Shown: positions 1 to 41,360 of the stretch, piece by piece
Layout of the letters: every line of letters begins with the position of its first letter
Position numbering within the stretch: the stretch's first letter is position 1
DNA from: a virus
Lineage: Duplodnaviria > Heunggongvirae > Uroviricota > Caudoviricetes
DNA: 41,360 nucleotides
Reading direction: 5' to 3' (one strand)
Virus record (IMG/VR): IMGVR_UViG_2778261164_000004
Location: 1 to 41,360 of that record
The notes under the pieces: generated by a model
The model's database searches: none
What the model saw: the letters and a program-made list of their open reading frames with translations, nothing else
Told to the model about the DNA's origin: nothing
Position numbers and translations under genes: made by a program

Positions 1-1248
1 ATGGCACTGAATATTCCATTCAGAAATGCGTACTATCGTTTTGCATCCAGTTACTCATTTCTCTTTTTTATTTCCTGGTCGCTGTGGTGGTCGTTATACG
101 CTATTTGGCTGAAAGGACATCTAGGGTTGACAGGGACGGAATTAGGTACACTTTATTCGGTCAACCAGTTTACCAGCATTCTATTTATGATGTTCTACGG
201 CATCGTTCAGGATAAACTCGGTCTGAAGAAACCGCTCATCTGGTGTATGAGTTTCATCCTGGTCTTGACCGGACCGTTTATGATTTACGTTTATGAACCG
301 TTACTGCAAAGCAATTTTTCTGTAGGTCTAATTCTGGGGGCGCTATTTTTTGGCTTGGGGTATCTGGCGGGATGCGGTTTGCTTGATAGCTTCACCGAAA
401 AAATGGCGCGAAATTTTCATTTCGAATATGGAACAGCGCGCGCCTGGGGATCTTTTGGCTATGCTATTGGCGCGTTCTTTGCCGGCATATTTTTTAGTAT
501 CAGTCCCCATATCAACTTCTGGTTGGTCTCGCTATTTGGCGCTGTATTTATGATGATCAACATGCGTTTTAAAGATAAGGATCACCAGTGCGTAGCGGCA
601 GATGCGGGAGGGGTAAAAAAAGAGGATTTTATCGCAGTTTTCAAGGATCGAAACTTCTGGGTTTTCGTCATATTTATTGTGGGGACGTGGTCTTTCTATA
701 ACATTTTTGATCAACAACTTTTTCCTGTCTTTTATGCAGGTTTATTCGAATCACACGATGTAGGAACGCGCCTGTATGGTTATCTCAACTCATTCCAGGT
801 GGTACTCGAAGCGCTGTGCATGGCGATTATTCCTTTCTTTGTGAATCGGGTAGGGCCAAAAAATGCATTACTTATCGGAGTTGTGATTATGGCGTTGCGT
901 ATCCTTTCCTGCGCGCTGTTCGTTAACCCCTGGATTATTTCATTAGTGAAGTTGTTACATGCCATTGAGGTTCCACTTTGTGTCATATCCGTCTTCAAAT
1001 ACAGCGTGGCAAACTTTGATAAGCGCCTGTCGTCGACGATCTTTCTGATTGGTTTTCAAATTGCCAGTTCGCTTGGGATTGTGCTGCTTTCAACGCCGAC
1101 TGGGATACTCTTTGACCACGCAGGCTACCAGACAGTTTTCTTCGCAATTTCGGGTATTGTCTGCCTGATGTTGCTATTTGGCATTTTCTTCTTGAGTAAA
1201 AAACGCGAGCAAATAGTTATGGAAACGCCTGTACCTTCAGCAATATAG
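1..1248 (+). CDS. cscB: LacY-family oligosaccharide:H+ symporter, most likely sucrose permease CscB (415 aa)
   Basis: Full-length ORF from window base 1 to TAG at 1246-1248; 12-TM MFS-like hydrophobic profile; N-terminus MALNIPFRNAYYRF... and overall sequence match my recollection of CscB and align with LacY. Confidence 0.8.
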   Translation: MALNIPFRNAYYRFASSYSFLFFISWSLWWSLYAIWLKGHLGLTGTELGTLYSVNQFTSILFMMFYGIVQDKLGLKKPLIWCMSFILVLTGPFMIYVYEPLLQSNFSVGLILGALFFGLGYLAGCGLLDSFTEKMARNFHFEYGTARAWGSFGYAIGAFFAGIFFSISPHINFWLVSLFGAVFMMINMRFKDKDHQCVAADAGGVKKEDFIAVFKDRNFWVFVIFIVGTWSFYNIFDQQLFPVFYAGLFESHDVGTRLYGYLNSFQVVLEALCMAIIPFFVNRVGPKNALLIGVVIMALRILSCALFVNPWIISLVKLLHAIEVPLCVISVFKYSVANFDKRLSSTIFLIGFQIASSLGIVLLSTPTGILFDHAGYQTVFFAISGIVCLMLLFGIFFLSKKREQIVMETPVPSAI

Positions 1249-1256
1249 ACGTAAAC

Positions 1257-1301
1257 TTTTTCCGGTTGTTGTCGATAGCTCTATATCCCTCAACCGGAAA
1301 A
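1257..1301 (+). terminator. Inverted repeat downstream of permease gene (candidate terminator)
   Basis: ttccggttg (1259-1267) pairs with caaccggaa (1291-1299), T-run before and A-run after; the 23-nt loop makes it atypical. Confidence 0.35.
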
Positions 1302-1689
1302 TAATAATAGTAAAATGCTTAGCCCTGCTAATAATCGCCTAATCCAAACGCCTCATTCATGTTCTGGTACAGTCGCTCAAATGTACTTCAGATGCGCGGT
1401 TCGCTGATTTCCAGGACATTGTCGTCATTCAGTGACCTGTCCCGTGTATCACGGTCCTGCGAATTCATCAAGGAATGCATTGCGGAGTGAAGTATCGAGT
1501 CACGCCATATTTCGCTATCAGGATTCTGTGTGATGGTTACATCGCCCGGCTCAGGGCTGTTTAGTCATCAGCGCTTTCTGACAGTGCTGAGATTTCAACC
1601 TGTTGCAGTAAAAATGAGTAGATATAAGGCAAGTGTGCTGCCAAACCCATCTTTTACGGGGTGAAGGTAGATTTCGTTTGAAGGGTATC

Positions 1690-1704
1690 TGGTGTCCCCT
1701 GCAG
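1690..1704 (-). other. Prophage attachment core (left junction): 15-bp copy of tRNA-Arg 3' end
   Basis: tggtgtcccctgcag is the reverse complement of CTGCAGGGGACACCA, which I recall as the 3' end of argW; sequence diverges from the tRNA immediately after; excisionase lies about 70 bp inside. Confidence 0.6.
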
Positions 1705-1777
1705 ACATCTACTTGAAGCGGCAGGGGATTGATTGGAATGGTGTTTTTTAGGTGTGAGAAATATTTTACCCGCTATT

Positions 1778-1978
1778 TTACCCATTGGCGCGGCTTAAGA
1801 GCTTATTTTTGAATTCACAATGGTCACGATATAACCATCTTGCTCGCCCGTGGATAACTTTGGCTTTTGGCAGGTCGCCGGACTTAATCCGGTCGTAGAT
1901 GAAGGTTTTACCAAAGCCAGTATCAGCCATGATGAATTTCAAATCAACCAGGGAATCAGGCTGTAGTTCGTGTTGCAT
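1778..1978 (-). CDS. torI: Excisionase / recombination directionality factor, TorI-type (66 aa)
   Basis: 66-aa ORF MQHELQPDSLVDLKFIMADTGFGKTFIYDRIKSGDLPKAKVIHGRARWLYRDH... matches recalled TorI of the KplE1/CPS-53 prophage; GGAG RBS upstream; sits next to the att core at the opposite prophage end from the integrase. Confidence 0.85.
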   Translation of the reverse strand: MQHELQPDSLVDLKFIMADTGFGKTFIYDRIKSGDLPKAKVIHGRARWLYRDHCEFKNKLLSRANG

Positions 1979-2020
1979 GAGTGCTATCTCCGAATAGGGA
2001 ATCGAACCTGCAAATCAGGC

Positions 2021-2044
2021 AAGAAAAAGCCGCATTGATGCGGC
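2021..2044 (-). terminator. Rho-independent terminator upstream of torI (minus strand)
   Basis: Minus-strand RNA GCCGCA-UCAA-UGCGGC followed by UUUUUCUU (plus-strand A-run 2023-2028). Confidence 0.45.
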
Positions 2045-2101
2045 GATGGTAGGTCTGGATATCATTGAGCAATGAACAGGCCTCATCGAGTGTGAGGCGG
2101 G

Positions 2102-2446
2102 TTAGTCCTTGCGTAGCTCGCTGATTCTTCTGTAAGTCTCTGGTGCTTTGTTTCCGTGTATCTTCATTTCAGACTTCAACAGAGCAACGAGAGAATCCCA
2201 TTCGTTGAGGATGCCTTTGAATGCCGGAACGCGCTTTGCAACCTTGTCGAATGAATCTCTGATTTCTGGAATCTGCTCAACAAGTGCAACGCATCGCCGG
2301 AAGTCTGCTGCGTCATGGGGAGCGCCGAAGTGATGACCATAGATATTCTTTTTCAGTCCACATGCGATTGAGGCAAGAGTTGCGCTACTGATGCCGACAT
2401 CGCCAGTTGATTGCCATTTCAAAACCTTCATAGCCAAATCTGACAT
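2102..2446 (-). CDS. Hypothetical early-left protein (114 aa)
   Basis: ORF with GGAGA RBS 6 nt upstream of ATG at 2446; no family recognised. Confidence 0.55.
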   Translation of the reverse strand: MSDLAMKVLKWQSTGDVGISSATLASIACGLKKNIYGHHFGAPHDAADFRRCVALVEQIPEIRDSFDKVAKRVPAFKGILNEWDSLVALLKSEMKIHGNKAPETYRRISELRKD

Positions 2447-2518
2447 TTCTTGTCTCCATAAAACAAAACTCGCCGTAGCGAGCTCAGATAAAAGAAATCC
2501 CCGTCAGTGCGAGGATTG

Positions 2519-2803
2519 TTATTCATTGCTGATATTCACCTTTATCGCGAACACCTTTACCGGTTTATCACCGAAGTGCGGATGTGTGATTGTCTTGATC
2601 TCATATCCGTCATACGGAACATCAATTCTGCGGCTGGAATCGTCGCGCTTCGGATATCCCTTTGTGATAATCAGGCGGTCATATTCCCGGAACATAATTC
2701 GCTTATTCCAGTAGTCATTACACAGGCGATACTCTTCCGTTTTCTCCCCGCGAATCATGGCATCGAAGTATTCACCTTTAACGGCAAGTTGCAGGTTAGC
2801 CAC
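2519..2803 (-). CDS. Small ASCH/DUF3850-like protein (about 94 aa from GTG start)
   Basis: AGGAGG RBS precedes GTG at 2803, which sits just after the stop of the upstream gene; motif LAVKGEYFDAMIRGEKTEEYR resembles ASCH-like domains (recalled, unverified). Confidence 0.5.
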   Translation of the reverse strand: MANLQLAVKGEYFDAMIRGEKTEEYRLCNDYWNKRIMFREYDRLIITKGYPKRDDSSRRIDVPYDGYEIKTITHPHFGDKPVKVFAIKVNISNE

Positions 2804-3323
2804 GGTTAACCTCCTGCTGCGGTGCTGCTGGCATTTCACTCCAGTGCGTAACTGAGTGCGGATCCGGATATTCGGTGCCATCATCCCAGCGATTGCCATT
2901 CCACATTGCAGACCACATCTCACCGTCTTCATACATGACAATTACCGGAATTAACTTATCCGGCATTCGATCACTACAGCTTATCCAACCATCCGTAGTT
3001 ACCGGAGAGTTGCCATTTACATCGAAGTTTGGCTCTGCGTCCTGAACCAGGAGGATGTAACCATTCTTGGCAGTATCAAGTTCTAACGCCTCGGTGACGG
3101 TGCCGAAATAGCGATTACCTAAATCCGCATCACAAGTGCTTACATCAATGGAAACCTCCATCCCTTCGATTAATTCTGGCAAGTTGTAAGTTTGGCTTAC
3201 AGGCTCGGCTTCCAGCGATGCCAGTGCAATCCGTGCCAGTTCCATTTGTTCGCCACGAGTAAGTCCGTTATCAAGCGGATTTTTAATGAATAATTCGATA
3301 CGTTCTTTAGTGATAGTGCTCAT
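2796..3323 (-). CDS. Phage protein with DUF551-like C-terminal region (175 aa)
   Basis: AAGGAG RBS before ATG at 3323 (internal to the longer track ORF); Trp/Pro-rich C-terminus typical of DUF551 phage proteins (recalled). Confidence 0.5.
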   Translation of the reverse strand: MSTITKERIELFIKNPLDNGLTRGEQMELARIALASLEAEPVSQTYNLPELIEGMEVSIDVSTCDADLGNRYFGTVTEALELDTAKNGYILLVQDAEPNFDVNGNSPVTTDGWISCSDRMPDKLIPVIVMYEDGEMWSAMWNGNRWDDGTEYPDPHSVTHWSEMPAAPQQEVNRG

Positions 3324-3324
3324 A

Positions 3325-3876
3325 TCACTCTCCTTTGATGCGAATGCCTGTTGCAATGCTGTTTATGATGCTGTCAGTGCATGGGGTAGAAAGCTGGGCA
3401 TCTCCAGCAATTTTCATGACCTCAACATCTGCATATCGAATACCGAGGTGTATCAGACCAGCTATGCCTGACTTAAGCCGAGCATTTTCCATAAATAGAA
3501 CTTTTGCCCGCCGTTTTTCTGCCTCAAGCTCAACGCGCAGCTTCCCTACCGTTAGCGCAATATCCTCGTTCTCCTGGTCGCGGCGTTTGATGTATTGCTG
3601 GTTTCTTTCCCGTTCATCCAGAAGCGCCAGCACAGTAGCCGGATTGGCTGCGGCGATGAATTCAGCATTGGCCTGCTGTTCTATTTGGAAATCTTCATCG
3701 AAACCGCTTTCTGGATGCGCTCCTTCAATTCTGCAAATGGGAATATATCCAGCAACTTCACGATGAATTAGCGCATCATCACCATCAAATCGGCCCTCTC
3801 CATATTCGAGCGACCACTCGCCACACGTTGCTTTTTCTGCCTTAGCACGCAGTGCCTGATAGTCAATCTTGCTCAC
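3325..3876 (-). CDS. Hypothetical coiled-coil early protein (183 aa from GTG start)
   Basis: AAGGGAG RBS precedes GTG at 3876; C-terminal half charged and heptad-like. Confidence 0.45.
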   Translation of the reverse strand: MSKIDYQALRAKAEKATCGEWSLEYGEGRFDGDDALIHREVAGYIPICRIEGAHPESGFDEDFQIEQQANAEFIAAANPATVLALLDERERNQQYIKRRDQENEDIALTVGKLRVELEAEKRRAKVLFMENARLKSGIAGLIHLGIRYADVEVMKIAGDAQLSTPCTDSIINSIATGIRIKGE

Positions 3877-4168
3877 TGGTTGTCTCCCTTGCTGGGCTTT
3901 CGAATGTATCAAACTCAAACAACTTAACCACGTCATCAAACAGGACATAATCGCCATCAGGATCTTCAGTCATGTCAGCGCCACAATCCTGACCGAACGA
4001 GTCACAACCATCCATATCAAGCTCGTATCGCTTCAGGTTTGCGATATTTGATAAATTCAGCGCCAGTACAGCCAGGTCATAAACCTCTTCGGCGGTATAC
4101 CCTGCGCCATGCCCATACATTTCAATGCGGGATATGATTTCTTCTACCCGTTGTTTTGTGATCGTCAT
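3863..4168 (-). CDS. Hypothetical acidic early protein (101 aa)
   Basis: GGGAGG RBS upstream; ATG overlaps the stop of the upstream gene (ATGA). Confidence 0.5.
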   Translation of the reverse strand: MTITKQRVEEIISRIEMYGHGAGYTAEEVYDLAVLALNLSNIANLKRYELDMDGCDSFGQDCGADMTEDPDGDYVLFDDVVKLFEFDTFESPARETTSEQD

Positions 4169-4671
4169 TTTTGCTCACCTCCCTGTTCTTCCAGAAAAAT
4201 ACGCATAGCCTCAAGCATCTCTTCGGTGTCATACGGAGACAGCTTGTCACGCAGGATGTGTTCAATGCTGTTAATGAACTTTCGGATTGCTTTGCGTTCA
4301 ATTTCAGTCAGGAAAGCATCGGTGGCTGACATATTTCCTGTTGCCTTCATGGCCTTCAAAATAACCAGAACGCCATCTTGCCCAACCAACTCGGAGATAA
4401 TCTCAGTGTTGTCGCCAACAACATCACAGAATGCCTGAACAGCTTTACGAGCAAGTGCATTCTCCGCCGCCAGCGCCGCGCACTTGGCCTCAAGGTTATC
4501 AATCGTGATTCCAGCAGAACGACACTCCCGCAACGCCGTTTCCAGTTTTGATTCAAGTTCACCGAACTTACGGACAAGATATTCAGCGTTTGTTTCGTTA
4601 ACCTTTAAATCACTTGGGATGCATTTACCTTTCAGAAAACCATCCATCTCAATTAGTGACATTTGTTTCAT
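4165..4671 (-). CDS. Hypothetical early protein (168 aa)
   Basis: ORF whose ATG overlaps the stop of the upstream small gene (ATGA coupling). Confidence 0.5.
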
Positions 4672-4832
4672 TTCTTCCCACTCCGCAACATCGCATTCAG
4701 ATATTTGTTTTGATTCACTGATGGAAAAGAATTTCTCTTAAGCAATTCCTCTCTCGATGGCATTGGCTTTACGCGTTGGCGAATAATCATTTCTGCCGGA
4801 AGAATGCCGGGATTGTATGCAAGCCCTCTCAT
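4668..4832 (-). CDS. Small hypothetical protein (54 aa), below the ORF-track size cutoff
   Basis: GGAG RBS 8 nt upstream of ATG at 4832; ATGA overlaps with both flanking genes; translation [54 protein letters not shown]. Confidence 0.4.
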
Positions 4833-5119
4833 GATTTACTCTCCACGAACTGGTCAATAGCCATGCTAAGTGACACACCTAAAGTCTCGATATGTTGCTG
4901 AATATCCTGTAGCGTCTGCGCCTGAGATAACAGGATTTCACGGTTGCATAACTCTTTAACCAGATGCTCAAACTTGCTGTAATAACCGATACGGCTTAGT
5001 GTTTCTTTCCCTGCATTCTCGCCTTCTTTGATAATTCCTCTTTCGCTAAGAATCAGATCGTGTTTTGTTCCGGTAATAACGTATTTTCCGAGGTCGATGT
5101 TTAGCTTCATTGTTTTCAT
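4829..5119 (-). CDS. Hypothetical early protein (96 aa from internal ATG)
   Basis: GAGGA RBS 7 nt upstream of ATG at 5119; the longer upstream extension has no RBS. Confidence 0.45.
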
Positions 5120-5129
5120 TGTTAATTCC

Positions 5130-5426
5130 TCAGTCATTACTGATAGCGCCATAGCGTGAGCGGTAATTACGCAGGCGCAGGTCGATATATTCAGGGAAGT
5201 GGGTATATGTGGCTTTGCGGAATGGTCGGATTGATGTCTGGTAAATTCGCTCGCGTTCTTCTTTCTCTGCAAGCCATATACAGTGGCGAAATTCCTTTTC
5301 CTCTTTCGTTTCCTGCGGTAGAGACATTATCCGGTCGTAGTTTTTTCTGAATTTATCCAGCACCTCCGATACGGAATTGCCGGAACATCGGCGTGGGTCA
5401 TCCTCACCATACAGAGGCGCTGGCAT
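5130..5426 (-). CDS. Hypothetical early protein (98 aa)
   Basis: AAGGA RBS upstream of ATG at 5426. Confidence 0.5.
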   Translation of the reverse strand: MPAPLYGEDDPRRCSGNSVSEVLDKFRKNYDRIMSLPQETKEEKEFRHCIWLAEKEERERIYQTSIRPFRKATYTHFPEYIDLRLRNYRSRYGAISND

Positions 5427-5449
5427 AATGGAATCCTTATTTTTCTATA

Positions 5450-5833
5450 TCAGAATGGGATGGAATCGTCGTATACAGGAGTGTTCTGCTGGTTACTACT
5501 TTGCTGCTGCGGGCCATTTCCTGAAGCTGTAAATCCAATCTTTGCATTCAGTAATTCAAGAGTAATTGATTGACCATTTTGCCCCTGATAAACATCAACC
5601 CTGATGTTTTCTCCGGTAATTTCCACAATGCCACCTTCAACAAGAACGCTACGGTAGTAATCCGCTTGCGCTCCTGGCTTGGCAAATACAACGGCGCTGT
5701 AGTTTGTCCATTCTTTCTTTTTTGTCTGGCGATCGTAATACTGAACGCCAGCACGGATGTTGAATCCGATATTTTCCCCGGCCTGAAACTCTCTTGCGGG
5801 TTTGTTTAGTCTTACAGTAATCGAGTGTGCCAT
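5450..5833 (-). CDS. SSB-like single-stranded DNA-binding protein (127 aa)
   Basis: C-terminus ...PVYDDSIPF resembles the acidic DDDIPF tail of bacterial SSB; Gly/Gln-rich linker; ATG at 5833 overlaps the Erf stop (TAATG); located in the recombination module. Confidence 0.55.
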   Translation of the reverse strand: MAHSITVRLNKPAREFQAGENIGFNIRAGVQYYDRQTKKKEWTNYSAVVFAKPGAQADYYRSVLVEGGIVEITGENIRVDVYQGQNGQSITLELLNAKIGFTASGNGPQQQSSNQQNTPVYDDSIPF

Positions 5834-6438
5834 TAAGCAGCCGCTCCTTCTAATTCGTCTCGTCTTATGTTGTAAACGTCCTGCGCTTTGTGCTGCTCCG
5901 GTGTGCCTTCGAGCATCTTCCACGCTTTGGCGAACGCCTGTTTAAGCTCTTCCACGGTGTTTTTCTGCATTGCTGCGTCAGTGAATGCTTTTAGAACCTG
6001 TTCAGGTGTAAGTGATGGTTTTGATTGCTTTGCTGCTGCGTTCTGCTGATGTTTATGCTCGTCTGTATCTGCATCTTTCGCATCATCAATGCCGAACAAA
6101 CCATTGAGGCAATACTTGCGTGCATAAGAGCTTGTAGCTCCAGTAACTTGTGCAGAATCCATTCCTTTCTTGCTTTCTTCCTCTCGTGCAAGAGCGGTTG
6201 CCGTATGACTGTTTTCGCCATCGGTAATAGTTGCCGTGGCTTTCACATAATACCGATCACCAATCAACACAACTTCATCGCTGATTGATAAAAACAGGCC
6301 ATTCAGTAGCGGCTTAACGCCTTCAAGAATATCTTCGCAGCTTCTGTATTTATATTTACCGAATGAGTTGTATTGATTCTTTGGCGCGTTCAGATTCTCC
6401 TGAATAGCTGCCAGCCTTGCGTAAAATTCTTTGCTCAT
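5833..6438 (-). CDS. erf: Erf-family single-strand annealing recombinase
   Basis: MSKEFYARLAAIQENLNAPKNQYNSFGKYKYRSCEDILEGVKPLL... closely resembles recalled P22 Erf; start chosen at the MSKEFY methionine. Confidence 0.8.
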   Translation of the reverse strand: MSKEFYARLAAIQENLNAPKNQYNSFGKYKYRSCEDILEGVKPLLNGLFLSISDEVVLIGDRYYVKATATITDGENSHTATALAREEESKKGMDSAQVTGATSSYARKYCLNGLFGIDDAKDADTDEHKHQQNAAAKQSKPSLTPEQVLKAFTDAAMQKNTVEELKQAFAKAWKMLEGTPEQHKAQDVYNIRRDELEGAAA

Positions 6439-6448
6439 ATGATTGTTC

Positions 6449-6619
6449 TCAGAATGGACATGGCCCAAGGAAATAACGCTGATTTAATACTTCTACTCGT
6501 GACAAGTTAAGGCATACCCGCATTCCTTCGCGGTCGCCATTATGGCGATACCAGAGAGCTTTCTGCGTGTACATGCGTCTCTGTAACTTGCTCTCCTTCA
6601 CTGTGGTTGCAAGTGACAT
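6449..6619 (-). CDS. Small ORF upstream of erf (56 aa), Arf-position candidate
   Basis: AAGGAG RBS 6 nt upstream of ATG at 6619; stop TGA 10 nt before erf ATG; overlaps an alternative 52-aa ORF (6540-6698) in another frame, so the call is ambiguous. Confidence 0.3.
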   Translation of the reverse strand: MSLATTVKESKLQRRMYTQKALWYRHNGDREGMRVCLNLSRVEVLNQRYFLGPCPF

Positions 6620-6694
6620 GAATATCTCCTTCGTTACCGATTAATTCTTTCATCTGACGAATGAATTCTTCGTCTGACCAGTTATCTGTAAAAC

Positions 6695-6847
6695 TCATTT
6701 CCTGCGATACCACGGAATGTTGATCGCTGATTTCATCGCTTTATTTGCTTCAAGCCACATTTTGGAATCACCAATAAATCTGGCTATTACTGCTTTGTTT
6801 TGTGCTGCACGAAGCATCTGGTGATTGATGGCTATTTCATTGCGCAT
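6695..6847 (-). CDS. Kil-like small protein (50 aa), candidate cell-division inhibitor
   Basis: GGAGG RBS before ATG at 6847; segment IARFIGDSKMWLEA resembles my recollection of lambda Kil (IATFIGDEKMFREA); below track cutoff. Confidence 0.4.
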   Translation of the reverse strand: MRNEIAINHQMLRAAQNKAVIARFIGDSKMWLEANKAMKSAINIPWYRRK

Positions 6848-6966
6848 AACGCCTCCAGTTGTTTCTTTGCTGCTCTGATTAATTGTTTAACTCGGCGTGA
6901 TAATTCAGATTCGTGCGGGTAGAAAGCGGACATGACGCCGCTACCCGCGAGCTGAAAGTGCATCAT
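6832..6966 (-). CDS. Small hypothetical protein (44 aa)
   Basis: Strong AAGGAG RBS before ATGATG at 6966; internal start of a longer track ORF that lacks an RBS. Confidence 0.4.
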   Translation of the reverse strand: MMHFQLAGSGVMSAFYPHESELSRRVKQLIRAAKKQLEALCAMK

Positions 6967-7029
6967 GGGTAACTCCTTATATTTGATTGCATAACGAAAA
7001 CGCCTCGAGTGAAGCGTTATTGGTATGCA

Positions 7030-7056
7030 TATAAAAAGGCCCTCACACTGGAGGGC
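7030..7056 (-). terminator. Rho-independent terminator inside the early-left (PL) operon
   Basis: Minus-strand RNA GCCCUC-CAGUGU-GAGGGC followed by CUUUUUAU; stems at 7039-7044 and 7051-7056. Confidence 0.5.
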
Positions 7057-7192
7057 AAAGAAGATTTCCAATAATCAGAACAAGTCGGCTCCTGTTTAGT
7101 TACGAGCGATATTGCTCCGTGTATTCACTCGTTGGAATGAATACACAGTGCAGTGTTTATTCTGTTGTTTGTGCCAAAAATAAAGGCCACCA

Positions 7193-7444
7193 TCAGGCAG
7201 CCTTGTTGTAAATGTTGCAGGTATCAAGTAAGTAATTAGATGGAGCGCCATAAATTATGAATTCATCGTTTGTCGGGTCCATCTCCATCTCTTGGCCTAT
7301 TGCCATTCTTGCGTCAGTGTCATCAGCGGCGAAGCATAAAACAGCCCACGCACCCATTGTTTTAAAAAGAACTGCAATTGGCTGTGGTTTTACTGAATTT
7401 GCGTTAGCGCGAAAATCACAAATCGCACTTTCATGAAATTCCAT
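7193..7444 (-). CDS. Hypothetical early protein (83 aa)
   Basis: AGGTG RBS upstream of ATG at 7444; no family recognised. Confidence 0.45.
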   Translation of the reverse strand: MEFHESAICDFRANANSVKPQPIAVLFKTMGAWAVLCFAADDTDARMAIGQEMEMDPTNDEFIIYGAPSNYLLDTCNIYNKAA

Positions 7445-7506
7445 ATATCACCTAAAATAAGTGGTTTGCTGCCAAAACAATGAACCATCCGGAAATTCCA
7501 GATAGT

Positions 7507-7731
7507 TCATAATTCACTCTTCAATACTTCCAACTTACTAATCGCCGATAGATATCCGCGCTGATAGGGCATCATCATTCCTTCGAGCTTGCCACTTCTT
7601 AACTCCTCCCTGAGCAATTGTATTGCTTGATCAATAACCTCTGCCTTAGCGTCCTTTATGGCTTGCTTGCGGGGCTTTGCTTTCTGCTTTGGCAGATTTC
7701 TCAAGCATGATGGAATGTATGTCTGATTCAT
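7507..7731 (-). CDS. Hypothetical early protein (74 aa) immediately after the N-like gene
   Basis: GAGG RBS; ATG at 7731 follows the N-like stop by 3 nt. Confidence 0.45.
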   Translation of the reverse strand: MNQTYIPSCLRNLPKQKAKPRKQAIKDAKAEVIDQAIQLLREELRSGKLEGMMMPYQRGYLSAISKLEVLKSEL

Positions 7732-7734
7732 CAC

Positions 7735-8007
7735 TTACCTCGCCGTCAGTTGTTTTGATTTCCGGTAGCCTGCCGCGTAAATGGCTACGTTTGGCAGGCA
7801 AATACTTCCACTGCATTCATCTGCCTTCTTGCAGCGAAGGCTTCCGAGTGATGCTGCTTTATCTGCTCTGACGCAACCAGAGAGCTTTAGCGCAATCTTT
7901 CGCGCCAATCGCTGTTCTTGCATTGCCTGTTCACGTTGAGCCTGTCTGCGTGCTCTGCGGCGATTTCTGGCGTTATCGTCAGCCAGATATGTAATGACTA
8001 CTGTCAT
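7735..8007 (-). CDS. N-like transcription antiterminator candidate (90 aa) with arginine-rich motif
   Basis: First gene downstream of PL and nutL; contains NARNRRRARRQAQREQA, resembling the arginine-rich RNA-binding motif of lambdoid N proteins; GGAGG RBS 5 nt upstream of ATG. Confidence 0.5.
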   Translation of the reverse strand: MTVVITYLADDNARNRRRARRQAQREQAMQEQRLARKIALKLSGCVRADKAASLGSLRCKKADECSGSICLPNVAIYAAGYRKSKQLTAR

Positions 8008-8365
8008 GTTGACCTCCGATGATTGACTTTGGCGGTGACGCGCCGGGTGCTTATCTTCCGGTTGCCGTCGTGCAGCTGCACTTCACGTCACCCCAAAGCC
8101 AACTACTCTTTGACTCACACTCTCGCAGTGAGCGCGCTCATGCCCTTGAGTCTCTGTCGCTTATTAGCCGCTGATAACCGGTGCGCGTCTGGCATTCGCG
8201 CTGCCTTTCCGGAGCATGTTCCCTTATTTACCCTCACATCGGTCTGCTAAACCTGCTCGCCATTACGCGACTCGGGGCAGCATCATTACTGCTGCATTGC
8301 CTTTCGGCTGCGGTCTAACCGCGTTAGTGCACCATTACGGCACCTCCTGTTTGGTTAAACTCAGT

Positions 8366-8406
8366 TCCCGCATTTCGGCGGGACAATCCCATCAATGTTA
8401 AAGAGC
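8366..8406 (-). promoter_or_regulatory. nutL site (boxA GCUCUUUAACA + boxB hairpin)
   Basis: Minus-strand boxA at 8396-8406 and hairpin UCCCGC-CGAAAU-GCGGGA at 8366-8383; the same boxB sequence recurs on the plus strand after cro (nutR). Confidence 0.6.
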
Positions 8407-8452
8407 CTGCCAATCTGTTCCGTTTGGCTACCAGCGTCCTGCTGATGGCTAA

Positions 8453-8495
8453 AGAATACTGTAGGTATTTTATTGTGTAAATACCCAAGGTATTT
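8453..8495 (-). promoter_or_regulatory. OL operators and PL promoter
   Basis: Two palindromic operators AATAC-N5-GTATT (8455-8469) and AAATAC-N5-GTATTT (8479-8495) of the same family as the OR sites; minus-strand -35 TTTACA and -10 TATTCT with 17-bp spacer overlap them. Confidence 0.55.
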
Positions 8496-8625
8496 ATTTT
8501 TGGTGAAATAATGATAAGCAAATGAATACAAAGGATATTTATTTTTTCGTCGTCTGCTTGTTCAGTGCTTTTTATGCGGGATATGTGAAGTTGATCCCGA
8601 TAGCTATTGCTGCCGGGATTATGGG

Positions 8626-8993
8626 TTAGTCAGCGAAGGTTAAGACGAGAATTACCTTAATGATGTCTGCTACAACAGACACGGCCATAGATAAACCAAA
8701 GACGATCCAAGCCATAGAGATGTCTTCACTACCATCGTATAGAGTTCCGTAATCACTGGTGTAAGGCGTAAATGTCGCGCCTTGATACAATAGGTATAAG
8801 CTTGATCCATAGAGGATAAATGCAGATATCCCTTGTATTGCTATGATCACCAGAATCATGAAACGAGCTGATCTATGCGCCCAAGCCTGGCTTATTTTTT
8901 CTGATAGAGATTTCGCAAAAAAGCATGCGCTAAGCCGTAAATTGTTGAGATTGCCAACATCCCCAAAAAGCTTGCTATAGCGGTTCCAACCAT
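8626..8993 (-). CDS. Repressor-linked three-TM membrane protein; reading frame interrupted at a homopolymer tract (frameshift, pseudogene or slippage site)
   Basis: AAGGGGG RBS and ATG at 8993 open a hydrophobic 33-codon frame (MVGTAIASFLGMLAISTIYGLAHAF...) ending at TAA 8892-8894; the two-TM C-terminal part continues in another frame to 8626; frames rejoin if a coding-strand T6 run (plus 8917-8922) were T7. Confidence 0.45.
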
Positions 8994-9011
8994 AAGCGCC
9001 CCCTTGCGTGA

Positions 9012-9728
9012 TCAAACCAGTCTGAGTTTTGTCTCAATTGCAACGCCTATAATCTTGCAGTTTCCATTGATTGGCACGAGAGGCCATGCAGGATTAAGTC
9101 CCTTGAGGTATTTATTTCCGCCGTCGATTATCAGCTTCTTGAATGTTGCTTCGTTAGAGTCAGAAAGTTTTGCTATGACCAAGCTGCCGTTGATCGCCTC
9201 CCTTCCGGTATCGAAAAGAACGAATGTTCCCTCTGGAATGCTTAACCCAACCGGTGCCGTCATTGAATCACCTTCCACTTTAAGCCAGAACGCATTACCT
9301 TGAATATGCGCGTCAGACTCAAGCCAAACATCTATGTCTTTAATGGTGTATGGTTCGCATGCTTCACACCACGAGCCAGCCTGGATACTGCTTAACACCG
9401 GATACCTCTTTCCTGCTCTGTATTCTCCTGCATACCTTACGTTGGCATCGCTCTTAAGGCTTTCTGCCTGTTCTGCAACCTTGGCAGCAATTGACTGGCT
9501 AAAATCAGCAATTGAGACTTGCAACAGTCGTGCAAAACCAGATGCAACCTCAACGTTTAGCGCGTTTCTGCCATTAAGATAATGCCCTACCGCTCCTTGG
9601 GTGATACCCAGTTCATCAGCGATTGAGTATTGGGTTATTCCCAATTCTTTCTTTTTTGACTCATACAAAGCCTTAAGCCGCTTAGCGTCTTCTAGCTGTT
9701 CTGTCGTCAGTGATTTTTTATTTTCCAT
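9012..9728 (-). CDS. cI: Lambda CI-like prophage repressor (HTH + S24 LexA-like autopeptidase domain)
   Basis: N-terminus ...LTTEQLEDAKRLKALYESKKKELGITQ closely parallels lambda CI; C-terminal domain has the GDSM serine and AKL lysine motifs of S24 peptidases; divergent from cro. Confidence 0.9.
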   Translation of the reverse strand: MENKKSLTTEQLEDAKRLKALYESKKKELGITQYSIADELGITQGAVGHYLNGRNALNVEVASGFARLLQVSIADFSQSIAAKVAEQAESLKSDANVRYAGEYRAGKRYPVLSSIQAGSWCEACEPYTIKDIDVWLESDAHIQGNAFWLKVEGDSMTAPVGLSIPEGTFVLFDTGREAINGSLVIAKLSDSNEATFKKLIIDGGNKYLKGLNPAWPLVPINGNCKIIGVAIETKLRLV

Positions 9729-9763
9729 AGCTTAATTCTAATAGCTAAGGTACTTAAACTAAA

Positions 9764-9805
9764 AATACCCTGAGTATTGATTGCTTTGAATACCTGTAGT
9801 ATTCT
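9764..9805. promoter_or_regulatory. OR operators with PR promoter
   Basis: Palindromes AATAC-CCTGA-GTATT (9764-9778) and GAATAC-CTGTA-GTATTC (9788-9804); PR -35 TTGATT (9777-9782), 17-bp spacer, -10 TATTCT (9800-9805) overlapping the second operator. Confidence 0.6.
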
Positions 9806-9834
9806 TTGTTCATGGTTAATAACGGAGAGTGCAT

Positions 9835-10029
9835 ATGATTCGAATGACACTTGCCGATTACGCCAAAATCCATGGACAGGCTAAAGCAGCCAGTGACTTT
9901 GGTGTAATCCAGTGCGCTATCAGCAAGGCCATTCTGGCAGGCCGTAACATCATGGTTACGGTAAAGCCTGATGGCAGTGTGATTGGAGAGGAAGTTCGTC
10001 CTTTCCCAAGCAACAAGAAAAACAAATAG
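9835..10029 (+). CDS. cro: Cro repressor (lambda Cro-like, 64 aa)
   Basis: [62 protein letters not shown] aligns along its length with recalled lambda Cro; GGAG RBS; ATG at 9835 preferred over the upstream GTG. Confidence 0.85.
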
Positions 10030-10036
10030 TAACACC

Positions 10037-10079
10037 GCTCTTTAACAGTCATGGTCCTCATTCCCGCCGAAATGCGGGA
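10037..10079 (+). promoter_or_regulatory. nutR site (boxA CGCTCTTTAACA + boxB hairpin)
   Basis: boxA at 10037-10048; hairpin TCCCGC-CGAAAT-GCGGGA at 10062-10079, identical to the nutL boxB. Confidence 0.65.
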
Positions 10080-10137
10080 ATACAACGCGCATAATTTGAT
10101 GCGCATAACTTCTTATTTGTTAAGGAAATACTTACAT

Positions 10138-10416
10138 ATGCAACTTACAAGTACTCGCAAGAAAGCGAATGCAATTACAAGCAACATCCTGAATCGAATT
10201 GCTGTACGTGGTCAGCGAAAGGTTGCCGACGCGTTAGGGATTAATGAATCGCAAATTTCGCGATGGAAAGATAGCTTCATCCCCAAAATGGGAATGCTTC
10301 TGGCTGTTCTTGAATGGGGTGTTGAAGACGAGGAGTTGGCGGAACTGGCTAAGAAAGTAGCCAGAATGCTGACAAAAGAAAAAGCCCCGAAGAACGGCGA
10401 ATTCTTCGAGGCCTGA
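10138..10416 (+). CDS. cII: CII-like transcriptional activator (92 aa)
   Basis: ...SQISRWKDSFIPKMGMLLAVLEWGVEDEELAELAKKVA... parallels lambda CII (SQISRWKRDWIPKFSMLLAVLEWGV); internal ATG chosen because the longer ORF would overlap nutR. Confidence 0.8.
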   Translation: MQLTSTRKKANAITSNILNRIAVRGQRKVADALGINESQISRWKDSFIPKMGMLLAVLEWGVEDEELAELAKKVARMLTKEKAPKNGEFFEA

Positions 10417-10450
10417 TGTAGAAAGACTGGATCAATCCACAGGAGTAATT

Positions 10451-10612
10451 ATGACAAAACGTCGTAAGAAATACCAGGAAAAAGAAGAGATTCGACACCC
10501 TGATTCACCTGAGGGATTAGTGGTAGCCGCAGCAAATAACAGGGCGTTCGCAGAGCGCCTTGTTGGTGTTTACAGACTAGCCAAAGCAGGAGTGAAACAT
10601 GGGCGTCGTTAA
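10451..10612 (+). CDS. Small basic hypothetical protein (53 aa)
   Basis: AGGAG RBS 5 nt upstream of ATG at 10451; overlaps the start of the O-like gene by 14 nt; below track cutoff. Confidence 0.35.
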   Translation: MTKRRKKYQEKEEIRHPDSPEGLVVAAANNRAFAERLVGVYRLAKAGVKHGRR

Positions 10613-11489
10613 GTTAGCTGATTACAGGCATAACCCTGTACAACATCAGGAGGCATCCAGTATGGGGTATGTCTCTATACACCGCCAGTTTATGGACAGC
10701 AGGCTCTATAAGGACTCTCAGGCAGTACATCTTTGGCTTCACTTAATCCTCAAGGCTAATCACGAATCTACTGTCGTCAATACGGATATCGGTCCGATAA
10801 CTGTTGATCGCGGTCAGATGATAACTGGACGCCCGTCGCTGGTCAGAGAAACATTCATCCCCGACAACAAAGTTCGGAGCTTATTACGGACTTTTGAGTC
10901 GAAAGGGATGCTTAATATTTGCTCGATGGGGAAGAAATTTAGCCTGTTTACAATCGTTAAATATGACGATTTTCAGGCAAAAAATTGTCCAACGGTTGTC
11001 CAACGGTTGTCCAACGCAAACACCAGTAATGGCGCGGCTCTCAGCGGAGATTGTCCAACGGTTGTCCAACGGTTGTCCATAAACAATAATATAAATAATA
11101 TCTCTAATACTGACGTATTAGAGAGTGCCACAGCAGACAAAAAGTCTGACAAGAAAAAACCTTCCGTTAGCTGTCAGGATGTTGTCGATGCTTACCACGA
11201 AATCCTTCCTGAAGCGCCAAGAATCCGCGCACTGAATGACAAGCGTAAAAACCAGATCCGAACGTTCTGGCGCAAAGCCGGAGTGATAACCCGCCAGCTT
11301 GACGGGCATGGGTTCACGATGCAGGACTGGAGAAATTATTTGAGCTACGTAGGCGAAAATTGCCGATGGATGTTCGAAGAACGCCCAAACCATCAACGCG
11401 GAACCGTCTGGCACAAAAAGGGATTTGATTTCCTGCTTAACGACAATACCTACCTGAAAGTTCGTGAGGGTGAACACGATGACCGATAA
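10599..11489 (+). CDS. Replication initiation protein (O / gp18-like) containing the origin iterons
   Basis: AGGAG RBS; immediately precedes the helicase gene; contains two clusters of 11-bp direct repeats followed by an AT-rich tract, as in lambdoid O genes. Confidence 0.7.
   Translation: MGVVKLADYRHNPVQHQEASSMGYVSIHRQFMDSRLYKDSQAVHLWLHLILKANHESTVVNTDIGPITVDRGQMITGRPSLVRETFIPDNKVRSLLRTFESKGMLNICSMGKKFSLFTIVKYDDFQAKNCPTVVQRLSNANTSNGAALSGDCPTVVQRLSINNNINNISNTDVLESATADKKSDKKKPSVSCQDVVDAYHEILPEAPRIRALNDKRKNQIRTFWRKAGVITRQLDGHGFTMQDWRNYLSYVGENCRWMFEERPNHQRGTVWHKKGFDFLLNDNTYLKVREGEHDDR
10985..11083. repeat. Origin-of-replication iterons (2 x 3 copies of TTGTCCAACGG) with adjacent AT-rich region
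   Basis: Tandem 11-bp units at 10985-11017 and 11051-11083 (third copy of each set degenerate); AT-rich stretch 11084-11125. Confidence 0.6.
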
Positions 11490-12915
11490 TTTTTATGCGC
11501 CGCCCCATAGCATCGAGGCAGAGCAGGCGGTGATTGGTGGATTGCTTCTGGATGATGACAGCAGTGAGCGCGTCCAGAAAGTTCTGGCGATGCTGAAGCC
11601 CGATTCATTTTACAGCCGACCACACAAAATCCTTTTCGAAGAAATAACCAGAATGCACTGGGAGCAAAAGCCAGTAGATGGCCTGACGCTTTTCGATGAA
11701 CTGGAGCGTAAATCGTTAACGGTGTCTGTTGGCGGTTTTGCTTATATCGCTGAGATCGCAAAGAACACGCCAAGCGCAGCAAACATCGTTGCCTATGCAA
11801 TGCAGGTTCGTGAAACCGCAATGGAACGCTACGCCATCAACCGCATGACTGAAGCGACGGAATTGCTCTATTCCCGCAACGGAATGACTGCGACGCAGAA
11901 GTACGAAGCTATTCAGTCGATTTTCACGCAACTGACAGACCATGCAAAAACCGGATCGCGTCGCGGCCTTCGTTCATTTGGTGAGGTCATGGAAGACTGG
12001 GTTAGCGACCTTGAGAAGAGATTTGACCCATCAGGAGAACAACGGGGAATGAGCACAGGGATCCCATCGTTGGACAGGATGCTGTCACCGAAAGGTCTGG
12101 TGAAAGGCTCTCTGTTTGTCATTGGCGCTCGCCCTAAGATGGGGAAAACGACGCTATACAGCCAGATGGCAATCAACTGCGCAGTGCATGAGAAAAAGCC
12201 CGCTCTGATGTTCAGCCTTGAAATGCCAGGTGATCAGATACTGGAAAAACTGGTAGGGCAGAAGTCTGGTGTTAACCCGAATATTTTTTACCTTCCGGCG
12301 ACAAATGACGCTGATGACGGCTATCAGGGTGATTACGATGGTGACTTCAACAGGGCGATCGAAACAGCCAATCGCTTGAGTGAAATCGACCTGCTTTACA
12401 TCGACGACACGCCGGGATTATCTCTGGCTCAAATCGTCAGCGAAAGCCGTCGAATCAAGCGAGAAAAAGGATGTGTTGGCATGATTCTGGTCGATTACCT
12501 GACACTAATGACCGCTGAGAAGGCCGATCGCAACGACCTTGCCTACGGCATGATCACCAAAGGACTGAAGAACCTTGCCAAAGAGCTTGATTGCGTTGTT
12601 GTGCTTCTGACACAGCTTAACCGCGCATTGGAAAGCCGAACCAATAAACGCCCATTACCAAGTGACTCGCGCGATACAGGGCAGATTGAACAGGATTGCG
12701 ATTATTGGGTGGGGATCCATCGTGAAGGTGCTTTTGATGACAGTGTTCCACCTGGTGAAACCGAACTAATCCTTCGTCTCAATCGTCATGGCAATACCGG
12801 CACGGTGTATTGCATTCAGGCAAATGGCGCTATTTATGACACAGACCAACAGTCTGCTGAAATGCGCCGCCGTGAACGCGAGGAACCGCAATCCAAGAAG
12901 AAAGGAGGATTCTGA
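11479..12915 (+). CDS. DnaB-family replicative helicase (P22 gene 12-like)
   Basis: DnaB N-terminal domain pattern (SIEAEQAVIGGLLLD), Walker A GARPKMGKT and RecA-like core; GAGGG RBS; start taken at the MTDNFYAPP methionine. Confidence 0.9.
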   Translation: MTDNFYAPPHSIEAEQAVIGGLLLDDDSSERVQKVLAMLKPDSFYSRPHKILFEEITRMHWEQKPVDGLTLFDELERKSLTVSVGGFAYIAEIAKNTPSAANIVAYAMQVRETAMERYAINRMTEATELLYSRNGMTATQKYEAIQSIFTQLTDHAKTGSRRGLRSFGEVMEDWVSDLEKRFDPSGEQRGMSTGIPSLDRMLSPKGLVKGSLFVIGARPKMGKTTLYSQMAINCAVHEKKPALMFSLEMPGDQILEKLVGQKSGVNPNIFYLPATNDADDGYQGDYDGDFNRAIETANRLSEIDLLYIDDTPGLSLAQIVSESRRIKREKGCVGMILVDYLTLMTAEKADRNDLAYGMITKGLKNLAKELDCVVVLLTQLNRALESRTNKRPLPSDSRDTGQIEQDCDYWVGIHREGAFDDSVPPGETELILRLNRHGNTGTVYCIQANGAIYDTDQQSAEMRRREREEPQSKKKGGF

Positions 12916-12990
12916 TGACCATCTACATCACTGAGCTTGTAACAGGCCTGCTGGTAATCGCAGGCCTTTTTATTTGGGGAGAGTGAAGTC

Positions 12991-13173
12991 ATGAATCTGG
13001 ACGAGCAAGATGCACAAACTATTAGCTCATACATAAGGGCATCAAGACCAGATTACAAAGGTCCGGTGTTCGTAGATTTATCTCGCCTTGAAGAGATTTA
13101 CATGTGGGAAGCAAGGCTACTTACGCATCTTTTTATTCGCAAGATGACTAGCAACATTACAAAACCAATGTAA
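12991..13173 (+). CDS. Hypothetical nin-region protein (60 aa)
   Basis: ORF with GGGGAGAG RBS upstream. Confidence 0.4.
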   Translation: MNLDEQDAQTISSYIRASRPDYKGPVFVDLSRLEEIYMWEARLLTHLFIRKMTSNITKPM

Positions 13174-13187
13174 CTGGAGAGGTGAAT

Positions 13188-13403
13188 ATGAGCACACTCG
13201 CAGACCTTATTCATGCCGATATGGCGGAAGATGGAGCAAGGCGTAATAGGTACTGGAAATCATCAAGCCTTCCAGTTTGTGAAAGATTCAACCACAGGCC
13301 AAAACCAAAACGTAGCCGACGAGACAAGGTGTTGAAAAAACTCATGCAAATAAACATGGCTGGTTTTGTCAGATTCGTGAGTGAAACGACTAACGGGGAT
13401 TGA
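13188..13403 (+). CDS. Hypothetical nin-region protein (71 aa)
   Basis: GGAGAGG RBS 6 nt upstream of ATG at 13188. Confidence 0.4.
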   Translation: MSTLADLIHADMAEDGARRNRYWKSSSLPVCERFNHRPKPKRSRRDKVLKKLMQINMAGFVRFVSETTNGD

Positions 13404-13404
13404 T

Positions 13405-13671
13405 ATGGACGAATCAAGAAAGCAGTTTGAAGAATGGTTTGAAAATTACACCGGATGTGATCCTAAAAATAAAATATACGCCAATATGGTTGAGATGTAT
13501 TGGCAAGCGTGGCAGGCATCGCGAGCAGCTATCGAGATTGAGTGTCCTGGAAAAAGAGAGCGTGAGGCATTTTCTACCGATTTCGAGGATGGGGTCACAT
13601 TTGGTTATAACGACGCAATTAGTGAATGCGAAGGACGGATTCGCGCTGCTGGAGTCAAAGTGAAGGAGTAA
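13405..13671 (+). CDS. Hypothetical nin-region protein (88 aa)
   Basis: ORF tightly packed between neighbours; internal ATG at 13405 chosen. Confidence 0.45.
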   Translation: MDESRKQFEEWFENYTGCDPKNKIYANMVEMYWQAWQASRAAIEIECPGKREREAFSTDFEDGVTFGYNDAISECEGRIRAAGVKVKE

Positions 13672-13673
13672 CG

Positions 13674-14084
13674 ATGAAGCAAACAATTTTCCTCCGAACT
13701 AAGCAACAACAGCAAGCCGCAATCAACGCCATCCTCGCAACACCACTCGATAAAGACAAGCCAGTCACCATCCGCATTACTGACTACAAGCGCAACCTTG
13801 ACCAGAACGCAAAATTTCACGTGATGCTGGCGGATATCGCTCGTCAGGCTCAATGGTGCGGCAAATGGTTAAAACCGGAACAATGGAAGGTTTTGTTGAT
13901 TAGCGGTCATGCAGTGGCAACAAACCTGGAAGCTGATGTTTTGCCCGGGCTTGAAGGCGAATACGTCAACATTCGCGAAAGCAGCGCGCAGATGAGCGTG
14001 AAGCGCATGGCAAGTCTGATCGAGTACACAACAGCCTGGGCTATTGGTCAGGGTGTCAGATTTACCGACAGGAGGTACGAATGA
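13674..14084 (+). CDS. ninB: NinB (Orf-family recombination mediator)
   Basis: AAGGAG RBS; size about 136 aa and sequence pattern resemble recalled lambda NinB; located in the nin region. Confidence 0.7.
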
Positions 14085-14257
14085 GACGACAGCGACGAAG
14101 TTTCACCGACATCATCTGCGAAAACTGCAAATACCTTCCAACGAAACGCTCCAGAAATAAACGCAAGCCAATCCCAAAAGAATCTGACGTAAAAACCTTC
14201 AACTACACGGCTCACCTGTGGGATATCCGGTGGCTAAGACATCGTGCGAGGAAATGA
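14081..14257 (+). CDS. ninE: NinE (58 aa)
   Basis: [52 protein letters not shown]... matches recalled lambda NinE; ATGA overlap with ninB stop. Confidence 0.6.
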
Positions 14258-14601
14258 CAATGGATTATTCACAGTTAAGTGATTTTGAAATTAACAGAAT
14301 GGTAGGAGACATAATTTTTAAAGGCCTTTGGGCATGTAAACCGGAAACGTCAGGGAATAACACCAACAAATGGTATTACGGAAATGCTGATACAACTTTT
14401 GAGCCATTAAACCCTTTACCTGACTACTGCAATGATCCGAGTGCCTCATGGCCGATTATTGAGAAACACAGGATTTCTATCTTAGACCAGTTAACTGAAT
14501 GGTGTGTGGATGCAAATGGCGTAAGCCCAATATTTGATACCAGACCTCTCCGCGCCGCCATGATTGTCTTTCTCCTGATGCAGGACGCTAATAATGCTTA
14601 G
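14254..14601 (+). CDS. nin-region protein (NinX-position, 115 aa)
   Basis: ATGA-coupled to ninE stop; position corresponds to ninX in the P22-type nin order (recalled). Confidence 0.45.
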
Positions 14602-14770
14602 CCCATCACAATCCCTTCAATACCAGAAAGAAAGCGTCGAGCGGGCTTTAACGTGCGCTAATTGCGGTCAGAAGTTGCATGTGCTGGAAGTTCACGTGTG
14701 CTCCGATTGCTGCGCAGAACTGATGAGCGATCCGAATAGCTCAATGTACGAGGAAGAAGACGATGAATGA
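14594..14770 (+). CDS. ninF: NinF (58 aa, Cys-rich)
   Basis: [50 protein letters not shown]... matches recalled lambda NinF. Confidence 0.6.
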
Positions 14771-14975
14771 TTACCTGAAATGGTATCTCTGCCACCGCTG
14801 GTTAATTAAGTATGCTGTAAAAGACTGGATGACAGCGGATGCCAACAAGCTTAAGCAAAGAAAAGACTATTACTACGCCAGAATGAAGGAAAACTACTGC
14901 TCAATTCGCACTCGCATATTTATTAAAAAAGACCTTCAGTCAATTCTTCAGTTGCGAGGGAAGGTAAATGGCTAA
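14763..14975 (+). CDS. Hypothetical nin-region protein (70 aa)
   Basis: ORF overlapping the ninF stop; no family recognised. Confidence 0.4.
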   Translation: MNDYLKWYLCHRWLIKYAVKDWMTADANKLKQRKDYYYARMKENYCSIRTRIFIKKDLQSILQLRGKVNG

Positions 14976-15258
14976 CCTACGCAAAGAAGCGCGCGGCAGA
15001 GAATGCCAGGTACGTATTTACGACGTATGCAATGGCAACCCTGAAACTACAGTTCTGGCACATTACCGGATGGCTGGAATTTGCGGAACGGGAATGAAGC
15101 CTGACGACCTGATCGGCGCATGGGCTTGTAGCGCGTGTCACGATGAAATCGACCGACGCACCCATAATCTCGACAACAAAGACGCCAGACTTTACCACCT
15201 CGAAGGCGTGATCAGGACGCAGGCGATACTGCTGAAGGAGGGAAAGATTAAGCCATGA
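14968..15258 (+). CDS. YbcO-like (DUF1364) Cys-rich putative nuclease
   Basis: RGRECQVRIYDVCNGNPETTVLAHYRM...CSACHDEIDRRTH closely parallels recalled E. coli DLP12 YbcO. Confidence 0.6.
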   Translation: MANLRKEARGRECQVRIYDVCNGNPETTVLAHYRMAGICGTGMKPDDLIGAWACSACHDEIDRRTHNLDNKDARLYHLEGVIRTQAILLKEGKIKP

Positions 15259-15617
15259 ACGAATATCAGTTTGTGCTTCCTTACCCGCCGTCGGTGAATA
15301 CCTACTGGCGAAGACGGGGAAGCCAATACTACATCAGCGATAAAGGCCAGAAATACCGAAAAGACGTTCAGCAAATCATCCGCCAACTTAAGTTAGACAT
15401 TTTCACCAAATCACGACTCCGCATCAAAGTCATCGCAGATGTTCCAGACTCCCGCCGCCGCGACCTCGACAACATCCTGAAAGGTTTACTCGACTCCCTT
15501 ATCCACGCCGGATTTGCGGAAGACGACGAGCAATTCGATGACATTCGCGTAATTCGTGGTGTGAAAGTACCAGGTGGAAGGCTTGGAATAAAAATCACCG
15601 AAATGGAGAACGTATGA
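15255..15617 (+). CDS. rusA: RusA Holliday-junction resolvase
   Basis: 120 aa; PYPPSVNTYWRRRG...DRRRRDLDNILKGLLDSL...GGRLGIKITEM parallels E. coli RusA catalytic motifs. Confidence 0.8.
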   Translation: MNEYQFVLPYPPSVNTYWRRRGSQYYISDKGQKYRKDVQQIIRQLKLDIFTKSRLRIKVIADVPDSRRRDLDNILKGLLDSLIHAGFAEDDEQFDDIRVIRGVKVPGGRLGIKITEMENV

Positions 15618-15802
15618 ACGCCACAATTCAAACGATACCAGAGCTTCTTATCCAGACACGAGGCAATCAGACCGAAGTGGCGAGGATGCTTTCCTGCGCA
15701 AGAGGAACAGTGCTCAAGTACAACCGAGATAGCAAAGGCGAGCGTCACGTAATAGTTAACGGCGTCCTGATGGTCAAACAGGGCAAGAGGGGAAGACGAT
15801 GA
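15614..15802 (+). CDS. ninH: NinH-like small DNA-binding protein
   Basis: ...GNQTEVARMLSCARGTVLKY...VNGVLMV resembles recalled lambda NinH. Confidence 0.55.
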   Translation: MNATIQTIPELLIQTRGNQTEVARMLSCARGTVLKYNRDSKGERHVIVNGVLMVKQGKRGRR

Positions 15803-16422
15803 GACTCGAAAGCGTAGCTAAATTTCATTCGCCAAAAAGCCCGATGATGAGTGACTCACCACGGGCCACGGCTTCTGACTCTCTTTCCGGTACTGATGTG
15901 ATGGCTGCTATGGGGATGGCGCAATCACAAGCCGGATTCGGAATGGCTGCATTCTGCGGTAAGCACGAACTCAGCCAGAACGACAAACAAAAGGCTATCA
16001 ACTATCTGATGCAATTTGCACACAAGGTATCGGGGAAATACCGTGGTGTGGCAAAGCTCGAAGGAAATACTAAGGCAAAGGTACTGCAAGTGCTCGCAAC
16101 ATTCGCTTATGCGGATTATTGCCGTAGTGCCGCGACGCCGGGCGCAAGATGCAGAGATTGTCACGGTACTGGCCGGGCCGTTGATATTGCCAAAACAGAA
16201 CGGTGGGGGAGAGTTGTTGAGAAAGAGTGCGGAAGATGCAAAGGCGTCGGCTATTCAAGGATGCCAGCAAGCGCCGCATATCGCGCTGTAACAATGCTAA
16301 TCCCAAACCTTACTCAACCCACCTGGTCACGCACTGTTAAGCCGCTGTATGACGCTCTGGTGGTGCAATGCCACAAGGAAGAGTCAATCGCAGACAATAT
16401 TTTGAATGCGGTCACACGTTAG
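15799..16422 (+). CDS. Q: Late-gene antiterminator Q (lambda-type)
   Basis: 207 aa; MRLESVAKFHSPKSPMMSDSPRATASD... matches recalled lambda Q essentially along its length; followed by a PR'-like promoter. Confidence 0.85.
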   Translation: MRLESVAKFHSPKSPMMSDSPRATASDSLSGTDVMAAMGMAQSQAGFGMAAFCGKHELSQNDKQKAINYLMQFAHKVSGKYRGVAKLEGNTKAKVLQVLATFAYADYCRSAATPGARCRDCHGTGRAVDIAKTERWGRVVEKECGRCKGVGYSRMPASAAYRAVTMLIPNLTQPTWSRTVKPLYDALVVQCHKEESIADNILNAVTR

Positions 16423-16464
16423 CAGCATGATTGCCACGGATGGCAACATATTAACGGCATAATA

Positions 16465-16493
16465 TTGACTTATTGAATAAAATTGGGTAAATT
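16465..16493 (+). promoter_or_regulatory. Late promoter PR' (-35 TTGACT, -10 TAAATT)
   Basis: TTGACT (16465-16470), 17-bp spacer, TAAATT (16488-16493), directly downstream of Q as in lambda. Confidence 0.6.
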
Positions 16494-16633
16494 TGACTCA
16501 ACGATGGGTTAATTCGCTCGTTGTGGTAGTGAGATGAAAAGAGGCGGCGCTTACTACCGATTCCGCCTAGTTGGTCACTTCGACGTATCGTCTGGAACTC
16601 CAACCATCGCAGGCAGAGAGGTCTGCAAAATGC

Positions 16634-16692
16634 AATCCCGAAACAGTTCGCAGGTAATAGTTAGAGCCTGCATAACGGTTTCGGGATTTTTT
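16634..16692 (+). terminator. tR'-like terminator (end of 6S-RNA-like late leader)
   Basis: AATCCCGAAAC ... GTTTCGGGATT inverted repeat followed by TTTT, about 190 nt downstream of PR'. Confidence 0.6.
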
Positions 16693-17098
16693 ATATCTGC
16701 ACAACAGGTAAGAGCATTGAGTCGATAATCGTGAAGAGTCGGCGAGCCTGGTTAGCCAGTGCTCTTTCCGTTGTGCTGAATTAAGCGAATACCGGAAGCA
16801 GAACCGGATCACCAAATGCGTACAGGCGTCATCGCCGCCCAGCAACAGCACAACCCAAACTGAGCCGTAGCCACTGGCTGTCCTGAATTCATTAGTGATA
16901 GTTACGCTGCGGCCTTATACACATGACCTTCGTGAAAGCGGGTGGCAGGAGATTGCGCTAACAACCTCATGCCGTTTTGCCCGTGCATATCGGTCACGAA
17001 CAAATCTGATTACTAAACACAGTAGCCTGGATTTGTTCTATCAGTAATCGACCTTATTCCTAATTAAATAGAGCAAATCCCCTTATTGGGGGTAAGAC

Positions 17099-17422
17099 AT
17101 GAAGATGCCAGAAAAACATGACCTGTTAGCCGCCATTCTCGCGGCAAAGGAACAAGGCATCGGGGCAATCCTTGCGTTTGCAATGGCGTACCTTCGCGGC
17201 AGATATAATGGCGGTGCGTTTACAAAAACAGTAATCGACGCAACGATGTGCGCCATTATCGCCTGGTTCATTCGTGACCTTCTCGACTTCGCCGGACTAA
17301 GTAGCAACCTCGCTTATATAACGAGCGTGTTCATCGGCTACATCGGTACTGACTCGATTGGTTCGCTTATCAAACGCTTCGCTGCTAAAAAAGCCGGAGT
17401 AGAAGATGGTGGAAATCAATAA
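17099..17422 (+). CDS. S: Class I holin S (dual-start S107/S105 type)
   Basis: [34 protein letters not shown]... matches recalled lambda S; Met1-Lys2-Met3 dual-start motif present. Confidence 0.9.
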
Positions 17423-17882
17423 TCAACGTAAGGCGTTCCTCGATATGCTGGCGTGGTCAGAGGGAACTGATAACGGACGACAGAAAACCAGAAATCATGG
17501 TTATGACGTCATTGTTGGCGGAGAGCTATTCACTGATTACTCCGATCACCCTCGCAAACTTGTCACGCTAAACCCAAAACTCAAATCAACAGCAGCCGGG
17601 CGCTATCAGCTTCTTTCCCGTTGGTGGGATGCCTACCGCAAGCAGCTTGGCCTGAAAGACTTCTCTCCAAAAAGCCAGGACGCTGTGGCATTGCAGCAGA
17701 TTAAAGAGCGTGGCGCTTTACCGATGATTGATCGCGGTGATATCCGTCAGGCTATCGATCGTTGCAGCAATATCTGGGCTTCACTGCCGGGGGCTGGTTA
17801 CGGTCAGTTCGAGCATAAGGCTGACAACCTGATTGCAAAATTCAAAGAGTCTGGCGGAACGGTCAGAGAGATTGAGGTATGA
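17406..17882 (+). CDS. R: Endolysin R (lytic transglycosylase)
   Basis: 158 aa; [23 protein letters not shown]... matches recalled lambda R. Confidence 0.9.
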
Positions 17883-18316
17883 GCAGAGTCACCGCGATTA
17901 TCTCCGCTCTGGTTATCTGCATCATCGTCTGTCTGTCATGGGCTGTTAATCATTACCGTGATAACGCTATCGCCTACAAAGAGCAGCGCGATAAGGCCGC
18001 ATCCATCATCGCTGACATGCAGAAGCGTCAACGTGATGTAGCAGAACTCGACGCCAGATACACAAAGGAGCTTGCTGATGCTAACGCGACTATCGAAAGT
18101 CTCCGTGCTGATGTTTCTGCTGGGCGTAAGCGCCTGCAAGTCGCTGCCACCTGTGCAAAGTCAACGACCAGAGCCAGCGGCATGGGCGATGGAGAAAGCC
18201 CAAGACTTACAGCAGATGCTGAACTCAATTATTACCGTCTCCGAAGTGGAATCGACAGGATAACCGCGCAGGTTAACTACTTGCAGGAGTACATTAGGAC
18301 GCAGTGCTTAAAATAA
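17879..18316 (+). CDS. Rz: Rz inner-membrane spanin (145 aa)
   Basis: N-terminal TM segment plus coiled-coil periplasmic domain; lambda Rz-like N-terminus; follows R. Confidence 0.85.
18072..18263 (+). CDS. Rz1: Rz1 outer-membrane lipoprotein spanin, embedded in Rz in the +1 frame
   Basis: Signal peptide with lipobox LLGVSAC followed by a Pro-rich mature region, entirely within Rz. Confidence 0.75.
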
Positions 18317-18358
18317 TTTTAATTGCACTGAAATTTAACAAGTGACTTTCAGGAAAAT

Positions 18359-18382
18359 GCCTCGCAGAAGCGGGGCTTTTTT
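18359..18382 (+). terminator. Rho-independent terminator after the lysis cassette
   Basis: GCCTCGC-AGAA-GCGGGGC (one G-U pair) followed by TTTTTT. Confidence 0.6.
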
Positions 18383-18529
18383 ATGTCCGCAGTAAACGCG
18401 CTTCACACGCGCGAGTTATGAACACAGAACCTTTCAGGATGACCCTTGAGGATGCCGGTTTGGTAATCGGTGCCTTTCTGTGGGCCGGAATCCTGTGTGA
18501 CAAGGTTCATCACTAAAAGGTAATCACCG

Positions 18530-19060
18530 ATGAAGCACCAAATAGTTATTGTCAATGGTGTGTCCGTTCGTGTTGATGAGGATGGACGCTACAACTTAAA
18601 CGATCTCCATGCAGCAGCAGTTGCAAATGGAGAGGCTACAGAGCAACAGCGCCCAAGCCAGTTTTTGCGTAGCGCGCAGATAAAACGCTTCATAAAAGCA
18701 CTGGAGGCCAAAGTGCAAAAAAGCACTTTGGAACAAATTCAACCACTTAAAATAATCAAAGGTGGTGCAGAACCAGGTGTGTGGGGTGTTGAACTTCTGG
18801 CAATCAGATATGCAGCATGGATTAAGCCGGAATTTGAAATCGAAGTTTATGAAGTTTTCAAAACGGTCGTCCGTCTCGGCGTTGGCGCAATGTCCCGTCT
18901 GAATAGAATCGATCACATCATCAATACTGAAACCAAAGCGATAAGCCAGTGCGCAAGCCAAATGGCTAAGTGGGGCGTTGGTGGGCGAAAAAGATTGCTT
19001 CATGTTGCACGTGAGAGAGCGGCAAATGAAGTGCAAATGTATTTGCCCGGAATGGTGTGA
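18530..19060 (+). CDS. KilA-N domain protein (176 aa)
   Basis: N-terminal region with pattern typical of KilA-N/APSES DNA-binding domains (recalled); located between lysis and packaging genes. Confidence 0.6.
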   Translation: MKHQIVIVNGVSVRVDEDGRYNLNDLHAAAVANGEATEQQRPSQFLRSAQIKRFIKALEAKVQKSTLEQIQPLKIIKGGAEPGVWGVELLAIRYAAWIKPEFEIEVYEVFKTVVRLGVGAMSRLNRIDHIINTETKAISQCASQMAKWGVGGRKRLLHVARERAANEVQMYLPGMV

Positions 19061-19316
19061 TTTCGCAGGTTAATCCAGTTTTTGCATTACGGCAGTACCA
19101 CGAAGCAACCCAAGCCAGTAAGTGGGGAAATAACACTGGCAGCCACTGAAAGATGAACCTCCAGCCTTATGGCAAAAAAGATTCTTTGTGGTGGCGGACT
19201 GATGGAAAGACATCGGTTATTGCAGAGGCCATTCAATGAATGGTCTCGACAATGGTTTATACCCTGCACGGGATAACTTAACTGATATCCCTTTTAACGG
19301 ATAAACGGAGCCAACA

Positions 19317-19559
19317 ATGGCAGAGATTATTCCCATGACTGAAGAACAGAAATTCCAGTTAGAGATTTACAAACTGGTCATGAACCAGAACGCAGCCGCA
19401 GAAGAAGCATTTCAGTTCATTGGCACTGACGAGCTGAAGCTTGAGCTATTCAAAATTCACTTCCAGTCAGGTGGCGCTAATTCAGATATCACGATCCGCA
19501 CATTTGAAGCGGTGCGTAAATCGAAGGAAGCGTTAGACCTGTTCACTACCGGAGCATAA
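19317..19559 (+). CDS. Hypothetical protein (80 aa) upstream of terminase
   Basis: ORF with GGAG RBS (AACGGAGCCAACAATG). Confidence 0.45.
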   Translation: MAEIIPMTEEQKFQLEIYKLVMNQNAAAEEAFQFIGTDELKLELFKIHFQSGGANSDITIRTFEAVRKSKEALDLFTTGA

Positions 19560-19638
19560 ACATGGCAACTCAAGGTTTCGACAACCCATCCAAATTCCGC
19601 GATGAATGGGATAAGCAAGCAGAAGGGAAATAATCAAT

Positions 19639-20064
19639 ATGGCGACTGAGAAAAAGAATGTCGGTCGCCCTTCGGATTACCTGCCGGAGGTGGCTGATGA
19701 TATCTGTGCGCTGCTTGCCTCCGGGGAAAGTCTGGTTAAGGTTTGCAAGCGCCCCGGCATGCCAGCAAAGGCTACTGTATTTCGCTGGCTGTCAGAGCAT
19801 GACGAATTTAGAGACAAGTACGCGAAGGCAACTGAGGCACGAGCTGATTCTATTTTCGAAGAGATATTCGAAATTGCTGACAATGCGATTCCAGATGCTG
19901 CTGAGGTGGCAAAGGCAAGACTTCGCGTTGATACCCGCAAATGGGCGCTGTCCCGAATGAATCCCCGTAAGTATGGCGACAAGGTAACTAATGAGCTTGT
20001 CGGCAAAGACGGCGGCGCAATCCAGATTGAAACATCACCGATGAGCACTCTATTCGGAAAATGA
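19639..20064 (+). CDS. Terminase small subunit (Sf6/P22-group type)
   Basis: 141 aa directly upstream of and overlapping the large terminase; sequence resembles my recollection of Sf6 gp1. Confidence 0.75.
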   Translation: MATEKKNVGRPSDYLPEVADDICALLASGESLVKVCKRPGMPAKATVFRWLSEHDEFRDKYAKATEARADSIFEEIFEIADNAIPDAAEVAKARLRVDTRKWALSRMNPRKYGDKVTNELVGKDGGAIQIETSPMSTLFGK

Positions 20065-21473
20065 CCTCGATTAATCCTATCTTTGAACCGTTCATTGAGG
20101 CGCATCGCTACAAAGTCGCCAAAGGCGGTCGAGGTAGCGGTAAGTCATGGGCAATTGCGAGGCTGCTTGTTGAAGCGGCGCGTCGCCAGCCAGTGCGTAT
20201 TCTCTGCGCTCGTGAACTGCAAAACAGTATCAGCGATTCGGTAATCCGGTTGCTTGAAGACACTATCGAGCGTGAAGGGTATTCGGCTGAGTTTGAAATT
20301 CAGCGTTCAATGATTCGTCATCTCGGAACGAATGCTGAATTCATGTTCTACGGCATAAAAAACAACCCGACGAAGATTAAATCGCTCGAAGGCATTGATA
20401 TCTGCTGGGTGGAAGAAGCGGAAGCGGTAACAAAGGAATCGTGGGATATCCTGATCCCAACCATCCGTAAGCCGTTCTCTGAAATATGGGTGAGCTTTAA
20501 CCCGAAGAACATCCTCGACGATACCTATCAGCGATTCGTAGTAAACCCTCCCGATGATATTTGTCTGCTGACGGTGAACTACACCGACAACCCGCACTTT
20601 CCTGAAGTTCTCCGTCTGGAGATGGAAGAGTGTAAACGCAGAAATCCGACACTGTATCGTCACATCTGGCTTGGTGAGCCAGTAAGCGCAAGTGATATGG
20701 CAATCATCAAACGTGAATGGCTTGAAGCTGCAACCGATGCGCACAAGAAACTCGGATGGAAGGCGAAAGGCGCTGTTGTCTCTGCGCATGACCCGTCAGA
20801 TACAGGACCGGATGCTAAAGGTTATGCATCGCGCCACGGTTCGGTAGTTAAGCGCATTGCCGAAGGCCTGCTGATGGACATCAATGAAGGTGCTGACTGG
20901 GCTACTTCGCTGGCTATTGAAGACGGCGCAGACCACTACCTGTGGGATGGTGATGGTGTTGGTGCAGGTCTACGCAGACAGACAACGGAAGCGTTCTCAG
21001 GTAAGAAAATCACCGCCACGATGTTCAAGGGTAGCGAATCGCCATTCGATGAAGATGCGCCTTATCAGGCCGGAGCATGGGCTGATGAAGTCGTGCAGGG
21101 CGACAACGTTCGCACTATTGGCGATGTATTCCGCAATAAGCGAGCGCAATTCTATTACGCGCTGGCTGACAGGCTGTATCTGACATATCGGGCGGTTGTC
21201 CACGGTGAGTATGCAGACCCCGACGACATGCTGAGTTTCGACAAAGAAGCGATAGGCGAGAAGATGCTGGAGAAGCTGTTTGCAGAACTGACGCAGATTC
21301 AGCGCAAATTCAATAATAACGGGAAGCTGGAGCTTATGACTAAGGTCGAAATGAAGCAGAAGCTCGGTATTCCATCACCTAACCTGGCTGATGCGCTGAT
21401 GATGTGTATGCATTGCCCGGCATTGGTCCGCGAAGAAACAGAAATATACGTTCCCTCATCCTCCGGTTGGTAA
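20061..21473 (+). CDS. Terminase large subunit (ATPase + nuclease)
   Basis: 470 aa; Walker A KGGRGSGKS near N-terminus; acidic nuclease-domain motifs; ATGA-coupled to the small subunit. Confidence 0.9.
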   Translation: MTSINPIFEPFIEAHRYKVAKGGRGSGKSWAIARLLVEAARRQPVRILCARELQNSISDSVIRLLEDTIEREGYSAEFEIQRSMIRHLGTNAEFMFYGIKNNPTKIKSLEGIDICWVEEAEAVTKESWDILIPTIRKPFSEIWVSFNPKNILDDTYQRFVVNPPDDICLLTVNYTDNPHFPEVLRLEMEECKRRNPTLYRHIWLGEPVSASDMAIIKREWLEAATDAHKKLGWKAKGAVVSAHDPSDTGPDAKGYASRHGSVVKRIAEGLLMDINEGADWATSLAIEDGADHYLWDGDGVGAGLRRQTTEAFSGKKITATMFKGSESPFDEDAPYQAGAWADEVVQGDNVRTIGDVFRNKRAQFYYALADRLYLTYRAVVHGEYADPDDMLSFDKEAIGEKMLEKLFAELTQIQRKFNNNGKLELMTKVEMKQKLGIPSPNLADALMMCMHCPALVREETEIYVPSSSGW

Positions 21474-21475
21474 AC

Positions 21476-23602
21476 ATGGCAGAGACATTAGAGAAAAAAC
21501 ATGAGCGGATCATGCTCAGGTTTGACCGCGCCTATTCTCCACAGCAGGAAGTGCGCGAAAAGTGCATTGAAGCTACGAGGTTTGCTCGTGTTCCCGGAGG
21601 TCAATGGGAAGGAGCAACGGCGGCTGGAACTAAGCTTGATGAGCAGTTCGAGAAGTATCCTAAGTTTGAAATCAATAAGGTAGCAACTGAACTTAACCGC
21701 ATCATTGCAGAATACCGCAATAACAGAATCACTGTTAAGTTTCGTCCTGGTGACAGAGAGGCAAGCGAAGAGTTAGCCAATAAATTAAATGGTCTGTTCC
21801 GTGCTGACTACGAAGAAACTGATGGCGGTGAGGCTTGCGATAATGCATTTGACGACGCTGCTACTGGTGGTTTCGGTTGCTTCCGTTTGACGTCGATGCT
21901 GGTCAATGAATACGACCCCATGGACGATCGTCAGCGTATTGCTATTGAACCAATATACGACCCGTCGCGCTCTGTGTGGTTTGACCCTGACGCTAAGAAG
22001 TACGACAAATCTGACGCGTTGTGGGCGTTCTGCATGTATTCGTTGTCACCTGAAAAATATGAGGCTGAATACGGAAAGAAACCTCCTGCTTCTCTGGATG
22101 TAACGTCTATGACCAGTTGGGAATATGACTGGTTTGATGCAGATGTTATTTACATAGCGAAGTATTACGAAGTTCGTAAAGAGTCTGTTGACGTCATCAG
22201 TTATCGACATCCAATCACTGGAGAGATTGCAACATACGACAGTGATCAGGTTGAAGATATTGAAGATGAACTGGCAATAGCTGGATTTCATGAAGTGGCA
22301 AGGCGCTCAGTGAAGCGCCGTCGTGTGTATGTATCCGTAGTGGATGGTGATGGTTTCCTTGAGAAACCTCGACGTATTCCTGGTGAACATATCCCCCTCA
22401 TCCCGGTTTATGGAAAACGCTGGTTCATTGATGACATTGAGCGTGTCGAAGGGCACATTGCAAAAGCAATGGATCCACAGCGTTTGTACAACCTTCAGGT
22501 TTCAATGCTGGCTGATACTGCAGCGCAAGACCCCGGTCAGATCCCTATAGTTGGCATGGAGCAAATTCGTGGACTTGAGAAGCACTGGGAGGCTCGCAAC
22601 AAGAAACGCCCAGCGTTCTTGCCGTTGCGCGAAGTGAGAGATAAATCTGGCAACATTATCGCTGGAGCTACCCCGGCAGGATATACACAGCCTGCGGTTA
22701 TGAATCAGGCATTGGCTGCATTACTACAGCAAACCAGTGCAGATATTCAGGAGGTTACAGGCGGCAGTCAGGCTATGCAGCAGATGCCAAGTAATATTGC
22801 TCAGGAAACGGTTAACAACTTGATGAACAGAGCAGATATGGCTTCGTTTATCTATCTGGACAATATGGCGAAAAGTCTTAAACGCGCTGGTGAAGTATGG
22901 CTGTCAATGGCGCGTGAAGTGTACGGTTCAGAGCGTGAAGTGCGCATCGTTAACGAAGATGGAAGTGATGATATCGCTGTCCTGAGCGCACAGGTTGTTG
23001 ACAGGCAAACAGGGGCTGTTGTTGCGTTAAATGACCTTTCTGTCGGTCGATACGATGTGACGGTTGATGTTGGACCAAGCTACACAGCACGACGTGATGC
23101 AACGGTTTCTGTACTGACAAATGTCCTTAGCTCTATGCTTCCAACAGACCCAATGCGTCCGGCAATTCAGGGTATTATTCTTGACAATATCGATGGCGAA
23201 GGCCTTGATGACTTCAAAGAGTACAACCGAAACCAACTGCTGATATCTGGTATTGCAAAACCACGCAATGAGAAAGAGCAGCAGATTGTTCAACAGGCGC
23301 AAATGGCAGCACAAAGCCAGCCAAATCCTGAAATGGTTCTCGCTCAGGCGCAAATGGTAGCAGCGCAGGCAGAAGCGCAAAAAGCAACTAACGAAACTGC
23401 TCAAACTCAAATCAAAGCATTTACTGCCCAGCAGGATGCGATGGAGAGTCAGGCAAACACTGTCTATAAACTGGCTCAAGCCAGAAACATCGATGACAAA
23501 GCAGTGATGGAGGCAATACGCCTTCTGAAAGATGTCGCCGAGTCACAACAACAGCAATTCCAGTCACCACCACAGTCACCGGCAGACTTAATGCCGAGTT
23601 AA
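21476..23602 (+). CDS. Portal protein (P22 gp1-like, about 708 aa)
   Basis: Follows terminase; conserved blocks (e.g. KRRRVY, GEHIPLIPV) and C-terminal Gln-rich helical barrel as in P22 portal; start set at MAETLEKK rather than the in-frame upstream extension. Confidence 0.85.
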   Translation: MAETLEKKHERIMLRFDRAYSPQQEVREKCIEATRFARVPGGQWEGATAAGTKLDEQFEKYPKFEINKVATELNRIIAEYRNNRITVKFRPGDREASEELANKLNGLFRADYEETDGGEACDNAFDDAATGGFGCFRLTSMLVNEYDPMDDRQRIAIEPIYDPSRSVWFDPDAKKYDKSDALWAFCMYSLSPEKYEAEYGKKPPASLDVTSMTSWEYDWFDADVIYIAKYYEVRKESVDVISYRHPITGEIATYDSDQVEDIEDELAIAGFHEVARRSVKRRRVYVSVVDGDGFLEKPRRIPGEHIPLIPVYGKRWFIDDIERVEGHIAKAMDPQRLYNLQVSMLADTAAQDPGQIPIVGMEQIRGLEKHWEARNKKRPAFLPLREVRDKSGNIIAGATPAGYTQPAVMNQALAALLQQTSADIQEVTGGSQAMQQMPSNIAQETVNNLMNRADMASFIYLDNMAKSLKRAGEVWLSMAREVYGSEREVRIVNEDGSDDIAVLSAQVVDRQTGAVVALNDLSVGRYDVTVDVGPSYTARRDATVSVLTNVLSSMLPTDPMRPAIQGIILDNIDGEGLDDFKEYNRNQLLISGIAKPRNEKEQQIVQQAQMAAQSQPNPEMVLAQAQMVAAQAEAQKATNETAQTQIKAFTAQQDAMESQANTVYKLAQARNIDDKAVMEAIRLLKDVAESQQQQFQSPPQSPADLMPS

Positions 23603-23615
23603 CCAGGAGTAATCA

Positions 23616-24500
23616 ATGGAAAACGAACTGATCATCGACGGTCAGGTTATTGACCTGTCTGAAACACAGGAAAATGCAGAAGAAACCATCATCCAAACAG
23701 AGTCACAGCCTGAGAATGAAAGCCAGGATGACAACGGTAAAGAGGTGGCAACTGAGCCTGAAAAAACCGAAGAGACACCAGAAGATTACGCCTTGCGTAT
23801 TGGTGATGAAGAAATTCAGCTTAACGCTGACGATGATGATCACATTGACGGGCAACCTGCACCGCAATGGGTGAAAGATCTTCGCAAAGGCTTCAAAGAA
23901 ACACAGAAAGAAAACCGTGAGTTGCGCCGCCAGCTTGAGGAAGCATTAGCCAAGCCAGCGGAACATCAGCAACCACAACCAGACGCTATTCCACCAAAAC
24001 CGACTCTAGAGTCGTGTGATTATGACGAACAGGCGTTTGAACAGGCATTGACTGATTGGCATGAGAAAAAAGGCCGTGTCGAACAGCAGCAGCAACAAAA
24101 ACTACGTCAGCAACAGGAATACCAGCAGCGTTTCCAGCAAAGGGTAGAAGCGCATAAACAACGGGCAGCCAAACTTCCTGTGAAAGATTATCAGGAAATG
24201 GAAGCCATTGTTCTTAGTGAGCTACCACCAATTCAGCAGGAAATCATCATTCACTGTGCAGACGAAGGCTCTGAACTACTCGCCTATGGCTTAGGTAAGA
24301 GCCAGCAATTACGCCAGCGTGTAGCCGCTGAGACAGATCCAATTCGCGCAGCATTCCTCTTGGGGCAGATTAGCAAACAGGTAAGCCTTGCTCCAAAACC
24401 AAAGAAAGCCATCAAGCCAGAGCCGGAAGTACGTGGTGGCGGTGCTGATGCGAAACAAGACGAATTCAACAAATTATGCCCCGGCGCAAAAATCGAATAA
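23616..24500 (+). CDS. Scaffolding protein
   Basis: Acidic, highly helical, Gln/Glu-rich 294-aa protein between portal and coat. Confidence 0.7.
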   Translation: MENELIIDGQVIDLSETQENAEETIIQTESQPENESQDDNGKEVATEPEKTEETPEDYALRIGDEEIQLNADDDDHIDGQPAPQWVKDLRKGFKETQKENRELRRQLEEALAKPAEHQQPQPDAIPPKPTLESCDYDEQAFEQALTDWHEKKGRVEQQQQQKLRQQQEYQQRFQQRVEAHKQRAAKLPVKDYQEMEAIVLSELPPIQQEIIIHCADEGSELLAYGLGKSQQLRQRVAAETDPIRAAFLLGQISKQVSLAPKPKKAIKPEPEVRGGGADAKQDEFNKLCPGAKIE

Positions 24501-24511
24501 GGAAAAGATAA

Positions 24512-25783
24512 ATGCCTAACAATCTCGACAGTAACGTCAGTCAAATCGTTCTGAAAAAATTCCTTCCGGGTTTTATGTCAGATTTAGTTCTGGCGAAAAC
24601 CGTAGACCGTCAGTTGCTGGCAGGTGAAATCAACTCCAGCACTGGCGATAGCGTTAGCTTTAAACGTCCGCATCAATTCTCATCCCTCCGTACTCCCACT
24701 GGTGATATTTCAGGGCAAAATAAAAACAACCTGATCTCAGGTAAAGCTACGGGGAGTGTAGGTAACTACATCACTGTTGCTGTTGAATATCAGCAACTGG
24801 AGGAAGCGATCAAGCTTAACCAGCTGGAAGAAATTCTCGCGCCTGTTCGCCAGCGAATCGTTACCGACCTTGAAACAGAGCTTGCTCACTTCATGATGAA
24901 TAACGGTGCGTTGTCACTTGGTAGCCCCAATACTCCAATCACCAAATGGTCTGATGTTGCGCAGACGGCATCTTTCCTGAAAGACCTCGGCGTTAATGAA
25001 GGTGAAAACTATGCTGTAATGGATCCATGGTCTGCACAGCGACTTGCTGATGCGCAGACTGGTTTGCATGCTTCAGATCAATTGGTTCGTACTGCATGGG
25101 AGAACGCACAGATCCCAACCAATTTTGGCGGCATTCGCGCACTGATGTCTAATGGGCTTGCCTCTCGTACGCAGGGGGCATTTGGCGGAACACTGACAGT
25201 CAAAACACAGCCGACTGTTACCTATAACGCAGTTAAAGACTCATACCAGTTCACTGTAACATTGACCGGAGCGACAGCCAGCGTTACAGGTTTTCTGAAA
25301 GCTGGTGATCAGGTCAAATTCACCAATACCTACTGGCTGCAACAGCGGACCAAACAGGCGTTGTATAACGGAGCCACACCAATTAGCTTCACTGCAACGG
25401 TTACTGCTGATGCTAATTCAGACAGCAGTGGCGATGTGACGGTTACGCTTTCTGGTGTTCCGATTTATGACACTACAAACCCGCAGTACAACTCTGTAAG
25501 TCGTCAGGTAGAGGCAGGCGATGCCGTATCTGTAGTTGGCACTGCTAGCCAGACAATGAAGCCAAACCTGTTCTATAACAAGTTCTTCTGTGGACTTGGC
25601 TCTATCCCACTGCCGAAACTGCACAGTATTGATTCTGCTGTTGCAACATATGAAGGTTTCTCCATCCGCGTACATAAATACGCAGATGGCGATGCCAACG
25701 TGCAAAAAATGCGCTTCGACTTACTGCCTGCATATGTGTGCTTTAACCCTCACATGGGCGGTCAGTTCTTCGGTAATCCGTAA
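24512..25783 (+). CDS. Major capsid (coat) protein
   Basis: 423-aa ORF after scaffold and before a strong terminator; size and position match coat of P22-like phages. Confidence 0.7.
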   Translation: MPNNLDSNVSQIVLKKFLPGFMSDLVLAKTVDRQLLAGEINSSTGDSVSFKRPHQFSSLRTPTGDISGQNKNNLISGKATGSVGNYITVAVEYQQLEEAIKLNQLEEILAPVRQRIVTDLETELAHFMMNNGALSLGSPNTPITKWSDVAQTASFLKDLGVNEGENYAVMDPWSAQRLADAQTGLHASDQLVRTAWENAQIPTNFGGIRALMSNGLASRTQGAFGGTLTVKTQPTVTYNAVKDSYQFTVTLTGATASVTGFLKAGDQVKFTNTYWLQQRTKQALYNGATPISFTATVTADANSDSSGDVTVTLSGVPIYDTTNPQYNSVSRQVEAGDAVSVVGTASQTMKPNLFYNKFFCGLGSIPLPKLHSIDSAVATYEGFSIRVHKYADGDANVQKMRFDLLPAYVCFNPHMGGQFFGNP

Positions 25784-25787
25784 TAAC

Positions 25788-25812
25788 AAGGGGCTTACGC
25801 CCCTTTTATGTT
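25788..25812 (+). terminator. Rho-independent terminator after coat gene
   Basis: AAGGGGC-TTAC-GCCCCTT followed by TTATGTTTT. Confidence 0.65.
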
Positions 25813-25825
25813 TTAAGGAAACAAT

Positions 25826-26011
25826 ATGGATCGGATGAGTGTATTCCTTGCCGCAGATAACGAATCCGGGCATGTACAGGCCGTTATCACAGAAAAAGAC
25901 TTCCGTTTTTTCGAAAGGTTGGGCTTTGTTGCCTCAGTTGATGAATTGAAACCGACCAGTAAGCGAGGTCGTAAGGCGGCGGACAATGGCAACAGTACTG
26001 ACAAAGGGTGA
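25826..26011 (+). CDS. Small hypothetical protein (61 aa)
   Basis: AAGGAA RBS; overlaps start of the next gene; coding status uncertain. Confidence 0.35.
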   Translation: MDRMSVFLAADNESGHVQAVITEKDFRFFERLGFVASVDELKPTSKRGRKAADNGNSTDKG

Positions 26012-35903: not shown

Positions 35904-38060
35904 ATGACAGACATTACAGCCAATGTTGTGGTAAGCATGCCTTCGCAACTCTTCACTATGGCGCGTTCTTTTAAAGCCGTAGCTAATGGTAAAATTTATA
36001 TCGGAATAATTGACACTGACCCGGTAAATCCAGAAAACCAGATTCAGGTTTATATAGAGAACGAAGACGGTTCTCACGTTCCTGTTTCGCAACCAATCAT
36101 CATTAATGCTGCTGGATATCCGGTATATAACGGACAGATTGCCAAGTTTGTAACTGTGCAAGGTCATTCTATGTCTGTGTACGATGCATATGGATCACAG
36201 CAGTTCTATTTCCCTAATGTGCTGAAGTACGACCCTGATCAATTTGAGATTAGGCTTTCTAATCAAGACGGCGCTGGTCTTGTTGGGATTATGCCATATG
36301 GCACGGTACAGGATGCCATCAAATGGGTTGTCCCCGAGGTATTCCCCGGAAGTAATGCGTCAGAAAAATTACAGGCAGCTGTAAATTATGCGGTTGCAAA
36401 CAAAACGAGAGTTGTAGCATCAGGTGTGTACGATGTAACAGCCCCCGTCACCATCCCAGGAGACATCATTATCGATGCTTCTACTGGAGAATTTACCTTC
36501 AATGGCATTGATTATATTTTCCATCCGCTTGGCGCAAAATCAGTAGAGATTATCGGCGGTAAGTTCACCGCAAATGCATACCACACCCAGCGTCCTCAGG
36601 TAATTTTCAATGATTACCCTGATGGGCTGGAGAATTTACCAACGCGCGTGGTGATAAAAGATATGCAATGCTTTAACTGCGGTGTTGGCTACATCATGGT
36701 TAACTGTCAGGACCCAACCAGCGTACATATCTCAGTTGATAATAACTACTGCAAGACTGATGACAACACAGATCAGTATATCTCTGATGCAGGAATGTCA
36801 GGTGAACAGGGTGAGGTATATCCATATCTGATGATTCTTGGCAACACGACTGCATCCGTCGACATTGGAACTCCTCGCAAGTCAATGTTCCACATAACGA
36901 ATAACACCTTTGATGTTTTTATGCAGACCGGTCCGAATGCAGATATTATAAAAATCGGAGGATCGACGATAGGAGGCGCTTTCTCTGGAAATTTACTTAT
37001 GAACAGGAATGCTGAGTCTGCGTGTGAGATGGATACATTTACTGGGGGGCTTGAAATAAACATAACTTCCAACAGATTTGTCAATACAGCTAATAAAATG
37101 ATGTCATTGCAATTTGATGGCAGTACTAGAGTCGGTCTTGGTGGGCGTTCAGTTATTTCTAACAATATCTATCATTTTGAGGAAAACCCGCTTAACGATT
37201 TCGCTATATTCCTTAGAACTTCTCTTGTTAGTATTACAGGAAATGTTTTCTACTATAAAGGTGCTACAAATCCTTCAGAACAGAGGATATTTAATTTCAT
37301 CGCTTCACAGGCGTTAAACAACAATAACAACGGTTTTAATGGCACGTGGTGTGCCGGAATTAGTATCAACAGCAATACCATGCAAATGGTTCTTGATCCT
37401 GGTGTTAACAAAGACCTAAGACTCCAATGCATCAACACTACCGATATGTCAGGAGCAGTTATATCTGGCAACTTCATGGCCGGGGGTGTTGGAATGGTGC
37501 TTAATGCAAGACCAGAAAGAAACAGAAACGTATGGACAGGTAACTTCATTACGTCAGGGTTATTTACGGCAGAAGATATCTGGCGAATGAACTCAGCTTT
37601 TGTAGGTTCAGGTAACTATATCGGAAATGGTTATGATAATACTGTTAATGGCGTAGCAATGTTAAGCAAGTCTTTACCTGTGTTATCTGATGGCTCAAAG
37701 GTACGAATTACTCTTGATAAACAGATATTGACTGGTTCTACATCTGATCGCACTCTTTACCTTCTCCACATAAAAGTGACTGGAGGTGTAAAAAATAATT
37801 ATGCTACTTATATCATGTCTTCCGGTGCGCATGACGCAACGGACAGGGCAGATGCAACTGACCTTAAATCACCCATTGATCAGCGGTTAAATCCAGGAGA
37901 CACATCCATAGCAAACCTGCAAAGTTGCTTCAAAGCAGGGTACAACGGGAGTGGGTATATTGTGCTTGAGGCTCTTTCAACATACAGCGCTGCAAATAAT
38001 CCGCCAACAAAACTTGAATATGCAATAGTACCATTATCAACAAACTTCCCAACTCTGTAA
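35904..38060 (+). CDS. Tailspike protein (P22 gp9-type head-binding domain + divergent beta-helix receptor-binding domain)
   Basis: First about 120 aa (MTDITANVVVSMPSQLFTMARSFKAVANGKIYIGIIDTDPVNPENQIQVYIENEDGSHV...) match the P22 tailspike N-terminal domain; remaining about 600 aa are unlike P22 and have beta-helix-like repeats. Confidence 0.85.
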   Translation: MTDITANVVVSMPSQLFTMARSFKAVANGKIYIGIIDTDPVNPENQIQVYIENEDGSHVPVSQPIIINAAGYPVYNGQIAKFVTVQGHSMSVYDAYGSQQFYFPNVLKYDPDQFEIRLSNQDGAGLVGIMPYGTVQDAIKWVVPEVFPGSNASEKLQAAVNYAVANKTRVVASGVYDVTAPVTIPGDIIIDASTGEFTFNGIDYIFHPLGAKSVEIIGGKFTANAYHTQRPQVIFNDYPDGLENLPTRVVIKDMQCFNCGVGYIMVNCQDPTSVHISVDNNYCKTDDNTDQYISDAGMSGEQGEVYPYLMILGNTTASVDIGTPRKSMFHITNNTFDVFMQTGPNADIIKIGGSTIGGAFSGNLLMNRNAESACEMDTFTGGLEINITSNRFVNTANKMMSLQFDGSTRVGLGGRSVISNNIYHFEENPLNDFAIFLRTSLVSITGNVFYYKGATNPSEQRIFNFIASQALNNNNNGFNGTWCAGISINSNTMQMVLDPGVNKDLRLQCINTTDMSGAVISGNFMAGGVGMVLNARPERNRNVWTGNFITSGLFTAEDIWRMNSAFVGSGNYIGNGYDNTVNGVAMLSKSLPVLSDGSKVRITLDKQILTGSTSDRTLYLLHIKVTGGVKNNYATYIMSSGAHDATDRADATDLKSPIDQRLNPGDTSIANLQSCFKAGYNGSGYIVLEALSTYSAANNPPTKLEYAIVPLSTNFPTL

Positions 38061-38062
38061 AT

Positions 38063-38099
38063 TTGTGCGCACTATGAAAAAGTTAAATAGTGCGCACAA
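38063..38099. terminator. 13-bp perfect inverted repeat between convergent tailspike and acyltransferase genes (bidirectional terminator candidate)
   Basis: TTGTGCGCACTAT (38063-38075) and ATAGTGCGCACAA (38087-38099), 11-nt loop, AT-rich flanks. Confidence 0.55.
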
Positions 38100-38108
38100 T
38101 TATTTATA

Positions 38109-40064
38109 TTATATATCGATAATTATATTTCCAAACCCTTCAATTGCCTTTCTTGCTCCATATCTTGATAGATGATACTCATCAGAATACATAACGTCAC
38201 CTTTGTCAGATACTAGGTTACATCTCCCATTCCTACACATGAAATCATAAGGGTTTATAAACTTTATACTTCCGTTATCTGATAGCCATTTGTTTAAATA
38301 ATTATTGCTATCTAACCTATCACCGCTTTCTGTGCTGAAAATACTATCAATGCATTTCTTTTCAACATATGAAGGTCGGCTCACACAAGAAAGACCGCCG
38401 TCAGAGCCTATTGCTGCCGGGTGGTTTCCAATAACAATTACTTTCTGATTTGTGTACTCTTGAATATTGTTAATAACGGAAGCATTGAATTTCATATAAT
38501 CATGGTCTCCGTTGAATTTATACACATTACCATCTTTATCAGATAGCATCTCCATGTACCTAAGCCATGATTGTGCATAAACAAGTGGTATCTTATTATA
38601 TTTAGAGTAATCTATCGCTTTTGTTCCTATCTTCACACCATATACAGAAACCTTCCCTTTTTCTGTAACGTAAACGCTATTTGATAGATATGCCCCATCA
38701 GCGAAGAATGCTGCTGCTGATAGATTTCTCTTTGCAAGAAATTCACTCATGGCTAATGAATACTGTCTTGCATAACTGTCACCCATGAAAACAAATGATG
38801 GCTTTTTGGTTTTATCTCCAAGAACTACCATTTCACCTTGCTTAACCCCAAAGCCTCCGAATAAATATTCTTTAAATCCAGGTTTGAGCATTTCCATGTT
38901 TTCTTTATAATTTTGTATTCTAAATGCAAATCCGTTGTCTTTTATTGAAGATGAATACGAAATCATAACCAATATAGTTAATGATAAAAGCAATACTGAT
39001 TTGTAGCAAAACTCATTTATTTTTATCTTTCTGAATTTATTTTCTATTGCGTTGTACATTAAGAATCCAACAGCCAGCGAAGATAAAATCAATGATGCTT
39101 TCTCGATATCATTTAACTCTCTATATATCCAGTATTTGTAAAACACAATAATAGGCCAGTGAATTAGATAAACTGAATACGATATCAGGCCTATCGTAAC
39201 GCTGACCCTGTTATTCACAGCGAAGCCAGCGTATTTTGCATCATGTGAAAGAATGCAAAGCATGGCACCCAATACGGGAATCATGGCATGCAAACCAGGG
39301 AACTGAGTTGATGATGAGTAAAGCAACGCAGATGATACTATCATCGCAAGTCCCGCAGCCATCATAGACTCCTTCATTAGTTCAGATGGTTTTATCCATC
39401 GAGAAATGAAGAATGCGAGTCCGCCGAAAGACAACTCAAAAACCCTGAACGGCATCCAGTAGTATGCTTCAGTTTGCATGTTTATAGTTGCCCACTGAGA
39501 GGATGCCAGAGAAGCAATACTAATAATAACCAGAACCCATGGCACAAGGCTCTTTTTTACTAAATATACTGCTCCGATAATCAGAGGCCATACAAGATAG
39601 AACTGCTGTTCTACACCAAGAGACCATGTGTGCAACAATGGATTTATTTCTGATGATGTATCGAAATAACCAACGCTTTGTGCAAAAAATATATTTGATG
39701 CTGAATACAACGCATATATTGCTGATTTAGATACACTAACAAAATCAGAAGGTGAGTACAGAATAAAGCACCCAGCAAAAACGGCGATCAGCGTTGCTAT
39801 AAGAGCAGGGTACAGTCTTGCTATCCTGGCGAACATGAAATTAATGTAACTGAAAGTTCCATTCTCAGTTTGATTGAAAATTATTCCAGTTATCAGATAA
39901 CCAGAAATAACAAAAAATACATCAACGCCAACAAACCCTCCGGGAACACTGCTGAACCCTACATGAAATATAAGAACTAAAATGACGGCAACAGCACGGA
40001 GTCCATCAACTCCTGGCTGGTAATTTTTAGACAATGTTTTGTCAGTCTTCAAAAGAAAGCTCAT
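38109..40064 (-). CDS. O-antigen acyltransferase, acyltransferase-3 membrane domain fused to SGNH domain (OafA/Oac-like, 651 aa)
   Basis: N-terminal AT3 motifs (DGLRAVAVILVLIFHV, FFVISGYLIT), about 10 TM segments, C-terminal GDS(Y) SGNH motif; markedly AT-rich compared with neighbours; sits between tailspike and integrase. Confidence 0.8.
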   Translation of the reverse strand: MSFLLKTDKTLSKNYQPGVDGLRAVAVILVLIFHVGFSSVPGGFVGVDVFFVISGYLITGIIFNQTENGTFSYINFMFARIARLYPALIATLIAVFAGCFILYSPSDFVSVSKSAIYALYSASNIFFAQSVGYFDTSSEINPLLHTWSLGVEQQFYLVWPLIIGAVYLVKKSLVPWVLVIISIASLASSQWATINMQTEAYYWMPFRVFELSFGGLAFFISRWIKPSELMKESMMAAGLAMIVSSALLYSSSTQFPGLHAMIPVLGAMLCILSHDAKYAGFAVNNRVSVTIGLISYSVYLIHWPIIVFYKYWIYRELNDIEKASLILSSLAVGFLMYNAIENKFRKIKINEFCYKSVLLLSLTILVMISYSSSIKDNGFAFRIQNYKENMEMLKPGFKEYLFGGFGVKQGEMVVLGDKTKKPSFVFMGDSYARQYSLAMSEFLAKRNLSAAAFFADGAYLSNSVYVTEKGKVSVYGVKIGTKAIDYSKYNKIPLVYAQSWLRYMEMLSDKDGNVYKFNGDHDYMKFNASVINNIQEYTNQKVIVIGNHPAAIGSDGGLSCVSRPSYVEKKCIDSIFSTESGDRLDSNNYLNKWLSDNGSIKFINPYDFMCRNGRCNLVSDKGDVMYSDEYHLSRYGARKAIEGFGNIIIDI

Positions 40065-40202
40065 TATTCATCCGTATTCATTCTTTTTTGCTGTGCTGAT
40101 ATTAGCACTGACATCGCCACCGATCGACTTTTGAAGTGGTAACTAGGCGAAAACGGGATACACAAAGCTTTGCATTGGTTTGCAAGGCTTTGTGCTGTTT
40201 TT

Positions 40203-41360
40203 CTACGACACCCTCTCATCGAGATAATCCGCCCACCACTGCATCATCTCCCTGCGCTTATCGAGATACTGAGCATGGTTGTAAATCCCACGCACAGATC
40301 CGCCGTTGGCATGTGCCAGTTGCACTTCAATAGCGTCAGCAGGCCATTCGTGCTCGTTCATAATCGTGCTGAATTCATGCCTGAATCCGTGACCGCTTTC
40401 CAGACCCTCATAGCCAATTTGTTTGATCACAAGCAATACCGCGTTCTCGCAGATTGGCTTCTTCTTATCGTTGCGACCGGCAAAAACAAACTCTGATACT
40501 GGTTTGGTGATTGAGCTTAGTGTAGTGAGAAGTTCAACCACCTGGTCTGACATCGGGACAACATGAATTTTGCGTCCCTTCATCACACTGGCGTCGATGG
40601 TGATAATCCTGTTTTCAAAATCGACGTTCTTCCATAGCATGGAACGAAGCTCTTTCGTTCTTAGGGCTGTGTAGCGTAAAACTTTGGTCGCAATGAGCGA
40701 TACGATACTTCCTGAAAATGTTGCCAGTGCTTTGTTGAATGCCGGGATCTGGTCTGCTGGAAGAAACGGGAAGTTCTTCTTGCGGTATCCTTTCATGGCG
40801 TCTGCAAGGTCAGGTGCCGGGTTATATTTAGCCCTTCCGGTGACAATAGCGTAACGGAAAACCTCGCCGCATCTTCTGCGGGCTTTGTTGGCTCGCTCCA
40901 TTGCACCGCGATCTTCAAATCTGCGGATTACTTCCAGCAGTTGCATCGGCTCAATATCCTGAATCTCAAGACCGCCGATGATGGGTAAAATGTCGTCATC
41001 AAACATTTTGGCAAGTTCAGTTGCATAGCCTACTGACCAGACTTGCTTCTTGTGCTCGTACCATTCCTTGTAAATCGCACTAAATGAATTGTTGTTAGAC
41101 GAAGCCTTTTTCGCCTTTACCGGATCGATGCCAACCGAGATGTCTTTCCTCGCGGTCCATGCTTTATCCCTTGCTTCCTGCAAAGTCATAAGCGGATATT
41201 TTCCGACGGTCAGGATTTTCTCCTTACCGTCAATCTTGTAGCGAAGCTGCCATACCTTTTTCCCGGATACAGGGACATAAAGGTACAGGCCATTACCATC
41301 GAGAAGGCGGTATGGTTTTTCTTTCGGCTTAGCTGCTTCAATCTGCTTAACGGTGAGCAT
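40203..41360 (-). CDS. intS: Tyrosine integrase, IntS type (385 aa), start codon at window end
   Basis: MLTVKQIEAAKPKEKPYRLLDGNGLYLYVPVSGKKVWQLRYKIDGKEK... and C-terminal catalytic motifs (HGFRH, Y near the C-terminus) match recalled E. coli IntS of CPS-53/KplE1. Confidence 0.9.
   Translation of the reverse strand: MLTVKQIEAAKPKEKPYRLLDGNGLYLYVPVSGKKVWQLRYKIDGKEKILTVGKYPLMTLQEARDKAWTARKDISVGIDPVKAKKASSNNNSFSAIYKEWYEHKKQVWSVGYATELAKMFDDDILPIIGGLEIQDIEPMQLLEVIRRFEDRGAMERANKARRRCGEVFRYAIVTGRAKYNPAPDLADAMKGYRKKNFPFLPADQIPAFNKALATFSGSIVSLIATKVLRYTALRTKELRSMLWKNVDFENRIITIDASVMKGRKIHVVPMSDQVVELLTTLSSITKPVSEFVFAGRNDKKKPICENAVLLVIKQIGYEGLESGHGFRHEFSTIMNEHEWPADAIEVQLAHANGGSVRGIYNHAQYLDKRREMMQWWADYLDERVS

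Follow-up and report, generated by a model that had tools for sequence, protein, structure and literature searches.

A P22-like prophage of the HK620/Sf6 subgroup, very probably complete, in argW beside the sucrose genes, and a structured RNA element in its N leader

Genes and features of the locus

The window, that is, the whole stretch of 41,360 nucleotides that was analysed, begins with a chromosomal flank carrying the sucrose permease gene cscB and ends in a phage-type integrase gene. The features are listed below with their coordinates and strand; the brackets give the supporting matches (aa and nt, amino acid and nucleotide identity).

1-1248, +, cscB sucrose permease, chromosomal flank outside the prophage (99.8% aa to the annotated cscB of E. 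coli 1296KP)
1328-1480, -, remnant of a DUF4942 gene in the chromosomal flank, from the cscB side of the att site (coordinates mapped from the 1296KP annotation)
1690-1704, +, att core copy at the torI end, TGGTGTCCCCTGCAG (exact last 15 nt of argW)
1705-1777, no strand, phage arm of the att site from the core to torI, 73 bp (96% nt to the HK620 attP region 1369-1723)
1778-1978, -, torI, excisionase or recombination directionality factor, RDF (100% aa to K-12 TorI, HK620 HkaC and Sf6 gp18)
1998-2013, +, second argW-derived 16-mer, upstream of torI (tRNA reverse-complement positions 15-30)
2102-5426, -, early-left accessory genes: ea-type, DUF551, Ead/Ea22-like, DUF2737 (PHROGs; tblastn to HK620, Sf6, P22)
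5130-5426, -, abc2 anti-RecBCD (PHROGs; tblastn to HK620, Sf6, P22)
5450-5833, -, SSB-like protein (phrog_44; ATG at 5833 with an AAGGAG Shine-Dalgarno sequence)
5833-6438, -, Erf recombinase, full length (74% aa to P22 Erf; phrog_155)
6449-6966, -, small early-left genes with kil at 6695-6847 and cIII at 6832-6966 (98-100% aa to Sf6 gp29-31)
7735-8007, -, N antiterminator (98% aa to HK620 N; phrog_271)
8113-8363, -, structured RNA element of 251 nt between nutL and N, an insertion relative to HK620
8366-8517, -, nutL, pL and OL1-3 (coordinates transferred from HK620; 98% nt to HK620 7751-9847)
8626-8994, -, hkaS-like gene, oriented like cI and downstream of it (79% aa to HK620 HkaS; phrog_6534)
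9012-9728, -, cI repressor, HTH and S24 LexA-type autopeptidase (99.6% aa to HK620 cI; PF01381, PF00717)
9835-10416, +, cro (9835-10029), nutR and cII (10138-10416) (coordinates transferred from HK620)
10599-11489, +, O-type initiator, full length (99.7% aa to Sf6 gp43)
11479-12915, +, DnaB-type helicase with DnaB N and C domains, full length (99% aa to HK620 P)
12991-15802, +, nin region: NinB, NinE, NinX, NinF, DUF1364, RusA, NinH and small ORFs
15799-16422, +, Q late antiterminator (99% aa to HK620 Q, 97% to P22 gp23; PF03589)
17099-18316, +, lysis cassette with S holin, R endolysin and Rz (94-100% aa to Sf6, HK620, P22)
18078-18263, +, Rz1, embedded in the lysis cassette
18530-19060, +, KilA-N domain protein, accessory (PF04383; phrog_129)
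19639-20064, +, terminase small subunit, Sf6 type, full length (90% aa to Sf6)
20061-21473, +, terminase large subunit, Sf6 type, full length (100% aa to Sf6)
21476-25783, +, portal, scaffold (23616-24500) and coat (24512-25783), Sf6/HK620 type, full length (99-100% aa)
25986-28743, +, gp4, gp10 and gp26 tail needle with Sf6-type knob (98-100% aa to Sf6)
28743-33137, +, gp14 and ejection proteins gp7, gp20 and gp16 (67-97% aa to relatives; phrog_651 over the full profile)
33151-33636, -, predicted lipoprotein of 161 aa with an LLAGC lipobox, at the position of P22 sieA (phrog_6067)
33671-35803, no strand, P22-type immI region (Pfam Arc, Mnt, P22_AR; 87-99% aa to P22; gene calls of an identical contig)
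within 33671-35803, +, hkcC
34050-34229, -, orf59a
34329-34580, -, mnt (Pfam Mnt)
34671-34832, +, arc (Pfam Arc)
34833-34900, -, sar RNA (Rfam RF00262, 92 bits against a gathering threshold of 43)
34901-35803, +, ant (Pfam P22_AR)
35904-38060, +, tailspike, P22-type head-binding domain and a different receptor-binding domain (PF09008, residues 1-113, E = 5.9e-66)
38109-40064, -, AT3 and SGNH acyltransferase (PF01757, residues 18-334; PF19040, residues 413-640)
40203-41360, -, intS tyrosine integrase with arm-binding, central and catalytic domains (99.5% aa to K-12 IntS)

The start codons of the SSB-like, Erf and cIII genes were chosen by examination. For the hkaS-like gene we found no match in Pfam, NCBIfam or PADLOC.

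Attachment site and recombination module

Positions 1-2044 are 97.6% identical at the nucleotide level to E. coli 1296KP. A preliminary description of this DNA had placed an IntS-type integrase and a TorI-type excisionase at opposite ends of the element, a 15-bp copy of a tRNA 3' end beside torI, and the whole in a hypervariable site at argW adjacent to csc; all of this holds. The core, TGGTGTCCCCTGCAG, occurs once in the window, where 0.06 occurrences are expected with up to two mismatches. The same 15 bp are annotated as pawZ in K-12, and we take this copy to be attR under the KplE1 nomenclature of Panis et al. Homology to K-12 CPS-53, HK620 and Sf6 begins in each case precisely at 1690. The 16-mer at 1998-2013 overlaps the region that is annotated in HK620 as the cII-activated pI promoter.

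There is no tRNA gene in the window, which ends at the intS start codon. The preliminary description had proposed looking past position 41360, and a public contig (SRR5187825_54) allowed us to do so: it is 100.000% identical to the last 13.2 kb of the window (28109-41360) and continues into an intact tRNA-Arg(CCT) gene, argW, whose 3' 15 nt, the second core copy, lie 161 bp past intS. From this identical contig we deduce the argW-side junction, which would lie outside the window.

In summary, the recombination module consists of an IntS-type integrase and a TorI-type RDF whose genes flank the prophage, as an attP between int and RDF predicts, together with a direct repeat of the argW core and an intact argW, the second core being seen only in the contig. 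The annotations of HK620 and Sf6 carry the same int-attP-torI layout. IntS would recombine the attP core with the identical 15 nt that end the tRNA-Arg(CCU) gene argW and, because attP lies between intS and torI, integration would put intS beside argW and torI at the far end beside csc. The module is common to KplE1, HK620, Sf6 and CUS-3 (PMC2951348) and is also present in Kapi1 (PMC8787464); HK620, Sf6, CUS-3 and Kapi1 have all been described in the literature as P22-like phages that integrate at argW, and they have the same int/attP/xis layout. The csc/argW hotspot has likewise been documented (PMC11251922, PMC8787464).

Immunity, virion and conversion genes

The lambdoid early region is complete (N, cI, cro, cII, replication genes, nin, Q and lysis cassette), and the S24 domain of cI is complete according to Pfam. 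The immI region is complete as well, with divergent mnt and arc-ant operons, whose products are 87-97% identical to those of P22 at the amino acid level, and the sar antisense RNA. As in Lederbergvirus, the virion genes are collinear from terS over terL, portal, scaffold, coat, gp4, gp10, gp26, gp14, gp7 and gp20 to gp16, and downstream of them comes a tailspike whose head-binding domain is of the P22 type. Portal and scaffold share only about 32% of their amino acids with the P22 counterparts, the coat protein has no P22 match, and the 161-aa lipoprotein shows no similarity to P22 SieA. The region from gp14 to gp16 is also supported by the Pfam families of the identical genes on the public contig. 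The preliminary description of a mosaic of a lambdoid early region, Sf6/P22-type structural genes and the P22 immI region was therefore correct.

Matches of the tailspike in the PDB are confined to its N-terminus; over residues 114-718 it shares 89% identity with the tail fibre of the siphovirus vB_EcoS_swi2. The predicted receptor-binding domain is neither of the HK620 nor of the Sf6 type. The acyltransferase gene has a GC content of 34-39% and lies between tailspike and integrase, the position of Sf6 oac and P22 gtrABC. Its product has the fused architecture of an N-terminal AT3 and a C-terminal SGNH domain; presumably OafA/OafB is the family name for such phage-borne O-antigen acyltransferases. 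No match was found in the PDB or among the NCBIfam equivalogs. It is likely to be an O-antigen acyltransferase and lysogenic-conversion cargo, which would most likely alter the O-antigen receptor (seroconversion). The tailspike-acyltransferase pair also moves to other integration sites.

From these genes a life cycle can be proposed. Lysogeny would be kept by the HK620-type cI with its LexA-like autocleavage domain, backed up by an immI circuit of the P22 type that comprises Mnt, Arc, the sar RNA and the antirepressor Ant. SOS induction would lead to transcription from pL and pR and to antitermination by N and then Q; TorI and IntS would then excise the prophage, the O and DnaB-type proteins would replicate it, and S, R, Rz and Rz1 would lyse the cell. 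The virion would be of the Sf6 type, filled by headful packaging.

A structured RNA element in the N leader

The 251-nt insertion opens at its 5' end with a Shine-Dalgarno sequence and the start-stop minigene AUG GUG CAC UAA, and its structure is backed by covariation. The element is widespread in enterobacterial phages. In every case a strong Shine-Dalgarno sequence and a start-stop minigene of one to three codons come first, followed by at least nine conserved hairpins. A comparison with Rfam 15 gave no match at the gathering level; the matches with E <= 10 are just noise, with at most 17 bits.

Tentatively, and with somewhat more doubt than confidence, we suggest that the insertion belongs to a class of mobile structured RNA not described before, which temperate phages of enterobacteria would put where antiterminated transcripts begin, be it after nutL, after the late terminator following Q, or after the lysis genes. 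Such an RNA might engage ribosomes and serve as a cis-regulatory or stabilising leader, or it might be processed into a regulatory or anti-defence RNA. If it is functional, it would constitute a new portable RNA module tied to N/Q-antiterminated transcription in many Enterobacterales phages, one that is testable in a genetically tractable lambdoid background.

Completeness of the prophage

We are highly confident that positions 1690-41360, together with about 176 bp past the window end, form a complete prophage, integrated in argW by IntS, of a temperate phage in the HK620/Sf6 subgroup of the P22-like phages (Lederbergvirus). From core to core it would measure about 39.8 kb, in the size range of HK620 (38.3 kb), Sf6 (39.0 kb) and P22 (41.7 kb). 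The preliminary description had claimed a full set of replication, lysis and virion genes, and by comparison with the functional phages HK620, Sf6 and P22 we found O, P, Q, S, R and Rz/Rz1 as well as terS, terL, portal, scaffold, coat, gp4, gp10, gp26, gp14, gp7, gp20, gp16 and the tailspike to be full length. Most of the essential ORFs are 97-100% identical to those of functional phages at the amino acid level; Erf, the SSB-like gene, gp14, gp7 and the receptor-binding domain of the tailspike are diverged alleles relative to HK620, Sf6 and P22. Because the ORFs are intact, it is plausible that the prophage is inducible; intactness was judged by comparing ORF lengths, a measure that is blind to inactivating point mutations in a protein, an operator or the pac site.

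Potentially, such subtle lesions (missense, operator, pac or promoter) or an incompatibility between the modules of the mosaic could block induction or particle formation, so that the prophage would be structurally complete yet functionally cryptic. The exact mosaic occurs in no viable phage or complete genome, as at least 80% of either half was covered in one place in none of the 5,426 complete E. coli genomes and in no phage record. The argW locus is known to gather decayed derivatives such as K-12 CPS-53; for example, in one further sequence (L011) the same tailspike/acyltransferase/intS end is joined to a gp16 that is truncated and to early-left genes, all of it flanked by two core copies. 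The 251-nt insertion could in principle perturb the expression of N, but mEp213, an isolated phage, has the same element ahead of the same N gene. On the other hand, the essential ORFs are all full length, the cI/operator region is 98% identical to that of HK620, and we found no IS elements, frameshifts or large gaps in the prophage. We therefore regard a cryptic prophage as unlikely and prefer the complete temperate phage.

An argW-inserted prophage of the HK620/Sf6 type near the sucrose genes is an ordinary, well-documented arrangement, so that the preliminary interpretation is correct but already known in the literature; the N-leader RNA, which lacks an annotation, is the sole unusual item. 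The prophage is one further mosaic in a heavily sampled group, and its practical value is one of annotation: here the argW/csc hotspot is occupied by an intact phage that is probably seroconverting.

Comparison with known phages and KplE1

The preliminary description had called the element an intact relative of KplE1. This holds for intS, torI with its att arm and a 105-bp patch; elsewhere it does not, and the true relatives are HK620 and Sf6. KplE1 (CPS-53 of K-12) shares with our prophage the argW site, the core of 15-16 nt (pawZ), IntS (99.5%), TorI (100%) and the position of these genes at opposite ends (PMC2951348), whereas it is a remnant of 10.2 kb that lacks a repressor gene, replication and lysis genes and virion genes of the P22 type. 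That the element is intact KplE1 itself, the direct ancestor type of the K-12 remnant, is very improbable and largely refuted: the torI-att arm is 94.6% identical at the nucleotide level and both have conversion cargo beside intS (gtr-type yfdGHI in K-12, the acyltransferase here), but the patch, at 71%, is the sole further shared sequence, the tail-fibre assembly remnants of CPS-53 (tfaS, yfdK, yfdL) are not P22-like, and phages with unrelated backbones are known to exchange the recombination module (PMC2951348).

HK620 (NC_002730; Lederbergvirus HK620) aligns at 96-97% nucleotide identity with the window, over about 58% of its left and 42% of its right half. It shares the int-attP-torI module and argW core, identical-type cI, cro, N and Q (98-99.6% aa), and the P helicase, lysis genes, terminase, portal, scaffold, coat, gp4 and gp10 (98-100% aa). 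However, HK620 has only immI remnants instead of a complete mnt-arc-sar-ant, lacks the 251-nt element between nutL and N, and carries a Sak4-like gene in place of Erf and an O-antigen polymerase-like cargo in place of the AT3-SGNH acyltransferase. The alleles of the tailspike receptor domain, needle knob, gp14, gp7, gp20 and gp16 differ as well.

The Shigella phage Sf6 (NC_005344) agrees with our prophage in integrase, RDF, attP, O-type initiator (99.7%), holin, Rz and Rz1, from terminase through the gp26 tail needle (97% nt, window 19639-28745), and in having a conversion acyltransferase gene between tailspike and int. Its Oac, on the other hand, is a 333-aa, AT3-only protein with 28.6% aa identity over 200 residues to the enzyme found here, its tailspike is an endorhamnosidase, and it has 434-type immunity, a phage-21-type Q with tRNAs, and no immI.

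The Salmonella phage P22 (NC_002371) shares the overall gene order, the immI region from hkcC to ant (92% nt), Q (97%), gp10 (93%), gp16 and Erf (74% each), and NinE, NinF and NinX. It differs in integrating at thrW with attP beside an adjacent int-xis pair, in its type of procapsid genes, in its C2 immunity, in having sieA rather than the lipoprotein, and in its gtrABC cargo.

Finally, Kapi1 of E. coli MP1 is also a P22-like phage at the 3' end of argW, with int beside yfdC, xis at the far end and O-antigen modification (PMC8787464). It aligns with about 29% of the right half at 95.6%, whereas its far end adjoins dsdC and not csc, and its tailspike and conversion genes are others.

A structured RNA in the leader of the N operon

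Compared with HK620 and with the related prophage of E. coli 1296KP, the prophage carries a precise insertion of 251 bp at 8113-8363. The insertion lies directly 3' of the nutL boxB hairpin (in the direction of pL) and upstream of N; its RNA corresponds to the minus strand. Fifteen phage records (E. coli, Klebsiella, Hafnia and Providencia) contain the same element without annotating it. Furthermore, we found it in 113 of 5,426 E. coli genomes and in at least 118 IMG/VR contigs; among the matches listed, 36 of 40 E. coli records have no annotated feature beneath the match. Rfam contains no match to the element, neither at the gathering threshold nor at E <= 10.

The structure was analysed in an alignment of 72 copies, no two of them 97% or more identical. 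In this alignment the element forms nine hairpins (96.4% paired), and double (compensatory) changes are found in 18 of 38 pairs, compared to 6.5 +/- 1.6 in shuffled alignments. None of 500 shuffles reached the observed count, and slid controls gave 5-11. The single-sequence folding z-scores were not significant for either strand. Among the non-Watson-Crick cells, read on the minus strand of the window, G-U combinations outnumber A-C combinations (179 vs 50), which indicates that the RNA runs with pL transcription. The covariation thus argues that the element is a conserved multi-hairpin RNA.

The 5' end of the element invariably consists of a strong Shine-Dalgarno sequence, a spacer of 5-8 nt, an ATG or TTG, no more than two further sense codons (0-2) and a stop codon. 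The products of these minigenes include M, MK, LK, MKQ, MVH and MHG; the copy in the window reads AUG GUG CAC UAA. Since this ORF of 1-3 codons is the sole conserved one, we rejected the possibility that the element codes for a protein. A miniature transposable element (MITE) was likewise rejected, as there are neither terminal inverted repeats nor a target-site duplication.

In all of its contexts, the element is co-oriented with the surrounding operon. It is found in the interval between nutL and N, right behind the terminator-like hairpin downstream of Q-type genes, or some 20 nt past Rz/Rz1. A pattern scan of genome contigs returned 120 matches, five of which are real (two in Kluyvera, one each in Silvania and Enterobacter, and one in the contig L229); the rest are mainly chance matches in GC-rich genomes. 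In the literature, including a 2025 review of phage sRNAs, we found nothing with the size and position of this element. We regard the element as a candidate for a new RNA motif that belongs to antiterminated operons of phages.

Tailspike and a probable conversion acyltransferase

Between gp16 and the integrase end of the prophage we find the following pair:

35904-40064, tailspike and acyltransferase genes, the acyltransferase downstream and on the strand opposite to the tailspike

The tailspike (718 aa) has the P22 head-binding domain at residues 1-113. Its receptor-binding part has no solved relative in the PDB; the tail fibre of vB_EcoS_swi2, a siphovirus, matches this part with 89% identity. 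The acyltransferase (651 aa, 34-39% GC) combines an AT3 and an SGNH domain. Searches with PADLOC, NCBIfam and PDB sequences were uninformative, the sole NCBIfam match being SucT with 129 bits against a cut-off of 1275. As the gene occupies the slot that holds oac in Sf6 and gtrABC in P22, it is most likely a conversion gene, predicted to acylate the O antigen.

The pair recurs in P22-like prophages elsewhere, namely by bioA, by genes of the paa operon, and near a gene for a D-alanyl-D-alanine carboxypeptidase of the PBP5 family (Peptidase_S11). In the other loci with this acyltransferase (L006-L012) the enzyme is identical and the tailspike is again 718 aa long, apart from one of 719 aa, which suggests that the two genes travel as a pair. 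One of these loci, L011 (GCA_020732235.1, 8469-21741), is a decayed argW element that adjoins cscB. It runs from argW through intS and the same acyltransferase and tailspike genes to a truncated gp16, which abuts early-left genes and torI; a second copy of the core, at 20038, lies next to cscB. Here, a KplE1-like remnant is forming.

Ends of the prophage and the argW junction

The features at the two ends of the window are as follows:

1-1248, cscB, beginning with its start codon at window position 1 (99.8% aa identity to annotated cscB)
1328-1480, minus strand, remnant of a DUF4942 gene that separates cscB from the att core (annotated by RefSeq as 50 aa in a related strain)
40203-41360, minus strand, integrase gene intS, 385 aa, its start codon at the end of the window

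The preliminary description had placed integrase and excisionase at opposite ends of the prophage, with a 15-bp copy of a tRNA 3' end beside torI, and both points hold. The last 15 nt of argW, a tRNA-Arg(CCU) gene, recur without mismatch and in reverse complement at 1690-1704, as TGGTGTCCCCTGCAG. This sequence is single-copy in the window, where 0.06 matches with up to 2 mismatches are expected by chance, and the pseudo-tRNA pawZ of the K-12 annotation is the same 15 bp. Since the similarity to K-12 CPS-53, HK620 and Sf6 starts precisely at 1690, this position is the prophage end. A 16-nt duplicated core, CTGCAGGGGACACCAT, has been described by Panis et al. (PMC2951348); here the core is 15 nt, because the 16th base differs and belongs to the csc-side flank. 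The torI gene lies at 1778-1978 and its product is 100% identical to K-12 TorI; IntS is 99.5% identical to its K-12 counterpart and has the arm-binding, central and catalytic domains.

ARAGORN found no tRNA gene in the full 41,360 nt. The place beyond the integrase where the tRNA gene and a second core had been expected is thus outside the window, and the argW-side junction was taken from an identical public contig, L005 (SRR5187825_54), retrieved by looking up the 651-aa acyltransferase in public assemblies. L005 matches window positions 28109-41360 with 100.000% identity over 13,252 bp and zero mismatches. Beyond intS it contains an intact argW and then yfdC and mlaA. The second core, formed by the 3'-terminal 15 nt of this argW, lies 161 bp past the intS ATG, which gives a prophage of about 39.8 kb from core to core.

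The related prophage of E. coli 1296KP has the same setting: cscA-cscK-cscB, the DUF4942 remnant and torI at one end, and intS, tRNA-Arg, yfdC and mlaA at the other. The DUF4942 remnant between cscB and the core indicates that this junction saw earlier mobile-element traffic.

There is a further argW fragment. At 1998-2013, GGAATCGAACCTGCAA reproduces, without a change of orientation, the 16 nt of argW that adjoin the core on its 5' side; the fragment is also found in K-12, right upstream of torI, and overlaps the region annotated in HK620 as the cII-activated pI promoter and cII site. All of the last 30 nt of argW are therefore present, split by torI and the att arm with a gap of 293 bp, which suggests that an ancestral attP had a longer tRNA match.

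Completeness of the prophage

A set of 73 candidate ORFs was searched by tblastn against HK620, Sf6, P22 and the 1296KP prophage, and also compared with PHROGs and Pfam. The full set of replication, lysis and virion genes claimed at the outset was recovered at full length. N, cI, cro, cII, the O-type initiator, the DnaB-type helicase, Q, S, R, Rz, terL, portal, scaffold, coat, gp4, gp10 and gp26 show 97-100% aa identity to those of functional phages. TerS (90% aa to Sf6 and HK620) and Rz1 (94% aa) are also full length, as is a more diverged group consisting of gp14, which covers phrog_651 completely, gp7 (67-72% aa), gp20 (88% aa) and gp16 (97% aa, the latter two to the 1296KP prophage). An apparent truncation of Erf, or overlap of Erf and SSB, was an artefact of taking the start of the longest ORF: read from its ATG at 6438, Erf matches P22 Erf over the entire length (74%), and the Erf stop overlaps the ATG with which the SSB-like gene begins.

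The cI repressor combines an HTH domain with an S24 autopeptidase domain, which is complete, and in the cI-operator region the identity to HK620 is 98%. The interval between gp16 and the tailspike is 92% identical at the nucleotide level to P22 immI and holds hkcC, orf59a, mnt, arc and ant; the sar RNA of this region is matched by Rfam with 92 bits. No IS elements or frameshifts were found across the prophage, nor any gap left unexplained. With this full-length gene set, the term "intact" holds at the level of the sequence, and we infer that the prophage may be inducible.

Accessory genes

Three further ORFs deserve mention:

8626-8994, minus strand, hkaS-like gene, 122 aa, directly downstream of cI in the same orientation
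33151-33636, minus strand, predicted lipoprotein, 161 aa, with a signal peptide ending in LLAGC
40064-40219, minus strand, ORF of 51 aa between the acyltransferase gene and intS

The hkaS-like protein is only 79% identical to HkaS of HK620. Its position is that of rexAB-type genes, and, being co-oriented right behind cI, the gene is probably expressed in the lysogen. For this gene, the lipoprotein and KilA-N genes and other accessory genes, searches of PADLOC models, NCBIfam and PDB sequences yielded nothing informative. The predicted lipoprotein sits in the position of P22 sieA and matches phrog_6067, with no match in Pfam, NCBIfam or PADLOC; it is possibly a superinfection-exclusion gene. 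The 51-aa ORF has no family match. Since conservation with K-12 persists for about 43 bp past the intS stop, 40064-40219 is probably non-coding and contains the acyltransferase promoter or the intS terminator region.

Mosaic structure and comparison with known phages

In megablast searches, the prophage breaks up into pieces that match many E. coli prophages, as well as the phages HK620, Sf6, N7 and mEpX2, at 96-98% identity. Of the 5,426 complete genomes of E. coli and the 50,697 phage records searched, none covers at least 80% of either window half in one place. The procapsid genes are of the Sf6/HK620 type: the portal is about 32% identical to that of P22, and the coat protein has no tblastn match to P22. 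The immunity is of the HK620 type as well. The P22-like part of the mosaic comprises gp10, gp16, Q, NinE/F/X, Erf and immI. The mosaic of Sf6/P22-type structural genes and P22 immI put forward in the preliminary description is thus borne out.

The prophage had also been proposed to be an intact relative of KplE1. What it shares with KplE1 is limited to intS, with 94.7% nt identity, a 410-bp stretch of the torI-att arm (94.6% nt), and a patch of 105 bp. The shared integration module, with its IntS/TorI layout, stands; a close relationship to KplE1 beyond this module and the patch was rejected. Rather than an intact KplE1, the prophage is a phage of the HK620/Sf6 group that has the integration module of KplE1 in common.

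This combination has precedents. HK620 and Sf6 are annotated with precisely the order seen here: int, then an attP core of 16 nt, then a TorI homologue. According to Panis et al., CUS-3, HK620 and Sf6 have conserved the recombination module of KplE1, and in these phages the transcription of int is uncoupled from that of the recombination directionality factor, RDF (PMC2951348). Kapi1, another P22-like argW phage, has int adjoining yfdC and xis at the far end, and the argW region is called hypervariable in the same paper (PMC8787464), the very term used for it in the first reading of our sequence. That reading is therefore supported, but was already known from HK620, Sf6, CUS-3 and Kapi1: the prophage belongs to a well-described kind of phage.

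Follow-up and report, generated by a model that had tools for sequence, protein, structure and literature searches.

Nine early-left genes of a probable P22-like Escherichia coli prophage encode Abc2, a putative Oad2 relative and proteins of a mosaic accessory region

Analysis of a 41,360-nucleotide stretch of viral DNA (the window) indicated that the nine minus-strand genes at positions 2102-5426 probably constitute the distal 'ea' accessory segment of the early-left operon (PL operon) in a complete, P22-like E. coli prophage, equivalent to the exo-xis region of lambda. We give this reading a probability of roughly 0.65. The original prediction had proposed that the chain is anti-defence cargo in an early-left slot. 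The slot was placed rightly, as this is the distal, non-essential part of a lambdoid operon and counter-defence genes do occur in such slots. The anti-defence proposal itself is partly supported, for two of the nine genes: g9, which encodes Abc2, and g6, which encodes an EaE/Oad2-family protein. No anti-defence evidence was found for the other seven, nor did all nine proteins turn out to have housekeeping phage functions.

[quoted passage not shown] It consists of nine minus-strand open reading frames, numbered g9 to g1 from the SSB-like/Erf module toward a TorI-type excisionase gene, all of them intact and preceded by plausible Shine-Dalgarno sequences. ATGA overlaps join g8 to g7 (4832/4829), g7 to g6 (4671/4668) and g6 to g5 (4168/4165), while g5 and g4 overlap by 14 nt (3876/3863) and g3 and g2 by 8 nt (2803/2796); the arrangement and every junction coordinate are as originally described. 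Gaps of 10 nt and 1 nt separate g9 from g8 and g4 from g3, and the 72 nt between g2 and g1 form a minus-strand element (2447-2518) with two terminator-like hairpins (2517-2496 and 2485-2466). Every one of the nine proteins matched a PHROG family (E <= 1e-32), and the exact sequences of all nine, including both with GTG starts, are present in public collections under NCBI names. An identical chain was found in two E. coli assemblies. The claim that only weak domain hints exist did not hold, since five of the nine proteins (g9, g4, g7, g3 and g8) scored above the curated Pfam cut-offs and the ASCH hint alone is truly weak.

The genes flanking the chain are those of a lambdoid early-left operon. 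Upstream and on the same strand, Pfam searches identified a cI-type repressor (9012-9728; HTH_3+Peptidase_S24), N (7735-8007; N_peptide), cIII (inside 6832-7071; cIII), Kil (6695-6847; Lambda_Kil) and Erf (5833-6438; ERF, E 3.8e-44), and a promoter-like sequence at 8481-8453 on the minus strand is a candidate PL. Two further minus-strand genes complete the series: a homologue of gp33 of HK446 and HK75 at 6540-6698 (88% identity to HK446 gp33 and 92% to HK75_33 over 52 aa), and an SSB-like gene at 5450-5833, which matched phrog_44 (SSB; E 7.8e-27) and gave no SSB match in a Pfam search. The products of the SSB-like gene and erf are 95% and 99.5% identical to HK446 gp31 and gp32. On the far side of the chain lies the excisionase gene (1778-1978, minus strand), which matches phrog_66 (excisionase) and whose counterpart in STECUZB006 is annotated torI. 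Between it and g1, the minus strand of 2029-2098 carries two terminator-like hairpins, 2098-2080 and 2044-2029, of which the latter is followed by TTTTTCTT. Terminator-like hairpins are also present after N. Within 2520-5450 no such hairpin was found on the minus strand, and no sigma-70-like promoter was detected on that strand within 2100-5450. Elsewhere in the window are P22 portal, coat, tailspike head-binding domain and integrase genes; cscB adjoins the prophage, whose excision module is of the KplE1/TorI type. Judging from the sequence and by analogy with lambda and P22, infection or induction would start transcription from PL, downstream of the repressor gene, and the N antiterminator would allow read-through of several intrinsic terminators. 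The transcript would then continue past kil and cIII to the gp33-like gene, erf and the SSB-like gene, and across the nine genes toward the excisionase gene. Stop and start codons that overlap or abut would probably couple the translation of g8 to g2.

Abc2 and the Oad2 relative

Although the chain had been described as being of unknown function, g9 (5130-5426, minus strand, 98 aa) is Abc2, the P22-type anti-RecBCD protein 2. It matched Pfam PF11043 (Anti-RecBCD_p2) over residues 1-98 of 98 (E 5.9e-60; 199.9 bits against a cut-off of 25) and the PDB entries 8B1T and 8B1U, 'Anti-RecBCD protein 2' (E 2e-54 for 8B1T chain A), and is 90.8% identical to P22 Abc2 and 94.9% identical to HK446 gp30. 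Its position is also that of abc2, just 3' of the annealing and SSB genes (erf, SSB-like gene, 23-nt gap, g9). The structure of P22 Abc2 on RecBCD has been solved and its mechanism described (PMC9836394). By homology, g9 would bind the Chi-recognition domains of RecC, so that RecBCD is co-opted for the phage Erf recombinase.

The second gene with a counter-defence link is g6 (4165-4671, minus strand), whose 168-aa, segmentally mosaic product is 55% identical to HK446 gp27 over its full length (175 alignment columns, E 3e-57). The two genes occupy the same place, directly after the DUF2737 gene on the abc2-proximal side, with an ATGA overlap. In a July 2026 preprint, gp27 was named Oad2 and described as a direct inhibitor of the P2 OLD tRNase, which is triggered by phage tampering with RecBCD or by gp33 of HK446 or HK75; this anti-OLD activity is reported in that single preprint (10.64898/2026.07.10.737580). 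This ABC-ATPase/TOPRIM tRNase is reportedly bound by gp27, which blocks its activation. The HK75 homologue, which is 54% identical to gp27 and has the same N-terminal half, did not inhibit P2 OLD (10.64898/2026.07.10.737580). We checked our mapping of gp27 to RefSeq by aligning it with HK75_28, and the 54% identity obtained matches the figure in the preprint. Because a homologue at 54% is inactive, 55% identity is no predictor of OLD inhibition. Specifically, identity between g6 and Oad2 is 93% in residues 1-72, 16% in the middle module and 30% in the C-terminal part. Since the inactive HK75 homologue also has residues 1-72 at 93%, OLD specificity would lie outside them, and in the module alignment the part so defined is not conserved in g6. 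We infer that g6 belongs to the EaE/Oad2 family but has diverged, and that it probably acts on another target variant or another protein, because residues 1-72 are kept but the variable modules differ. Identity to P22 EaE is about 32% and limited to 72 residues. The g6 family is large (at least 7992 clusters at 90% identity), and some relatives carry the name HNH endonuclease owing to fusions (clusters; preprint 10.64898/2026.07.10.737580). The AF2 monomer model of g6 is all-helical and poor (pLDDT 56), and two coiled-coil profiles, phrog_368 and phrog_492, match both g6 and g4.

Seven genes of catalogued families

For the remaining genes the description as of unknown function stood, as their families are catalogued without function. 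Experimental data for these families concern Ea22 of lambda and Stx phages only, and point to lysogeny control. In what follows, the sister set comprises 43 viral loci whose Abc2 is at least 97% identical. The g8 product (4829-5119, minus strand, 96 aa) is a DUF5405 protein by a marginal Pfam match (PF17399; 25.4 bits against 21.6) and is 100% identical to HK446 gp29. It is present as a single allele in 16 of the 43 sister loci, as a cassette inserted between abc2 and the DUF2737 gene, and its PHROG label, 'replication initiation protein', found no support in Pfam or NCBIfam. The next gene, g7 (4668-4832, minus strand), encodes 54 aa with a pI of 11 and is genuine, as had been supposed: it matched DUF2737 (PF10930) over its full length (E 3.4e-32; 110.5 bits against 25), is 77% identical to P22 orf56 and has ATGA overlaps at both ends. 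An acidic orphan of 101 aa (pI 4.05, net charge -17) is encoded by g5 (3863-4168, minus strand). It belongs to phrog_3126 (E 8e-63), a narrow family of 267 clusters, and gave no match in Pfam, NCBIfam or PDB sequences. It follows the exact g6 protein in eight of eight contexts and co-occurs with the g6 C-terminal module in all eight viral loci that have this module. Strong acidity, a trait of DNA mimics of the Ocr/ArdA type, is shared by g5 and g3 (pI 4.13, charge -20); neither matched a known DNA mimic in Pfam, PHROG functions or PDB sequences.

The GTG-initiated g4 (3325-3876, minus strand, 183 aa) encodes an Ead/Ea22-like protein, with a match to PF13935 (Ead_Ea22) over residues 2-152 (E 1.3e-33; 116.9 bits against 27) and the NCBI name 'ead/Ea22-like family protein' for the exact protein; its 80% identity to P22 EaD is confined to the coiled-coil core (residues 84-123). 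A short EaA-type protein of 175 aa is encoded by g3 (2796-3323, minus strand) and combines the N-terminal module of EaA with an acidic linker and a DUF551 domain (PF04448, residues 112-169, E 2.1e-17; 64.2 bits against 22). Residues 1-42 are 86% identical to the N-terminus of P22 EaA, and the C-terminus is 37.5% identical to that of EaA. The product of g2 (2519-2803, minus strand, 94 aa, GTG start) is ASCH-like (PUA-like): its match to Pfam ASCH (PF04266) is below threshold (E 0.068; 14.3 bits against 21.2, residues 6-28 aligned), it belongs to phrog_625 (E 1.7e-51), and NCBI names the exact protein 'ASCH domain-containing protein'. Its residues 19-26, GEKTEEYR, are compatible with GxKxxExR, the ASCH signature that Iyer et al. 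reportedly placed near the N-terminus in 2006. Finally, g1 (2102-2446, minus strand, 114 aa) encodes a seven-helix protein of a large family that has no Pfam model and retains invariant polar residues at about 35% identity; its fold, as confidently predicted, has no solved counterpart.

A mosaic slot and how it may be read

Gene content in the 43 sister loci followed 32 patterns, with only abc2 and the DUF2737 gene (g7) constant, and because of this we regard the slot as a known accessory hotspot. It also holds Lar restriction-alleviation, ea8.5-type, DUF4752 and other genes in sister loci. Whereas g8, g5, g2 and g1 vary as present-or-absent cassettes, g6, g4 and g3 exchange single modules at short conserved intragenic motifs. 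In most sister loci the g2/g1 intergenic element recurs, about 90-97% identical and beside differing genes. At 90% identity or more, the cassette genes form clusters of 201 to 1623 members, several of them on at least 1000 contigs. Pieces of the 3.5-kb region occur in 3515 of 5426 complete E. coli genomes, and at least 80% of it in none of the 5426.

A close parallel is the 'ea' region of P22 (abc2, orf56, eaE, orf45, eaF, eaD, eaI, eaA, eaG and eaC, between erf and xis), which matches in position, strand logic and order. The P22 series erf, abc1, abc2, orf56, eaE, ..., eaD, ..., eaA, ..., xis is mirrored here. Modules of EaE, EaD and EaA recur in g6, g4 and g3, and the virion genes of the window are P22-type. 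P22 itself lacks the DUF5405, g5, ASCH-like and g1 genes, whereas the window lacks abc1, eaF, eaI, eaG and eaC; moreover, g3 is without the central segment of EaA, and the TorI/KplE1-type excision module replaces xis. HK446 has the order of the window (gp33, erf, gp31, abc2, gp29, gp28, gp27) with 88-100% protein identity from gp33 through gp28, but gp27 is its last gene before xis, whereas five further genes follow g6 here. In lambda and Stx phages, the corresponding stretch of the PL operon, flanked by recombination genes and xis, is the exo-xis region (ea22, ea8.5, orf60a, orf61, orf63). This region is expressed early, is non-essential and includes an Ead/Ea22-family gene, and some Stx variants carry a DUF551 domain, as g3 does. 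Its genes are otherwise unrelated to those of the window, and lambda has Gam, Exo and Bet where the window has Abc2, Erf and the SSB-like protein. In the accessory regions of Silas et al. (10.1101/2023.04.06.535777), too, content varies between conserved anchors, and small uncharacterised genes neighbour established counter-defence genes, abc2 among them. The library used in that work held a DUF5405 gene and a DUF551 fragment, for which the main text gives no phenotype; a motif search of the library found none of the window's own proteins.

The exo-xis parallel raises the possibility, which we hold to be somewhat unlikely, that most of the chain modulates phage development or host physiology rather than countering defence, with the lysis-lysogeny decision, prophage induction or host survival as targets. 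When ea22 is deleted from lambda or Stx phages, lysogeny becomes less favoured (PMC7093339; PMC10834534). Moreover, g4 is a clear member of the Ead/Ea22 family, g6 shares phrog_368 and phrog_492 with it, sister loci carry ea8.5-type genes at this position, and DUF551 is also part of YfdS, a protein with a link to tolerance of oxidative stress (PMC10834534). However, C-terminal domains differ among Ead/Ea22 proteins (PMC10834534) and g4 shares only the core with lambda Ea22, and neither Abc2 nor the Oad2 relative regulates development. The extreme turnover of alleles and content also fits conflict with variable host factors better than regulators of the phage's own circuit. Modulation and counter-defence are mutually compatible roles.

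It is unlikely that g8 and g7, possibly with g6 and g5, are accessory factors of Erf, the SSB-like protein and Abc2 that serve DNA metabolism and not immunity. The constancy of DUF2737 beside abc2 in all 43 loci, its place as the next conserved gene after abc2 in P22, HK446 and HK75, and the position and PHROG label of g8 would suit such a role, and the P22 recombination module does include the poorly understood helpers Abc1 and Arf (PMC12315714). Yet DUF2737, g6 and g5 are also found behind RecT-type modules without Abc2 (loci L089 and L093), g8 is missing from the 27 other sister loci despite their near-identical Abc2, and its label has the shortcoming given above. In a survey covering 325 lambdoid phages, Rec modules that are otherwise contiguous contained very few inserted genes, and genes downstream were not counted as Rec functions (PMC12315714).

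We consider it distinctly unlikely that much of the chain is dispensable mosaic DNA of no consistent benefit to the phage, kept by linkage and recombination at junction motifs and perhaps by homing-type spread. Intragenic breakpoints at short conserved motifs, the HNH endonuclease names among g6 relatives, the hairpin element at differing cassette borders and the absence in some loci of each gene but abc2 and DUF2737 are consistent with this, but the open reading frames are intact with good ribosome-binding sites, cassette genes remain at least 90% identical over thousands of contigs, and the invariant polar residues of the g1 family imply purifying selection on function. Variable prophage slots often hold defence genes, as this variable region might, but it is very improbable that the chain protects the lysogen by defence or superinfection exclusion, given that none of the nine proteins matched a PADLOC-DB family at E <= 0.01, that genes in the PL operon past N-dependent terminators should not be expressed by a repressed prophage and have no detected promoter of their own, and that the usual lysogen-expressed slot here adjoins cI (8626-9015).

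We therefore favour the 'ea' accessory segment. The chain is an ordinary instance of a known, highly mosaic accessory region, in which g8, g7, g5, g4, g3, g2 and g1 would be interchangeable cargo of a recombination hotspot.

The early-left gene chain and its prophage setting

All nine proteins of the chain, here g1 to g9, matched PHROG families (E <= 1e-32), and their exact sequences with the starts used here were present in public collections under NCBI names; we therefore consider the nine genes real. With the best-supported starts, the chain lies on the minus strand at 2102-5426, as originally predicted, and comprises g9 (5130-5426), g8 (4829-5119), g7 (4668-4832), g6 (4165-4671), g5 (3863-4168), g4 (3325-3876, GTG start), g3 (2796-3323), g2 (2519-2803, GTG start) and g1 (2102-2446), most of them preceded by a GGAG-type ribosome-binding site. 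Every pair of stop/start coordinates in the original prediction proved exact: ATGA overlaps were found at 4832/4829, 4671/4668 and 4168/4165, and longer overlaps join g5 to g4 (14 nt, 3876/3863) and g3 to g2 (8 nt, 2803/2796). Gaps of 1 nt and 10 nt separate g4 from g3 and g9 from g8, respectively. The sole open junction is that between g2 and g1, where 72 nt (2447-2518) contain two terminator-like hairpins; on the minus strand, no terminator-like sites were found in 2520-5450 and no promoter-like sites in 2100-5450. Since tight gene packing is normal in phage early operons, the observation holds but is nothing out of the ordinary. The hairpin spacer was approximately 90-97% identical in most of the sister loci fetched (related viral contigs with a near-identical Abc2), while its neighbours often differed between loci and some loci carried more than one copy. 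In these early-left operons it has the look of a conserved terminator or an element marking cassette borders.

Two plus-strand ORFs were also considered, namely 2507-2809, antisense to g2 and g3 (PHROG family 20945, E 6e-64), and 3335-3766, antisense to g4 (PHROG family 13760, E 2e-26). Although these PHROG matches exist, we treated both as shadow ORFs; they are exactly antisense to well-supported genes, their DNA is at least 90% conserved among phages, and RefSeq leaves them unannotated in a sister locus. Most likely they entered PHROGs through the clustering of certain phage records in which they had been annotated.

To judge from sequence, a complete P22-like prophage follows the start of the window, which presumably lies in cscB (sucrose permease). 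Pfam matches on the minus strand identified a cI-type repressor (9012-9728), N antiterminator (7735-8007), cIII, Kil (6695-6847) and Erf (5833-6438). Pfam also identified a DnaB helicase, the large terminase, P22 portal and coat proteins, a tailspike with a P22 head-binding domain and, at the far end of the window, the integrase (40203-41360), whose gene adjoins that of an AT3-SGNH acyltransferase probably involved in O-antigen modification. In a sister locus of E. coli, the counterpart of the 66-aa gene at 1778-1978 is annotated as torI. The TorI-type excisionase and the integrase thus occupy opposite prophage ends (window 1-1978 and 38109-41360), as the excisionase and integrase do in KplE1/CPS-53. 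The prophage adjoins cscB, and in a sister strain dsdC takes that place. No tRNA genes were found in the window, Rfam gave no matches over 1200-9000, and no meaningful repeats were present within 1700-6500.

Adjoining erf, a minus-strand gene at 5450-5833 encodes an SSB-like protein that matched an SSB PHROG (E 8e-27) and gave no Pfam SSB match at E <= 0.01. Its C-terminus, DDSIPF, is reminiscent of the acidic tip found in bacterial SSB, and its 95% identical counterpart in HK446, gp31, is a hypothetical protein in RefSeq. A 129-aa minus-strand ORF with hydrophobic stretches and no Pfam family (8626-9015) shares 4 nt with the stop-codon end of the cI-type repressor gene, and the same gene follows cI in a sister locus, L090. 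Its position corresponds to the rex/sieB-type slot, the usual home of lysogen-expressed exclusion or defence genes.

[quoted passage not shown] By analogy with lambda and P22, it would be transcribed from PL, with N allowing transcription to pass the hairpins, the overlaps would couple translation, and expression would be expected early in infection or upon induction, and not in a repressed lysogen.

Protein identities and the P22 ea region

The original prediction saw only weak domain hints in the chain, a description that proved too cautious. The product of g9 is Abc2, with a Pfam Anti-RecBCD_p2 match of 199.9 bits, 90.8% identity to P22 Abc2 and a match (E 2e-54) to the Abc2 chain solved on RecBCD (PDB 8B1T). 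According to Wilkinson et al. 2022 (PMC9836394), Abc2 binds RecC at its Chi-recognition domains and leaves RecBCD active, probably aiding the loading of the phage recombinase. Clear assignments were also obtained for g7 (DUF2737, full length), for g4, a member of the Ead/Ea22 family (for Ea22 itself, the published phenotype is pro-lysogenic; PMC7093339, PMC10834534), and for g3, which carries a DUF551 domain at its C-terminus; the DUF5405 match of g8 was marginal. For g2, the Pfam ASCH match falls below threshold, although NCBI names an identical protein ASCH domain-containing. No sequence match was found for g1, g5 or g6 in Pfam, NCBIfam or PDB. PDB sequence searches were likewise negative for g2, g3, g4, g7 and g8, NCBIfam returned only noise for all nine proteins, and none of the nine matched the PADLOC defence-system models.

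The label 'replication initiation protein' is attached to DUF5405 proteins such as phrog_154 and HK446 gp29. For g8 it found no support in Pfam or NCBIfam, and it looks like a propagated annotation. The possibility that g4 and g3 represent a split Ea22-DUF551 fusion was rejected, as g3 begins with an EaA-type N-terminus and has a ribosome-binding site of its own. Both g3 (pI 4.13, net charge -20) and g5 (pI 4.05, net charge -17) are strongly acidic, the sole feature compatible with DNA mimicry. The accessory-gene screen library of Silas et al. included a DUF5405 gene and a DUF551 fragment (10.1101/2023.04.06.535777); its main text gives no phenotype for either and does not mention 'orf3' or 'orf175', and a search with six peptide motifs found none of the window proteins in the gene library.

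Laid on the P22 map, the chain reads abc2, a DUF5405 gene, orf56 (DUF2737), an eaE-type gene, g5, an eaD-type gene, a short eaA-type gene, an ASCH-like gene, g1 and xis, where the DUF5405 gene, g5, the ASCH-like gene and g1 are interpolated. Because the gene order maps onto P22 in this way, we identify the chain with the classical ea region of P22, which corresponds to the exo-xis region of lambda.

Exchange of cassettes and modules

Of 5426 complete E. coli genomes, 3515 carried pieces of the 3.5 kb, as did 612 phage records; no record among them contained 80% or more of it. From 80 viral contigs with an Abc2 at least 97% identical to g9, we analysed the 43 that had enough downstream DNA. While abc2 and the DUF2737 gene were present in all 43 loci, other genes occurred either as near-identical cassettes or not at all (g8 in 16, g5 in 5, g2 in 17 and g1 in 20 of the 43), and g6, g4 and g3 were represented almost only by diverged or partial relatives. 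The 43 loci displayed 32 distinct patterns, and at most five of the nine alleles were shared between any locus and the window. Clustering at 90% identity gave a similar picture: the clusters of g1, g2, g7, g8 and g9 held 724-1623 sequences and that of g5 held 201, while g6 and g4 were singletons. The g6 family comprises at least 7992 clusters at this threshold, and an alignment of 34 g6 relatives revealed four modules that assort independently and meet at brief, unchanging motifs (LAAENA, ATDAFLxE). Other cargo of the slot included two Lar restriction-alleviation clusters, ea8.5, DUF4752, DUF7739, DUF7446 and a DNA polymerase III theta-like gene; most of its recurrent ORF clusters had no Pfam family. 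Loci L090 and L094, each from an E. coli assembly, carried the identical nine-gene chain adjoining cscB. The segment is thus a hotspot of recombination, in which whole cassettes are exchanged and modules are swapped inside genes.

Counter-defence candidates in the chain

A July 2026 preprint (10.64898/2026.07.10.737580) reports that P2 OLD is an abortive tRNase triggered upon RecBCD inhibition, that gp33 of HK75 and HK446 is also sufficient to trigger its toxicity, and that HK446 gp27 (Oad2) binds and blocks OLD, while the HK75 homologue, 54% identical to gp27, does not protect. We compared this region of HK446 with the window and found that gp33, Erf, gp31, Abc2, gp29 and gp28 are 88-100% identical to the window proteins in the same order, with g8 100% identical to gp29. 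The position of gp27 is taken by g6, which is 55% identical to it over its full length (E 3e-57). As a check of gene numbering, gp27 and the HK75 homologue (HK75_28) were compared and were 54% identical, matching the preprint. Residues 1-72 are 93% identical across g6, Oad2 and HK75_28. The middle modules of the three are unrelated (9-18%), and the C-terminal module of g6 is 30% identical to that of Oad2 and 13% to that of HK75. Since active and inactive proteins have the conserved half in common, specificity must sit in the variable half. On these comparisons, membership of g6 in the EaE/Oad2 family is strongly supported, and a block of P2 OLD is not implied, as the variable half differs.

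Just upstream of erf, a 52-aa minus-strand gene (6540-6698) encodes a protein 88-92% identical to gp33 of HK446 and HK75. PHROGs labels its family 'recombinase', which seems unlikely given a length of 52 residues. Because the window carries this gp33 homologue too, one operon combines a reported trigger of OLD with a modifier of RecBCD and a gene of the Oad2 type. The gp33-like gene was present in 62 of 68 loci, so near-universal that its co-variation with the EaE N-terminal module is uninformative.

The AF2 model of the g6 monomer, built from a 34-sequence alignment, was all-helical with low confidence (pLDDT 56, pTM 0.27) and was left out of the fold search; such a poor monomer model would be expected of an obligate coiled-coil oligomer. 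The g5 gene followed the exact g6 protein in all eight genomic contexts, and this linkage persisted with Rad52- or RecT-type recombinases and without Abc2. Moreover, g5 was present in all eight viral loci that carried the g6 C-terminal module, so a single recombination block extends from inside g6 through g5.

The g1 protein gave a confident model of seven helices (pLDDT 93.7, pTM 0.87). Its BFVD fold matches were exclusively uncharacterized phage proteins, among them a protein of a Clavibacter phage (TM 0.79); the predicted fold had no counterpart in the PDB, and a 50-member profile of the g1 family had no PDB sequence match. A profile search of 1.84 billion representatives (E <= 1e-3) placed 2845 clusters at 50% identity in this family, which is large yet without a Pfam model. 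Fifty members at approximately 35% identity kept W11, S20, P43, D45, D48, R51, C52 and W83, a set that includes an invariant S/D/D/R/C group; g1 may be an enzyme or ligand binder. Among 20 long representatives searched for fusions, only one, P0510 (558 aa), contained Pfam domains: its g1-family domain is joined to PolyA_pol-head/HD, as in CCA-adding enzymes. This fusion points to a possible tRNA-linked function of g1, though it is a single case that may be a merged gene call. Another family member, P0405, has two tandem copies of the g1-family domain. With single distant family members as queries, no viral contigs were found.

The suggestion that the chain is anti-defence cargo was borne out in part, by Abc2, by the relationship of g6 to a reported OLD inhibitor and by the slot being a known hotspot, and not for the other seven genes. 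Beyond this, we entertain two speculative readings, which together are given a probability of 0.15: that g6 and g5 make up a counter-defence cassette of two genes, and that g1 represents a very large family unmodelled by Pfam and may be an enzyme or ligand binder. In such a cassette, the constant N-terminal 72 residues of the EaE/Oad2-type protein would serve as scaffold, and the exchangeable middle and C-terminal modules would set which nuclease is targeted, be it one of various OLD-family members or another of the ABC-ATPase/TOPRIM type. Since it always accompanies the g6 C-terminal module, the acidic g5 protein would act as a co-factor.

The object itself is an unremarkable example of a known region that has been catalogued before, and the finding adds little because the nine proteins are deposited and named and the identical chain exists in other E. 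coli assemblies. The value of the region lies in pointing to candidates for counter-defence screens: since the abc2-xis slot contains an established RecBCD modifier and a relative of an OLD inhibitor reported only recently, with Lar in sister phages, its small genes are reasonable choices. The leads are the g1 family, large, unmodelled by Pfam and with a confident fold that has no solved counterpart; the hypervariable g6/g5 cassette; and the EaE/Oad2 family, whose extraordinary diversity by module exchange would be expected if each allele fits a different host target. If the cassette reading is true, the EaE/Oad2 family would be a natural library of modular immune inhibitors.

Follow-up and report, generated by a model that had tools for sequence, protein, structure and literature searches.

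A structured RNA module with a start-stop mini-ORF in the nutL-N interval of a lambdoid prophage

What occupies the 358 nt that separate nutL from the start of the N gene (position 8007) in the 41,360-nt viral sequence IMGVR_UViG_2778261164_000004, the whole of which is here called the window? At the equivalent place, HK620 and phage 21 have 107 and 110 nt, respectively. An earlier note on this DNA had remarked that the leader was longer than expected, GC-rich and full of inverted repeats, and each of these observations was borne out. The GC content is 0.535-0.57 over 7900-8400 and 0.375-0.45 in the flanks on either side, and all of the repeats were located to within 1 nt (Table 1). The pL-like site upstream of nutL is the source of the transcript that carries nutL, the module described below and the N leader. 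Lambdoid E. coli phages are among the best-studied genetic systems, yet this RNA module of about 245 nt is unannotated.

Alignment with HK620 resolves the interval into two parts, an N leader of the ordinary HK620/phage-21 type (8008-8112) and an inserted structured RNA. The insert is a clean 251-nt indel with near-identical flanks. It begins with UGAGU and ends with GAGU, and its placement relative to HK620 carries no positional ambiguity. The view of the stretch as one long leader therefore fails, since some 250 nt of it are a discrete insertion that HK620 lacks. The window prophage or mEp213 on one side and HK620 on the other are natural with/without pairs and thus a tractable system. The N-proximal part contains a long helix (8022-8103) with a folding energy of -43.5 kcal/mol (z = -4.35), a stability reached by none of 200 shuffles; it terminates about 5 nt 5′ of the N Shine-Dalgarno (SD) sequence. 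The same helix is found in phage 21 and HK620, with three compensatory pairs, and in a Stx2c phage the basal stem is retained but encloses another apical insert (z = -4.9).

Table 1 Features of the nutL-N region (positions in the window)
Feature	Position	Strand	Details
pL promoter-like site	8453-8481	minus	TTTACA-17-TATTCT; corresponds to annotated pL of HK620
nutL	8366-8406	minus	boxA GCTCTTTAACA, 8396-8406; boxB hairpin UCCCGC-CGAAAU-GCGGGA, 8366-8383; aligns with annotated nutL of HK620
251-nt segment	8113-8363	minus	in window, mEp213 and Stx2c phages; precisely missing from HK620 (TGAGTTTAACC...GAGTGTGAGT)
Structured RNA module, 245 nt	8108-8353	minus	covariance model, 244 bits, E = 9e-94
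Mini-ORF SD	8343-8348	minus	AGGAGG, 7 nt upstream of AUG
Mini-ORF	8324-8335	minus	ATG GTG CAC TAA (M-V-H-stop); stop 1 nt 5′ of H1
H1 hairpin	8310-8322	minus	GCGG-UUAGA-CCGC; 92% paired; compensatory variants include GCGA/UCGU and ACGG/CCGU
H2 hairpin	8299-8308	minus	GCC-GAAA-GGC; double-sided changes at all pairs of helices 2-3
H3 hairpin	8277-8295	minus	GCAGCA-GUAAUGA-UGCUGC; 6 bp, 6/6 pairs covary; conserved loop GUNNUGA
Three-way junction	8231-8276	minus	Px, CCC (8274-8276) with GGG (8231-8233); encloses H4 and H5
H4 (helix 6)	8267-8270 with 8257-8260	minus	inside Px
H5 (helix 7)	8251-8253 with 8241-8243	minus	inside Px
Pseudoknot	8213-8248	minus	H5 loop AGC (8246-8248) with GCU (8213-8215), just 5′ of H6
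H6a	8178-8212	minus	CCGG (8209-8212) with CCGG (8178-8181); encloses H6b
H6b	8197-8201 with 8183-8187	minus	GCGCG with CGCGC; conserved loop AAnGCCAGA
H7 (helix 12)	8159-8168	minus	short variable hairpin, enlarged in 'extended' family members
Most conserved block	within 8114-8150	minus	CUCAAGGGCAUGAGCGYG, 18 nt, almost invariant
H9 (probable)	8147-8150 with 8137-8140	minus	CUCA with UGAG; loop AGGGCA
H8	8128-8132 with 8114-8118	minus	CUCAC with GUGAG; covaries
N-leader long helix, ~20 bp	8022-8103	minus	GGUGACG...CGUCACC, apical GUGCAGCUGCAC; common to HK620 and phage 21
N gene, HK620-type, 90 aa	8007-7735	minus	SD GGAGG at 8013-8017
Inverted repeat	8310-8322		GCGGUUAGACCGC
Inverted repeat	8130-8139		GAGCGCGCTC
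Inverted repeat	8070-8081		GTGCAGCTGCAC
Inverted repeat arms	8086-8092 with 8034-8040		GGTGACG with CGTCACC

The folding energy of the whole 358-nt stretch is weak evidence by itself (z = -1.9, with 4 of 100 shuffles equally stable), and that of the insert as a single sequence is unremarkable (z = -1.16). The decisive evidence for structure beyond chance is comparative, not thermodynamic. Across 83 distinct homologues, paired cells make up 97.2%, against 26-37% in slid controls, and 37 of the 48 pairs change on both sides. The number of compensatory cells is 442, whereas shuffles give 105 ± 7 and none of 500 reaches the observed value. The module is thus under strong structural selection. The covariance search and the alignment with related prophages that had been proposed as checks were the right ones, revealing a conserved, covarying structure; the insert is indeed a non-coding and genuinely structured RNA, and the alternative of a non-coding remnant does not stand against 37 compensatory pairs. 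A processed sRNA, which had also been suggested, is a candidate reading.

The module comprises a strong SD, an AUG, zero to three further codons, a stop and then eleven helices, which include a three-way junction and a pseudoknot. The loop of H2 is of the GNRA type in most family members. One pair of H3 occurs as AU (37), CG (21) and UA (16). The junction helix Px and the pseudoknot were both discovered through mutual information; a Px pair alternates between CG (92) and UA (37), and a pseudoknot pair occurs as AU (76), UA (11), CG (10) and GC (2), being paired in 98%. Px was adopted because the pyrimidine that follows CCC covaries with the purine that precedes the GGG of the H5-H6 linker. A long-range CCC:GGG pairing (of CUCAAGGG) given by RNAalifold was rejected, an A at the R position being uncompensated. 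All nine pairs of H6a and H6b (helices 10 and 11) covary, and these helices are 99% paired. H9 is invariant, so that covariation neither supports nor refutes it, and this hairpin and the other invariant segments are partly fixed by the search pattern. The GCC of the H6b loop and the GGC of the H9 loop make a candidate kissing interaction; they are 100% complementary, with both sides invariant and beyond what covariation can decide. A switch pairing of GAGUCGC with a downstream GCGAC..CUC was also considered and rejected: variants of H4 covary locally and not with the distal segment.

It had been stated that no ORF in the interval has a ribosome-binding site. This is incorrect, for the AGGAGG sits 7 nt before the ATG of a three-codon frame, and the arrangement recurs through the family. 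An ATG ORF of one to eight codons is present in 118 of 139 distinct homologues (three codons or fewer in 107), and an SD-like motif in 110. The stop lies 0-10 nt 5′ of H1 across the family. The encoded peptide is not conserved (M, MK, MKQ, MKH, MVH, MHQ and others), and some copies consist of AUG-stop only. In around a dozen variants a spanin or methylase gene terminates at precisely that stop position. About 15% of members have no recognisable ATG mini-ORF; ribosome loading may thus not be essential.

With a strong SD, a reading frame of a few codons, no functional peptide and a place on a pL transcript, the arrangement recalls the bar minigenes of lambda, and AGGAGG-N7-ATG GTG CAC TAA (8324-8348) does lie downstream of pL on an early phage transcript. 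The lambda bar sequence, AUG AUA stop, involves one particular rare tRNA and is not joined to a structured domain. In the module, by contrast, the codons vary freely, no specific last sense codon or tRNA (AUA) is conserved in the family, and what is conserved is how the stop is placed with respect to a fold of some 220 nt.

We found about 140 distinct homologues in phages and prophages of the Enterobacterales, spread over some 60 species. They include 17 phage records, 128 of 5426 E. coli genomes (about 2% of complete genomes, annotated as RNA in none) and at least 120 IMG/VR contigs. The covariance-model hits (84 + 68) are one per locus. In the window the core motif (up to three mismatches) likewise occurs once only, with none, for example, after Q. 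Among the copies examined the module is always in the sense orientation within long antiterminated operons (pL or pR′), and it takes one of three positions, following nutL, the Q-controlled terminator tR′ or the last of the lysis genes. tR′ is immediately 5′ of the module in 37 copies. The downstream neighbour may be N, a tRNA 3-156 nt away, holin, terminase or hypothetical genes, or a terminator; a tRNA lies within 600 nt of only 7 of the 140 copies. One locus (L013) has the order Q, tR′, module, tRNA-Thr, STnc100 sRNA. An intrinsic terminator follows the module in 28 of 139 copies, mostly 2-11 nt past the last helix, and the linear plasmid-prophage phiKO2 carries a complete copy with such a terminator after it. 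No promoter of the module's own was seen, a scan of the 733R5-type context being negative.

The nearest neighbour of a copy belongs to a different context class in 46 of 140 cases, the classes being crude regex calls. After mEp213, the closest relatives of the window module are of the spanin-end and terminator types (85-86%). Since closely related copies are found in different places, the module moves as a cassette. Synthetic biology might also have a use for such a module, whose folding does not depend on its context and which can be placed in operon leaders. The variety of downstream genes and the occurrence in late operons mark it as a portable RNA module and not an N-specific control element. 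The suggestion of an N-specific regulator therefore fails, as elsewhere the same module precedes tRNAs, holins, terminase genes or directly a terminator.

We could not find this large RNA family catalogued in the RNA databases or the literature searched. A cmscan of window positions 7000-10000 against Rfam 15 (4227 covariance models, E ≤ 10) gave no match in 8008-8365. The same search with six other members (E ≤ 1) returned only tRNAs, STnc100 and two weak leader matches, all outside the element. Literature searches, including a literal-sequence query and papers on phage sRNAs, did not turn up a description of the RNA; most subscription journals were outside their coverage and a prior description is possible. 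The module shares with ROOL and GOLLD the character of a big, ornate, covariation-supported and phage-associated RNA. Those RNAs are prophage-carried, often beside tRNA genes, and expressed in lytic growth; a cryo-EM study of them is on record (10.1101/2024.12.08.627333). They differ from the module in their length (500-800 nt), in belonging to other phyla and in having no SD or mini-ORF, and they are represented in Rfam, which gives no match here. ARAGORN found no tRNA or tmRNA genes in window positions 7900-8500. Mimicry of rRNA was considered for the H3 loop (GUAAUGAUG) together with CCCGAG, which are like H71 of 23S rRNA, and was rejected, since blastn-short against rrnH gave only matches of 10-15 nt at chance level. 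Complementarity to rRNA comes down to a single 10-mer, CUCAAGGGCA against 16S 837-846, where about 1.3 are expected by chance.

Our best guess, which we hold tentatively, is that the module is a self-contained non-coding RNA that holds a ribosome at its 5′ edge and is not a regulator of N. In the lytic cycle, transcription reading through from pL or pR′ would produce it. A ribosome would be led to terminate right where the fold begins on its 5′ side, either by the mini-ORF or, in some phages, by the stop of the gene that precedes it. Translation of very short minigenes reportedly can start anew with the mRNA still on the 30S subunit, and shortening minigenes from eight codons to two gives more peptidyl-tRNA drop-off and more ribosome recycling on the same mRNA (PMC2490762, a paper that also cites bar). 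Re-translation of the minigene would keep a ribosome resident at the module. There it could protect the 5′ side of the RNA from upstream sequence, RNase E and Rho; alternatively, it could keep the fold ribosome-bound. A candidate host or phage partner would then be the target of this domain and its invariant loops. Because N is downstream, the window module would have to permit the passage of unmodified RNA polymerase, which is consistent with there being no terminator at that place. The terminator 2-11 nt after the last helix and tR′ just before the module argue for a discrete unit. A cis-acting role at the level of the operon would account just as well for the strict sense orientation, the lack of a promoter and the site right behind antitermination signals. 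If the module is a functional RNA, it would be a new player in both the early and the late lytic programmes, and a rare non-coding RNA with a ribosome-binding site and a start-stop ORF as an integral part.

In Bacillus STAB-SD and the polypurine stabiliser of phage SP82, a ribosome or 30S subunit held by an SD near the 5′ edge protects the downstream RNA without making a useful protein. The resemblance to the module, drawn by analogy, would lie in the proposed mode of action only. Those stabilisers are simple sequences in Gram-positive mRNAs, whereas here the SD-AUG-stop is integral to a conserved complex fold of enterobacterial phages.

A serious alternative, though one we regard as unlikely, is that the module is a cis-acting element of the operon, in which the nascent fold and its ribosome act on RNA polymerase, Rho or RNases. 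It would then secure processivity, block the loading of Rho or stabilise the long antiterminated transcript, after the models of the HK022 put RNA, Rho-antagonising leader elements and 5′ stabilisers. Such a role would suit an element that is promoterless, invariably sense inside pL or pR′ operons, typically directly after nutL or tR′ and present in one copy per locus. The sense strand is also G/A-rich, C-poor (G 31%, C 23%) and tightly folded, hence a poor Rho substrate, and the stop abuts the fold with no naked RNA between them. The likeness to put is that of a structured nascent RNA early in lambdoid early operons. The put RNA of HK022, however, takes the place of N; it is about 70 nt long, with two stem-loops and without a ribosome site. 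Phages with the module have N or Q, so that an additional antiterminator seems redundant, and the module is also found after lysis genes and, in its late position, after tR′ and not before it. Our covariance model stays below 6 bits in the early and late regions of HK022 expected to hold put (model R1 run unfiltered over 24000-40751, maximum 5.4 bits). A terminator within a few nt of 28 of 139 copies, and a tRNA after some, look like what one would expect where an RNA gene ends. With its eleven helices, its pseudoknot and its invariant block of 18 nt, the module is far more elaborate than known stabilisers.

Somewhat more speculatively, and with rather little probability in our estimation, the module may represent a new class of large functional RNAs, acting on the ribosome or together with it, of which it would be the first member; or it may be a ribosome-gated ribozyme or ligand sensor. 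The SD-AUG-stop would dock a 70S ribosome with the pseudoknotted domain at the mRNA entry side, and during lytic growth the RNA might target the ribosome as an effector or a decoy, for instance to counter host defences linked to ribosomes or translation.

We think it improbable that the module is a sensor, either riboswitch-like or a monitor of translation in which a ribosome at the mini-ORF stop melts H1 and switches the fold. In its size, its junction of several helices, its pseudoknot and the invariant nucleotides of its junction and loops it is reminiscent of large riboswitch or ribozyme classes. A ribosome terminating 0-10 nt before H1 must unwind that helix, and the 3′ strand of H1, CCGC, could alternatively pair with a downstream GCGYG. 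This alternative closing helix is compatible with the data but shows no compensatory change, whereas H1 does, and it was rejected. The downstream features are diverse, with no consistent gene class, no recognisable expression platform and no conserved SD-sequestering helix or terminator; the window copy itself has neither, the minus strand being free of terminators within 7600-8700. Rfam riboswitch models give no match. The mini-ORF is too short for sensing of amino-acid supply, and a leader-peptide attenuator was rejected on the same terminator result and on ORFs of 1-4 codons without bias to one amino acid.

That the leader as a whole controls N, through RNase III-type cleavage, uncoupling from nutL-bound N or sequestration of the ribosome-binding site, is quite improbable as an account of the insert. 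Its location between nutL and N would suit this role. In lambda, translation of N is modulated at the corresponding helix, which is an RNase III site, and N represses its own translation through nutL. The very stable helix at 8022-8103, conserved in N leaders of the 21/HK620 type, is the counterpart of this lambda-type feature, lying as it does between nutL and the N SD. The idea of a processing site or of translational control of N thus fits the N-proximal 100 nt only. These are common to HK620 and already cover the role, and of the 358 nt the leader of the lambda type explains just about 100. Nothing equivalent to the 251-nt insert is present in lambda, 21, HK620 or phi80; the insert is dispensable in HK620 and phage 21, and the module also accompanies other downstream genes and late operons. 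The 3′ end of the insert stops about 100 nt short of the N SD, and no conserved pairing with that SD was detected.

It is very doubtful that the module is a selfish or catalytic element that persists for its own spread, whether as an intron lacking an ORF, a self-cleaving ribozyme or an insertion of the MITE type. The clean indel relative to HK620, the strongly conserved structure and the close relatives in differing genomic contexts would be expected of one. There was, however, no match to Intron_gpI, to group II models or to small-ribozyme models, and the boundaries are non-canonical: the insert does not end in G, as a group I intron would, but in U, and its UGAGU start is not the GUGYG of group II. 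Terminal inverted repeats are absent, the empty site has no target-site duplication, and each phage holds a single copy, with none at random sites. In the phi80-type leader the module is present as a mosaic replacement and not as a clean insertion.

It is extremely unlikely that a small protein, sense or antisense, is encoded with the structure incidental: antisense ORFs of 40-80 codons are common (median 52), and a 'hypothetical protein' is annotated over the module in phage RothC and a few E. coli records, but element lengths are even across the modulo-3 classes (44/49/46), the candidate ORF starts of the window lie in variable segments, no Pfam match was obtained, and eight helices change in a compensatory way on both strands, as selection on RNA, not on protein, predicts. 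The sense strand is poor in T (17.8%), which explains the long antisense ORFs. The module in turn explains the 'hypothetical proteins' called on the antisense strand, and it merits a family model.

The interval between nutL and the N gene is composite. Alignment with HK620, mEp213 and a Stx2c phage places HK620-like flanks around a clean 251-nt insertion, which begins five bases past boxB. The window itself is a P22/HK620-like lambdoid prophage with cI, an hkaS-like membrane ORF, pL, nutL and the N gene in this order on the minus strand. The distance from nutL to the N start had been remarked upon and is indeed unusually long, at 358 nt versus 107 nt in HK620 and 110 nt in phage 21. The stretch is GC-rich (53.5–57%, flanks 37.5–45%) and the inverted repeats described in it were found to within one base. 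The statement that no ORF there has a ribosome binding site does not hold, as a Shine–Dalgarno sequence precedes a mini-ORF of three codons and a stop. The observation made in the earlier note is confirmed and its interpretation is partly right.

The N-proximal part shared with relatives forms a single long helix finishing just 5′ of the N Shine–Dalgarno sequence. Phage 21 and HK620 both keep the helix and show compensatory changes in it; the Stx2c phage retains its base and carries a different apical insert. Folding energy makes a convincing case for the N-proximal 113 nt (z = −4.35, 0/200 shuffles) but, taken alone, not for the whole stretch (z = −1.9) and its larger part (z = −1.16). This part is an ordinary N leader. 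In lambda such a helix is an RNase III site that modulates N translation, and N control is its likely role here. We note that Stx2c phage Stx2_5044 (L003, about 1480–1570) has an extra apical insertion of ~87 nt with hairpins of its own on the retained basal stem (z = −4.9); N leaders seem especially prone to RNA insertions.

Features of the window locus, of the module fold and of the OW1E2 late leader (L013)
Feature	Position	Strand	Remarks
cI	9728..9012	minus	
pL −35 and −10	8481–8453	minus	
nutL	boxA 8396–8406; boxB hairpin 8366–8383	minus	
Insertion	8113–8363		
Module	8108–8353	minus	covariance model, 244 bits
Shine–Dalgarno AGGAGG	8343–8348	minus	7 nt upstream of mini-ORF
Mini-ORF ATG GTG CAC TAA	8324–8335	minus	
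N-leader helix	8022–8103		
N gene, HK620-type	8007..7735	minus	90 aa
H1, H2, H3			hairpins; H3 loop GUNNUGA
Px, H4, H5			three-way junction
Pseudoknot, 3 bp			H5 loop with GCU preceding H6; AU 76, UA 11, CG 10, GC 2
H6a, H6b			H6a around H6b; H6b loop AAnGCCAGA
H7			variable helix
CUCAAGGGCAUGAGCGYG			almost invariant; can form small hairpin H9
H8			last helix
L013 module	2359–2609		
L013 tRNA-Thr	2613–2686		~3 nt after module
L013 STnc100 sRNA	2905–3097		Rfam

The interesting object is the 245-nt module. Its structure was modelled starting from RNAalifold and refined by mutual information on 140 distinct sequences, with pairs counted on an alignment of distinct homologues (A4). The resulting model comprises 48 pairs; with interrupted helices and the pseudoknot counted apart, these fall into 14 helical segments. 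Paired cells amount to 97.2%, against 26–37% when partners are slid by 1–3 columns; compensatory cells number 442, against 105 ± 7 in column shuffles (0/500). Compensatory change in relatives had been proposed earlier as a check; 37 pairs vary on both sides. A4 was fitted to a model and is biased towards it; the slid controls, an independent mutual-information signal and compensatory changes read by hand in an unfitted MAFFT alignment nevertheless concur. No Rfam 15 family matches the module in the window or in the six other members scanned. Our own covariance model, trained on 31 compact members, detects the module once, and only once, at each of 84 + 68 loci. We regard it as nearly certain that the module is a genuine structured RNA family; it is a portable fold under strong selection. 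An invariant segment, CUCAAGGGCA (8141–8150, minus strand), is the exact complement of UGCCCUUGAG in 16S helix 26 (E. coli nt 837–846); a single 10-mer match is about the chance expectation for that comparison.

An ATG-opened ORF of 1–8 codons occurs in 118 of 139 distinct members (three codons or fewer in 107), an SD-like motif in 110, and the stop codon lies 0–10 nt upstream of H1. The peptides (M, MK, MKQ, MKH, MVH, MHQ and others) show no conservation. Since AUG-stop variants often still have the older downstream stop, what persists is where translation starts and where it ends, not the product. Around a dozen variants have a real gene upstream (Rz or Rz1 spanin, or a DNA methylase) that finishes at exactly this stop. 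What is conserved is thus that a ribosome would terminate at the fold's 5′ edge, being delivered there by either arrangement. In the MVH subgroup, which includes the window (8330–8342, minus strand), the spacer GUGCC and codons 2–3 (GGUGC) can pair as a small hairpin with the AUG in or beside its loop, one variant reading CACC...GGUG; it could tune initiation in that subgroup only.

The module is sense to its operon in the annotated loci examined, and scanning the window and 733R5 for promoters revealed none of its own on the module strand; it is apparently transcribed only within pL or pR′ operons. Three places recur: after nut sites of several specificities (phi80-type nutL included) and before N or the first pL gene; directly after a tR′-like terminator downstream of Q, before tRNAs or holin; and between the last lysis gene and terminase. 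The downstream neighbour can be N, a holin or hypothetical genes. A tRNA follows 3–156 nt downstream in 7/140 copies, never upstream, and an intrinsic terminator in 28/139, usually 2–11 nt past H8. The late leader of an E. coli OW1E2 prophage (L013, 2359–3097) reads Q, tR′, module, tRNA-Thr, STnc100 sRNA, holin and looks like an RNA-gene island. Copies from different places interleave by similarity, 46 of 140 having their nearest neighbour in another context class, and the module therefore moves as a cassette. After mEp213, the window copy is closest to a spanin-end copy (86%) and a terminator-type copy (85%); other nut-type copies are more distant. In mEp213 (L001, 391–2148) two different N genes stand in tandem and a 99% identical copy precedes the second, HK620-type one; similarity to the window begins within boxB, which may leave this copy with an incomplete nutL.

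BLAST finds the module in 17 of 50,697 phage records (hosts E. coli, Klebsiella, Hafnia and Providencia), and 128 of 5426 complete E. coli genomes carry it, always chromosomally and almost always without annotation; the linear plasmid-prophage phiKO2 has a full copy (130 bits). A 24-nt pattern drawn from the conserved 3′ core matches at least 120 IMG/VR contigs and 83 stretches in GTDB contigs (one genome per species), ~60 of them full copies. These are all from Enterobacterales (Kluyvera, Citrobacter, Enterobacter, Klebsiella, Xenorhabdus, Morganella, Providencia, Pectobacterium, Erwinia, Edwardsiella, Rahnella and others) save two, which look like contaminated or mis-binned assemblies. At about a dozen pattern matches in other phyla the element is absent, in line with the roughly nine expected by chance in 596 billion bases by our own arithmetic. 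Full copies in Firmicutes-labelled assemblies, a Vagococcus sp. WN89Y contig (L179) and a Bacillales MAG contig (L206, with an HK620-type nutL upstream), are most simply contamination or mis-binning.

We tentatively propose, at somewhat under even odds, that the module is a self-contained non-coding RNA produced in lytic growth. A ribosome would reside on the mini-ORF, because very short minigenes are translated repeatedly with the mRNA staying on the 30S subunit (PMC2490762), and would insulate and protect the fold. Many copies are followed by terminators or tRNAs, as if an RNA gene ended there, and a core this elaborate points to a specific partner. In the main alternative the module acts in cis on the whole operon, through elongation, Rho exclusion or transcript stability; its strict orientation and its placement downstream of antitermination signals are just as compatible with that reading. 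Control of N alone is an improbable role for the insert, as the module is not tied to N. A protein-coding function is rejected, as lengths modulo 3 are spread evenly and there is no Pfam match; long antisense ORFs arise because the sense strand is T-poor. A leader-peptide attenuator fails on an ORF too short and no terminator at the window locus, a put-like RNA on a model score below 6 bits in HK022, group I and II introns on model search and the boundaries of the insert; tRNA, tmRNA and an rRNA mimic were likewise rejected. Our search, of incomplete coverage and giving absence of evidence only, found no published description, literal sequence included; neither a phage-sRNA review of 2025 nor a preprint of 2026 about prophage Pas sRNAs describes the module. 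To the extent that these tools can show it, the module represents a class of phage RNA that has not been described.

Some smaller observations concern annotation and neighbouring sequence. ‘Hypothetical protein’ CDSs annotated over the module in Klebsiella phage RothC (L006, 2416–2752; antisense strand) and in some RefSeq E. coli records (for example H64, H70, H73) probably reflect mis-annotation owing to the low T content of the sense strand. Within the phi80 ‘nutL regulatory signal’, a 65-nt block (…GAGAACGGGCAACACTGGCAGGGAG…; phi80, L218, 796–860; L010, 2400–2484; 105 phage records) shows 95–100% conservation among phi80, many Stx2a phages and a Klebsiella phage, and could itself be a conserved nut-type RNA; related GAACGGGCAACAC motifs lie upstream of the module in Xenorhabdus and Morganella prophages. 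In the window, the hkaS-like ORF between cI and pL (8626–9015, minus strand) occupies the place that hkaS has in HK620 and rexAB in lambda and yong1; hydrophobic stretches in it point to a membrane protein, and it is a moron-type gene co-expressed with cI. A hydrophobic ORF of 35 aa (8522–8629, plus strand, opposite to that of pL; MNTKDIYFFVVCLFSAFYAGYVKLIPIAIAAGIMG) lies between the operators and this hkaS-like gene; it may encode a small membrane protein or be an ORF by chance.

Follow-up and report, generated by a model that had tools for sequence, protein, structure and literature searches.

Lambda RexB has four TM helices, and the Sie2009 gene adjoins the repressor gene in the lysogeny module. 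The interval between cI and N is a hotspot, occupied by rexAB in lambda and by bstA in BTP1, and these genes are expressed together with the repressor (PMC8585504). DNA delivery is blocked by P22 SieA (PMC10883804). Here, we analyzed the gene that occupies the cI-N interval in a prophage of the E. coli assembly GCA_002463775.1, using a stretch of 41,360 nucleotides (IMG/VR record IMGVR_UViG_2778261164_000004; hereafter the window). Its counterpart in phage HK620, hkaS (protein AAK28867.1; phrog_6534), occupies the same slot, 17-18 nt after cI and before tIMM, OL, pL and N. The two DNA sequences were 97% identical, and the HK620 protein and the repaired product of the window agreed at approximately 97% over 120 aligned residues, with an end-to-end profile match. 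However, HK620 and nearly all other phages and prophages with this gene possess intact copies, whereas a deletion in codon 26 truncates the protein of the window to 33 aa.

The gene is already catalogued as a hypothetical phage gene, and the finding is ordinary in this respect. No paper mentioning hkaS was found in the open-access literature, where all matches to "HKAS" were fungal herbarium codes, and the HK620 content of the P22 SieA paper concerned ejection proteins only.

The hkaS locus and its relatives

The features of the locus are listed in Table 1. An earlier note, made from the letters of the window alone, had described a strong RBS directly after the cI stop, an ATG opening a 33-codon hydrophobic frame, and the remainder of the protein in another frame; this order was confirmed on the minus strand and all coordinates hold.

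Table 1. Features of the immunity operon around hkaS in the window
Feature	Positions	Strand	Remarks
cI repressor gene	9012-9728	-	238 aa, HTH_3 and Peptidase_S24; TGA 9014-9012; upstream gene of the immunity operon
129-aa TTG-start ORF	8626-9015	-	gene-caller product of the T6 allele; NCBI WP_244577271.1 (PGAP); stop TAA 8628-8626
Shine-Dalgarno AAGGGGG of hkaS	8999-9005	-	5 nt before ATG 8993-8991
Truncated hkaS frame	8892-8993	-	33-aa product MVGTAIASFLGMLAISTIYGLAHAFLRNLYQKK; TAA 8894-8892
T6 run, frameshift site	8917-8922	-	one base lost; codons F25-I/L26
Rest of hkaS	8626-8916	-	codons 27-122: cytoplasmic loop, TM2, periplasmic loop, TM3, stop (topology predicted); frame offset from that of the start by one base
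77-aa ORF	8626-8859	-	start at internal Met45, ATG 8859; TM2 and TM3; no recognisable SD
Hairpin	8594-8619	-	directly 3' of the hkaS stop; no U tract; the immunity transcript ends here or nearby
OL3-OL2-OL1 operators and pL	8453-8545	-	-35 TTTACA 8481-8476, -10 TATTCT 8458-8453; boundary of the immunity operon

Judged by sequence, positions 8626-8993 of the minus strand are a homologue of HK620 hkaS in the form of a disrupted allele. When one base was added at the T run, the frames joined into a 122-aa protein that differed from the intact E. coli 980-2 protein only at residue 26, was 96-100% identical to phage and prophage copies, and matched the phrog_6534 profile over positions 1-122 of 122 (E=1.1e-78). 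Chance would not account for such a reading frame, given that hundreds of relatives carry it as a single ORF. The first 25 residues of the 33-aa product were those of the 980-2 protein, i.e., codons 1-25 (TM1) of the truncated frame are authentic and are followed by eight out-of-frame codons and the TAA. The translation of the rest of the gene equalled residues 27-122 of the same protein, and its DNA showed just two differences from the 980-2 copy, both synonymous.

The surroundings were also close to those of known phages. The immunity region was 97-99% identical to the regions of HK620, HK140, mEpX2 and Stx2c phages, in which a 369-nt hkaS is annotated 17-18 nt after cI (18 nt in the window). 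The cI gene of the window was 97-99% identical to HK620-type cI, its Pfam domains being seen on the identical locus L006. A purine-rich SD with equal spacing was present in other hkaS copies (AAGGGG in HK620, AAAGGA in Hafnia-like, CAAGGA in Salmonella and CAGGGA in locus L017). In the Hafnia-like copy the downstream hairpin persists, a G.U pair having become A-U, and Salmonella and L017 have different hairpins at this place; in the HK620 annotation, tIMM lies just downstream of the hairpin position. The OL/pL elements were placed by mapping the HK620 annotation through the alignment. An Rfam scan of positions 7500-10500 gave zero matches, and neither a promoter-like nor a terminator-like site was found between cI and hkaS. 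We also considered a 35-aa ORF on the plus strand (8522-8629) as a convergent small toxin or partner. It was rejected: the ORF is frameshifted in E. coli 980-2 and carries a stop in Hafnia-like loci, and in Salmonella conservation is limited to the first 8 codons, a stretch of OL3 operator DNA.

Among relatives, hkaS was located 17-20 nt 3' of one cI lineage and always before OL/pL and N. HK620-type cI and hkaS were each detected in 146 complete E. coli genomes, at 147 places each, so that approximately 2.7% (146/5426) of complete E. coli genomes carry hkaS; Stx-converting phages carry it too. Divergent 122-aa homologues were found in Salmonella, Hafnia-like and other contigs, all between cI and N. 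The gene co-diverges with its cI lineage at a protein-level rate that is three to four times faster. A phmmer search of 1.84 billion representatives added a single true relative, at 59% identity, together with one 44-aa fragment and two repetitive giant sequences that were spurious. The HkaS family is very narrow, and a deeper alignment was out of reach. The dN/dS ratio between E. coli and Hafnia-like hkaS was 0.15 for the complete gene, with 0.27 in codons 1-33 and 0.12 in codons 34-122, which indicates that hkaS is under purifying selection over its whole length, including the junction.

Nature and origin of the T6 allele

Alignment revealed that intact relatives have TTTT-A-TT, or rarely TTTT-C-TT, at the break, and that the window lacks this A or C. 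The site reads GCTTTTATTGCG in intact relatives and GCTTTTCTTGCG in HK140. The T6 run is the product of a deletion and not a prior homopolymer. The earlier note was thus correct that the gene is broken by a frameshift, which the alignment resolved as a one-base deletion with a repaired product of 122 aa. It had further suggested that T7 in place of T6 would rejoin the frames into a protein of approximately 120 aa; one added base does give 122 aa, but the natural intact state is not T7. A single uninterrupted 122-codon ORF was absent from the window, where the 1-nt deletion in codon 26 leads to a stop after 33 codons. In contrast, each of the 96 IMG/VR loci that could be evaluated has an ATG-started ORF for a protein of 122 aa, and at the site itself these loci have A (93) or C (3), with no T and no deletion. 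In all 60 complete E. coli genomes sampled, hkaS spanned 369 nt, versus 368 nt in the window. Neither a T6 nor a T7 allele was detected in any of the 146 complete E. coli genomes carrying the gene, 16 GenBank phages or 96 IMG/VR loci, and no complete genome among the 146 was identical to the window across the site. Comparison of the T tract among homologous prophages, proposed in the earlier note, therefore yielded TTTT[A/C]TT in the intact copies and neither T6 nor T7.

These observations bear on the suggestion that hkaS is phase-variable, being switched on and off by slipped-strand mispairing that alters the length of the T tract. A seventh T would bring the gene back into frame (I26F), and for an exclusion function in this slot the ability to switch on and off could be of use. 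Nevertheless, the natural ON state (TTTTATT or TTTTCTT) contains no homopolymer, T7 was absent from the complete E. coli genomes, IMG/VR and the JGI metagenomes searched, and T6 was confined to one rare haplotype. Moreover, tracts that phase-vary at useful rates usually have 8 or more bases, and the run of six is shorter. We consider switching of this kind to have almost no chance of being correct.

The exact 129-aa ORF of the window occurred on only 4 contigs, versus hundreds for the 122-aa forms, and these contigs belonged to the assemblies GCA_002463775.1, GCA_054852655.1 and GCA_047881425.1. Locus L006 was 100% identical to positions 2626-15015 of the window. The immunity blocks of loci L007 and L008 differed from that of the window by 2 and 6 mismatches, respectively, without gaps and all outside cI and hkaS, whereas their replication and recombination modules differed from those of the window. 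All T6 occurrences thus lay on one near-identical, rare immunity haplotype, which has entered no fewer than three different prophage backbones by recombination. Because the identical allele was present in three assemblies with different prophage backbones, T6 appears to be a real inherited allele and not a sequencing error; on its distribution, it is a rare, genuine inherited mutation of single origin.

The earlier note had also raised a sequencing error; in this opposite view, the true sequence is TTTTATT with an intact hkaS, from which a base was dropped beside the T run during sequencing or assembly. A single-base indel in a T-rich stretch is indeed a typical error context, and the gene shows no further decay, with just the two synonymous differences from its intact relative. 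However, T6 was found in three separately deposited assemblies with differing flanking modules; a systematic error would be expected to scatter across haplotypes instead of staying within a single one, and the 146 complete genomes, 16 phages and 96 IMG/VR loci all have a correct reading of the site. We thus regard an error in the window as improbable, and a recurrent systematic assembly error behind T6 is likewise unlikely.

Coding consequence and probable dispensability

The lost base is the A in TTT-ATT, the pair of codons 25 and 26. Translation from ATG 8993 would then end after 33 residues and yield TM1 only, and the remaining 96 codons have no SD of their own. We infer that the allele is null or, failing that, strongly hypomorphic, and consider this reading, with a real deletion of single origin, likely. 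Among the options offered by the earlier note (inactivated, phase-variable or expressed by frameshifting), inactivation is therefore the appropriate choice, given the single-base loss and the stop after 33 residues. As cI lies upstream and is unaffected by the deletion, immunity should be intact.

The allele might still have a residual output: some full-length protein may come from -1 slippage on U_UUU_UUG, or TM1 and TM2-3 could be produced as separate fragments that then assemble.

With respect to slippage, the deletion itself created an in-phase slippery heptamer in the zero frame (GCU UUU UUG, 8923-8915), -1 is the direction needed, and the product of tandem -1 slippage (...AFLAKS...) equals the natural HK140 sequence at residue 26. 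Leaky or programmed -1 frameshifting could thus turn the allele into a low-expression hypomorph. On the other hand, the downstream 81 nt folded no better than shuffled sequences (MFE z-score +1.23, with 176 of 200 shuffles at least as stable), and no SD-like element was present upstream. E. coli heptamers without stimulators reach approximately 2-10 times a background of approximately 0.055%, and U_UU.U_UU.G is missing from the motifs listed above 0.10%, which counts against frameshifting here (PMC4066793). The slippery site was absent from every intact or divergent homologue, each of which has one uninterrupted ORF; Hafnia-like copies have ACTTTCATTGCT at this position and Salmonella copies ACAAAGATTTCT. 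This suggests that nothing has been selected for the slippery site. The proposal of the earlier note that the protein is expressed by frameshifting therefore found no backing in homologues or in a stimulatory RNA structure downstream. That T6 is kept as a low-expression hypomorph through such slippage is less likely than the reading of HkaS as a single-protein exclusion or abortive-infection factor (see below), and we rate frameshifting as highly improbable.

It is also conceivable that the fragments are genuine products, either as two separately translated proteins, one a TM peptide of 33 aa and the other a two-TM protein of 77 aa, or as the 129-aa TTG-start protein. The 77-aa ORF is annotated in phage HF4s and in some E. 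coli records, the 129-aa ORF is listed by NCBI as WP_244577271.1, and split membrane proteins are sometimes able to assemble. However, essentially all relatives have a single 122-aa ORF with purifying selection across the junction, no SD precedes ATG 8859 or TTG 9015, the 129-aa form replaces TM1 by an out-of-frame, non-hydrophobic sequence, and the split forms come from different, unrelated lesions (T6 and A5). We give functional fragments hardly any credence. The 129-aa ORF is probably not a real product, because it lacks an SD and its first 31 residues are out of frame. Two findings that would have refuted its reading were specified in the earlier note: T6 homologues with a conserved separate 33-aa ORF, of which none was found, and a conserved long-frame product with a non-ATG start, for which the only candidate, the 129-aa ORF, is a rare annotation artefact. 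WP_244577271.1 is thus a gene-caller misannotation that deserves to be flagged as a frameshifted hkaS.

Inactivation of hkaS appears to have occurred elsewhere as well. In phage HF4s, an otherwise complete P22-like phage, hkaS (QOI58144.1, annotated as the 77-aa ORF) is likewise frameshifted, although by an independent lesion, A6 to A5, which lies 17 nt downstream of the deletion site of the window and within a true homopolymer. Other truncated forms (77-aa, 44-aa and others) were observed on further contigs. Since independent null alleles exist, for instance in the viable phage HF4s, hkaS is, as far as these alleles indicate, dispensable for phage growth.

Predicted topology, candidate function and known systems

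The hydropathy profile of repaired HkaS had three peaks, with 4 K/R in loop 1 and 0 K/R plus 4 D/E in loop 2, and an AlphaFold2 model (pLDDT 91, pTM 0.77) placed helices at 2-29, 31-38, 41-74 and 89-121. HkaS is thus predicted to be a 122-aa three-TM inner-membrane protein, much as the earlier note had envisaged (about 120 aa, three TM). Based on hydropathy and charge bias, its N-terminus is predicted to be out and its C-terminus in, with a positively charged, cytoplasmic loop 1 and a strongly conserved, acidic, periplasmic loop 2 (YLLYQGATFxPYxSxYG). Class I holins have three TM helices in N-out/C-in orientation; for HkaS, hydropathy and charge bias give this orientation as a prediction only. 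Other class I holin traits were absent: HkaS ends (...VLTFAD) right after TM3 without a charged C-terminal tail, and hkaS lies in the immunity operon and not beside lysis genes.

Fold searches, in line with the HHpred/Foldseek check of the fused protein recommended in the earlier note, returned only generic helical bundles. Searches of Pfam, NCBIfam and PADLOC with the repaired protein gave nothing above threshold; the sub-threshold matches, Cation_ATPase_C (19 bits versus a 27-bit cutoff) and TssN, were noise. Among PDB sequences, a profile search found no match at E<=10, and no SieA, SieB, Imm or PADLOC family model produced a match passing threshold.

Because hkaS has its own SD and is separated from cI by neither promoter nor terminator, it would share the pRM/pRE transcript of cI in the lysogen, with this transcript ending before OL/pL. 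HkaS may thus be a dispensable, lysogen-expressed accessory protein. As a tentative proposal, drawn from genomic position, predicted expression and membrane topology only, its most likely role would be membrane-level superinfection exclusion, i.e., a DNA-entry block like those of P22 SieA, HK97 gp15 and Sie2009. It is rather doubtful, but conceivable, that HkaS is an undescribed single-protein membrane exclusion or abortive-infection factor locked to one cI lineage, with the motif YLLYQGATFxPYxSxYG, which was invariant among HkaS copies, and the buried Q54, D110 and K113 as its working parts. If HkaS is an exclusion factor, the prophage of the window would have lost this function.

The window allele itself, a rare loss-of-function copy of a catalogued hypothetical gene, carries little weight. 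The wider point is modest: hkaS is strongly conserved, strictly linked to its repressor, presumably expressed in lysogens and situated in the same slot as rexAB and bstA. The T6 and HF4s A5 null alleles provide convenient isogenic comparisons and, if the exclusion reading is true, would be ready-made loss-of-function controls.

The earlier note had placed the gene in the lysogen-expressed slot of rexB/sieB-type genes and proposed it as a candidate exclusion factor. The slot, between cI and N as for rexAB and bstA, was borne out, but no sequence tie was found to RexB or to any exclusion or defence family in Pfam or PADLOC. BTP1 BstA shares with HkaS a gene position directly 3' of cI, and its expression in lysogens is high, an illustration that defence cargo occurs in this slot (PMC8585504); however, it is a large, soluble Abi protein that associates with DNA and comes with an aba self-immunity element, whereas HkaS is a small membrane protein without a PADLOC match. 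Compared with lambda rexA/rexB, hkaS shares the slot between cI and OL/pL and the presumed co-transcription with the repressor, and RexB is also a small polytopic inner-membrane protein (PMC8585504). HkaS differs from RexB in size (122 aa and three TM versus 144 aa) and has no sequence relationship to it (hhalign probability 0.3%; no Pfam RexB match at E<=1), and hkaS has no rexA-like partner, with no other conserved ORF before OL/pL. Finally, although HkaS has no detectable sequence or fold similarity to P22 SieA, HK97 gp15 or lactococcal Sie2009 (Pfam, PADLOC and fold searches), it resembles them as a small, presumably prophage-expressed inner-membrane protein, and those three proteins act alone.

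The hkaS gene and its one-base deletion in the window

Comparison with relatives identifies the broken gene behind cI as a copy of hkaS/phrog_6534, a gene that is already in the catalogues; the allele is real but rare, and probably null. Over 601 bases around the frameshift site, the window shares 97-99% identity with the immunity regions of phages in 16 GenBank records and of prophages carried by 146 of the 5426 complete E. coli genomes; the matching phages included HK620, HK630, HK140, mEpX2, HF4s, two Traversvirus Stx phages and two Stx2c phages. The hkaS of HK620 (annotated order cro - OR - cI - hkaS - tIMM - OL3/2/1 - pL - nutL - N) is a 369-nt gene that starts 18 nt after cI and is annotated as of unknown function, and 369-nt copies were also found in HK140, phi296 and E. 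coli 980-2. The window looks like a complete P22-like prophage and comes from E. coli assembly GCA_002463775.1, and contig NTPK01000001.1 (locus L006) was 100% identical to its positions 2626-15015. With one base restored, the window protein equalled that of E. coli 980-2 apart from residue 26, and it matched all 122 profile positions of phrog_6534 (function unknown; E=1e-78). Thus, the earlier claim of a broken gene was confirmed as a 1-base frameshift relative to intact hkaS, and reading-frame analysis of the window agreed with the coordinates and arithmetic proposed for the locus.

Features at and around the hkaS locus (window coordinates)
Feature	Position	Strand	Remarks
cI	9728-9012	-	stop TGA 9014-9012
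SD-type AAGGGGG	9005-8999	-	ahead of ATG 8993; strong SD
33-codon hydrophobic frame MVGTAIASFLGMLAISTIYGLAHAFLRNLYQKK	ATG 8993 to TAA 8894-8892	-	
T6 run	8922-8917	-	
Second open frame	TTG 9015 to TAA 8628-8626, internal ATG 8859	-	two further hydrophobic segments
Hairpin AUCCCGG.AGC-AAUA-GCU.UCGGGAU	8594-8619	-	stable; 7 nt after hkaS stop; no U tract
35-aa hydrophobic ORF MNTKDIYFFVVCLFSAFYAGYVKLIPIAIAAGIMG	8522-8629	+	convergent with hkaS, 4-nt overlap
Three OL operators and pL	8453-8545		
cII ORF	10051-10416	+	121 aa open from upstream ATG

In the alignment, intact copies read GCT TTT ATT GCG (A-F-I-A) at the site, or GCT TTT CTT GCG (A-F-L-A) in HK140, and the window reads GCTTTTTTGCG. 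It differs from them by one base, so the A or C of codon 26 has been lost, and the T6 run is the product of this deletion, not a shortened T7 tract. The T7 state suggested previously as the repair was never seen in the data searched; intact relatives have A or C inside the T stretch. Among 100 IMG/VR contigs matched by their flanks, 96 were evaluable; the codon-26 base was A in 93 and C in three, with no T and no deletion, and all 96 encoded an ATG-started 122-aa protein. Across 8880-8960, an exact match to the window was absent from all 146 complete E. coli genomes, and among the matches listed each was one base longer; the hkaS span was 369 nt in a spread sample of 60 of these genomes, versus 368 nt in the window. 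A T6- or T7-specific pattern had no match in IMG/VR or JGI metagenome contigs. The lesion is evolutionarily recent, because two synonymous changes are all that separates the part downstream of it from the intact copy in 980-2.

Translation from the strong SD and ATG 8993 would terminate after 33 residues, comprising TM1 and eight foreign residues. cI lies upstream and is unaffected, and nothing follows hkaS in the operon before the hairpin and OL/pL, so that loss of HkaS would be the only expected effect. No SD precedes ATG 8859 or TTG 9015 in the window sequence. The NCBI pipeline places a 129-aa TTG-start hypothetical protein on 8626-9015 of the minus strand (WP_244577271.1), not called a pseudogene, whose TTG overlaps the cI stop (TTGA). 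This PGAP ORF, in which out-of-frame polar sequence takes the place of TM1, is best treated as an artefact of annotation.

Frameshifting, phase variation and sequencing error

By chance, the deletion produced a U_UUU_UUG heptamer that is in phase, and tandem -1 slippage on it would yield ...AFLAKS..., as found in HK140. No RNA structure follows the heptamer, however (z=+1.23), and the site is not T-rich in divergent copies (ACTTTCATTGCT; ACAAAGATTTCT), and hence is not a conserved slippery site. E. coli heptamers without stimulators shift at roughly 0.1-0.5%, and U_UUU_UUG is missing from the motifs listed above 0.10% (PMC4066793). A programmed frameshift was therefore not supported, and this route should give no more than a trace of full-length protein. 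Phase variation at the T tract fared no better, since the ON state is no homopolymer and T7 was absent from the data searched. The possibility of two separate genes is contradicted by the single ORF universal among relatives.

The exact 129-aa ORF of the window (P0005) corresponds to WP_244577271.1 and three further accessions in the protein collection, and was located on four contigs, which belong to assemblies GCA_002463775.1, GCA_054852655.1 and GCA_047881425.1. The T6 allele has different neighbours in three loci: DnaB/ERF and a 90-aa N in L006, Rep_O/Rad52/SSB and a 99-aa N-position gene in L007, and DnaB/Ral/ERF in L008. The immunity block is shared by all three, with no gaps and only 2 (L007) and 6 (L008) mismatches, all outside cI and hkaS. 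The T6 allele is thus a single haplotype that arose once and was moved by recombination into different backbones, which points to an inherited real allele, since errors would be scattered over haplotypes. Sequencing error, raised in the earlier note, is very improbable.

Conservation of HkaS and variation at the locus

Homologues whose identity was 82% (Hafnia-like), 60% (Salmonella) or 54-59% were all exactly 122 aa, and the divergent ones were in all cases encoded 18-20 nt after a same-lineage cI and before N. The dN/dS between E. coli and Hafnia-like hkaS was 0.15 overall (0.27 for codons 1-33, 0.12 for codons 34-122); thus, both halves are constrained in one frame, and the conserved product is a single 122-aa protein. 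cI and hkaS were strictly linked (each in 146 complete E. coli genomes, at 147 places) and co-diverged, with cI/HkaS identities of 96/82, 86/60 and 84/54%, HkaS changing faster. The family is very narrow, as phmmer, run exhaustively over 1.84 billion representatives, turned up just one more true relative.

Other null alleles were also found. HF4s, an isolated, plaque-forming, P22-like phage, carries an independent frameshift: 17 nt downstream, at the counterpart of window 8895-8900, the A6 run is shortened to A5, and only a 77-aa remnant is annotated (L005, 1741-1974). This remnant protein occurred on about 15 further contigs (P0029, P0032). Forms of 77 and 44 aa, 111-aa forms that start at Met12 and doubly shifted forms were each limited to a few other contigs; the common 122-aa forms were present on hundreds (363, 171, 80, 53, 51, 48...). 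Thus, hkaS is dispensable for phage propagation but normally maintained, as is typical of an accessory gene that benefits the lysogen. Four 111-aa proteins (P0030, P0033, P0035, P0039; about 18 contigs) start at Met12, which implies a lesion within the first 11 codons; its site may be the T5-6/G3-4 run AGCTTTTTTGGG (window ~8961-8972). In-frame loop-1 deletions (~window 8870-8905) were seen in P0004 (114 aa, -8 residues) and P0007 (111 aa, -11 residues; ATCAG microhomology at the flanks, by eye); being on single metagenome contigs, they may be rare variants or assembly artefacts.

The hairpin is kept in the Hafnia-like copy with a G.U to A-U change, and unrelated hairpins take its position in Salmonella and L017; it may stabilise the 3' end or belong to the terminator of the immunity transcript, and HK620 annotates tIMM slightly downstream. 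When the window was compared with L009, L014 and L017, the OL operators and pL were almost invariant between the E. coli, Hafnia-like and Salmonella versions of the region, across which HkaS falls to 54-82% identity, the spacer after hkaS is unalignable and cI retains 84-96%. These phages therefore probably share immunity specificity. The convergent 35-aa ORF, an annotated gene in HF4s, is probably spurious: it is frameshifted in E. coli 980-2 and interrupted in Hafnia-like loci, and nothing of it survives in Salmonella beyond the first 8 codons, which are the OL3 operator. The cII start is annotated inconsistently across records, with a 92-aa form in HK620 and in gene calls on the identical locus, and the long form in HK140 and phi296.

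Possible function of HkaS

The cI-to-N interval is a recognised hotspot of prophage-expressed cargo, whose genes share the highly active repressor promoter, and includes bstA of BTP1 (PMC8585504). The proposed rex slot held, as hkaS occupies the interval that contains rexAB on the lambda map. So did the proposed three-TM protein: repaired HkaS had three hydropathy peaks (residues ~3-26, ~45-70 and ~94-120). Loop 1 (AKSLSEKISQAWAHRSAR) contains four K/R and loop 2 (QGATFTPYTSDYGTLYDGSEDIS) zero K/R and four D/E; loop charges and hydropathy predict an N-out, C-in topology. An AlphaFold2 model, built from five sequences only, was confident (pLDDT 91, pTM 0.77); it has helices at 2-29, 31-38, 41-74 and 89-121, and loop 2 forms a small hairpin. 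Among the invariant positions are Q54, D110 and K113, which lie within helices, and the block Y67-LLYQGATF-75, where TM2 ends on the periplasmic side.

HkaS is therefore predicted to be a small polytopic inner-membrane protein, alone in its slot, with a conserved periplasmic loop. By sequence, it belonged to no named exclusion family. We tentatively consider that it might be a single-protein, DNA-entry-blocking exclusion factor, although this is somewhat short of an even chance; it may instead act as a membrane-depolarising Abi effector or serve as a conversion factor for host physiology. The remaining value lies in this uncharacterised, repressor-locked family and its natural knock-outs. HK97 gp15 and Sie2009 are single-protein DNA-entry blockers. 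P22 SieA is another (PMC10883804), and in working terms HkaS is nearest to such blockers.

What the first reader, a model, noticed from the sequence alone, without database searches (positions are those of the whole stretch)
35904..38060. Tailspike with P22-type head-binding domain but a different receptor-binding module
The first about 120 residues match the P22 gp9 head-binding domain, so the particle is a P22-like podovirus. The remaining about 600 residues are not P22-like and carry repetitive beta-helix-like segments. Tailspike receptor domains are exchanged modularly and define O-antigen specificity; combined with the adjacent acyltransferase this predicts a defined O-serotype target and enzymatic activity.
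Basis: partly seen in the sequence, partly recalled or inferred. Interest (0 to 1): 0.45.

Follow-up and report, generated by a model that had tools for sequence, protein, structure and literature searches.

The report
P22-type tailspike targeting O178-type O-antigen
This is an ordinary but previously uncharacterised tailspike of a P22-like E. coli prophage. Its receptor module probably recognises the O153/O178-type O-antigen, and it is exchanged between unrelated phages together with the neighbouring O-antigen acetyltransferase gene.

Summary
ORF 35904..38060 (+) encodes 718 aa. Residues 1-113 are a full-length P22 head-binding domain (Pfam E 6e-66; 91% identical to Sf6 gp14 and 76% to P22 gp9 in the fold alignments). 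Residues 143-718 match no solved protein by sequence.

The module belongs to a very small family: 26 cluster representatives among 1.84 billion. Its closest named relative is the uncharacterised gp01 of siphophage swi2 (89% aa).

All 6 complete E. coli genomes that carry the module are among the 16 of 5426 with an O153/O178-family wzy (P ~1e-13 to 2e-16). That O-antigen is therefore the predicted receptor.

The distal tailspike part and the downstream acyltransferase co-vary as one cassette. The same cassette also sits in a phiV10-like prophage. Some relatives carry a fused GDSL esterase.

The O153-specific tailspike TSP3 of phage AV101, which has been characterised, is unrelated.

Verdict: a new member of a known kind. 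Enzymatic activity remains inferred. Interest is modest.

The parts
35822..35839 (+). Terminator-like hairpin plus T-run downstream of ant. It sits where HK620 annotates its tANT terminator, just upstream of the tailspike gene.
   Evidence: 7-bp stem, 5 G-C pairs, followed by TTTTTTT. Sequence seen. HK620 annotation of tANT at the same relative position.
35904..38060 (+). Tailspike gene, 718 aa plus stop codon.
35904..36242 (+). Residues 1-113: P22-type head-binding (particle-attachment) domain.
   Evidence: PF09008 full length, E 5.9e-66. Sf6 gp14 E 1.9e-64 and P22 gp9 E 1.5e-52. 88-92% nt identity to many Lederbergvirus tailspike 5' ends.
36243..36293 (+). Residues 114-130: linker and recombination junction after the YDPDQF motif. 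Homology to other anchor types begins here.
   Evidence: swi2 homology starts at about 36264. Homology to the phiV10-like prophage starts at about 36290-36340.
36294..37628 (+). Residues ~131-575: N-cap helix and right-handed parallel beta-helix, the predicted O-antigen binding and cleaving body.
36882..37241 (+). Residues 327-446: hypervariable patch of the beta-helix. It contains the family-invariant residues D337, D347, K350, E375, D377, K398 and D432, so it is the candidate substrate groove and active site.
   Evidence: Window/M9 allele versus E62/P0003/swi2 allele: 78% aa identity here against 99-100% in the flanks. Invariant columns. Strand register.
37629..38057 (+). Residues ~576-718: C-terminal beta-sandwich domain, presumed to serve trimerisation or stability.
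   Evidence: AF2 strands 587-710 at pLDDT about 70-88. Function is inferred by analogy with other tailspikes.
36744..40200 (.). Exchangeable cassette: the distal two-thirds of the tailspike, the terminator and the acyltransferase. It is replaced as a unit in the variant-B prophages. G+C is lower here (0.41 and 0.37, against 0.47 for the rest of the window).
   Evidence: Against the O178:H19 prophage, identity drops from 97-100% to 50-72% at about 36744 and recovers at about 40224. Tailspike variant and acyltransferase type co-vary. G+C.
38063..38099 (.). Perfect 13-bp inverted repeat (TTGTGCGCACTAT / ATAGTGCGCACAA, 11-nt loop) between the convergent tailspike and acyltransferase genes. Probably a bidirectional terminator.
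   Evidence: Read directly from the sequence. Conserved at 100% in the phiV10-like cassette copy.
38109..40064 (-). 651-aa AT3-SGNH acyltransferase, the predicted O-antigen O-acetylase (seroconversion and superinfection exclusion).
   Evidence: PF01757 E 9e-32 plus PF19040 E 4e-25. phrog_6705 'O-antigen acetylase' E 2e-142. Motifs R23-x10-H34, FFVISGY at 50-56, GDS at 428 and DEYH at 628. Present only in the 3 of 5426 genomes that carry the variant-A tailspike.
40203..41360 (-). Tyrosine integrase (IntS-like). It marks the end of the prophage, next to the argW/yfdC attachment site in sister prophages.

Best explanation
The gene encodes the tailspike of a Sf6/HK620-like (P22-like, Lederbergvirus) temperate podovirus. 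Residues 1-113 dock the spike onto the tail hub. After a short linker, residues ~131-718 form a beta-helix receptor module with a C-terminal beta-sandwich. I infer that this module binds the E. coli O-antigen made by the O153/O178-family gene cluster, and most probably cleaves it as an endoglycosidase, so the virion can work its way down to the outer membrane. Candidate catalytic carboxylates are E375 and D377, with D337, D347 and D432, which lie on successive rungs of one sheet of the helix. The convergent downstream AT3-SGNH acyltransferase is inferred to O-acetylate that same O-antigen in the lysogen, so that it stops being a good substrate for this spike (seroconversion and superinfection exclusion). 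The distal tailspike part and the acyltransferase are inherited and exchanged as one cassette. That cassette has been grafted onto at least three anchor types: P22 head-binding, the phiV10/epsilon15-like anchor, and the PF18668 anchor of siphophage swi2. Shown here: domain content, fold class, mosaic boundaries, cassette linkage and the association with host O-genotype. Inferred: trimer formation, glycosidase activity, the catalytic residues, the acetylation target and its protective effect.
For: Anchor domain. P22-like virion genes. Beta-helix fold. Host association: the module occurs in 6 of 5426 complete genomes, and all 6 are among the 16 genomes with an O153/O178-family wzy. Hypergeometric P is 2e-16, or 8e-14 with the near-clones M6 and M9 counted once. 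The carriers come from mouse, rat (China) and humans (USA, Malawi, Korea). Their prophages sit at two different integration sites, torT and argW, so acquisition was not a single clonal event. One carrier is a typed O178:H19 strain. Cassette: variant A always occurs with the 651-aa AT3-SGNH enzyme and variant B always with a 335-aa AT3 enzyme of 25% identity. The same module, terminator and acyltransferase (98% aa) sit in a phiV10-like prophage. Conserved acidic residues lie inside a diversifying patch. The acyltransferase carries its catalytic motifs and matches the phage O-antigen acetylase family. The principle that a single-tailspike prophage targets its host's O-antigen, and that conversion genes follow the tailspike, is stated for Lederberg- and Uetakeviruses in PMC10408124.
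Confidence: 0.7

Rival explanations
1. The module binds the O153/O178 O-antigen but is a non-hydrolytic adhesin, or it cleaves by a chemistry other than glycoside hydrolysis, such as a lyase or epimerase-like mechanism.
Against: All those matches are at 8-17% identity and reflect the shared beta-helix scaffold. Hydrolase tailspikes (Det7, HK620, CBA120) score nearly as high. Lyases need a uronic acid. PMC7685785 lists D-Ribf, one GlcNAc and one GalNAc in the O178 unit and, from memory of Ali et al. 2005, the other residues are galactose, so no uronic acid is expected. Invariant Asp and Glu residues on consecutive rungs are typical of tailspike endoglycosidases.
Confidence: 0.15
2. The receptor is not the O-antigen but another surface structure. 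The link to O153/O178 genomes then reflects shared ancestry or ecology of the host strains.
For: The sample is small: 6 genomes, two of them near-identical. PMC10408124 describes some tailspike subtypes found across several serogroups.
Against: The carriers come from different hosts and continents, and their prophages sit at different loci. P is 8e-14 even with M6 and M9 merged. The module is tightly linked to O-antigen-modifying acyltransferases in two unrelated phage genera, and some relatives have a fused esterase. Both features make sense only for an acetylatable glycan receptor.
Confidence: 0.08
3. The tailspike is a decaying prophage relic with no current function, and only the acyltransferase is under selection.
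For: In strain BKQWHE the prophage is reduced to Arc, the tailspike, the acyltransferase and the integrase. In M9 and M6 the integrase is gone.
Against: The ORF is intact at 718 aa in the window and in clusters with 61, 12, 5 and 47 member sequences. The window carries a complete P22-like gene set. A virulent phage, swi2, uses the same module. Many residues are invariant down to 40% identity.
Confidence: 0.05

Closest known systems
Sf6 gp14, HK620 gp9 and P22 gp9 tailspikes (Lederbergvirus)
   Same: They share the N-terminal head-binding domain (91% identity to Sf6 and 76% to P22 in the Foldseek alignments; PF09008). They share the gene position after gp16 and the immI region and before the conversion gene and int. 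The overall plan is the same: anchor, linker, beta-helix and C-terminal domain.
   Different: There is no detectable sequence similarity beyond about residue 142-168. The predicted receptor is different: the O153/O178-type O-antigen rather than Salmonella O:4/O:9, S. flexneri Y or E. coli O18A1.
Escherichia siphophage vB_EcoS_swi2 gp01 (YP_010054109, Swiduovirus)
   Same: It shares the receptor module: 89% aa identity over residues 114-718 and 86% nt identity.
   Different: The N-terminal anchor differs (PF18668 type in the 730-aa relatives). The phage is a virulent siphovirus with no adjacent acyltransferase. Its patch at residues 327-446 is the E62-type allele. The protein is uncharacterised and the host serotype is not reported.
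phiV10/epsilon15-like (Uetakevirus) prophage tailspike P0003 with its downstream acyltransferase
   Same: The module is 93% identical. The terminator is identical, and the 651-aa AT3-SGNH acyltransferase is 98% identical, in the same convergent arrangement. phiV10 is known, from memory, to carry an O-acetyltransferase behind its tailspike.
   Different: It has a 214-residue phiV10-type anchor and a different virion gene set. The cassette is followed by lysis genes rather than an integrase.
OafA/OafB-type AT3-SGNH O-antigen acetyltransferases and the phage O-antigen acetylases (BTP1 GtrC, Sf6 Oac)
   Same: The neighbouring gene has the AT3 and SGNH domains and their signature motifs. It sits next to the tailspike and int as in other P22-like phages.
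   Different: It is at most 31% identical to any phage homologue in the collection, and no solved relative is found by sequence. Sf6 Oac and the variant-B enzyme are AT3-only proteins of about 335 aa.
Agtrevirus AV101 TSP3 (experimentally O153-specific; PMC10791037)
   Same: It is a beta-helix tailspike said to target 'O153'.
   Different: It is not homologous: BLASTP E 0.1 and no tblastn hit. Its prophage homologues lie in genomes without the O153/O178 wzy, so it probably addresses the other gene cluster called O153 (PMC4732683).

Membership tests
P22-like (Lederbergvirus) tailspike | N-terminal head-binding domain (PF09008) | tested here: met
   E 5.9e-66 with full profile coverage. Sf6 and P22 structures matched over residues 1-142.
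P22-like (Lederbergvirus) tailspike | Encoded at the end of a P22-like virion gene block, after gp16 and immI and before the conversion gene and int | tested here: met
   Mnt, Arc and Ant lie upstream.
P22-like (Lederbergvirus) tailspike | Right-handed parallel beta-helix receptor domain | tested here: met
P22-like (Lederbergvirus) tailspike | Homotrimer | not tested
   Only a monomer was modelled.
P22-like (Lederbergvirus) tailspike | Receptor-destroying endoglycosidase activity on O-antigen | not testable with these tools
   Inferred from the fold, the invariant acidic residues and the host O-genotype association.
P22 gp9 endorhamnosidase receptor-domain sequence family | Sequence homology of the beta-helix domain to P22 gp9 | tested here: not met
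   The only alignment beyond residue 142 scores -1.2 bits.
This module family (phrog_29018; swi2 gp01-like) | Full-length sequence homology of residues ~115-718 | tested here: met
   phrog_29018 E 5e-291. 33 and 26 relatives found. swi2 at 89% identity.
AT3-SGNH O-antigen acetyltransferase (neighbour gene) | AT3 domain with the R-x10-H and FFxISG motifs, fused to an SGNH domain with GDS and DxxH | tested here: met
   The motif definitions come from the OafA/OafB literature and are recalled from memory.
AT3-SGNH O-antigen acetyltransferase (neighbour gene) | Acetylates the O-antigen and thereby blocks the cognate tailspike | not testable with these tools
   Supported only by linkage and family annotation.
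Polysaccharide lyase (PL6 or K5-lyase-like) | Uronic-acid substrate and beta-elimination machinery | tested here: inconclusive
   Fold similarity is generic. The published sugars of O153/O178 include no uronic acid in the parts quoted, and the full repeat unit is known to me only from memory.
AV101 TSP3-type O153 tailspike | Sequence homology of the receptor domain | tested here: not met

The most novel reading that the evidence does not exclude
The tailspike groove and the cognate acetyltransferase co-evolve as one mobile 'attack plus cover-your-tracks' cassette. Alternative cassettes occur on one and the same O153/O178 gene cluster: variant A with AT3-SGNH, variant B with a short AT3, and variant C with a fused GDSL esterase plus a 64%-identical AT3-SGNH. 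These cassettes may create the serological sub-types, possibly even the O153/O178 split. The esterase-armed spikes could be the counter-move that strips the protective acetyl groups.
Probability: 0.15. Interest if true: 0.55.

Novelty: new member of a known kind. Interest (0 to 1): 0.32.

Why it matters
The result gives a concrete, testable receptor prediction for an uncharacterised tailspike module: the O178-type (O153/O178 genotype) O-antigen, a serogroup that includes Shiga-toxin-producing strains. Such a module could be used for typing or as a depolymerase. The result also gives a clean natural example of a receptor-binding module and its matching receptor-modifying enzyme moving together between phage genera. 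Mechanistically it fits the established P22, Sf6 and phiV10 paradigm, so it adds a member rather than a principle.

Tried and rejected
1. PDB sequence search for the C-terminal module found nothing beyond residue 142.

2. Pfam and NCBIfam on the whole protein found only the anchor domain, or nothing.

3. Profile-profile alignment with HK620 gp9, intended to transfer its catalytic residues D339 and E372, aligned only residues 9-168 and said nothing about the helix.

4. I tested whether AV101 TSP3, the experimentally O153-specific spike, is the characterised homologue that would refute novelty. It is unrelated, and its prophage relatives sit in genomes without the O153/O178 wzy.

5. The swi2 paper gives no information on the tail protein or the host serotype.

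6. I looked for the O153 and O178 repeat-unit structures in the held literature. Only the composition is quoted. The supplements and the primary papers are not held.

7. Accession-number literature searches for strains M9, M6 and E62 gave no serotype.

8. Model coordinates are not exposed to scripts, so distances between the candidate catalytic residues could not be measured.

9. The simple promoter scan found fewer sites than expected from shuffles (9 against 15.3), so it is uninformative.

Full report
**Observation**

The window has an intact ORF at 35904..38060 (+) of 718 aa. It starts at ATG with a GGAG 8 nt upstream, and a terminator-like hairpin (35822-35839) lies just before it. Pfam finds one domain, PF09008 Head_binding, covering residues 1-113 end to end at E 5.9e-66. 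A search of all PDB sequences matches only residues 1-142: Sf6 gp14 at E 1.9e-64 and several P22 gp9 entries at about E 1e-52. Nothing matches the remaining 576 residues. The rest of the window is a Sf6/HK620/N7-like Lederbergvirus at 96-97% nt identity over the virion genes. Mnt, Arc and Ant lie upstream. Downstream lie an AT3+SGNH acyltransferase (38109..40064, -) and an integrase (40203..41360, -).

**Fold**

I built an AlphaFold2 model on a 23-sequence alignment. The anchor is modelled poorly because few rows share it. Residues 140-718 are modelled well, with pLDDT blocks mostly 75-94. The model shows a cap helix (152-165), a long run of three-strand rungs (about 168-575), and a C-terminal beta-sandwich (about 587-710).

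The module is therefore the usual tailspike depolymerase scaffold, with no close solved relative. 'Not P22-like' holds for sequence but not for architecture.

**How rare the module is, and who else has it**

The module equals phrog_29018, which has no assigned function. An exhaustive HMMER scan of 1.84 billion cluster representatives finds only 26 at E<=1e-3 and 10 at E<=1e-30. The word-indexed search finds 33 clusters.

Among deposited phages only the siphovirus vB_EcoS_swi2 carries the module. Its gp01 is 89% identical over residues 114-718 but has a different N-terminus. The swi2 paper says nothing about this protein or the host's serotype.

Relatives carry several kinds of N-terminus:
- the P22 head-binding anchor;
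- a PF18668 anchor;
- unassigned N-termini in proteins of 800-990 aa.

Two relatives (P0014, P0019) have a GDSL/SGNH esterase fused to the C-terminus.

**Mosaic anatomy**

Sliding-window DNA identity shows the following:
- Homology to swi2 begins at about 36264, and homology to a phiV10-like prophage begins at about 36290-36340. Both lie just after the YDPDQF motif that ends the anchor.
- Prophages in three other genomes, including a typed O178:H19 strain, are 97-100% identical from the start codon to about 36744 (residue ~285). Identity then falls to 50-72% until about 40224, inside the integrase gene.
- Within otherwise 98-100% identical genes (E62, the phiV10-like copy), a patch at 36882-37241 (residues 327-446) is only 78% identical at protein level.

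That patch contains most of the family-invariant charged residues: D337, D347, K350, E375, D377, K398 and D432. By the strand register of the model, these sit on the same strand of successive rungs. This pattern is expected of a substrate groove with a fixed catalytic core and a diversifying rim. It is an inference, because I could not access the model coordinates.

**Receptor prediction**

In 5426 complete E. coli genomes the module occurs in six. The full variant A is in M9, M6 (mouse) and E62 (rat). Variant B is in 2012C-4431 (O178:H19), BKQWHE and SY038.

I located the O-antigen cluster of M9. RefSeq annotates its wzx and wzy as 'O153/O178 family', and gnu lies upstream of galF. The M9 wzy sequence is present in only 16 of the 5426 genomes, and all six module carriers are among them. 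The hypergeometric P is 2e-16, or 8e-14 if the near-identical M6 and M9 are counted once.

The carriers come from different animals and continents. Their prophages sit at two different loci: beside torT in M9 and M6, and at argW/yfdC elsewhere. This argues against a single clonal event.

A single-tailspike Lederbergvirus prophage generally targets the O-antigen of its host (PMC10408124). The predicted receptor is therefore the O-antigen made by the O153/O178-type cluster. The review PMC7685785 states that O153 and O178 contain D-Ribf and that O178 has one GlcNAc and one GalNAc, with GalNAc as the initial sugar. From memory (Ali et al. 2005), the unit is a linear Ribf-Gal-GlcNAc-Gal-GalNAc pentasaccharide without uronic acid. 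If so, an endoglycosidase is favoured over a lyase.

**Cassette with the acyltransferase**

The 651-aa acyltransferase has both the AT3 and SGNH domains. It carries the signature motifs R23-x10-H34, FFVISGY, GDS428 and DEYH628. It matches the phage 'O-antigen acetylase' family phrog_6705 at E 2e-142. It is at most 31% identical to any deposited phage homologue and has no solved relative by sequence.

It occurs in exactly the three complete genomes that carry the variant-A tailspike. The three variant-B prophages instead carry a 335-aa AT3-only enzyme of 25% identity.

The strongest evidence comes from a phiV10/epsilon15-like prophage, identified by 97% identity of its tail genes to phiV10. It carries the module (93% aa), the identical intergenic inverted repeat, and the same acyltransferase (98% aa), in the same convergent layout. 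Homology to the window ends at the acyltransferase start codon.

The GDSL-fused variant is likewise followed by an AT3-SGNH enzyme, at 64% identity.

The cassette has lower G+C than the rest of the prophage: 0.41 and 0.37 against 0.47.

The receptor module and the receptor-modifying enzyme therefore travel together.

**A false lead that matters for novelty**

Agtrevirus AV101 TSP3 has been shown experimentally to act on 'O153' strains (PMC10791037). AV101 is in the searched phage collection. TSP3 is not homologous to this module: BLASTP E 0.1 and no tblastn hit. Its prophage homologues lie in genomes that are not among the 16 with the O153/O178 wzy. This fits the published disagreement over whether the O153 cluster resembles that of O178 (PMC4732683).

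**Mechanism and confidence**

Shown here:
- anchor identity;
- fold class;
- junctions;
- cassette linkage;
- association with host genotype.

Inferred:
- trimeric assembly;
- endoglycosidase activity with E375, D377, D337, D347 and D432 as candidate catalytic residues;
- O-acetylation of the same glycan by the neighbouring enzyme, with exclusion of the cognate spike.

I put 0.7 on the overall picture, higher for the receptor assignment and lower for the specific chemistry. The rivals are a non-hydrolytic or lyase chemistry, a non-O-antigen receptor, and a functionless relic. They are listed with their tests.

**Novelty and score**

The architecture, the gene position and the pairing with a conversion gene are the classical P22, Sf6 and phiV10 arrangement. 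What is new is a member: an uncharacterised, very narrowly distributed receptor module with a nameable predicted target, plus a neat case of module and modifier co-transfer across phage genera. I file it as a new member of a known kind, with interest about 0.3. The most novel reading not excluded is that alternative spike/acetylase/esterase cassettes generate serological sub-types on one O-antigen gene cluster. I give that about 0.15 probability.

Noticed in passing
L014:6001-10458 (phiV10-like prophage) compared with window 36290-40060: The receptor module, the intergenic inverted repeat and the 651-aa acyltransferase are shared at 98-100% nt identity with a Uetakevirus (phiV10/epsilon15-like) prophage. 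That prophage has a different 214-residue anchor. Homology stops at the acyltransferase start codon.
   Followed up: yes
P0014 (959 aa) and P0019 (946 aa; L012:2625-5465): Two relatives of the module have a GDSL/SGNH esterase domain fused to the C-terminus. P0019 sits in a P22-like prophage and is followed by a 650-aa AT3-SGNH acyltransferase 64% identical to the window's. This may be a deacetylating counter-measure.
   Followed up: partly
window 36882-37241 (residues 327-446): A hypervariable patch lies inside otherwise near-identical tailspike genes. The window/M9 allele and the E62/phiV10-like/swi2 allele are 78% identical at protein level. The patch surrounds the invariant residues D337, D347, E375, D377 and D432.
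   Followed up: partly
L018:19335-21281 (AV101 TSP3); genomes: The experimentally 'O153'-specific AV101 TSP3 is unrelated to this module. Its prophage homologues are in genomes lacking the O153/O178 wzy. This suggests that two different gene clusters are both being called O153, as disputed in PMC4732683.
   Followed up: partly
L010 (E. coli BKQWHE) and L002 (M9): In BKQWHE the prophage is reduced to Arc, the tailspike, the acyltransferase and the integrase, next to emrY. In M9 and M6 the prophage lies beside torT and the integrase is missing. The tailspike and acyltransferase end is what survives prophage decay.
   Followed up: no
window 38063-38099: A perfect 13-bp inverted repeat with an 11-nt loop lies between the convergent tailspike and acyltransferase genes. 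It is probably a bidirectional terminator, and it is conserved in the phiV10-like copy.
   Followed up: partly
window 34329-35803: An immI-type region lies upstream of the tailspike: a Mnt-like gene on the minus strand (an 83-aa product in sister loci), Arc (34608-34832) and a P22-type antirepressor Ant (34835-35803). HK620, by contrast, keeps only remnants of mnt and ant.
   Followed up: no
L008:33971-35358 (M9 O-antigen cluster): The O153/O178 cluster contains a HAD-like hydrolase plus a hypothetical protein next to galF. These may be the phosphoribosyl-transferase and phosphatase pair that adds the Ribf residue. The review notes that the cluster has one glycosyltransferase fewer than expected.
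   Followed up: no
P0009 (Citrobacter freundii), P0028/P0030/P0033 (Hafnia paralvei): The module also occurs with a P22 anchor in Citrobacter freundii (87% identity) and, at 40-45% identity, in Hafnia paralvei. This implies related O-antigen targets outside E. coli.
   Followed up: no

Follow-up and report, generated by a model that had tools for sequence, protein, structure and literature searches.

The window (the whole stretch of 41,360 nucleotides that was analysed, recorded as a Caudoviricetes virus) ends in a slot with the order tailspike, hairpin, acyltransferase, the acyltransferase's own upstream region, and IntS integrase. The features discussed below are listed here in order of position.

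35904..38060, plus strand: tailspike of 718 aa, with a P22 head-binding domain at residues 1-113 (PF09008, E 5.9e-66) and matches to PHROG tail spike families
37643..39117, no strand assigned: block without near-identical DNA in the sister prophage L003 (blastn, window against L003)
38063..38099, no strand assigned: perfect 13-bp inverted repeat with an 11-nt loop (arms 38063-38075 and 38087-38099), between the convergent stop codons
38109..40064, minus strand: AT3-SGNH acyltransferase coding sequence, ATG start, 651 aa, complete in the ORF listing
38145..38828, minus strand: SGNH domain, predicted periplasmic, residues 413-640 (PF19040)
38829..39062, minus strand: linking region, residues 335-412, with E341, the last hydrophobic helix (~352-374), and the pre-SGNH stretch
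39063..40013, minus strand: AT3 membrane domain, residues 18-334 (PF01757, Acyl_transf_3)
40065..40160, minus strand: 96-nt region upstream of the acyltransferase ATG, near-invariant across loci
40099-40107, minus strand: TGCTAATAT, an extended -10-like element located by motif in the invariant upstream region
40161..40194, minus strand: hairpin directly after the integrase stop, found by a scan for terminator-like structures (14 pairs, -20.1 kcal/mol, z -5.1)
40203..41360, minus strand: IntS-type tyrosine integrase (Pfam Phage_integrase, Phage_int_M, and Arm-DNA-bind_3); the window ends at its start codon

The integrase, which shares 96-97% DNA identity with its counterparts in Sf6, HK620, and CUS-3, marks the prophage end beside argW; in the genome E62, the same integrase gene adjoins tRNA-Arg and yfdC. 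The acyltransferase is the sole sizeable gene between 38060 and 40203, no gtrA or gtrB of a GtrABC cassette being present, and the only other ORF of at least 50 aa between the tailspike and integrase stops (51 aa, 40064..40219) overlaps the conserved upstream region. On either side of the acyltransferase lies a stable hairpin. That at 38063..38099 folds at -20.7 kcal/mol on the plus strand and -19.1 on the minus strand (z -5.9 and -6.9; none of 200 shuffles was as stable), and is probably a bidirectional terminator; that at 40161..40194, in which an internal C.A mismatch is replaced by a C-G pair in E62 so that the stem is kept, is probably a terminator separating the integrase gene from the acyltransferase. 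Between this second hairpin and the ATG, the 96 nt do not vary among 13 of the 14 aligned loci and differ by a single substitution in L003, and the integrase 3' end just upstream of them is divergent between the aligned loci or present as a mere remnant. Since a generic -35/-10 (sigma-70) scan returned no site in the region upstream of the acyltransferase, we infer rather than identify a promoter here: 40065..40160 is a candidate for the gene's own promoter and leader, with TGCTAATAT as the element concerned. A riboswitch- or attenuator-like leader was considered and dropped, positions 40065-40140 having no significant RNA structure (z -0.02).

The acyltransferase ORF is intact, with homologues of 648-654 aa aligning across 98-100% of its length, and a protein identical to it is found on at least 24 public contigs; the protein belongs to a 108-member cluster, so that roughly a hundred public E. 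coli sequences would carry it, and a second cluster has 50 members. The gene is under purifying selection, with a dN/dS of 0.09-0.13 in both domains relative to the alleles in E62 and M9, and a pseudogene or truncation was rejected on these three grounds (full-length homologues, identical protein on many contigs, and low dN/dS). An earlier note on this DNA, made from the sequence alone, had called the gene conspicuously AT-rich and taken this as a sign of recent acquisition. The first part is borne out by a GC-content comparison: the gene has a GC of 0.367 (GC3 0.331), about 5 sd under the mean of 1956-bp windows over 1..35903 (0.474, sd 0.020, minimum 0.432) and lower than every one of them. 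This supports a foreign origin but not a recent one, because low GC is a common trait of the comparable genes measured (BTP1 gtrC, 0.356; the O178:H19 acyltransferase, 0.307; the L003 gene, 0.357; Sf6 oac, 0.418), and because alleles already differ by a dS of 0.05-0.11 and the module is found in prophages at no fewer than four insertion sites.

The two-domain architecture proposed in the earlier note, an acyltransferase-3 membrane domain followed by an SGNH domain with a GDS motif, was recovered in an ORF lying exactly at the coordinates given there. The AT3 domain matches PF01757 at E 9.4e-32 (110.8 bits against a Pfam cutoff of 31), and the C-terminal domain matches PF19040, "SGNH domain (fused to AT3 domains)", at E 4.3e-25 (89.3 bits against a cutoff of 27). 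In an alignment of 70 homologues, the SGNH triad is invariant, comprising S430 (of the block I GDS motif G428-D429-S430) together with D628 and H631 (block V, DxxH). In the AT3 domain, columns with 90-100% conservation include R23-X10-H34, G42-G43-F44-x-G46-V47-D48, F50-F51-x-I53-S54-G55, R80-x-x-R83, and S123-N124, the variable positions reading, in the 651-aa protein, G42-G43-F44-V-G46-V47-D48, F50-F51-V-I53-S54-G55, and R80-I-A-R83. The R/K-X10-H (TMH1), FFxISG (TMH2), and RxxR motifs of AT3 proteins were defined in work on Salmonella OafA, in which alanine mutants of R14, H25, G34, F35, D39, R69, R72, and S112 were inactive (PMC7448272). The features peculiar to AT3-SGNH fusions are likewise present: GG-F/Y-xGV-D of periplasmic loop 1 (G42 to D48), the conserved serine between TMH3 and TMH4 (in S123-N124), and the glutamate of the linker (E341). 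E341 of the linking region, the counterpart of OafA E325, is also invariant in the 70 homologues, and the pre-SGNH stretch that follows it is positionally equivalent to the SGNH extension. Two cysteine pairs of the SGNH domain, C560/C571 and C610/C615, are conserved in the same alignment; such pairs are compatible with an oxidising compartment. One residue counts against the main explanation given below, namely the oxyanion-hole Asn459 of OafB (TDGN), which is replaced by Ala458 (ADGA) in the 651-aa protein.

The last Kyte-Doolittle peak of the protein lies at 352-374, with none C-terminal to it, and an AF2 model (mean pLDDT 91.6, from an input alignment that excluded three phage-record sequences) places helices at 319-344 and 354-375, followed by short helices at 386-401 within ordered elements spanning 386-416, and further helices at 520-538 and 582-594. 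The best Foldseek match of the model is 6se1 (E 2.1e-6, TM 0.62 on the target, 252 columns), and its membrane part matches HGSNAT. A family profile built from 73 sequences likewise matches 6SE1, the periplasmic domain of OafB, at E 8.3e-14, an entry reached only with this profile, as a phmmer search of PDB sequences with the single protein returned nothing. Among phage protein families, PHROG 6705, "O-antigen acetylase", is matched along nearly the full length (E 2e-142, 476.7 bits, residues 12-643 on profile positions 5-636 of 647), and the nearest phage homologues (Tyrion, PAS61, Salmonella 66FD/PAT1, and BTP1) are annotated as O-antigen acetylases. The matches listed in a search of genome contigs with the family alignment are distant relatives from many phyla, at 28-44% identity. 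The acyl donor cannot be read from the sequence of the acyltransferase.

The closest experimentally characterised relatives share only ~21-37% identity with the 651-aa protein, depending on the domain. Relatives with biochemical or phenotypic data stand at about 32% identity or less. OafB and BTP1 GtrC ("family 2 GtrC", a rhamnose O-acetyltransferase) have the same AT3-SGNH architecture (640 versus 651 aa) and share the R-X10-H, GG-F/Y-xGV-D, FFxISG, and RxxR motifs and the Ser/Asp/His triad, with 37% identity over the AT3 domain and 21% over SGNH. In the P22-like prophage BTP1, gtrC and the tailspike gene also point towards each other, and BTP1 GtrC is necessary and sufficient to protect against BTP1 (PMC4413052). 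The systems differ in that no gtrA remnant lies beside the window gene, in that attP and int of BTP1 lie on the opposite side of gtrC, and in host and presumed acceptor, the O153/O178-type E. coli repeat having no rhamnose. Salmonella OafA (an abequose 2-O-acetyltransferase, O:5 factor) is also an AT3-SGNH fusion, and its activity-critical residues R14, H25, G34, F35, D39, R69, R72, E325, S112, S412, D587, and H590 all have counterparts in the window protein, a correspondence drawn by motif rather than by direct sequence alignment; OafA is, however, chromosomal, whereas the window gene is phage-borne, and the acceptor sugar differs.

The position of the gene between the tailspike and the integrase, a slot in which related phages were said in the earlier note to carry oac or gtr genes, is that of Sf6 oac (gene 15), where the same order and orientation are found: tailspike on the plus strand, terminator, acyltransferase on the minus strand, promoter, and IntS on the minus strand. 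The Sf6 record annotates a terminator and a putative oac promoter at the matching places, its integrase DNA is 96.6% identical to that of the window, and Sf6 integrates at argW. Sf6 Oac, which blocks the Sf6 endorhamnosidase (PMC9558356), is also of the AT3 family but is a protein of 333 aa without an SGNH domain, sharing 28.6% identity with the window protein over about 200 residues (217 alignment columns); the SGNH domain places the window protein outside this class of ~330-aa enzymes consisting of AT3 alone. The best full-length matches in the phage database, at ~29-31% identity, are acyltransferases of Uetakevirus (Enterobacter phage Tyrion gp23 and Escherichia phage PAS61), a different phage genus, and their genes each adjoin a tail fibre or tailspike gene as the window gene does, although that of PAS61 is co-directional with the tailspike. 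E. coli O178:H19 strain 2012C-4431, a host with the same O153/O178 O-antigen genes, has a prophage at argW in which an acyltransferase fills this slot, flanked by IntS and by a tailspike of 74% identity; this enzyme differs in being a 335-aa, AT3-only protein without SGNH, and blastp aligns it with neither the window protein nor Sf6 Oac at E <= 1e-3.

The acyltransferase gene travels with its tailspike. A head-binding tailspike of 718 or 719 aa is convergent with it in 10 of the 10 public places shown, as well as in E62, M9, and L092, and the acyltransferase-tailspike module occupies at least four integration sites. The O153/O178 wzx/wzy genes, which are present in the E62 genome, are restricted to 16 of the 5426 complete E. 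coli genomes, and all three complete genomes that carry the acyltransferase gene are among the 16; because M6 and M9 are near-identical strains, these three amount to about two independent observations. The receptor-binding part of the tailspike is similarly confined, matching 6 of the 5426 genomes, all of them with O153/O178 wzx/wzy, and a tblastn search with it returned only phage swi2, with a tail fibre 89% identical to the query, and one weak match to a Klebsiella phage. The host serotype of swi2 is not given in the swi2 paper. The association of the acyltransferase with O153/O178 could reflect only the host range of the phage, as set by the tailspike, and is for that reason no proof of the acceptor.

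Comparison with the sister prophage L003 reveals a break within both genes. The acyltransferase is 97-99% identical to its L003 counterpart (P0002) over residues 1-315 and 28-39% thereafter, and the tailspike is 96-99% identical up to residue 300 and 53-73% beyond; that of L003 has a GDSL esterase domain in addition. At the DNA level, the window is 92% identical to L003 across 34000-37642 and 95.6% identical across 39118-41360, while the intervening block (37643..39117), which contains the C-terminal ~140 codons of the tailspike, the hairpin, and acyltransferase codons 316-651 (linker and SGNH), has a single blastn match to L003, of 80 bp at 76% identity (38749-38828). Given this drop after residue 315, the linker and SGNH domain have been exchanged together with the C-terminal part of the tailspike. 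Two more pairs have the same break by DNA comparison; altogether, four pairs of representative proteins are natural AT3/SGNH chimeras, three of them with DNA breakpoints at residues 315-352. The cassette of P0002/L003 is found in no complete E. coli genome. A reading to which we give an even chance is that the unit of specificity is one contiguous cassette made of the 3' halves of two convergent genes and exchanged as a single block. Its contents would then be the receptor-binding C-terminal part of the tailspike and the linker and SGNH domain of the acyltransferase, a composition for and against which the odds seem level, and the conserved AT3 domain and tailspike N-terminus may, with similar balance, have served as the anchors for recombination. 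If so, one pair of crossovers would retarget both phage recognition and the modification of the lysogen's receptor, and the chimeras would show one AT3 domain serving very different SGNH domains. These natural chimeras are proposed as ready-made constructs for deciding whether SGNH sets acceptor specificity while AT3 only supplies the acyl group.

Taken together, we consider it probable (roughly 0.75) that the gene encodes an enzyme of the OafA/OafB/BTP1-GtrC type which O-acylates, and most probably O-acetylates, the O-antigen, and that it is lysogenic-conversion cargo of an argW-integrated P22/Sf6-like E. coli prophage. An O-antigen acyltransferase as likely conversion cargo that would alter the receptor of the phage's own tailspike had been put forward in the earlier note, and this reading now draws on the counterparts of the essential OafA/OafB residues, PHROG 6705, 6SE1, the Sf6 slot, and the occurrence in O153/O178 genomes only. 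The enzyme is a previously uncharacterised one of a known kind, and the cargo type is common in phages. Acetyl as the acyl group, O-antigen as the acceptor, expression in the lysogen, and exclusion are what we infer from this comparison, with the substrate, the acetylated position, and superinfection exclusion presumed by analogy with Sf6 Oac and BTP1 GtrC. By homology to OafA and OafB, the AT3 domain (~18-334) would bind cytoplasmic acetyl-CoA and move the acetyl group through the inner membrane, with R23, H34, R80, and R83 as the key residues in transfer. The last helix (~352-374) would, if the membrane helices are odd in number, put the C-terminal SGNH domain in the periplasm, where the Ser430/Asp628/His631 triad may pass the acetyl group to one sugar hydroxyl of the O-antigen, and this domain is predicted to set acceptor specificity. 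An O153/O178-type O-antigen, with a Gal2-HexNAc2-Ribf repeat unit, is the likely acceptor because the complete genomes found with the gene are all of this one O-antigen genotype. Expression would probably proceed from the gene's own conserved upstream region, between putative hairpin terminators on both sides. The expected outcome is an antigenically altered O-antigen that is bound or cleaved less well by the cognate tailspike, and such reduced tailspike action may lead to superinfection exclusion and shield the LPS of the lysogen itself, effects demonstrated with Sf6 Oac and BTP1 GtrC.

Several other functions were weighed against this one. AT3 proteins modify many glycans, including ECA (WecH) and periplasmic glucans (MdoC/OpgC) (PMC9558356), and the enzyme might act on another envelope glycan, such as ECA, colanic acid, capsule, LPS core, or periplasmic glucans. 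We regard this as unlikely, and equally so its corollary that the O153/O178 linkage is merely the host range of the carrier phage, although the serogroup association is indeed confounded with tailspike specificity. The tailspike does match PHROG 8280, "tail spike protein with colonic acid degradation activity" (E 2e-107), but much of that score comes from the shared head-binding domain, as families covering residues 1-130 only already reach ~250-275 bits. Moreover, the receptor-binding part is confined to O153/O178 genomes, whereas most E. coli possess ECA and colanic acid, the family that the acyltransferase matches over its full length is one of O-antigen acetylases (PHROG 6705), and the SGNH domain changes with the tailspike variant, as expected if the same variable glycan is the target of both. 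Colanic acid as the main target, suggested by the name of PHROG 8280, was rejected on the restriction of the receptor-binding part to one O-antigen genotype.

That the O-antigen is modified with a non-acetyl group such as succinyl or propionyl is quite improbable. AT3 proteins with non-acetyl donors are known (PMC9558356), and the only NCBIfam match of the acyltransferase is to the mycobacterial SucT model (E 2.2e-37), but this match is far below threshold (128.9 bits, cutoff 1275) and spans the generic AT3 domain only, and the phage and prophage AT3 modifiers of O-antigen characterised in the review all transfer acetyl (PMC9558356). An OatA-type peptidoglycan O-acetyltransferase, which would act on MurNAc and change sensitivity to lysozyme or endolysin, has the same AT3 and SGNH two-domain architecture, though with a compact SGNH domain that is without the structured extension and additional helix (alpha-8) reported only for O-antigen-acting SGNH domains, and Foldseek also returned peptidoglycan O-acetyltransferase domains of PatB (E 5e-4 to 3e-3); this function is nonetheless very improbable, the best profile and fold match being the LPS acetyltransferase OafB, with no OatA structure among the 50 Foldseek matches listed, and the motifs and cysteine pairs specific to the O-antigen AT3-SGNH group being present, together with the constant linkage to the tailspike and to one O-antigen genotype. 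Finally, the failure of the generic scan to detect a canonical promoter would fit silent or decaying cargo, with an ORF that is intact but unexpressed or inactive in the lysogen. This is very improbable, since both domains are under constraint (dN/dS 0.09-0.13), the catalytic residues are all kept, the identical protein recurs on its 24 or more contigs, and the upstream 96 nt are near-invariant even where int is lost.

What is new in the O-antigen O-acetyltransferase described here is that its carriers among complete E. coli genomes all have O153/O178 wzx/wzy, that the convergent 718-aa tailspike is its constant partner at four or more sites, and that its SGNH domain is co-exchanged with the tailspike C-terminus. 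Acetylation of O-antigen by prophage-borne enzymes alters serotype, phage susceptibility, and antibody recognition, and each new enzyme therefore predicts a new O-antigen subtype. The published composition of the O153 repeat unit, Hex2HexNAc2Pent1, is without an O-acetyl group, and no acetylated O153/O178 variant was found documented in searchable literature; the window enzyme predicts such an O-acetylated O153/O178 antigen, a prediction of relevance to serotyping, to O153-directed applications of phages or tailspikes, and to the prediction of phage host range.

The earlier note had read from the sequence a low-GC gene, set between tailspike and integrase, for a protein with an acyltransferase-3 membrane domain (AT3) and a C-terminal SGNH domain; its place, architecture, composition and neighbours were all confirmed by the ORF listing, Pfam searches and GC windows. 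The acyltransferase is the single ORF listed at its place, an Ant-type antirepressor gene lies upstream of the tailspike gene, and the region is laid out as follows:

35904..38060, plus strand: tailspike with a P22 head-binding domain
38063-38075 and 38087-38099: arms of a perfect 13-bp inverted repeat between the tailspike and acyltransferase stop codons
38109..40064, minus strand: acyltransferase ORF, ATG start, 651 aa
40161-40194: second hairpin, after the integrase stop codon (z -5.1)
40203..41360, minus strand: IntS-type tyrosine integrase, flanking the acyltransferase gene

PF01757 (Acyl_transf_3) covers residues 18-334 (E 9.4e-32) and PF19040 ("SGNH domain fused to AT3 domains") covers residues 413-640 (E 4.3e-25), both well over the curated cut-offs. 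The GC content of the gene is 0.367, about 5 sd off the mean of all 1956-bp windows over 1..35903 (0.474, sd 0.020, minimum 0.432). Its GC3 is likewise low (0.331, vs 0.541 in the adjacent integrase gene), and the low GC is therefore not solely a matter of membrane-protein amino-acid content. The first reading was essentially right apart from its claim that the acquisition was recent: low GC is common to the comparable genes measured, dS between alleles is 0.05-0.11, and copies of the module occur in prophages at argW, bio, paa, dacD and tor sites.

The acyltransferase is an uncharacterised protein of a well-known enzyme kind. It matches PHROG 6705 ("O-antigen acetylase", moron category) at full length (E 2e-142), and its sole NCBIfam match, SucT, is far below threshold. 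A translated search of ~50,000 phage genomes returned no full-length match above ~31% identity; the best matches were annotated O-antigen acetylases/acyltransferases of Enterobacter phage Tyrion, E. coli phage PAS61, Salmonella phages 66FD/PAT1, and BTP1 (GtrC). BTP1 GtrC is 37% identical to the window protein over AT3 and 21% over SGNH, and the AT3-only Oac of Sf6 is 28.6% identical over ~200 residues. In a large protein collection, the 90%-identity cluster that holds the acyltransferase has 108 members, nearly all from E. coli, and the next relatives stand at 65% (E. coli), 57% (Enterobacter hormaechei), 55% (E. marmotae) and 52-50% (Providencia, Proteus).

[quoted passage not shown] 2020, PMC7448272). 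All positions at which mutation eliminates or markedly lowers OafA activity are matched here by residues that are invariant, or conserved to at least 90%, among the homologues:

R23 and H34: R-X10-H motif of TMH1
G43, F44 and D48: within the GG-F-xGV-D motif
F50-F51-x-I53-S54-G55: FFxISG motif
R80 and R83: RxxR motif
S123 and E341: further counterparts of essential residues
S430 (in G428-D429-S430), D628 and H631: SGNH catalytic residues

The hydrophobic segments end with 352-374, the remaining 277 residues are soluble, and the SGNH domain holds two conserved Cys pairs. An AlphaFold2 model built on a 70-sequence alignment (mean pLDDT 91.6) found as its best solved-structure match 6SE1, the periplasmic domain of Salmonella Paratyphi A OafB (E 2.1e-6, TM 0.62 on target), followed by PatB domains; the membrane part was matched by human HGSNAT. 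The family sequence profile also led to 6SE1 (E 8.3e-14), with an alignment spanning the GDS to the DxxH motif. An OatA-like role in peptidoglycan modification is unlikely, the OafB domain being the best match of both profile and structure. A silent gene is also unlikely, given a dN/dS of 0.09-0.13 in both gene halves (vs the alleles of E. coli E62 and M9) and an identical protein on at least 24 public contigs. With these values, the conserved residues and the fold, the case of a truncated or non-functional gene, named in the earlier note as a refutation, does not apply.

The slot itself has precedents, as had been proposed from the position of oac and gtr genes in related phages. The Sf6 layout is that of the window, namely tailspike gene 14 (plus strand), an annotated terminator, oac gene 15 (minus), a putative oac promoter and integrase gene 16 (minus), and BTP1 gtrC is likewise convergent with its own tailspike gene. 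The 38063-38099 repeat folds at about -20 kcal/mol on each strand (z -5.9 and -6.9), and in the 40161-40194 hairpin a second-site change in E62 converts an internal mismatch to a pair. Of 14 independent loci, 13 have the same 96 nt from the latter hairpin to the ATG, and the other, L003 (a sister prophage locus), differs by a single substitution. The stretch is kept though the adjoining integrase 3' end varies or, in prophages at other sites, is an ~80-bp remnant. It contains TGCTAATAT (40099-40107), similar to an extended -10 element; a generic promoter scan of the region upstream of the acyltransferase gave nothing. Because of this conservation and the Sf6 precedent, we infer that the gene probably has its own promoter within the 96 nt. 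A 51-aa ORF (40064-40219, minus strand), whose 3' end lies at the acyltransferase start codon, overlaps both this region and the hairpin and is probably not a gene.

The window is recognizably a P22/Sf6-like (Lederbergvirus-type) prophage. Its integrase and tailspike head-binding region share 94-97% DNA identity with Sf6, HK620, CUS-3, Kapi1 and related phages, and the acyltransferase DNA has no match in any phage record. In E62 the same module adjoins tRNA-Arg (argW) and yfdC. The 15-nt argW 3' end (TGGTGTCCCCTGCAG) is repeated at 1690-1704, beside a LacY-family sugar/proton symporter gene (1-1248, E 1.3e-193), which places the other prophage junction there; the window begins in host DNA, and ARAGORN found no complete tRNA in it. 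Some otherwise similar prophages carry an HNH endonuclease gene directly upstream of the tailspike gene (L177 8226-8684; L178 8184-8684; L180 8251-8760; L183 8184-8684; L007, Kapi1, 1615-2115), which the window lacks. Prophages at bioA/ybhB, paa, dacD and torT (L174, L176, L177, L178, L182; also L002) are without IntS; what they retain of it is ~80 bp from its 3' end, located ~140-220 nt ahead of the acyltransferase start in the first five and at 10159-10242 in L002. The tailspike-acyltransferase block seems to have moved into phages with other integration systems.

Comparison with L003 locates a sharp break within the gene. The two loci are 92% identical in DNA over 34000-37642 and 95.6% over 39118-41360, and between these (37643-39117 vs L003 6948-9123) the sole match is 80 bp at 76% identity. 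The window acyltransferase is 65% identical overall to its L003 counterpart (97-99% over residues 1-315, 28-39% from 316 to the end), and the tailspikes are 96-99% identical up to residue 300 and 53-73% beyond. The L003 tailspike (8019-10862, minus strand; 947 aa) is 78% identical to that of the window over ~712 residues and has ~230 extra C-terminal residues with GDSL/SGNH esterase Pfam matches; it could be a tailspike that deacetylates, next to an acetyltransferase whose SGNH domain differs. The 70 aligned homologues make 2415 pairs, of which four combine at least 96% AT3 identity with at most 46% SGNH identity (outliers by 4.8-8 sd). In two further pairs compared by DNA (L004 vs L184, L187 vs L185), homology runs out at residue ~350 of the acyltransferase, and the C-terminal parts of the neighbouring tailspikes share only 49% and 39% identity. 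Over the chimeric pairs compared, the AT3 domain is 97-99% identical and the linker plus SGNH domain 28-46%, with the break at residue ~315-352. The GC contents of the AT3 (0.399) and SGNH (0.337) parts agree with separate histories. A large convergent ORF is next to the gene in almost all relatives, and most of those tested match tail-spike/tail-fibre families. In one IMG/VR contig the convergent ORF (L104 3612-5348, minus strand) joins a terminase large-subunit N-terminal domain to a GDSL lipase/esterase domain, an odd fusion that may stem from an error of assembly or ORF calling. Since the genes are convergent, their 3' halves, both presumed to carry specificity, lie side by side in a single block; these comparisons suggest that it is exchanged as a whole and that the AT3 domain is one of its anchors. 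An AT3 review makes no mention of domain swaps or chimeras (PMC9558356).

The hosts share an O-antigen genotype. The gene occurs in three of 5426 complete E. coli genomes (E62, M9 and M6), of which M6 and M9 are near-identical, so that the three represent about two independent events. The E62 O-antigen cluster has wzx and wzy annotated as O153/O178-family; just 16 of the 5426 genomes have such genes, the three carriers included (chance expectation, even with only about two independent events, ~(16/5426)^2). The receptor-binding part of the tailspike matches six genomes only, all inside the same 16, the match being limited in three to the first ~470 nt of the query. One of those three, O178:H19 2012C-4431 (L173, NZ_CP024289.1; region 5605-8789), has a prophage at argW with a tailspike 74% identical to that of the window and, in the acyltransferase slot, an unrelated 335-aa AT3-only acyltransferase (GC 0.307). 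The six-genome restriction and this slot tie the tailspike family to the O153/O178 O-antigen and show that different acyltransferases occupy the position between tailspike and IntS in prophages of these hosts. The association establishes the host range of the phage and is no more than suggestive as to the enzyme's acceptor. The O153 repeat unit is reported as Hex2HexNAc2Pent1 (the pentose being ribofuranose according to PMC7685785), with no mention of an O-acetyl group, and a literature search returned no paper tying O153/O178 to a prophage acetyltransferase.

The receptor-binding part has a history of its own. Tailspike residues 114-718 (36243-38060) are 89% identical to the tail fibre of the virulent siphovirus vB_EcoS_swi2 (L008 4626-6818), whose N-terminal anchor is unrelated and whose report does not give the serotype of its host; judging from this match, the module has crossed between phage morphotypes. 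Residues 301-400 (36804-37103) are 80% identical to E62 and 100% to M9, with flanking segments 93-100% identical to both, which looks like a small recombination patch.

By homology with OafA and OafB, the AT3 domain would carry acetyl from cytoplasmic acetyl-CoA across the membrane, and the periplasmic SGNH domain would place it on a specific O-antigen hydroxyl. The main rival, another glycan as acceptor, is disfavoured because the tailspike is confined to a single O-antigen genotype and because SGNH domain and tailspike vary together; a donor other than acetyl is compatible with the sequence. For the biological effect, the closest experimental precedents are two: BTP1 GtrC is necessary and sufficient for protection against BTP1 and guards the O-antigen of the lysogen against the resident tailspike (PMC4413052), and Sf6 Oac modification hinders the Sf6 endorhamnosidase (PMC9558356). 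On these precedents, the lysogen would be expected to show serotype modification and to exclude phages using this tailspike type. The glycan and host association is new relative to the first reading, and the added interest, which is moderate, lies in the O153/O178 link and in the apparently recurrent exchange of an SGNH-plus-tailspike cassette.
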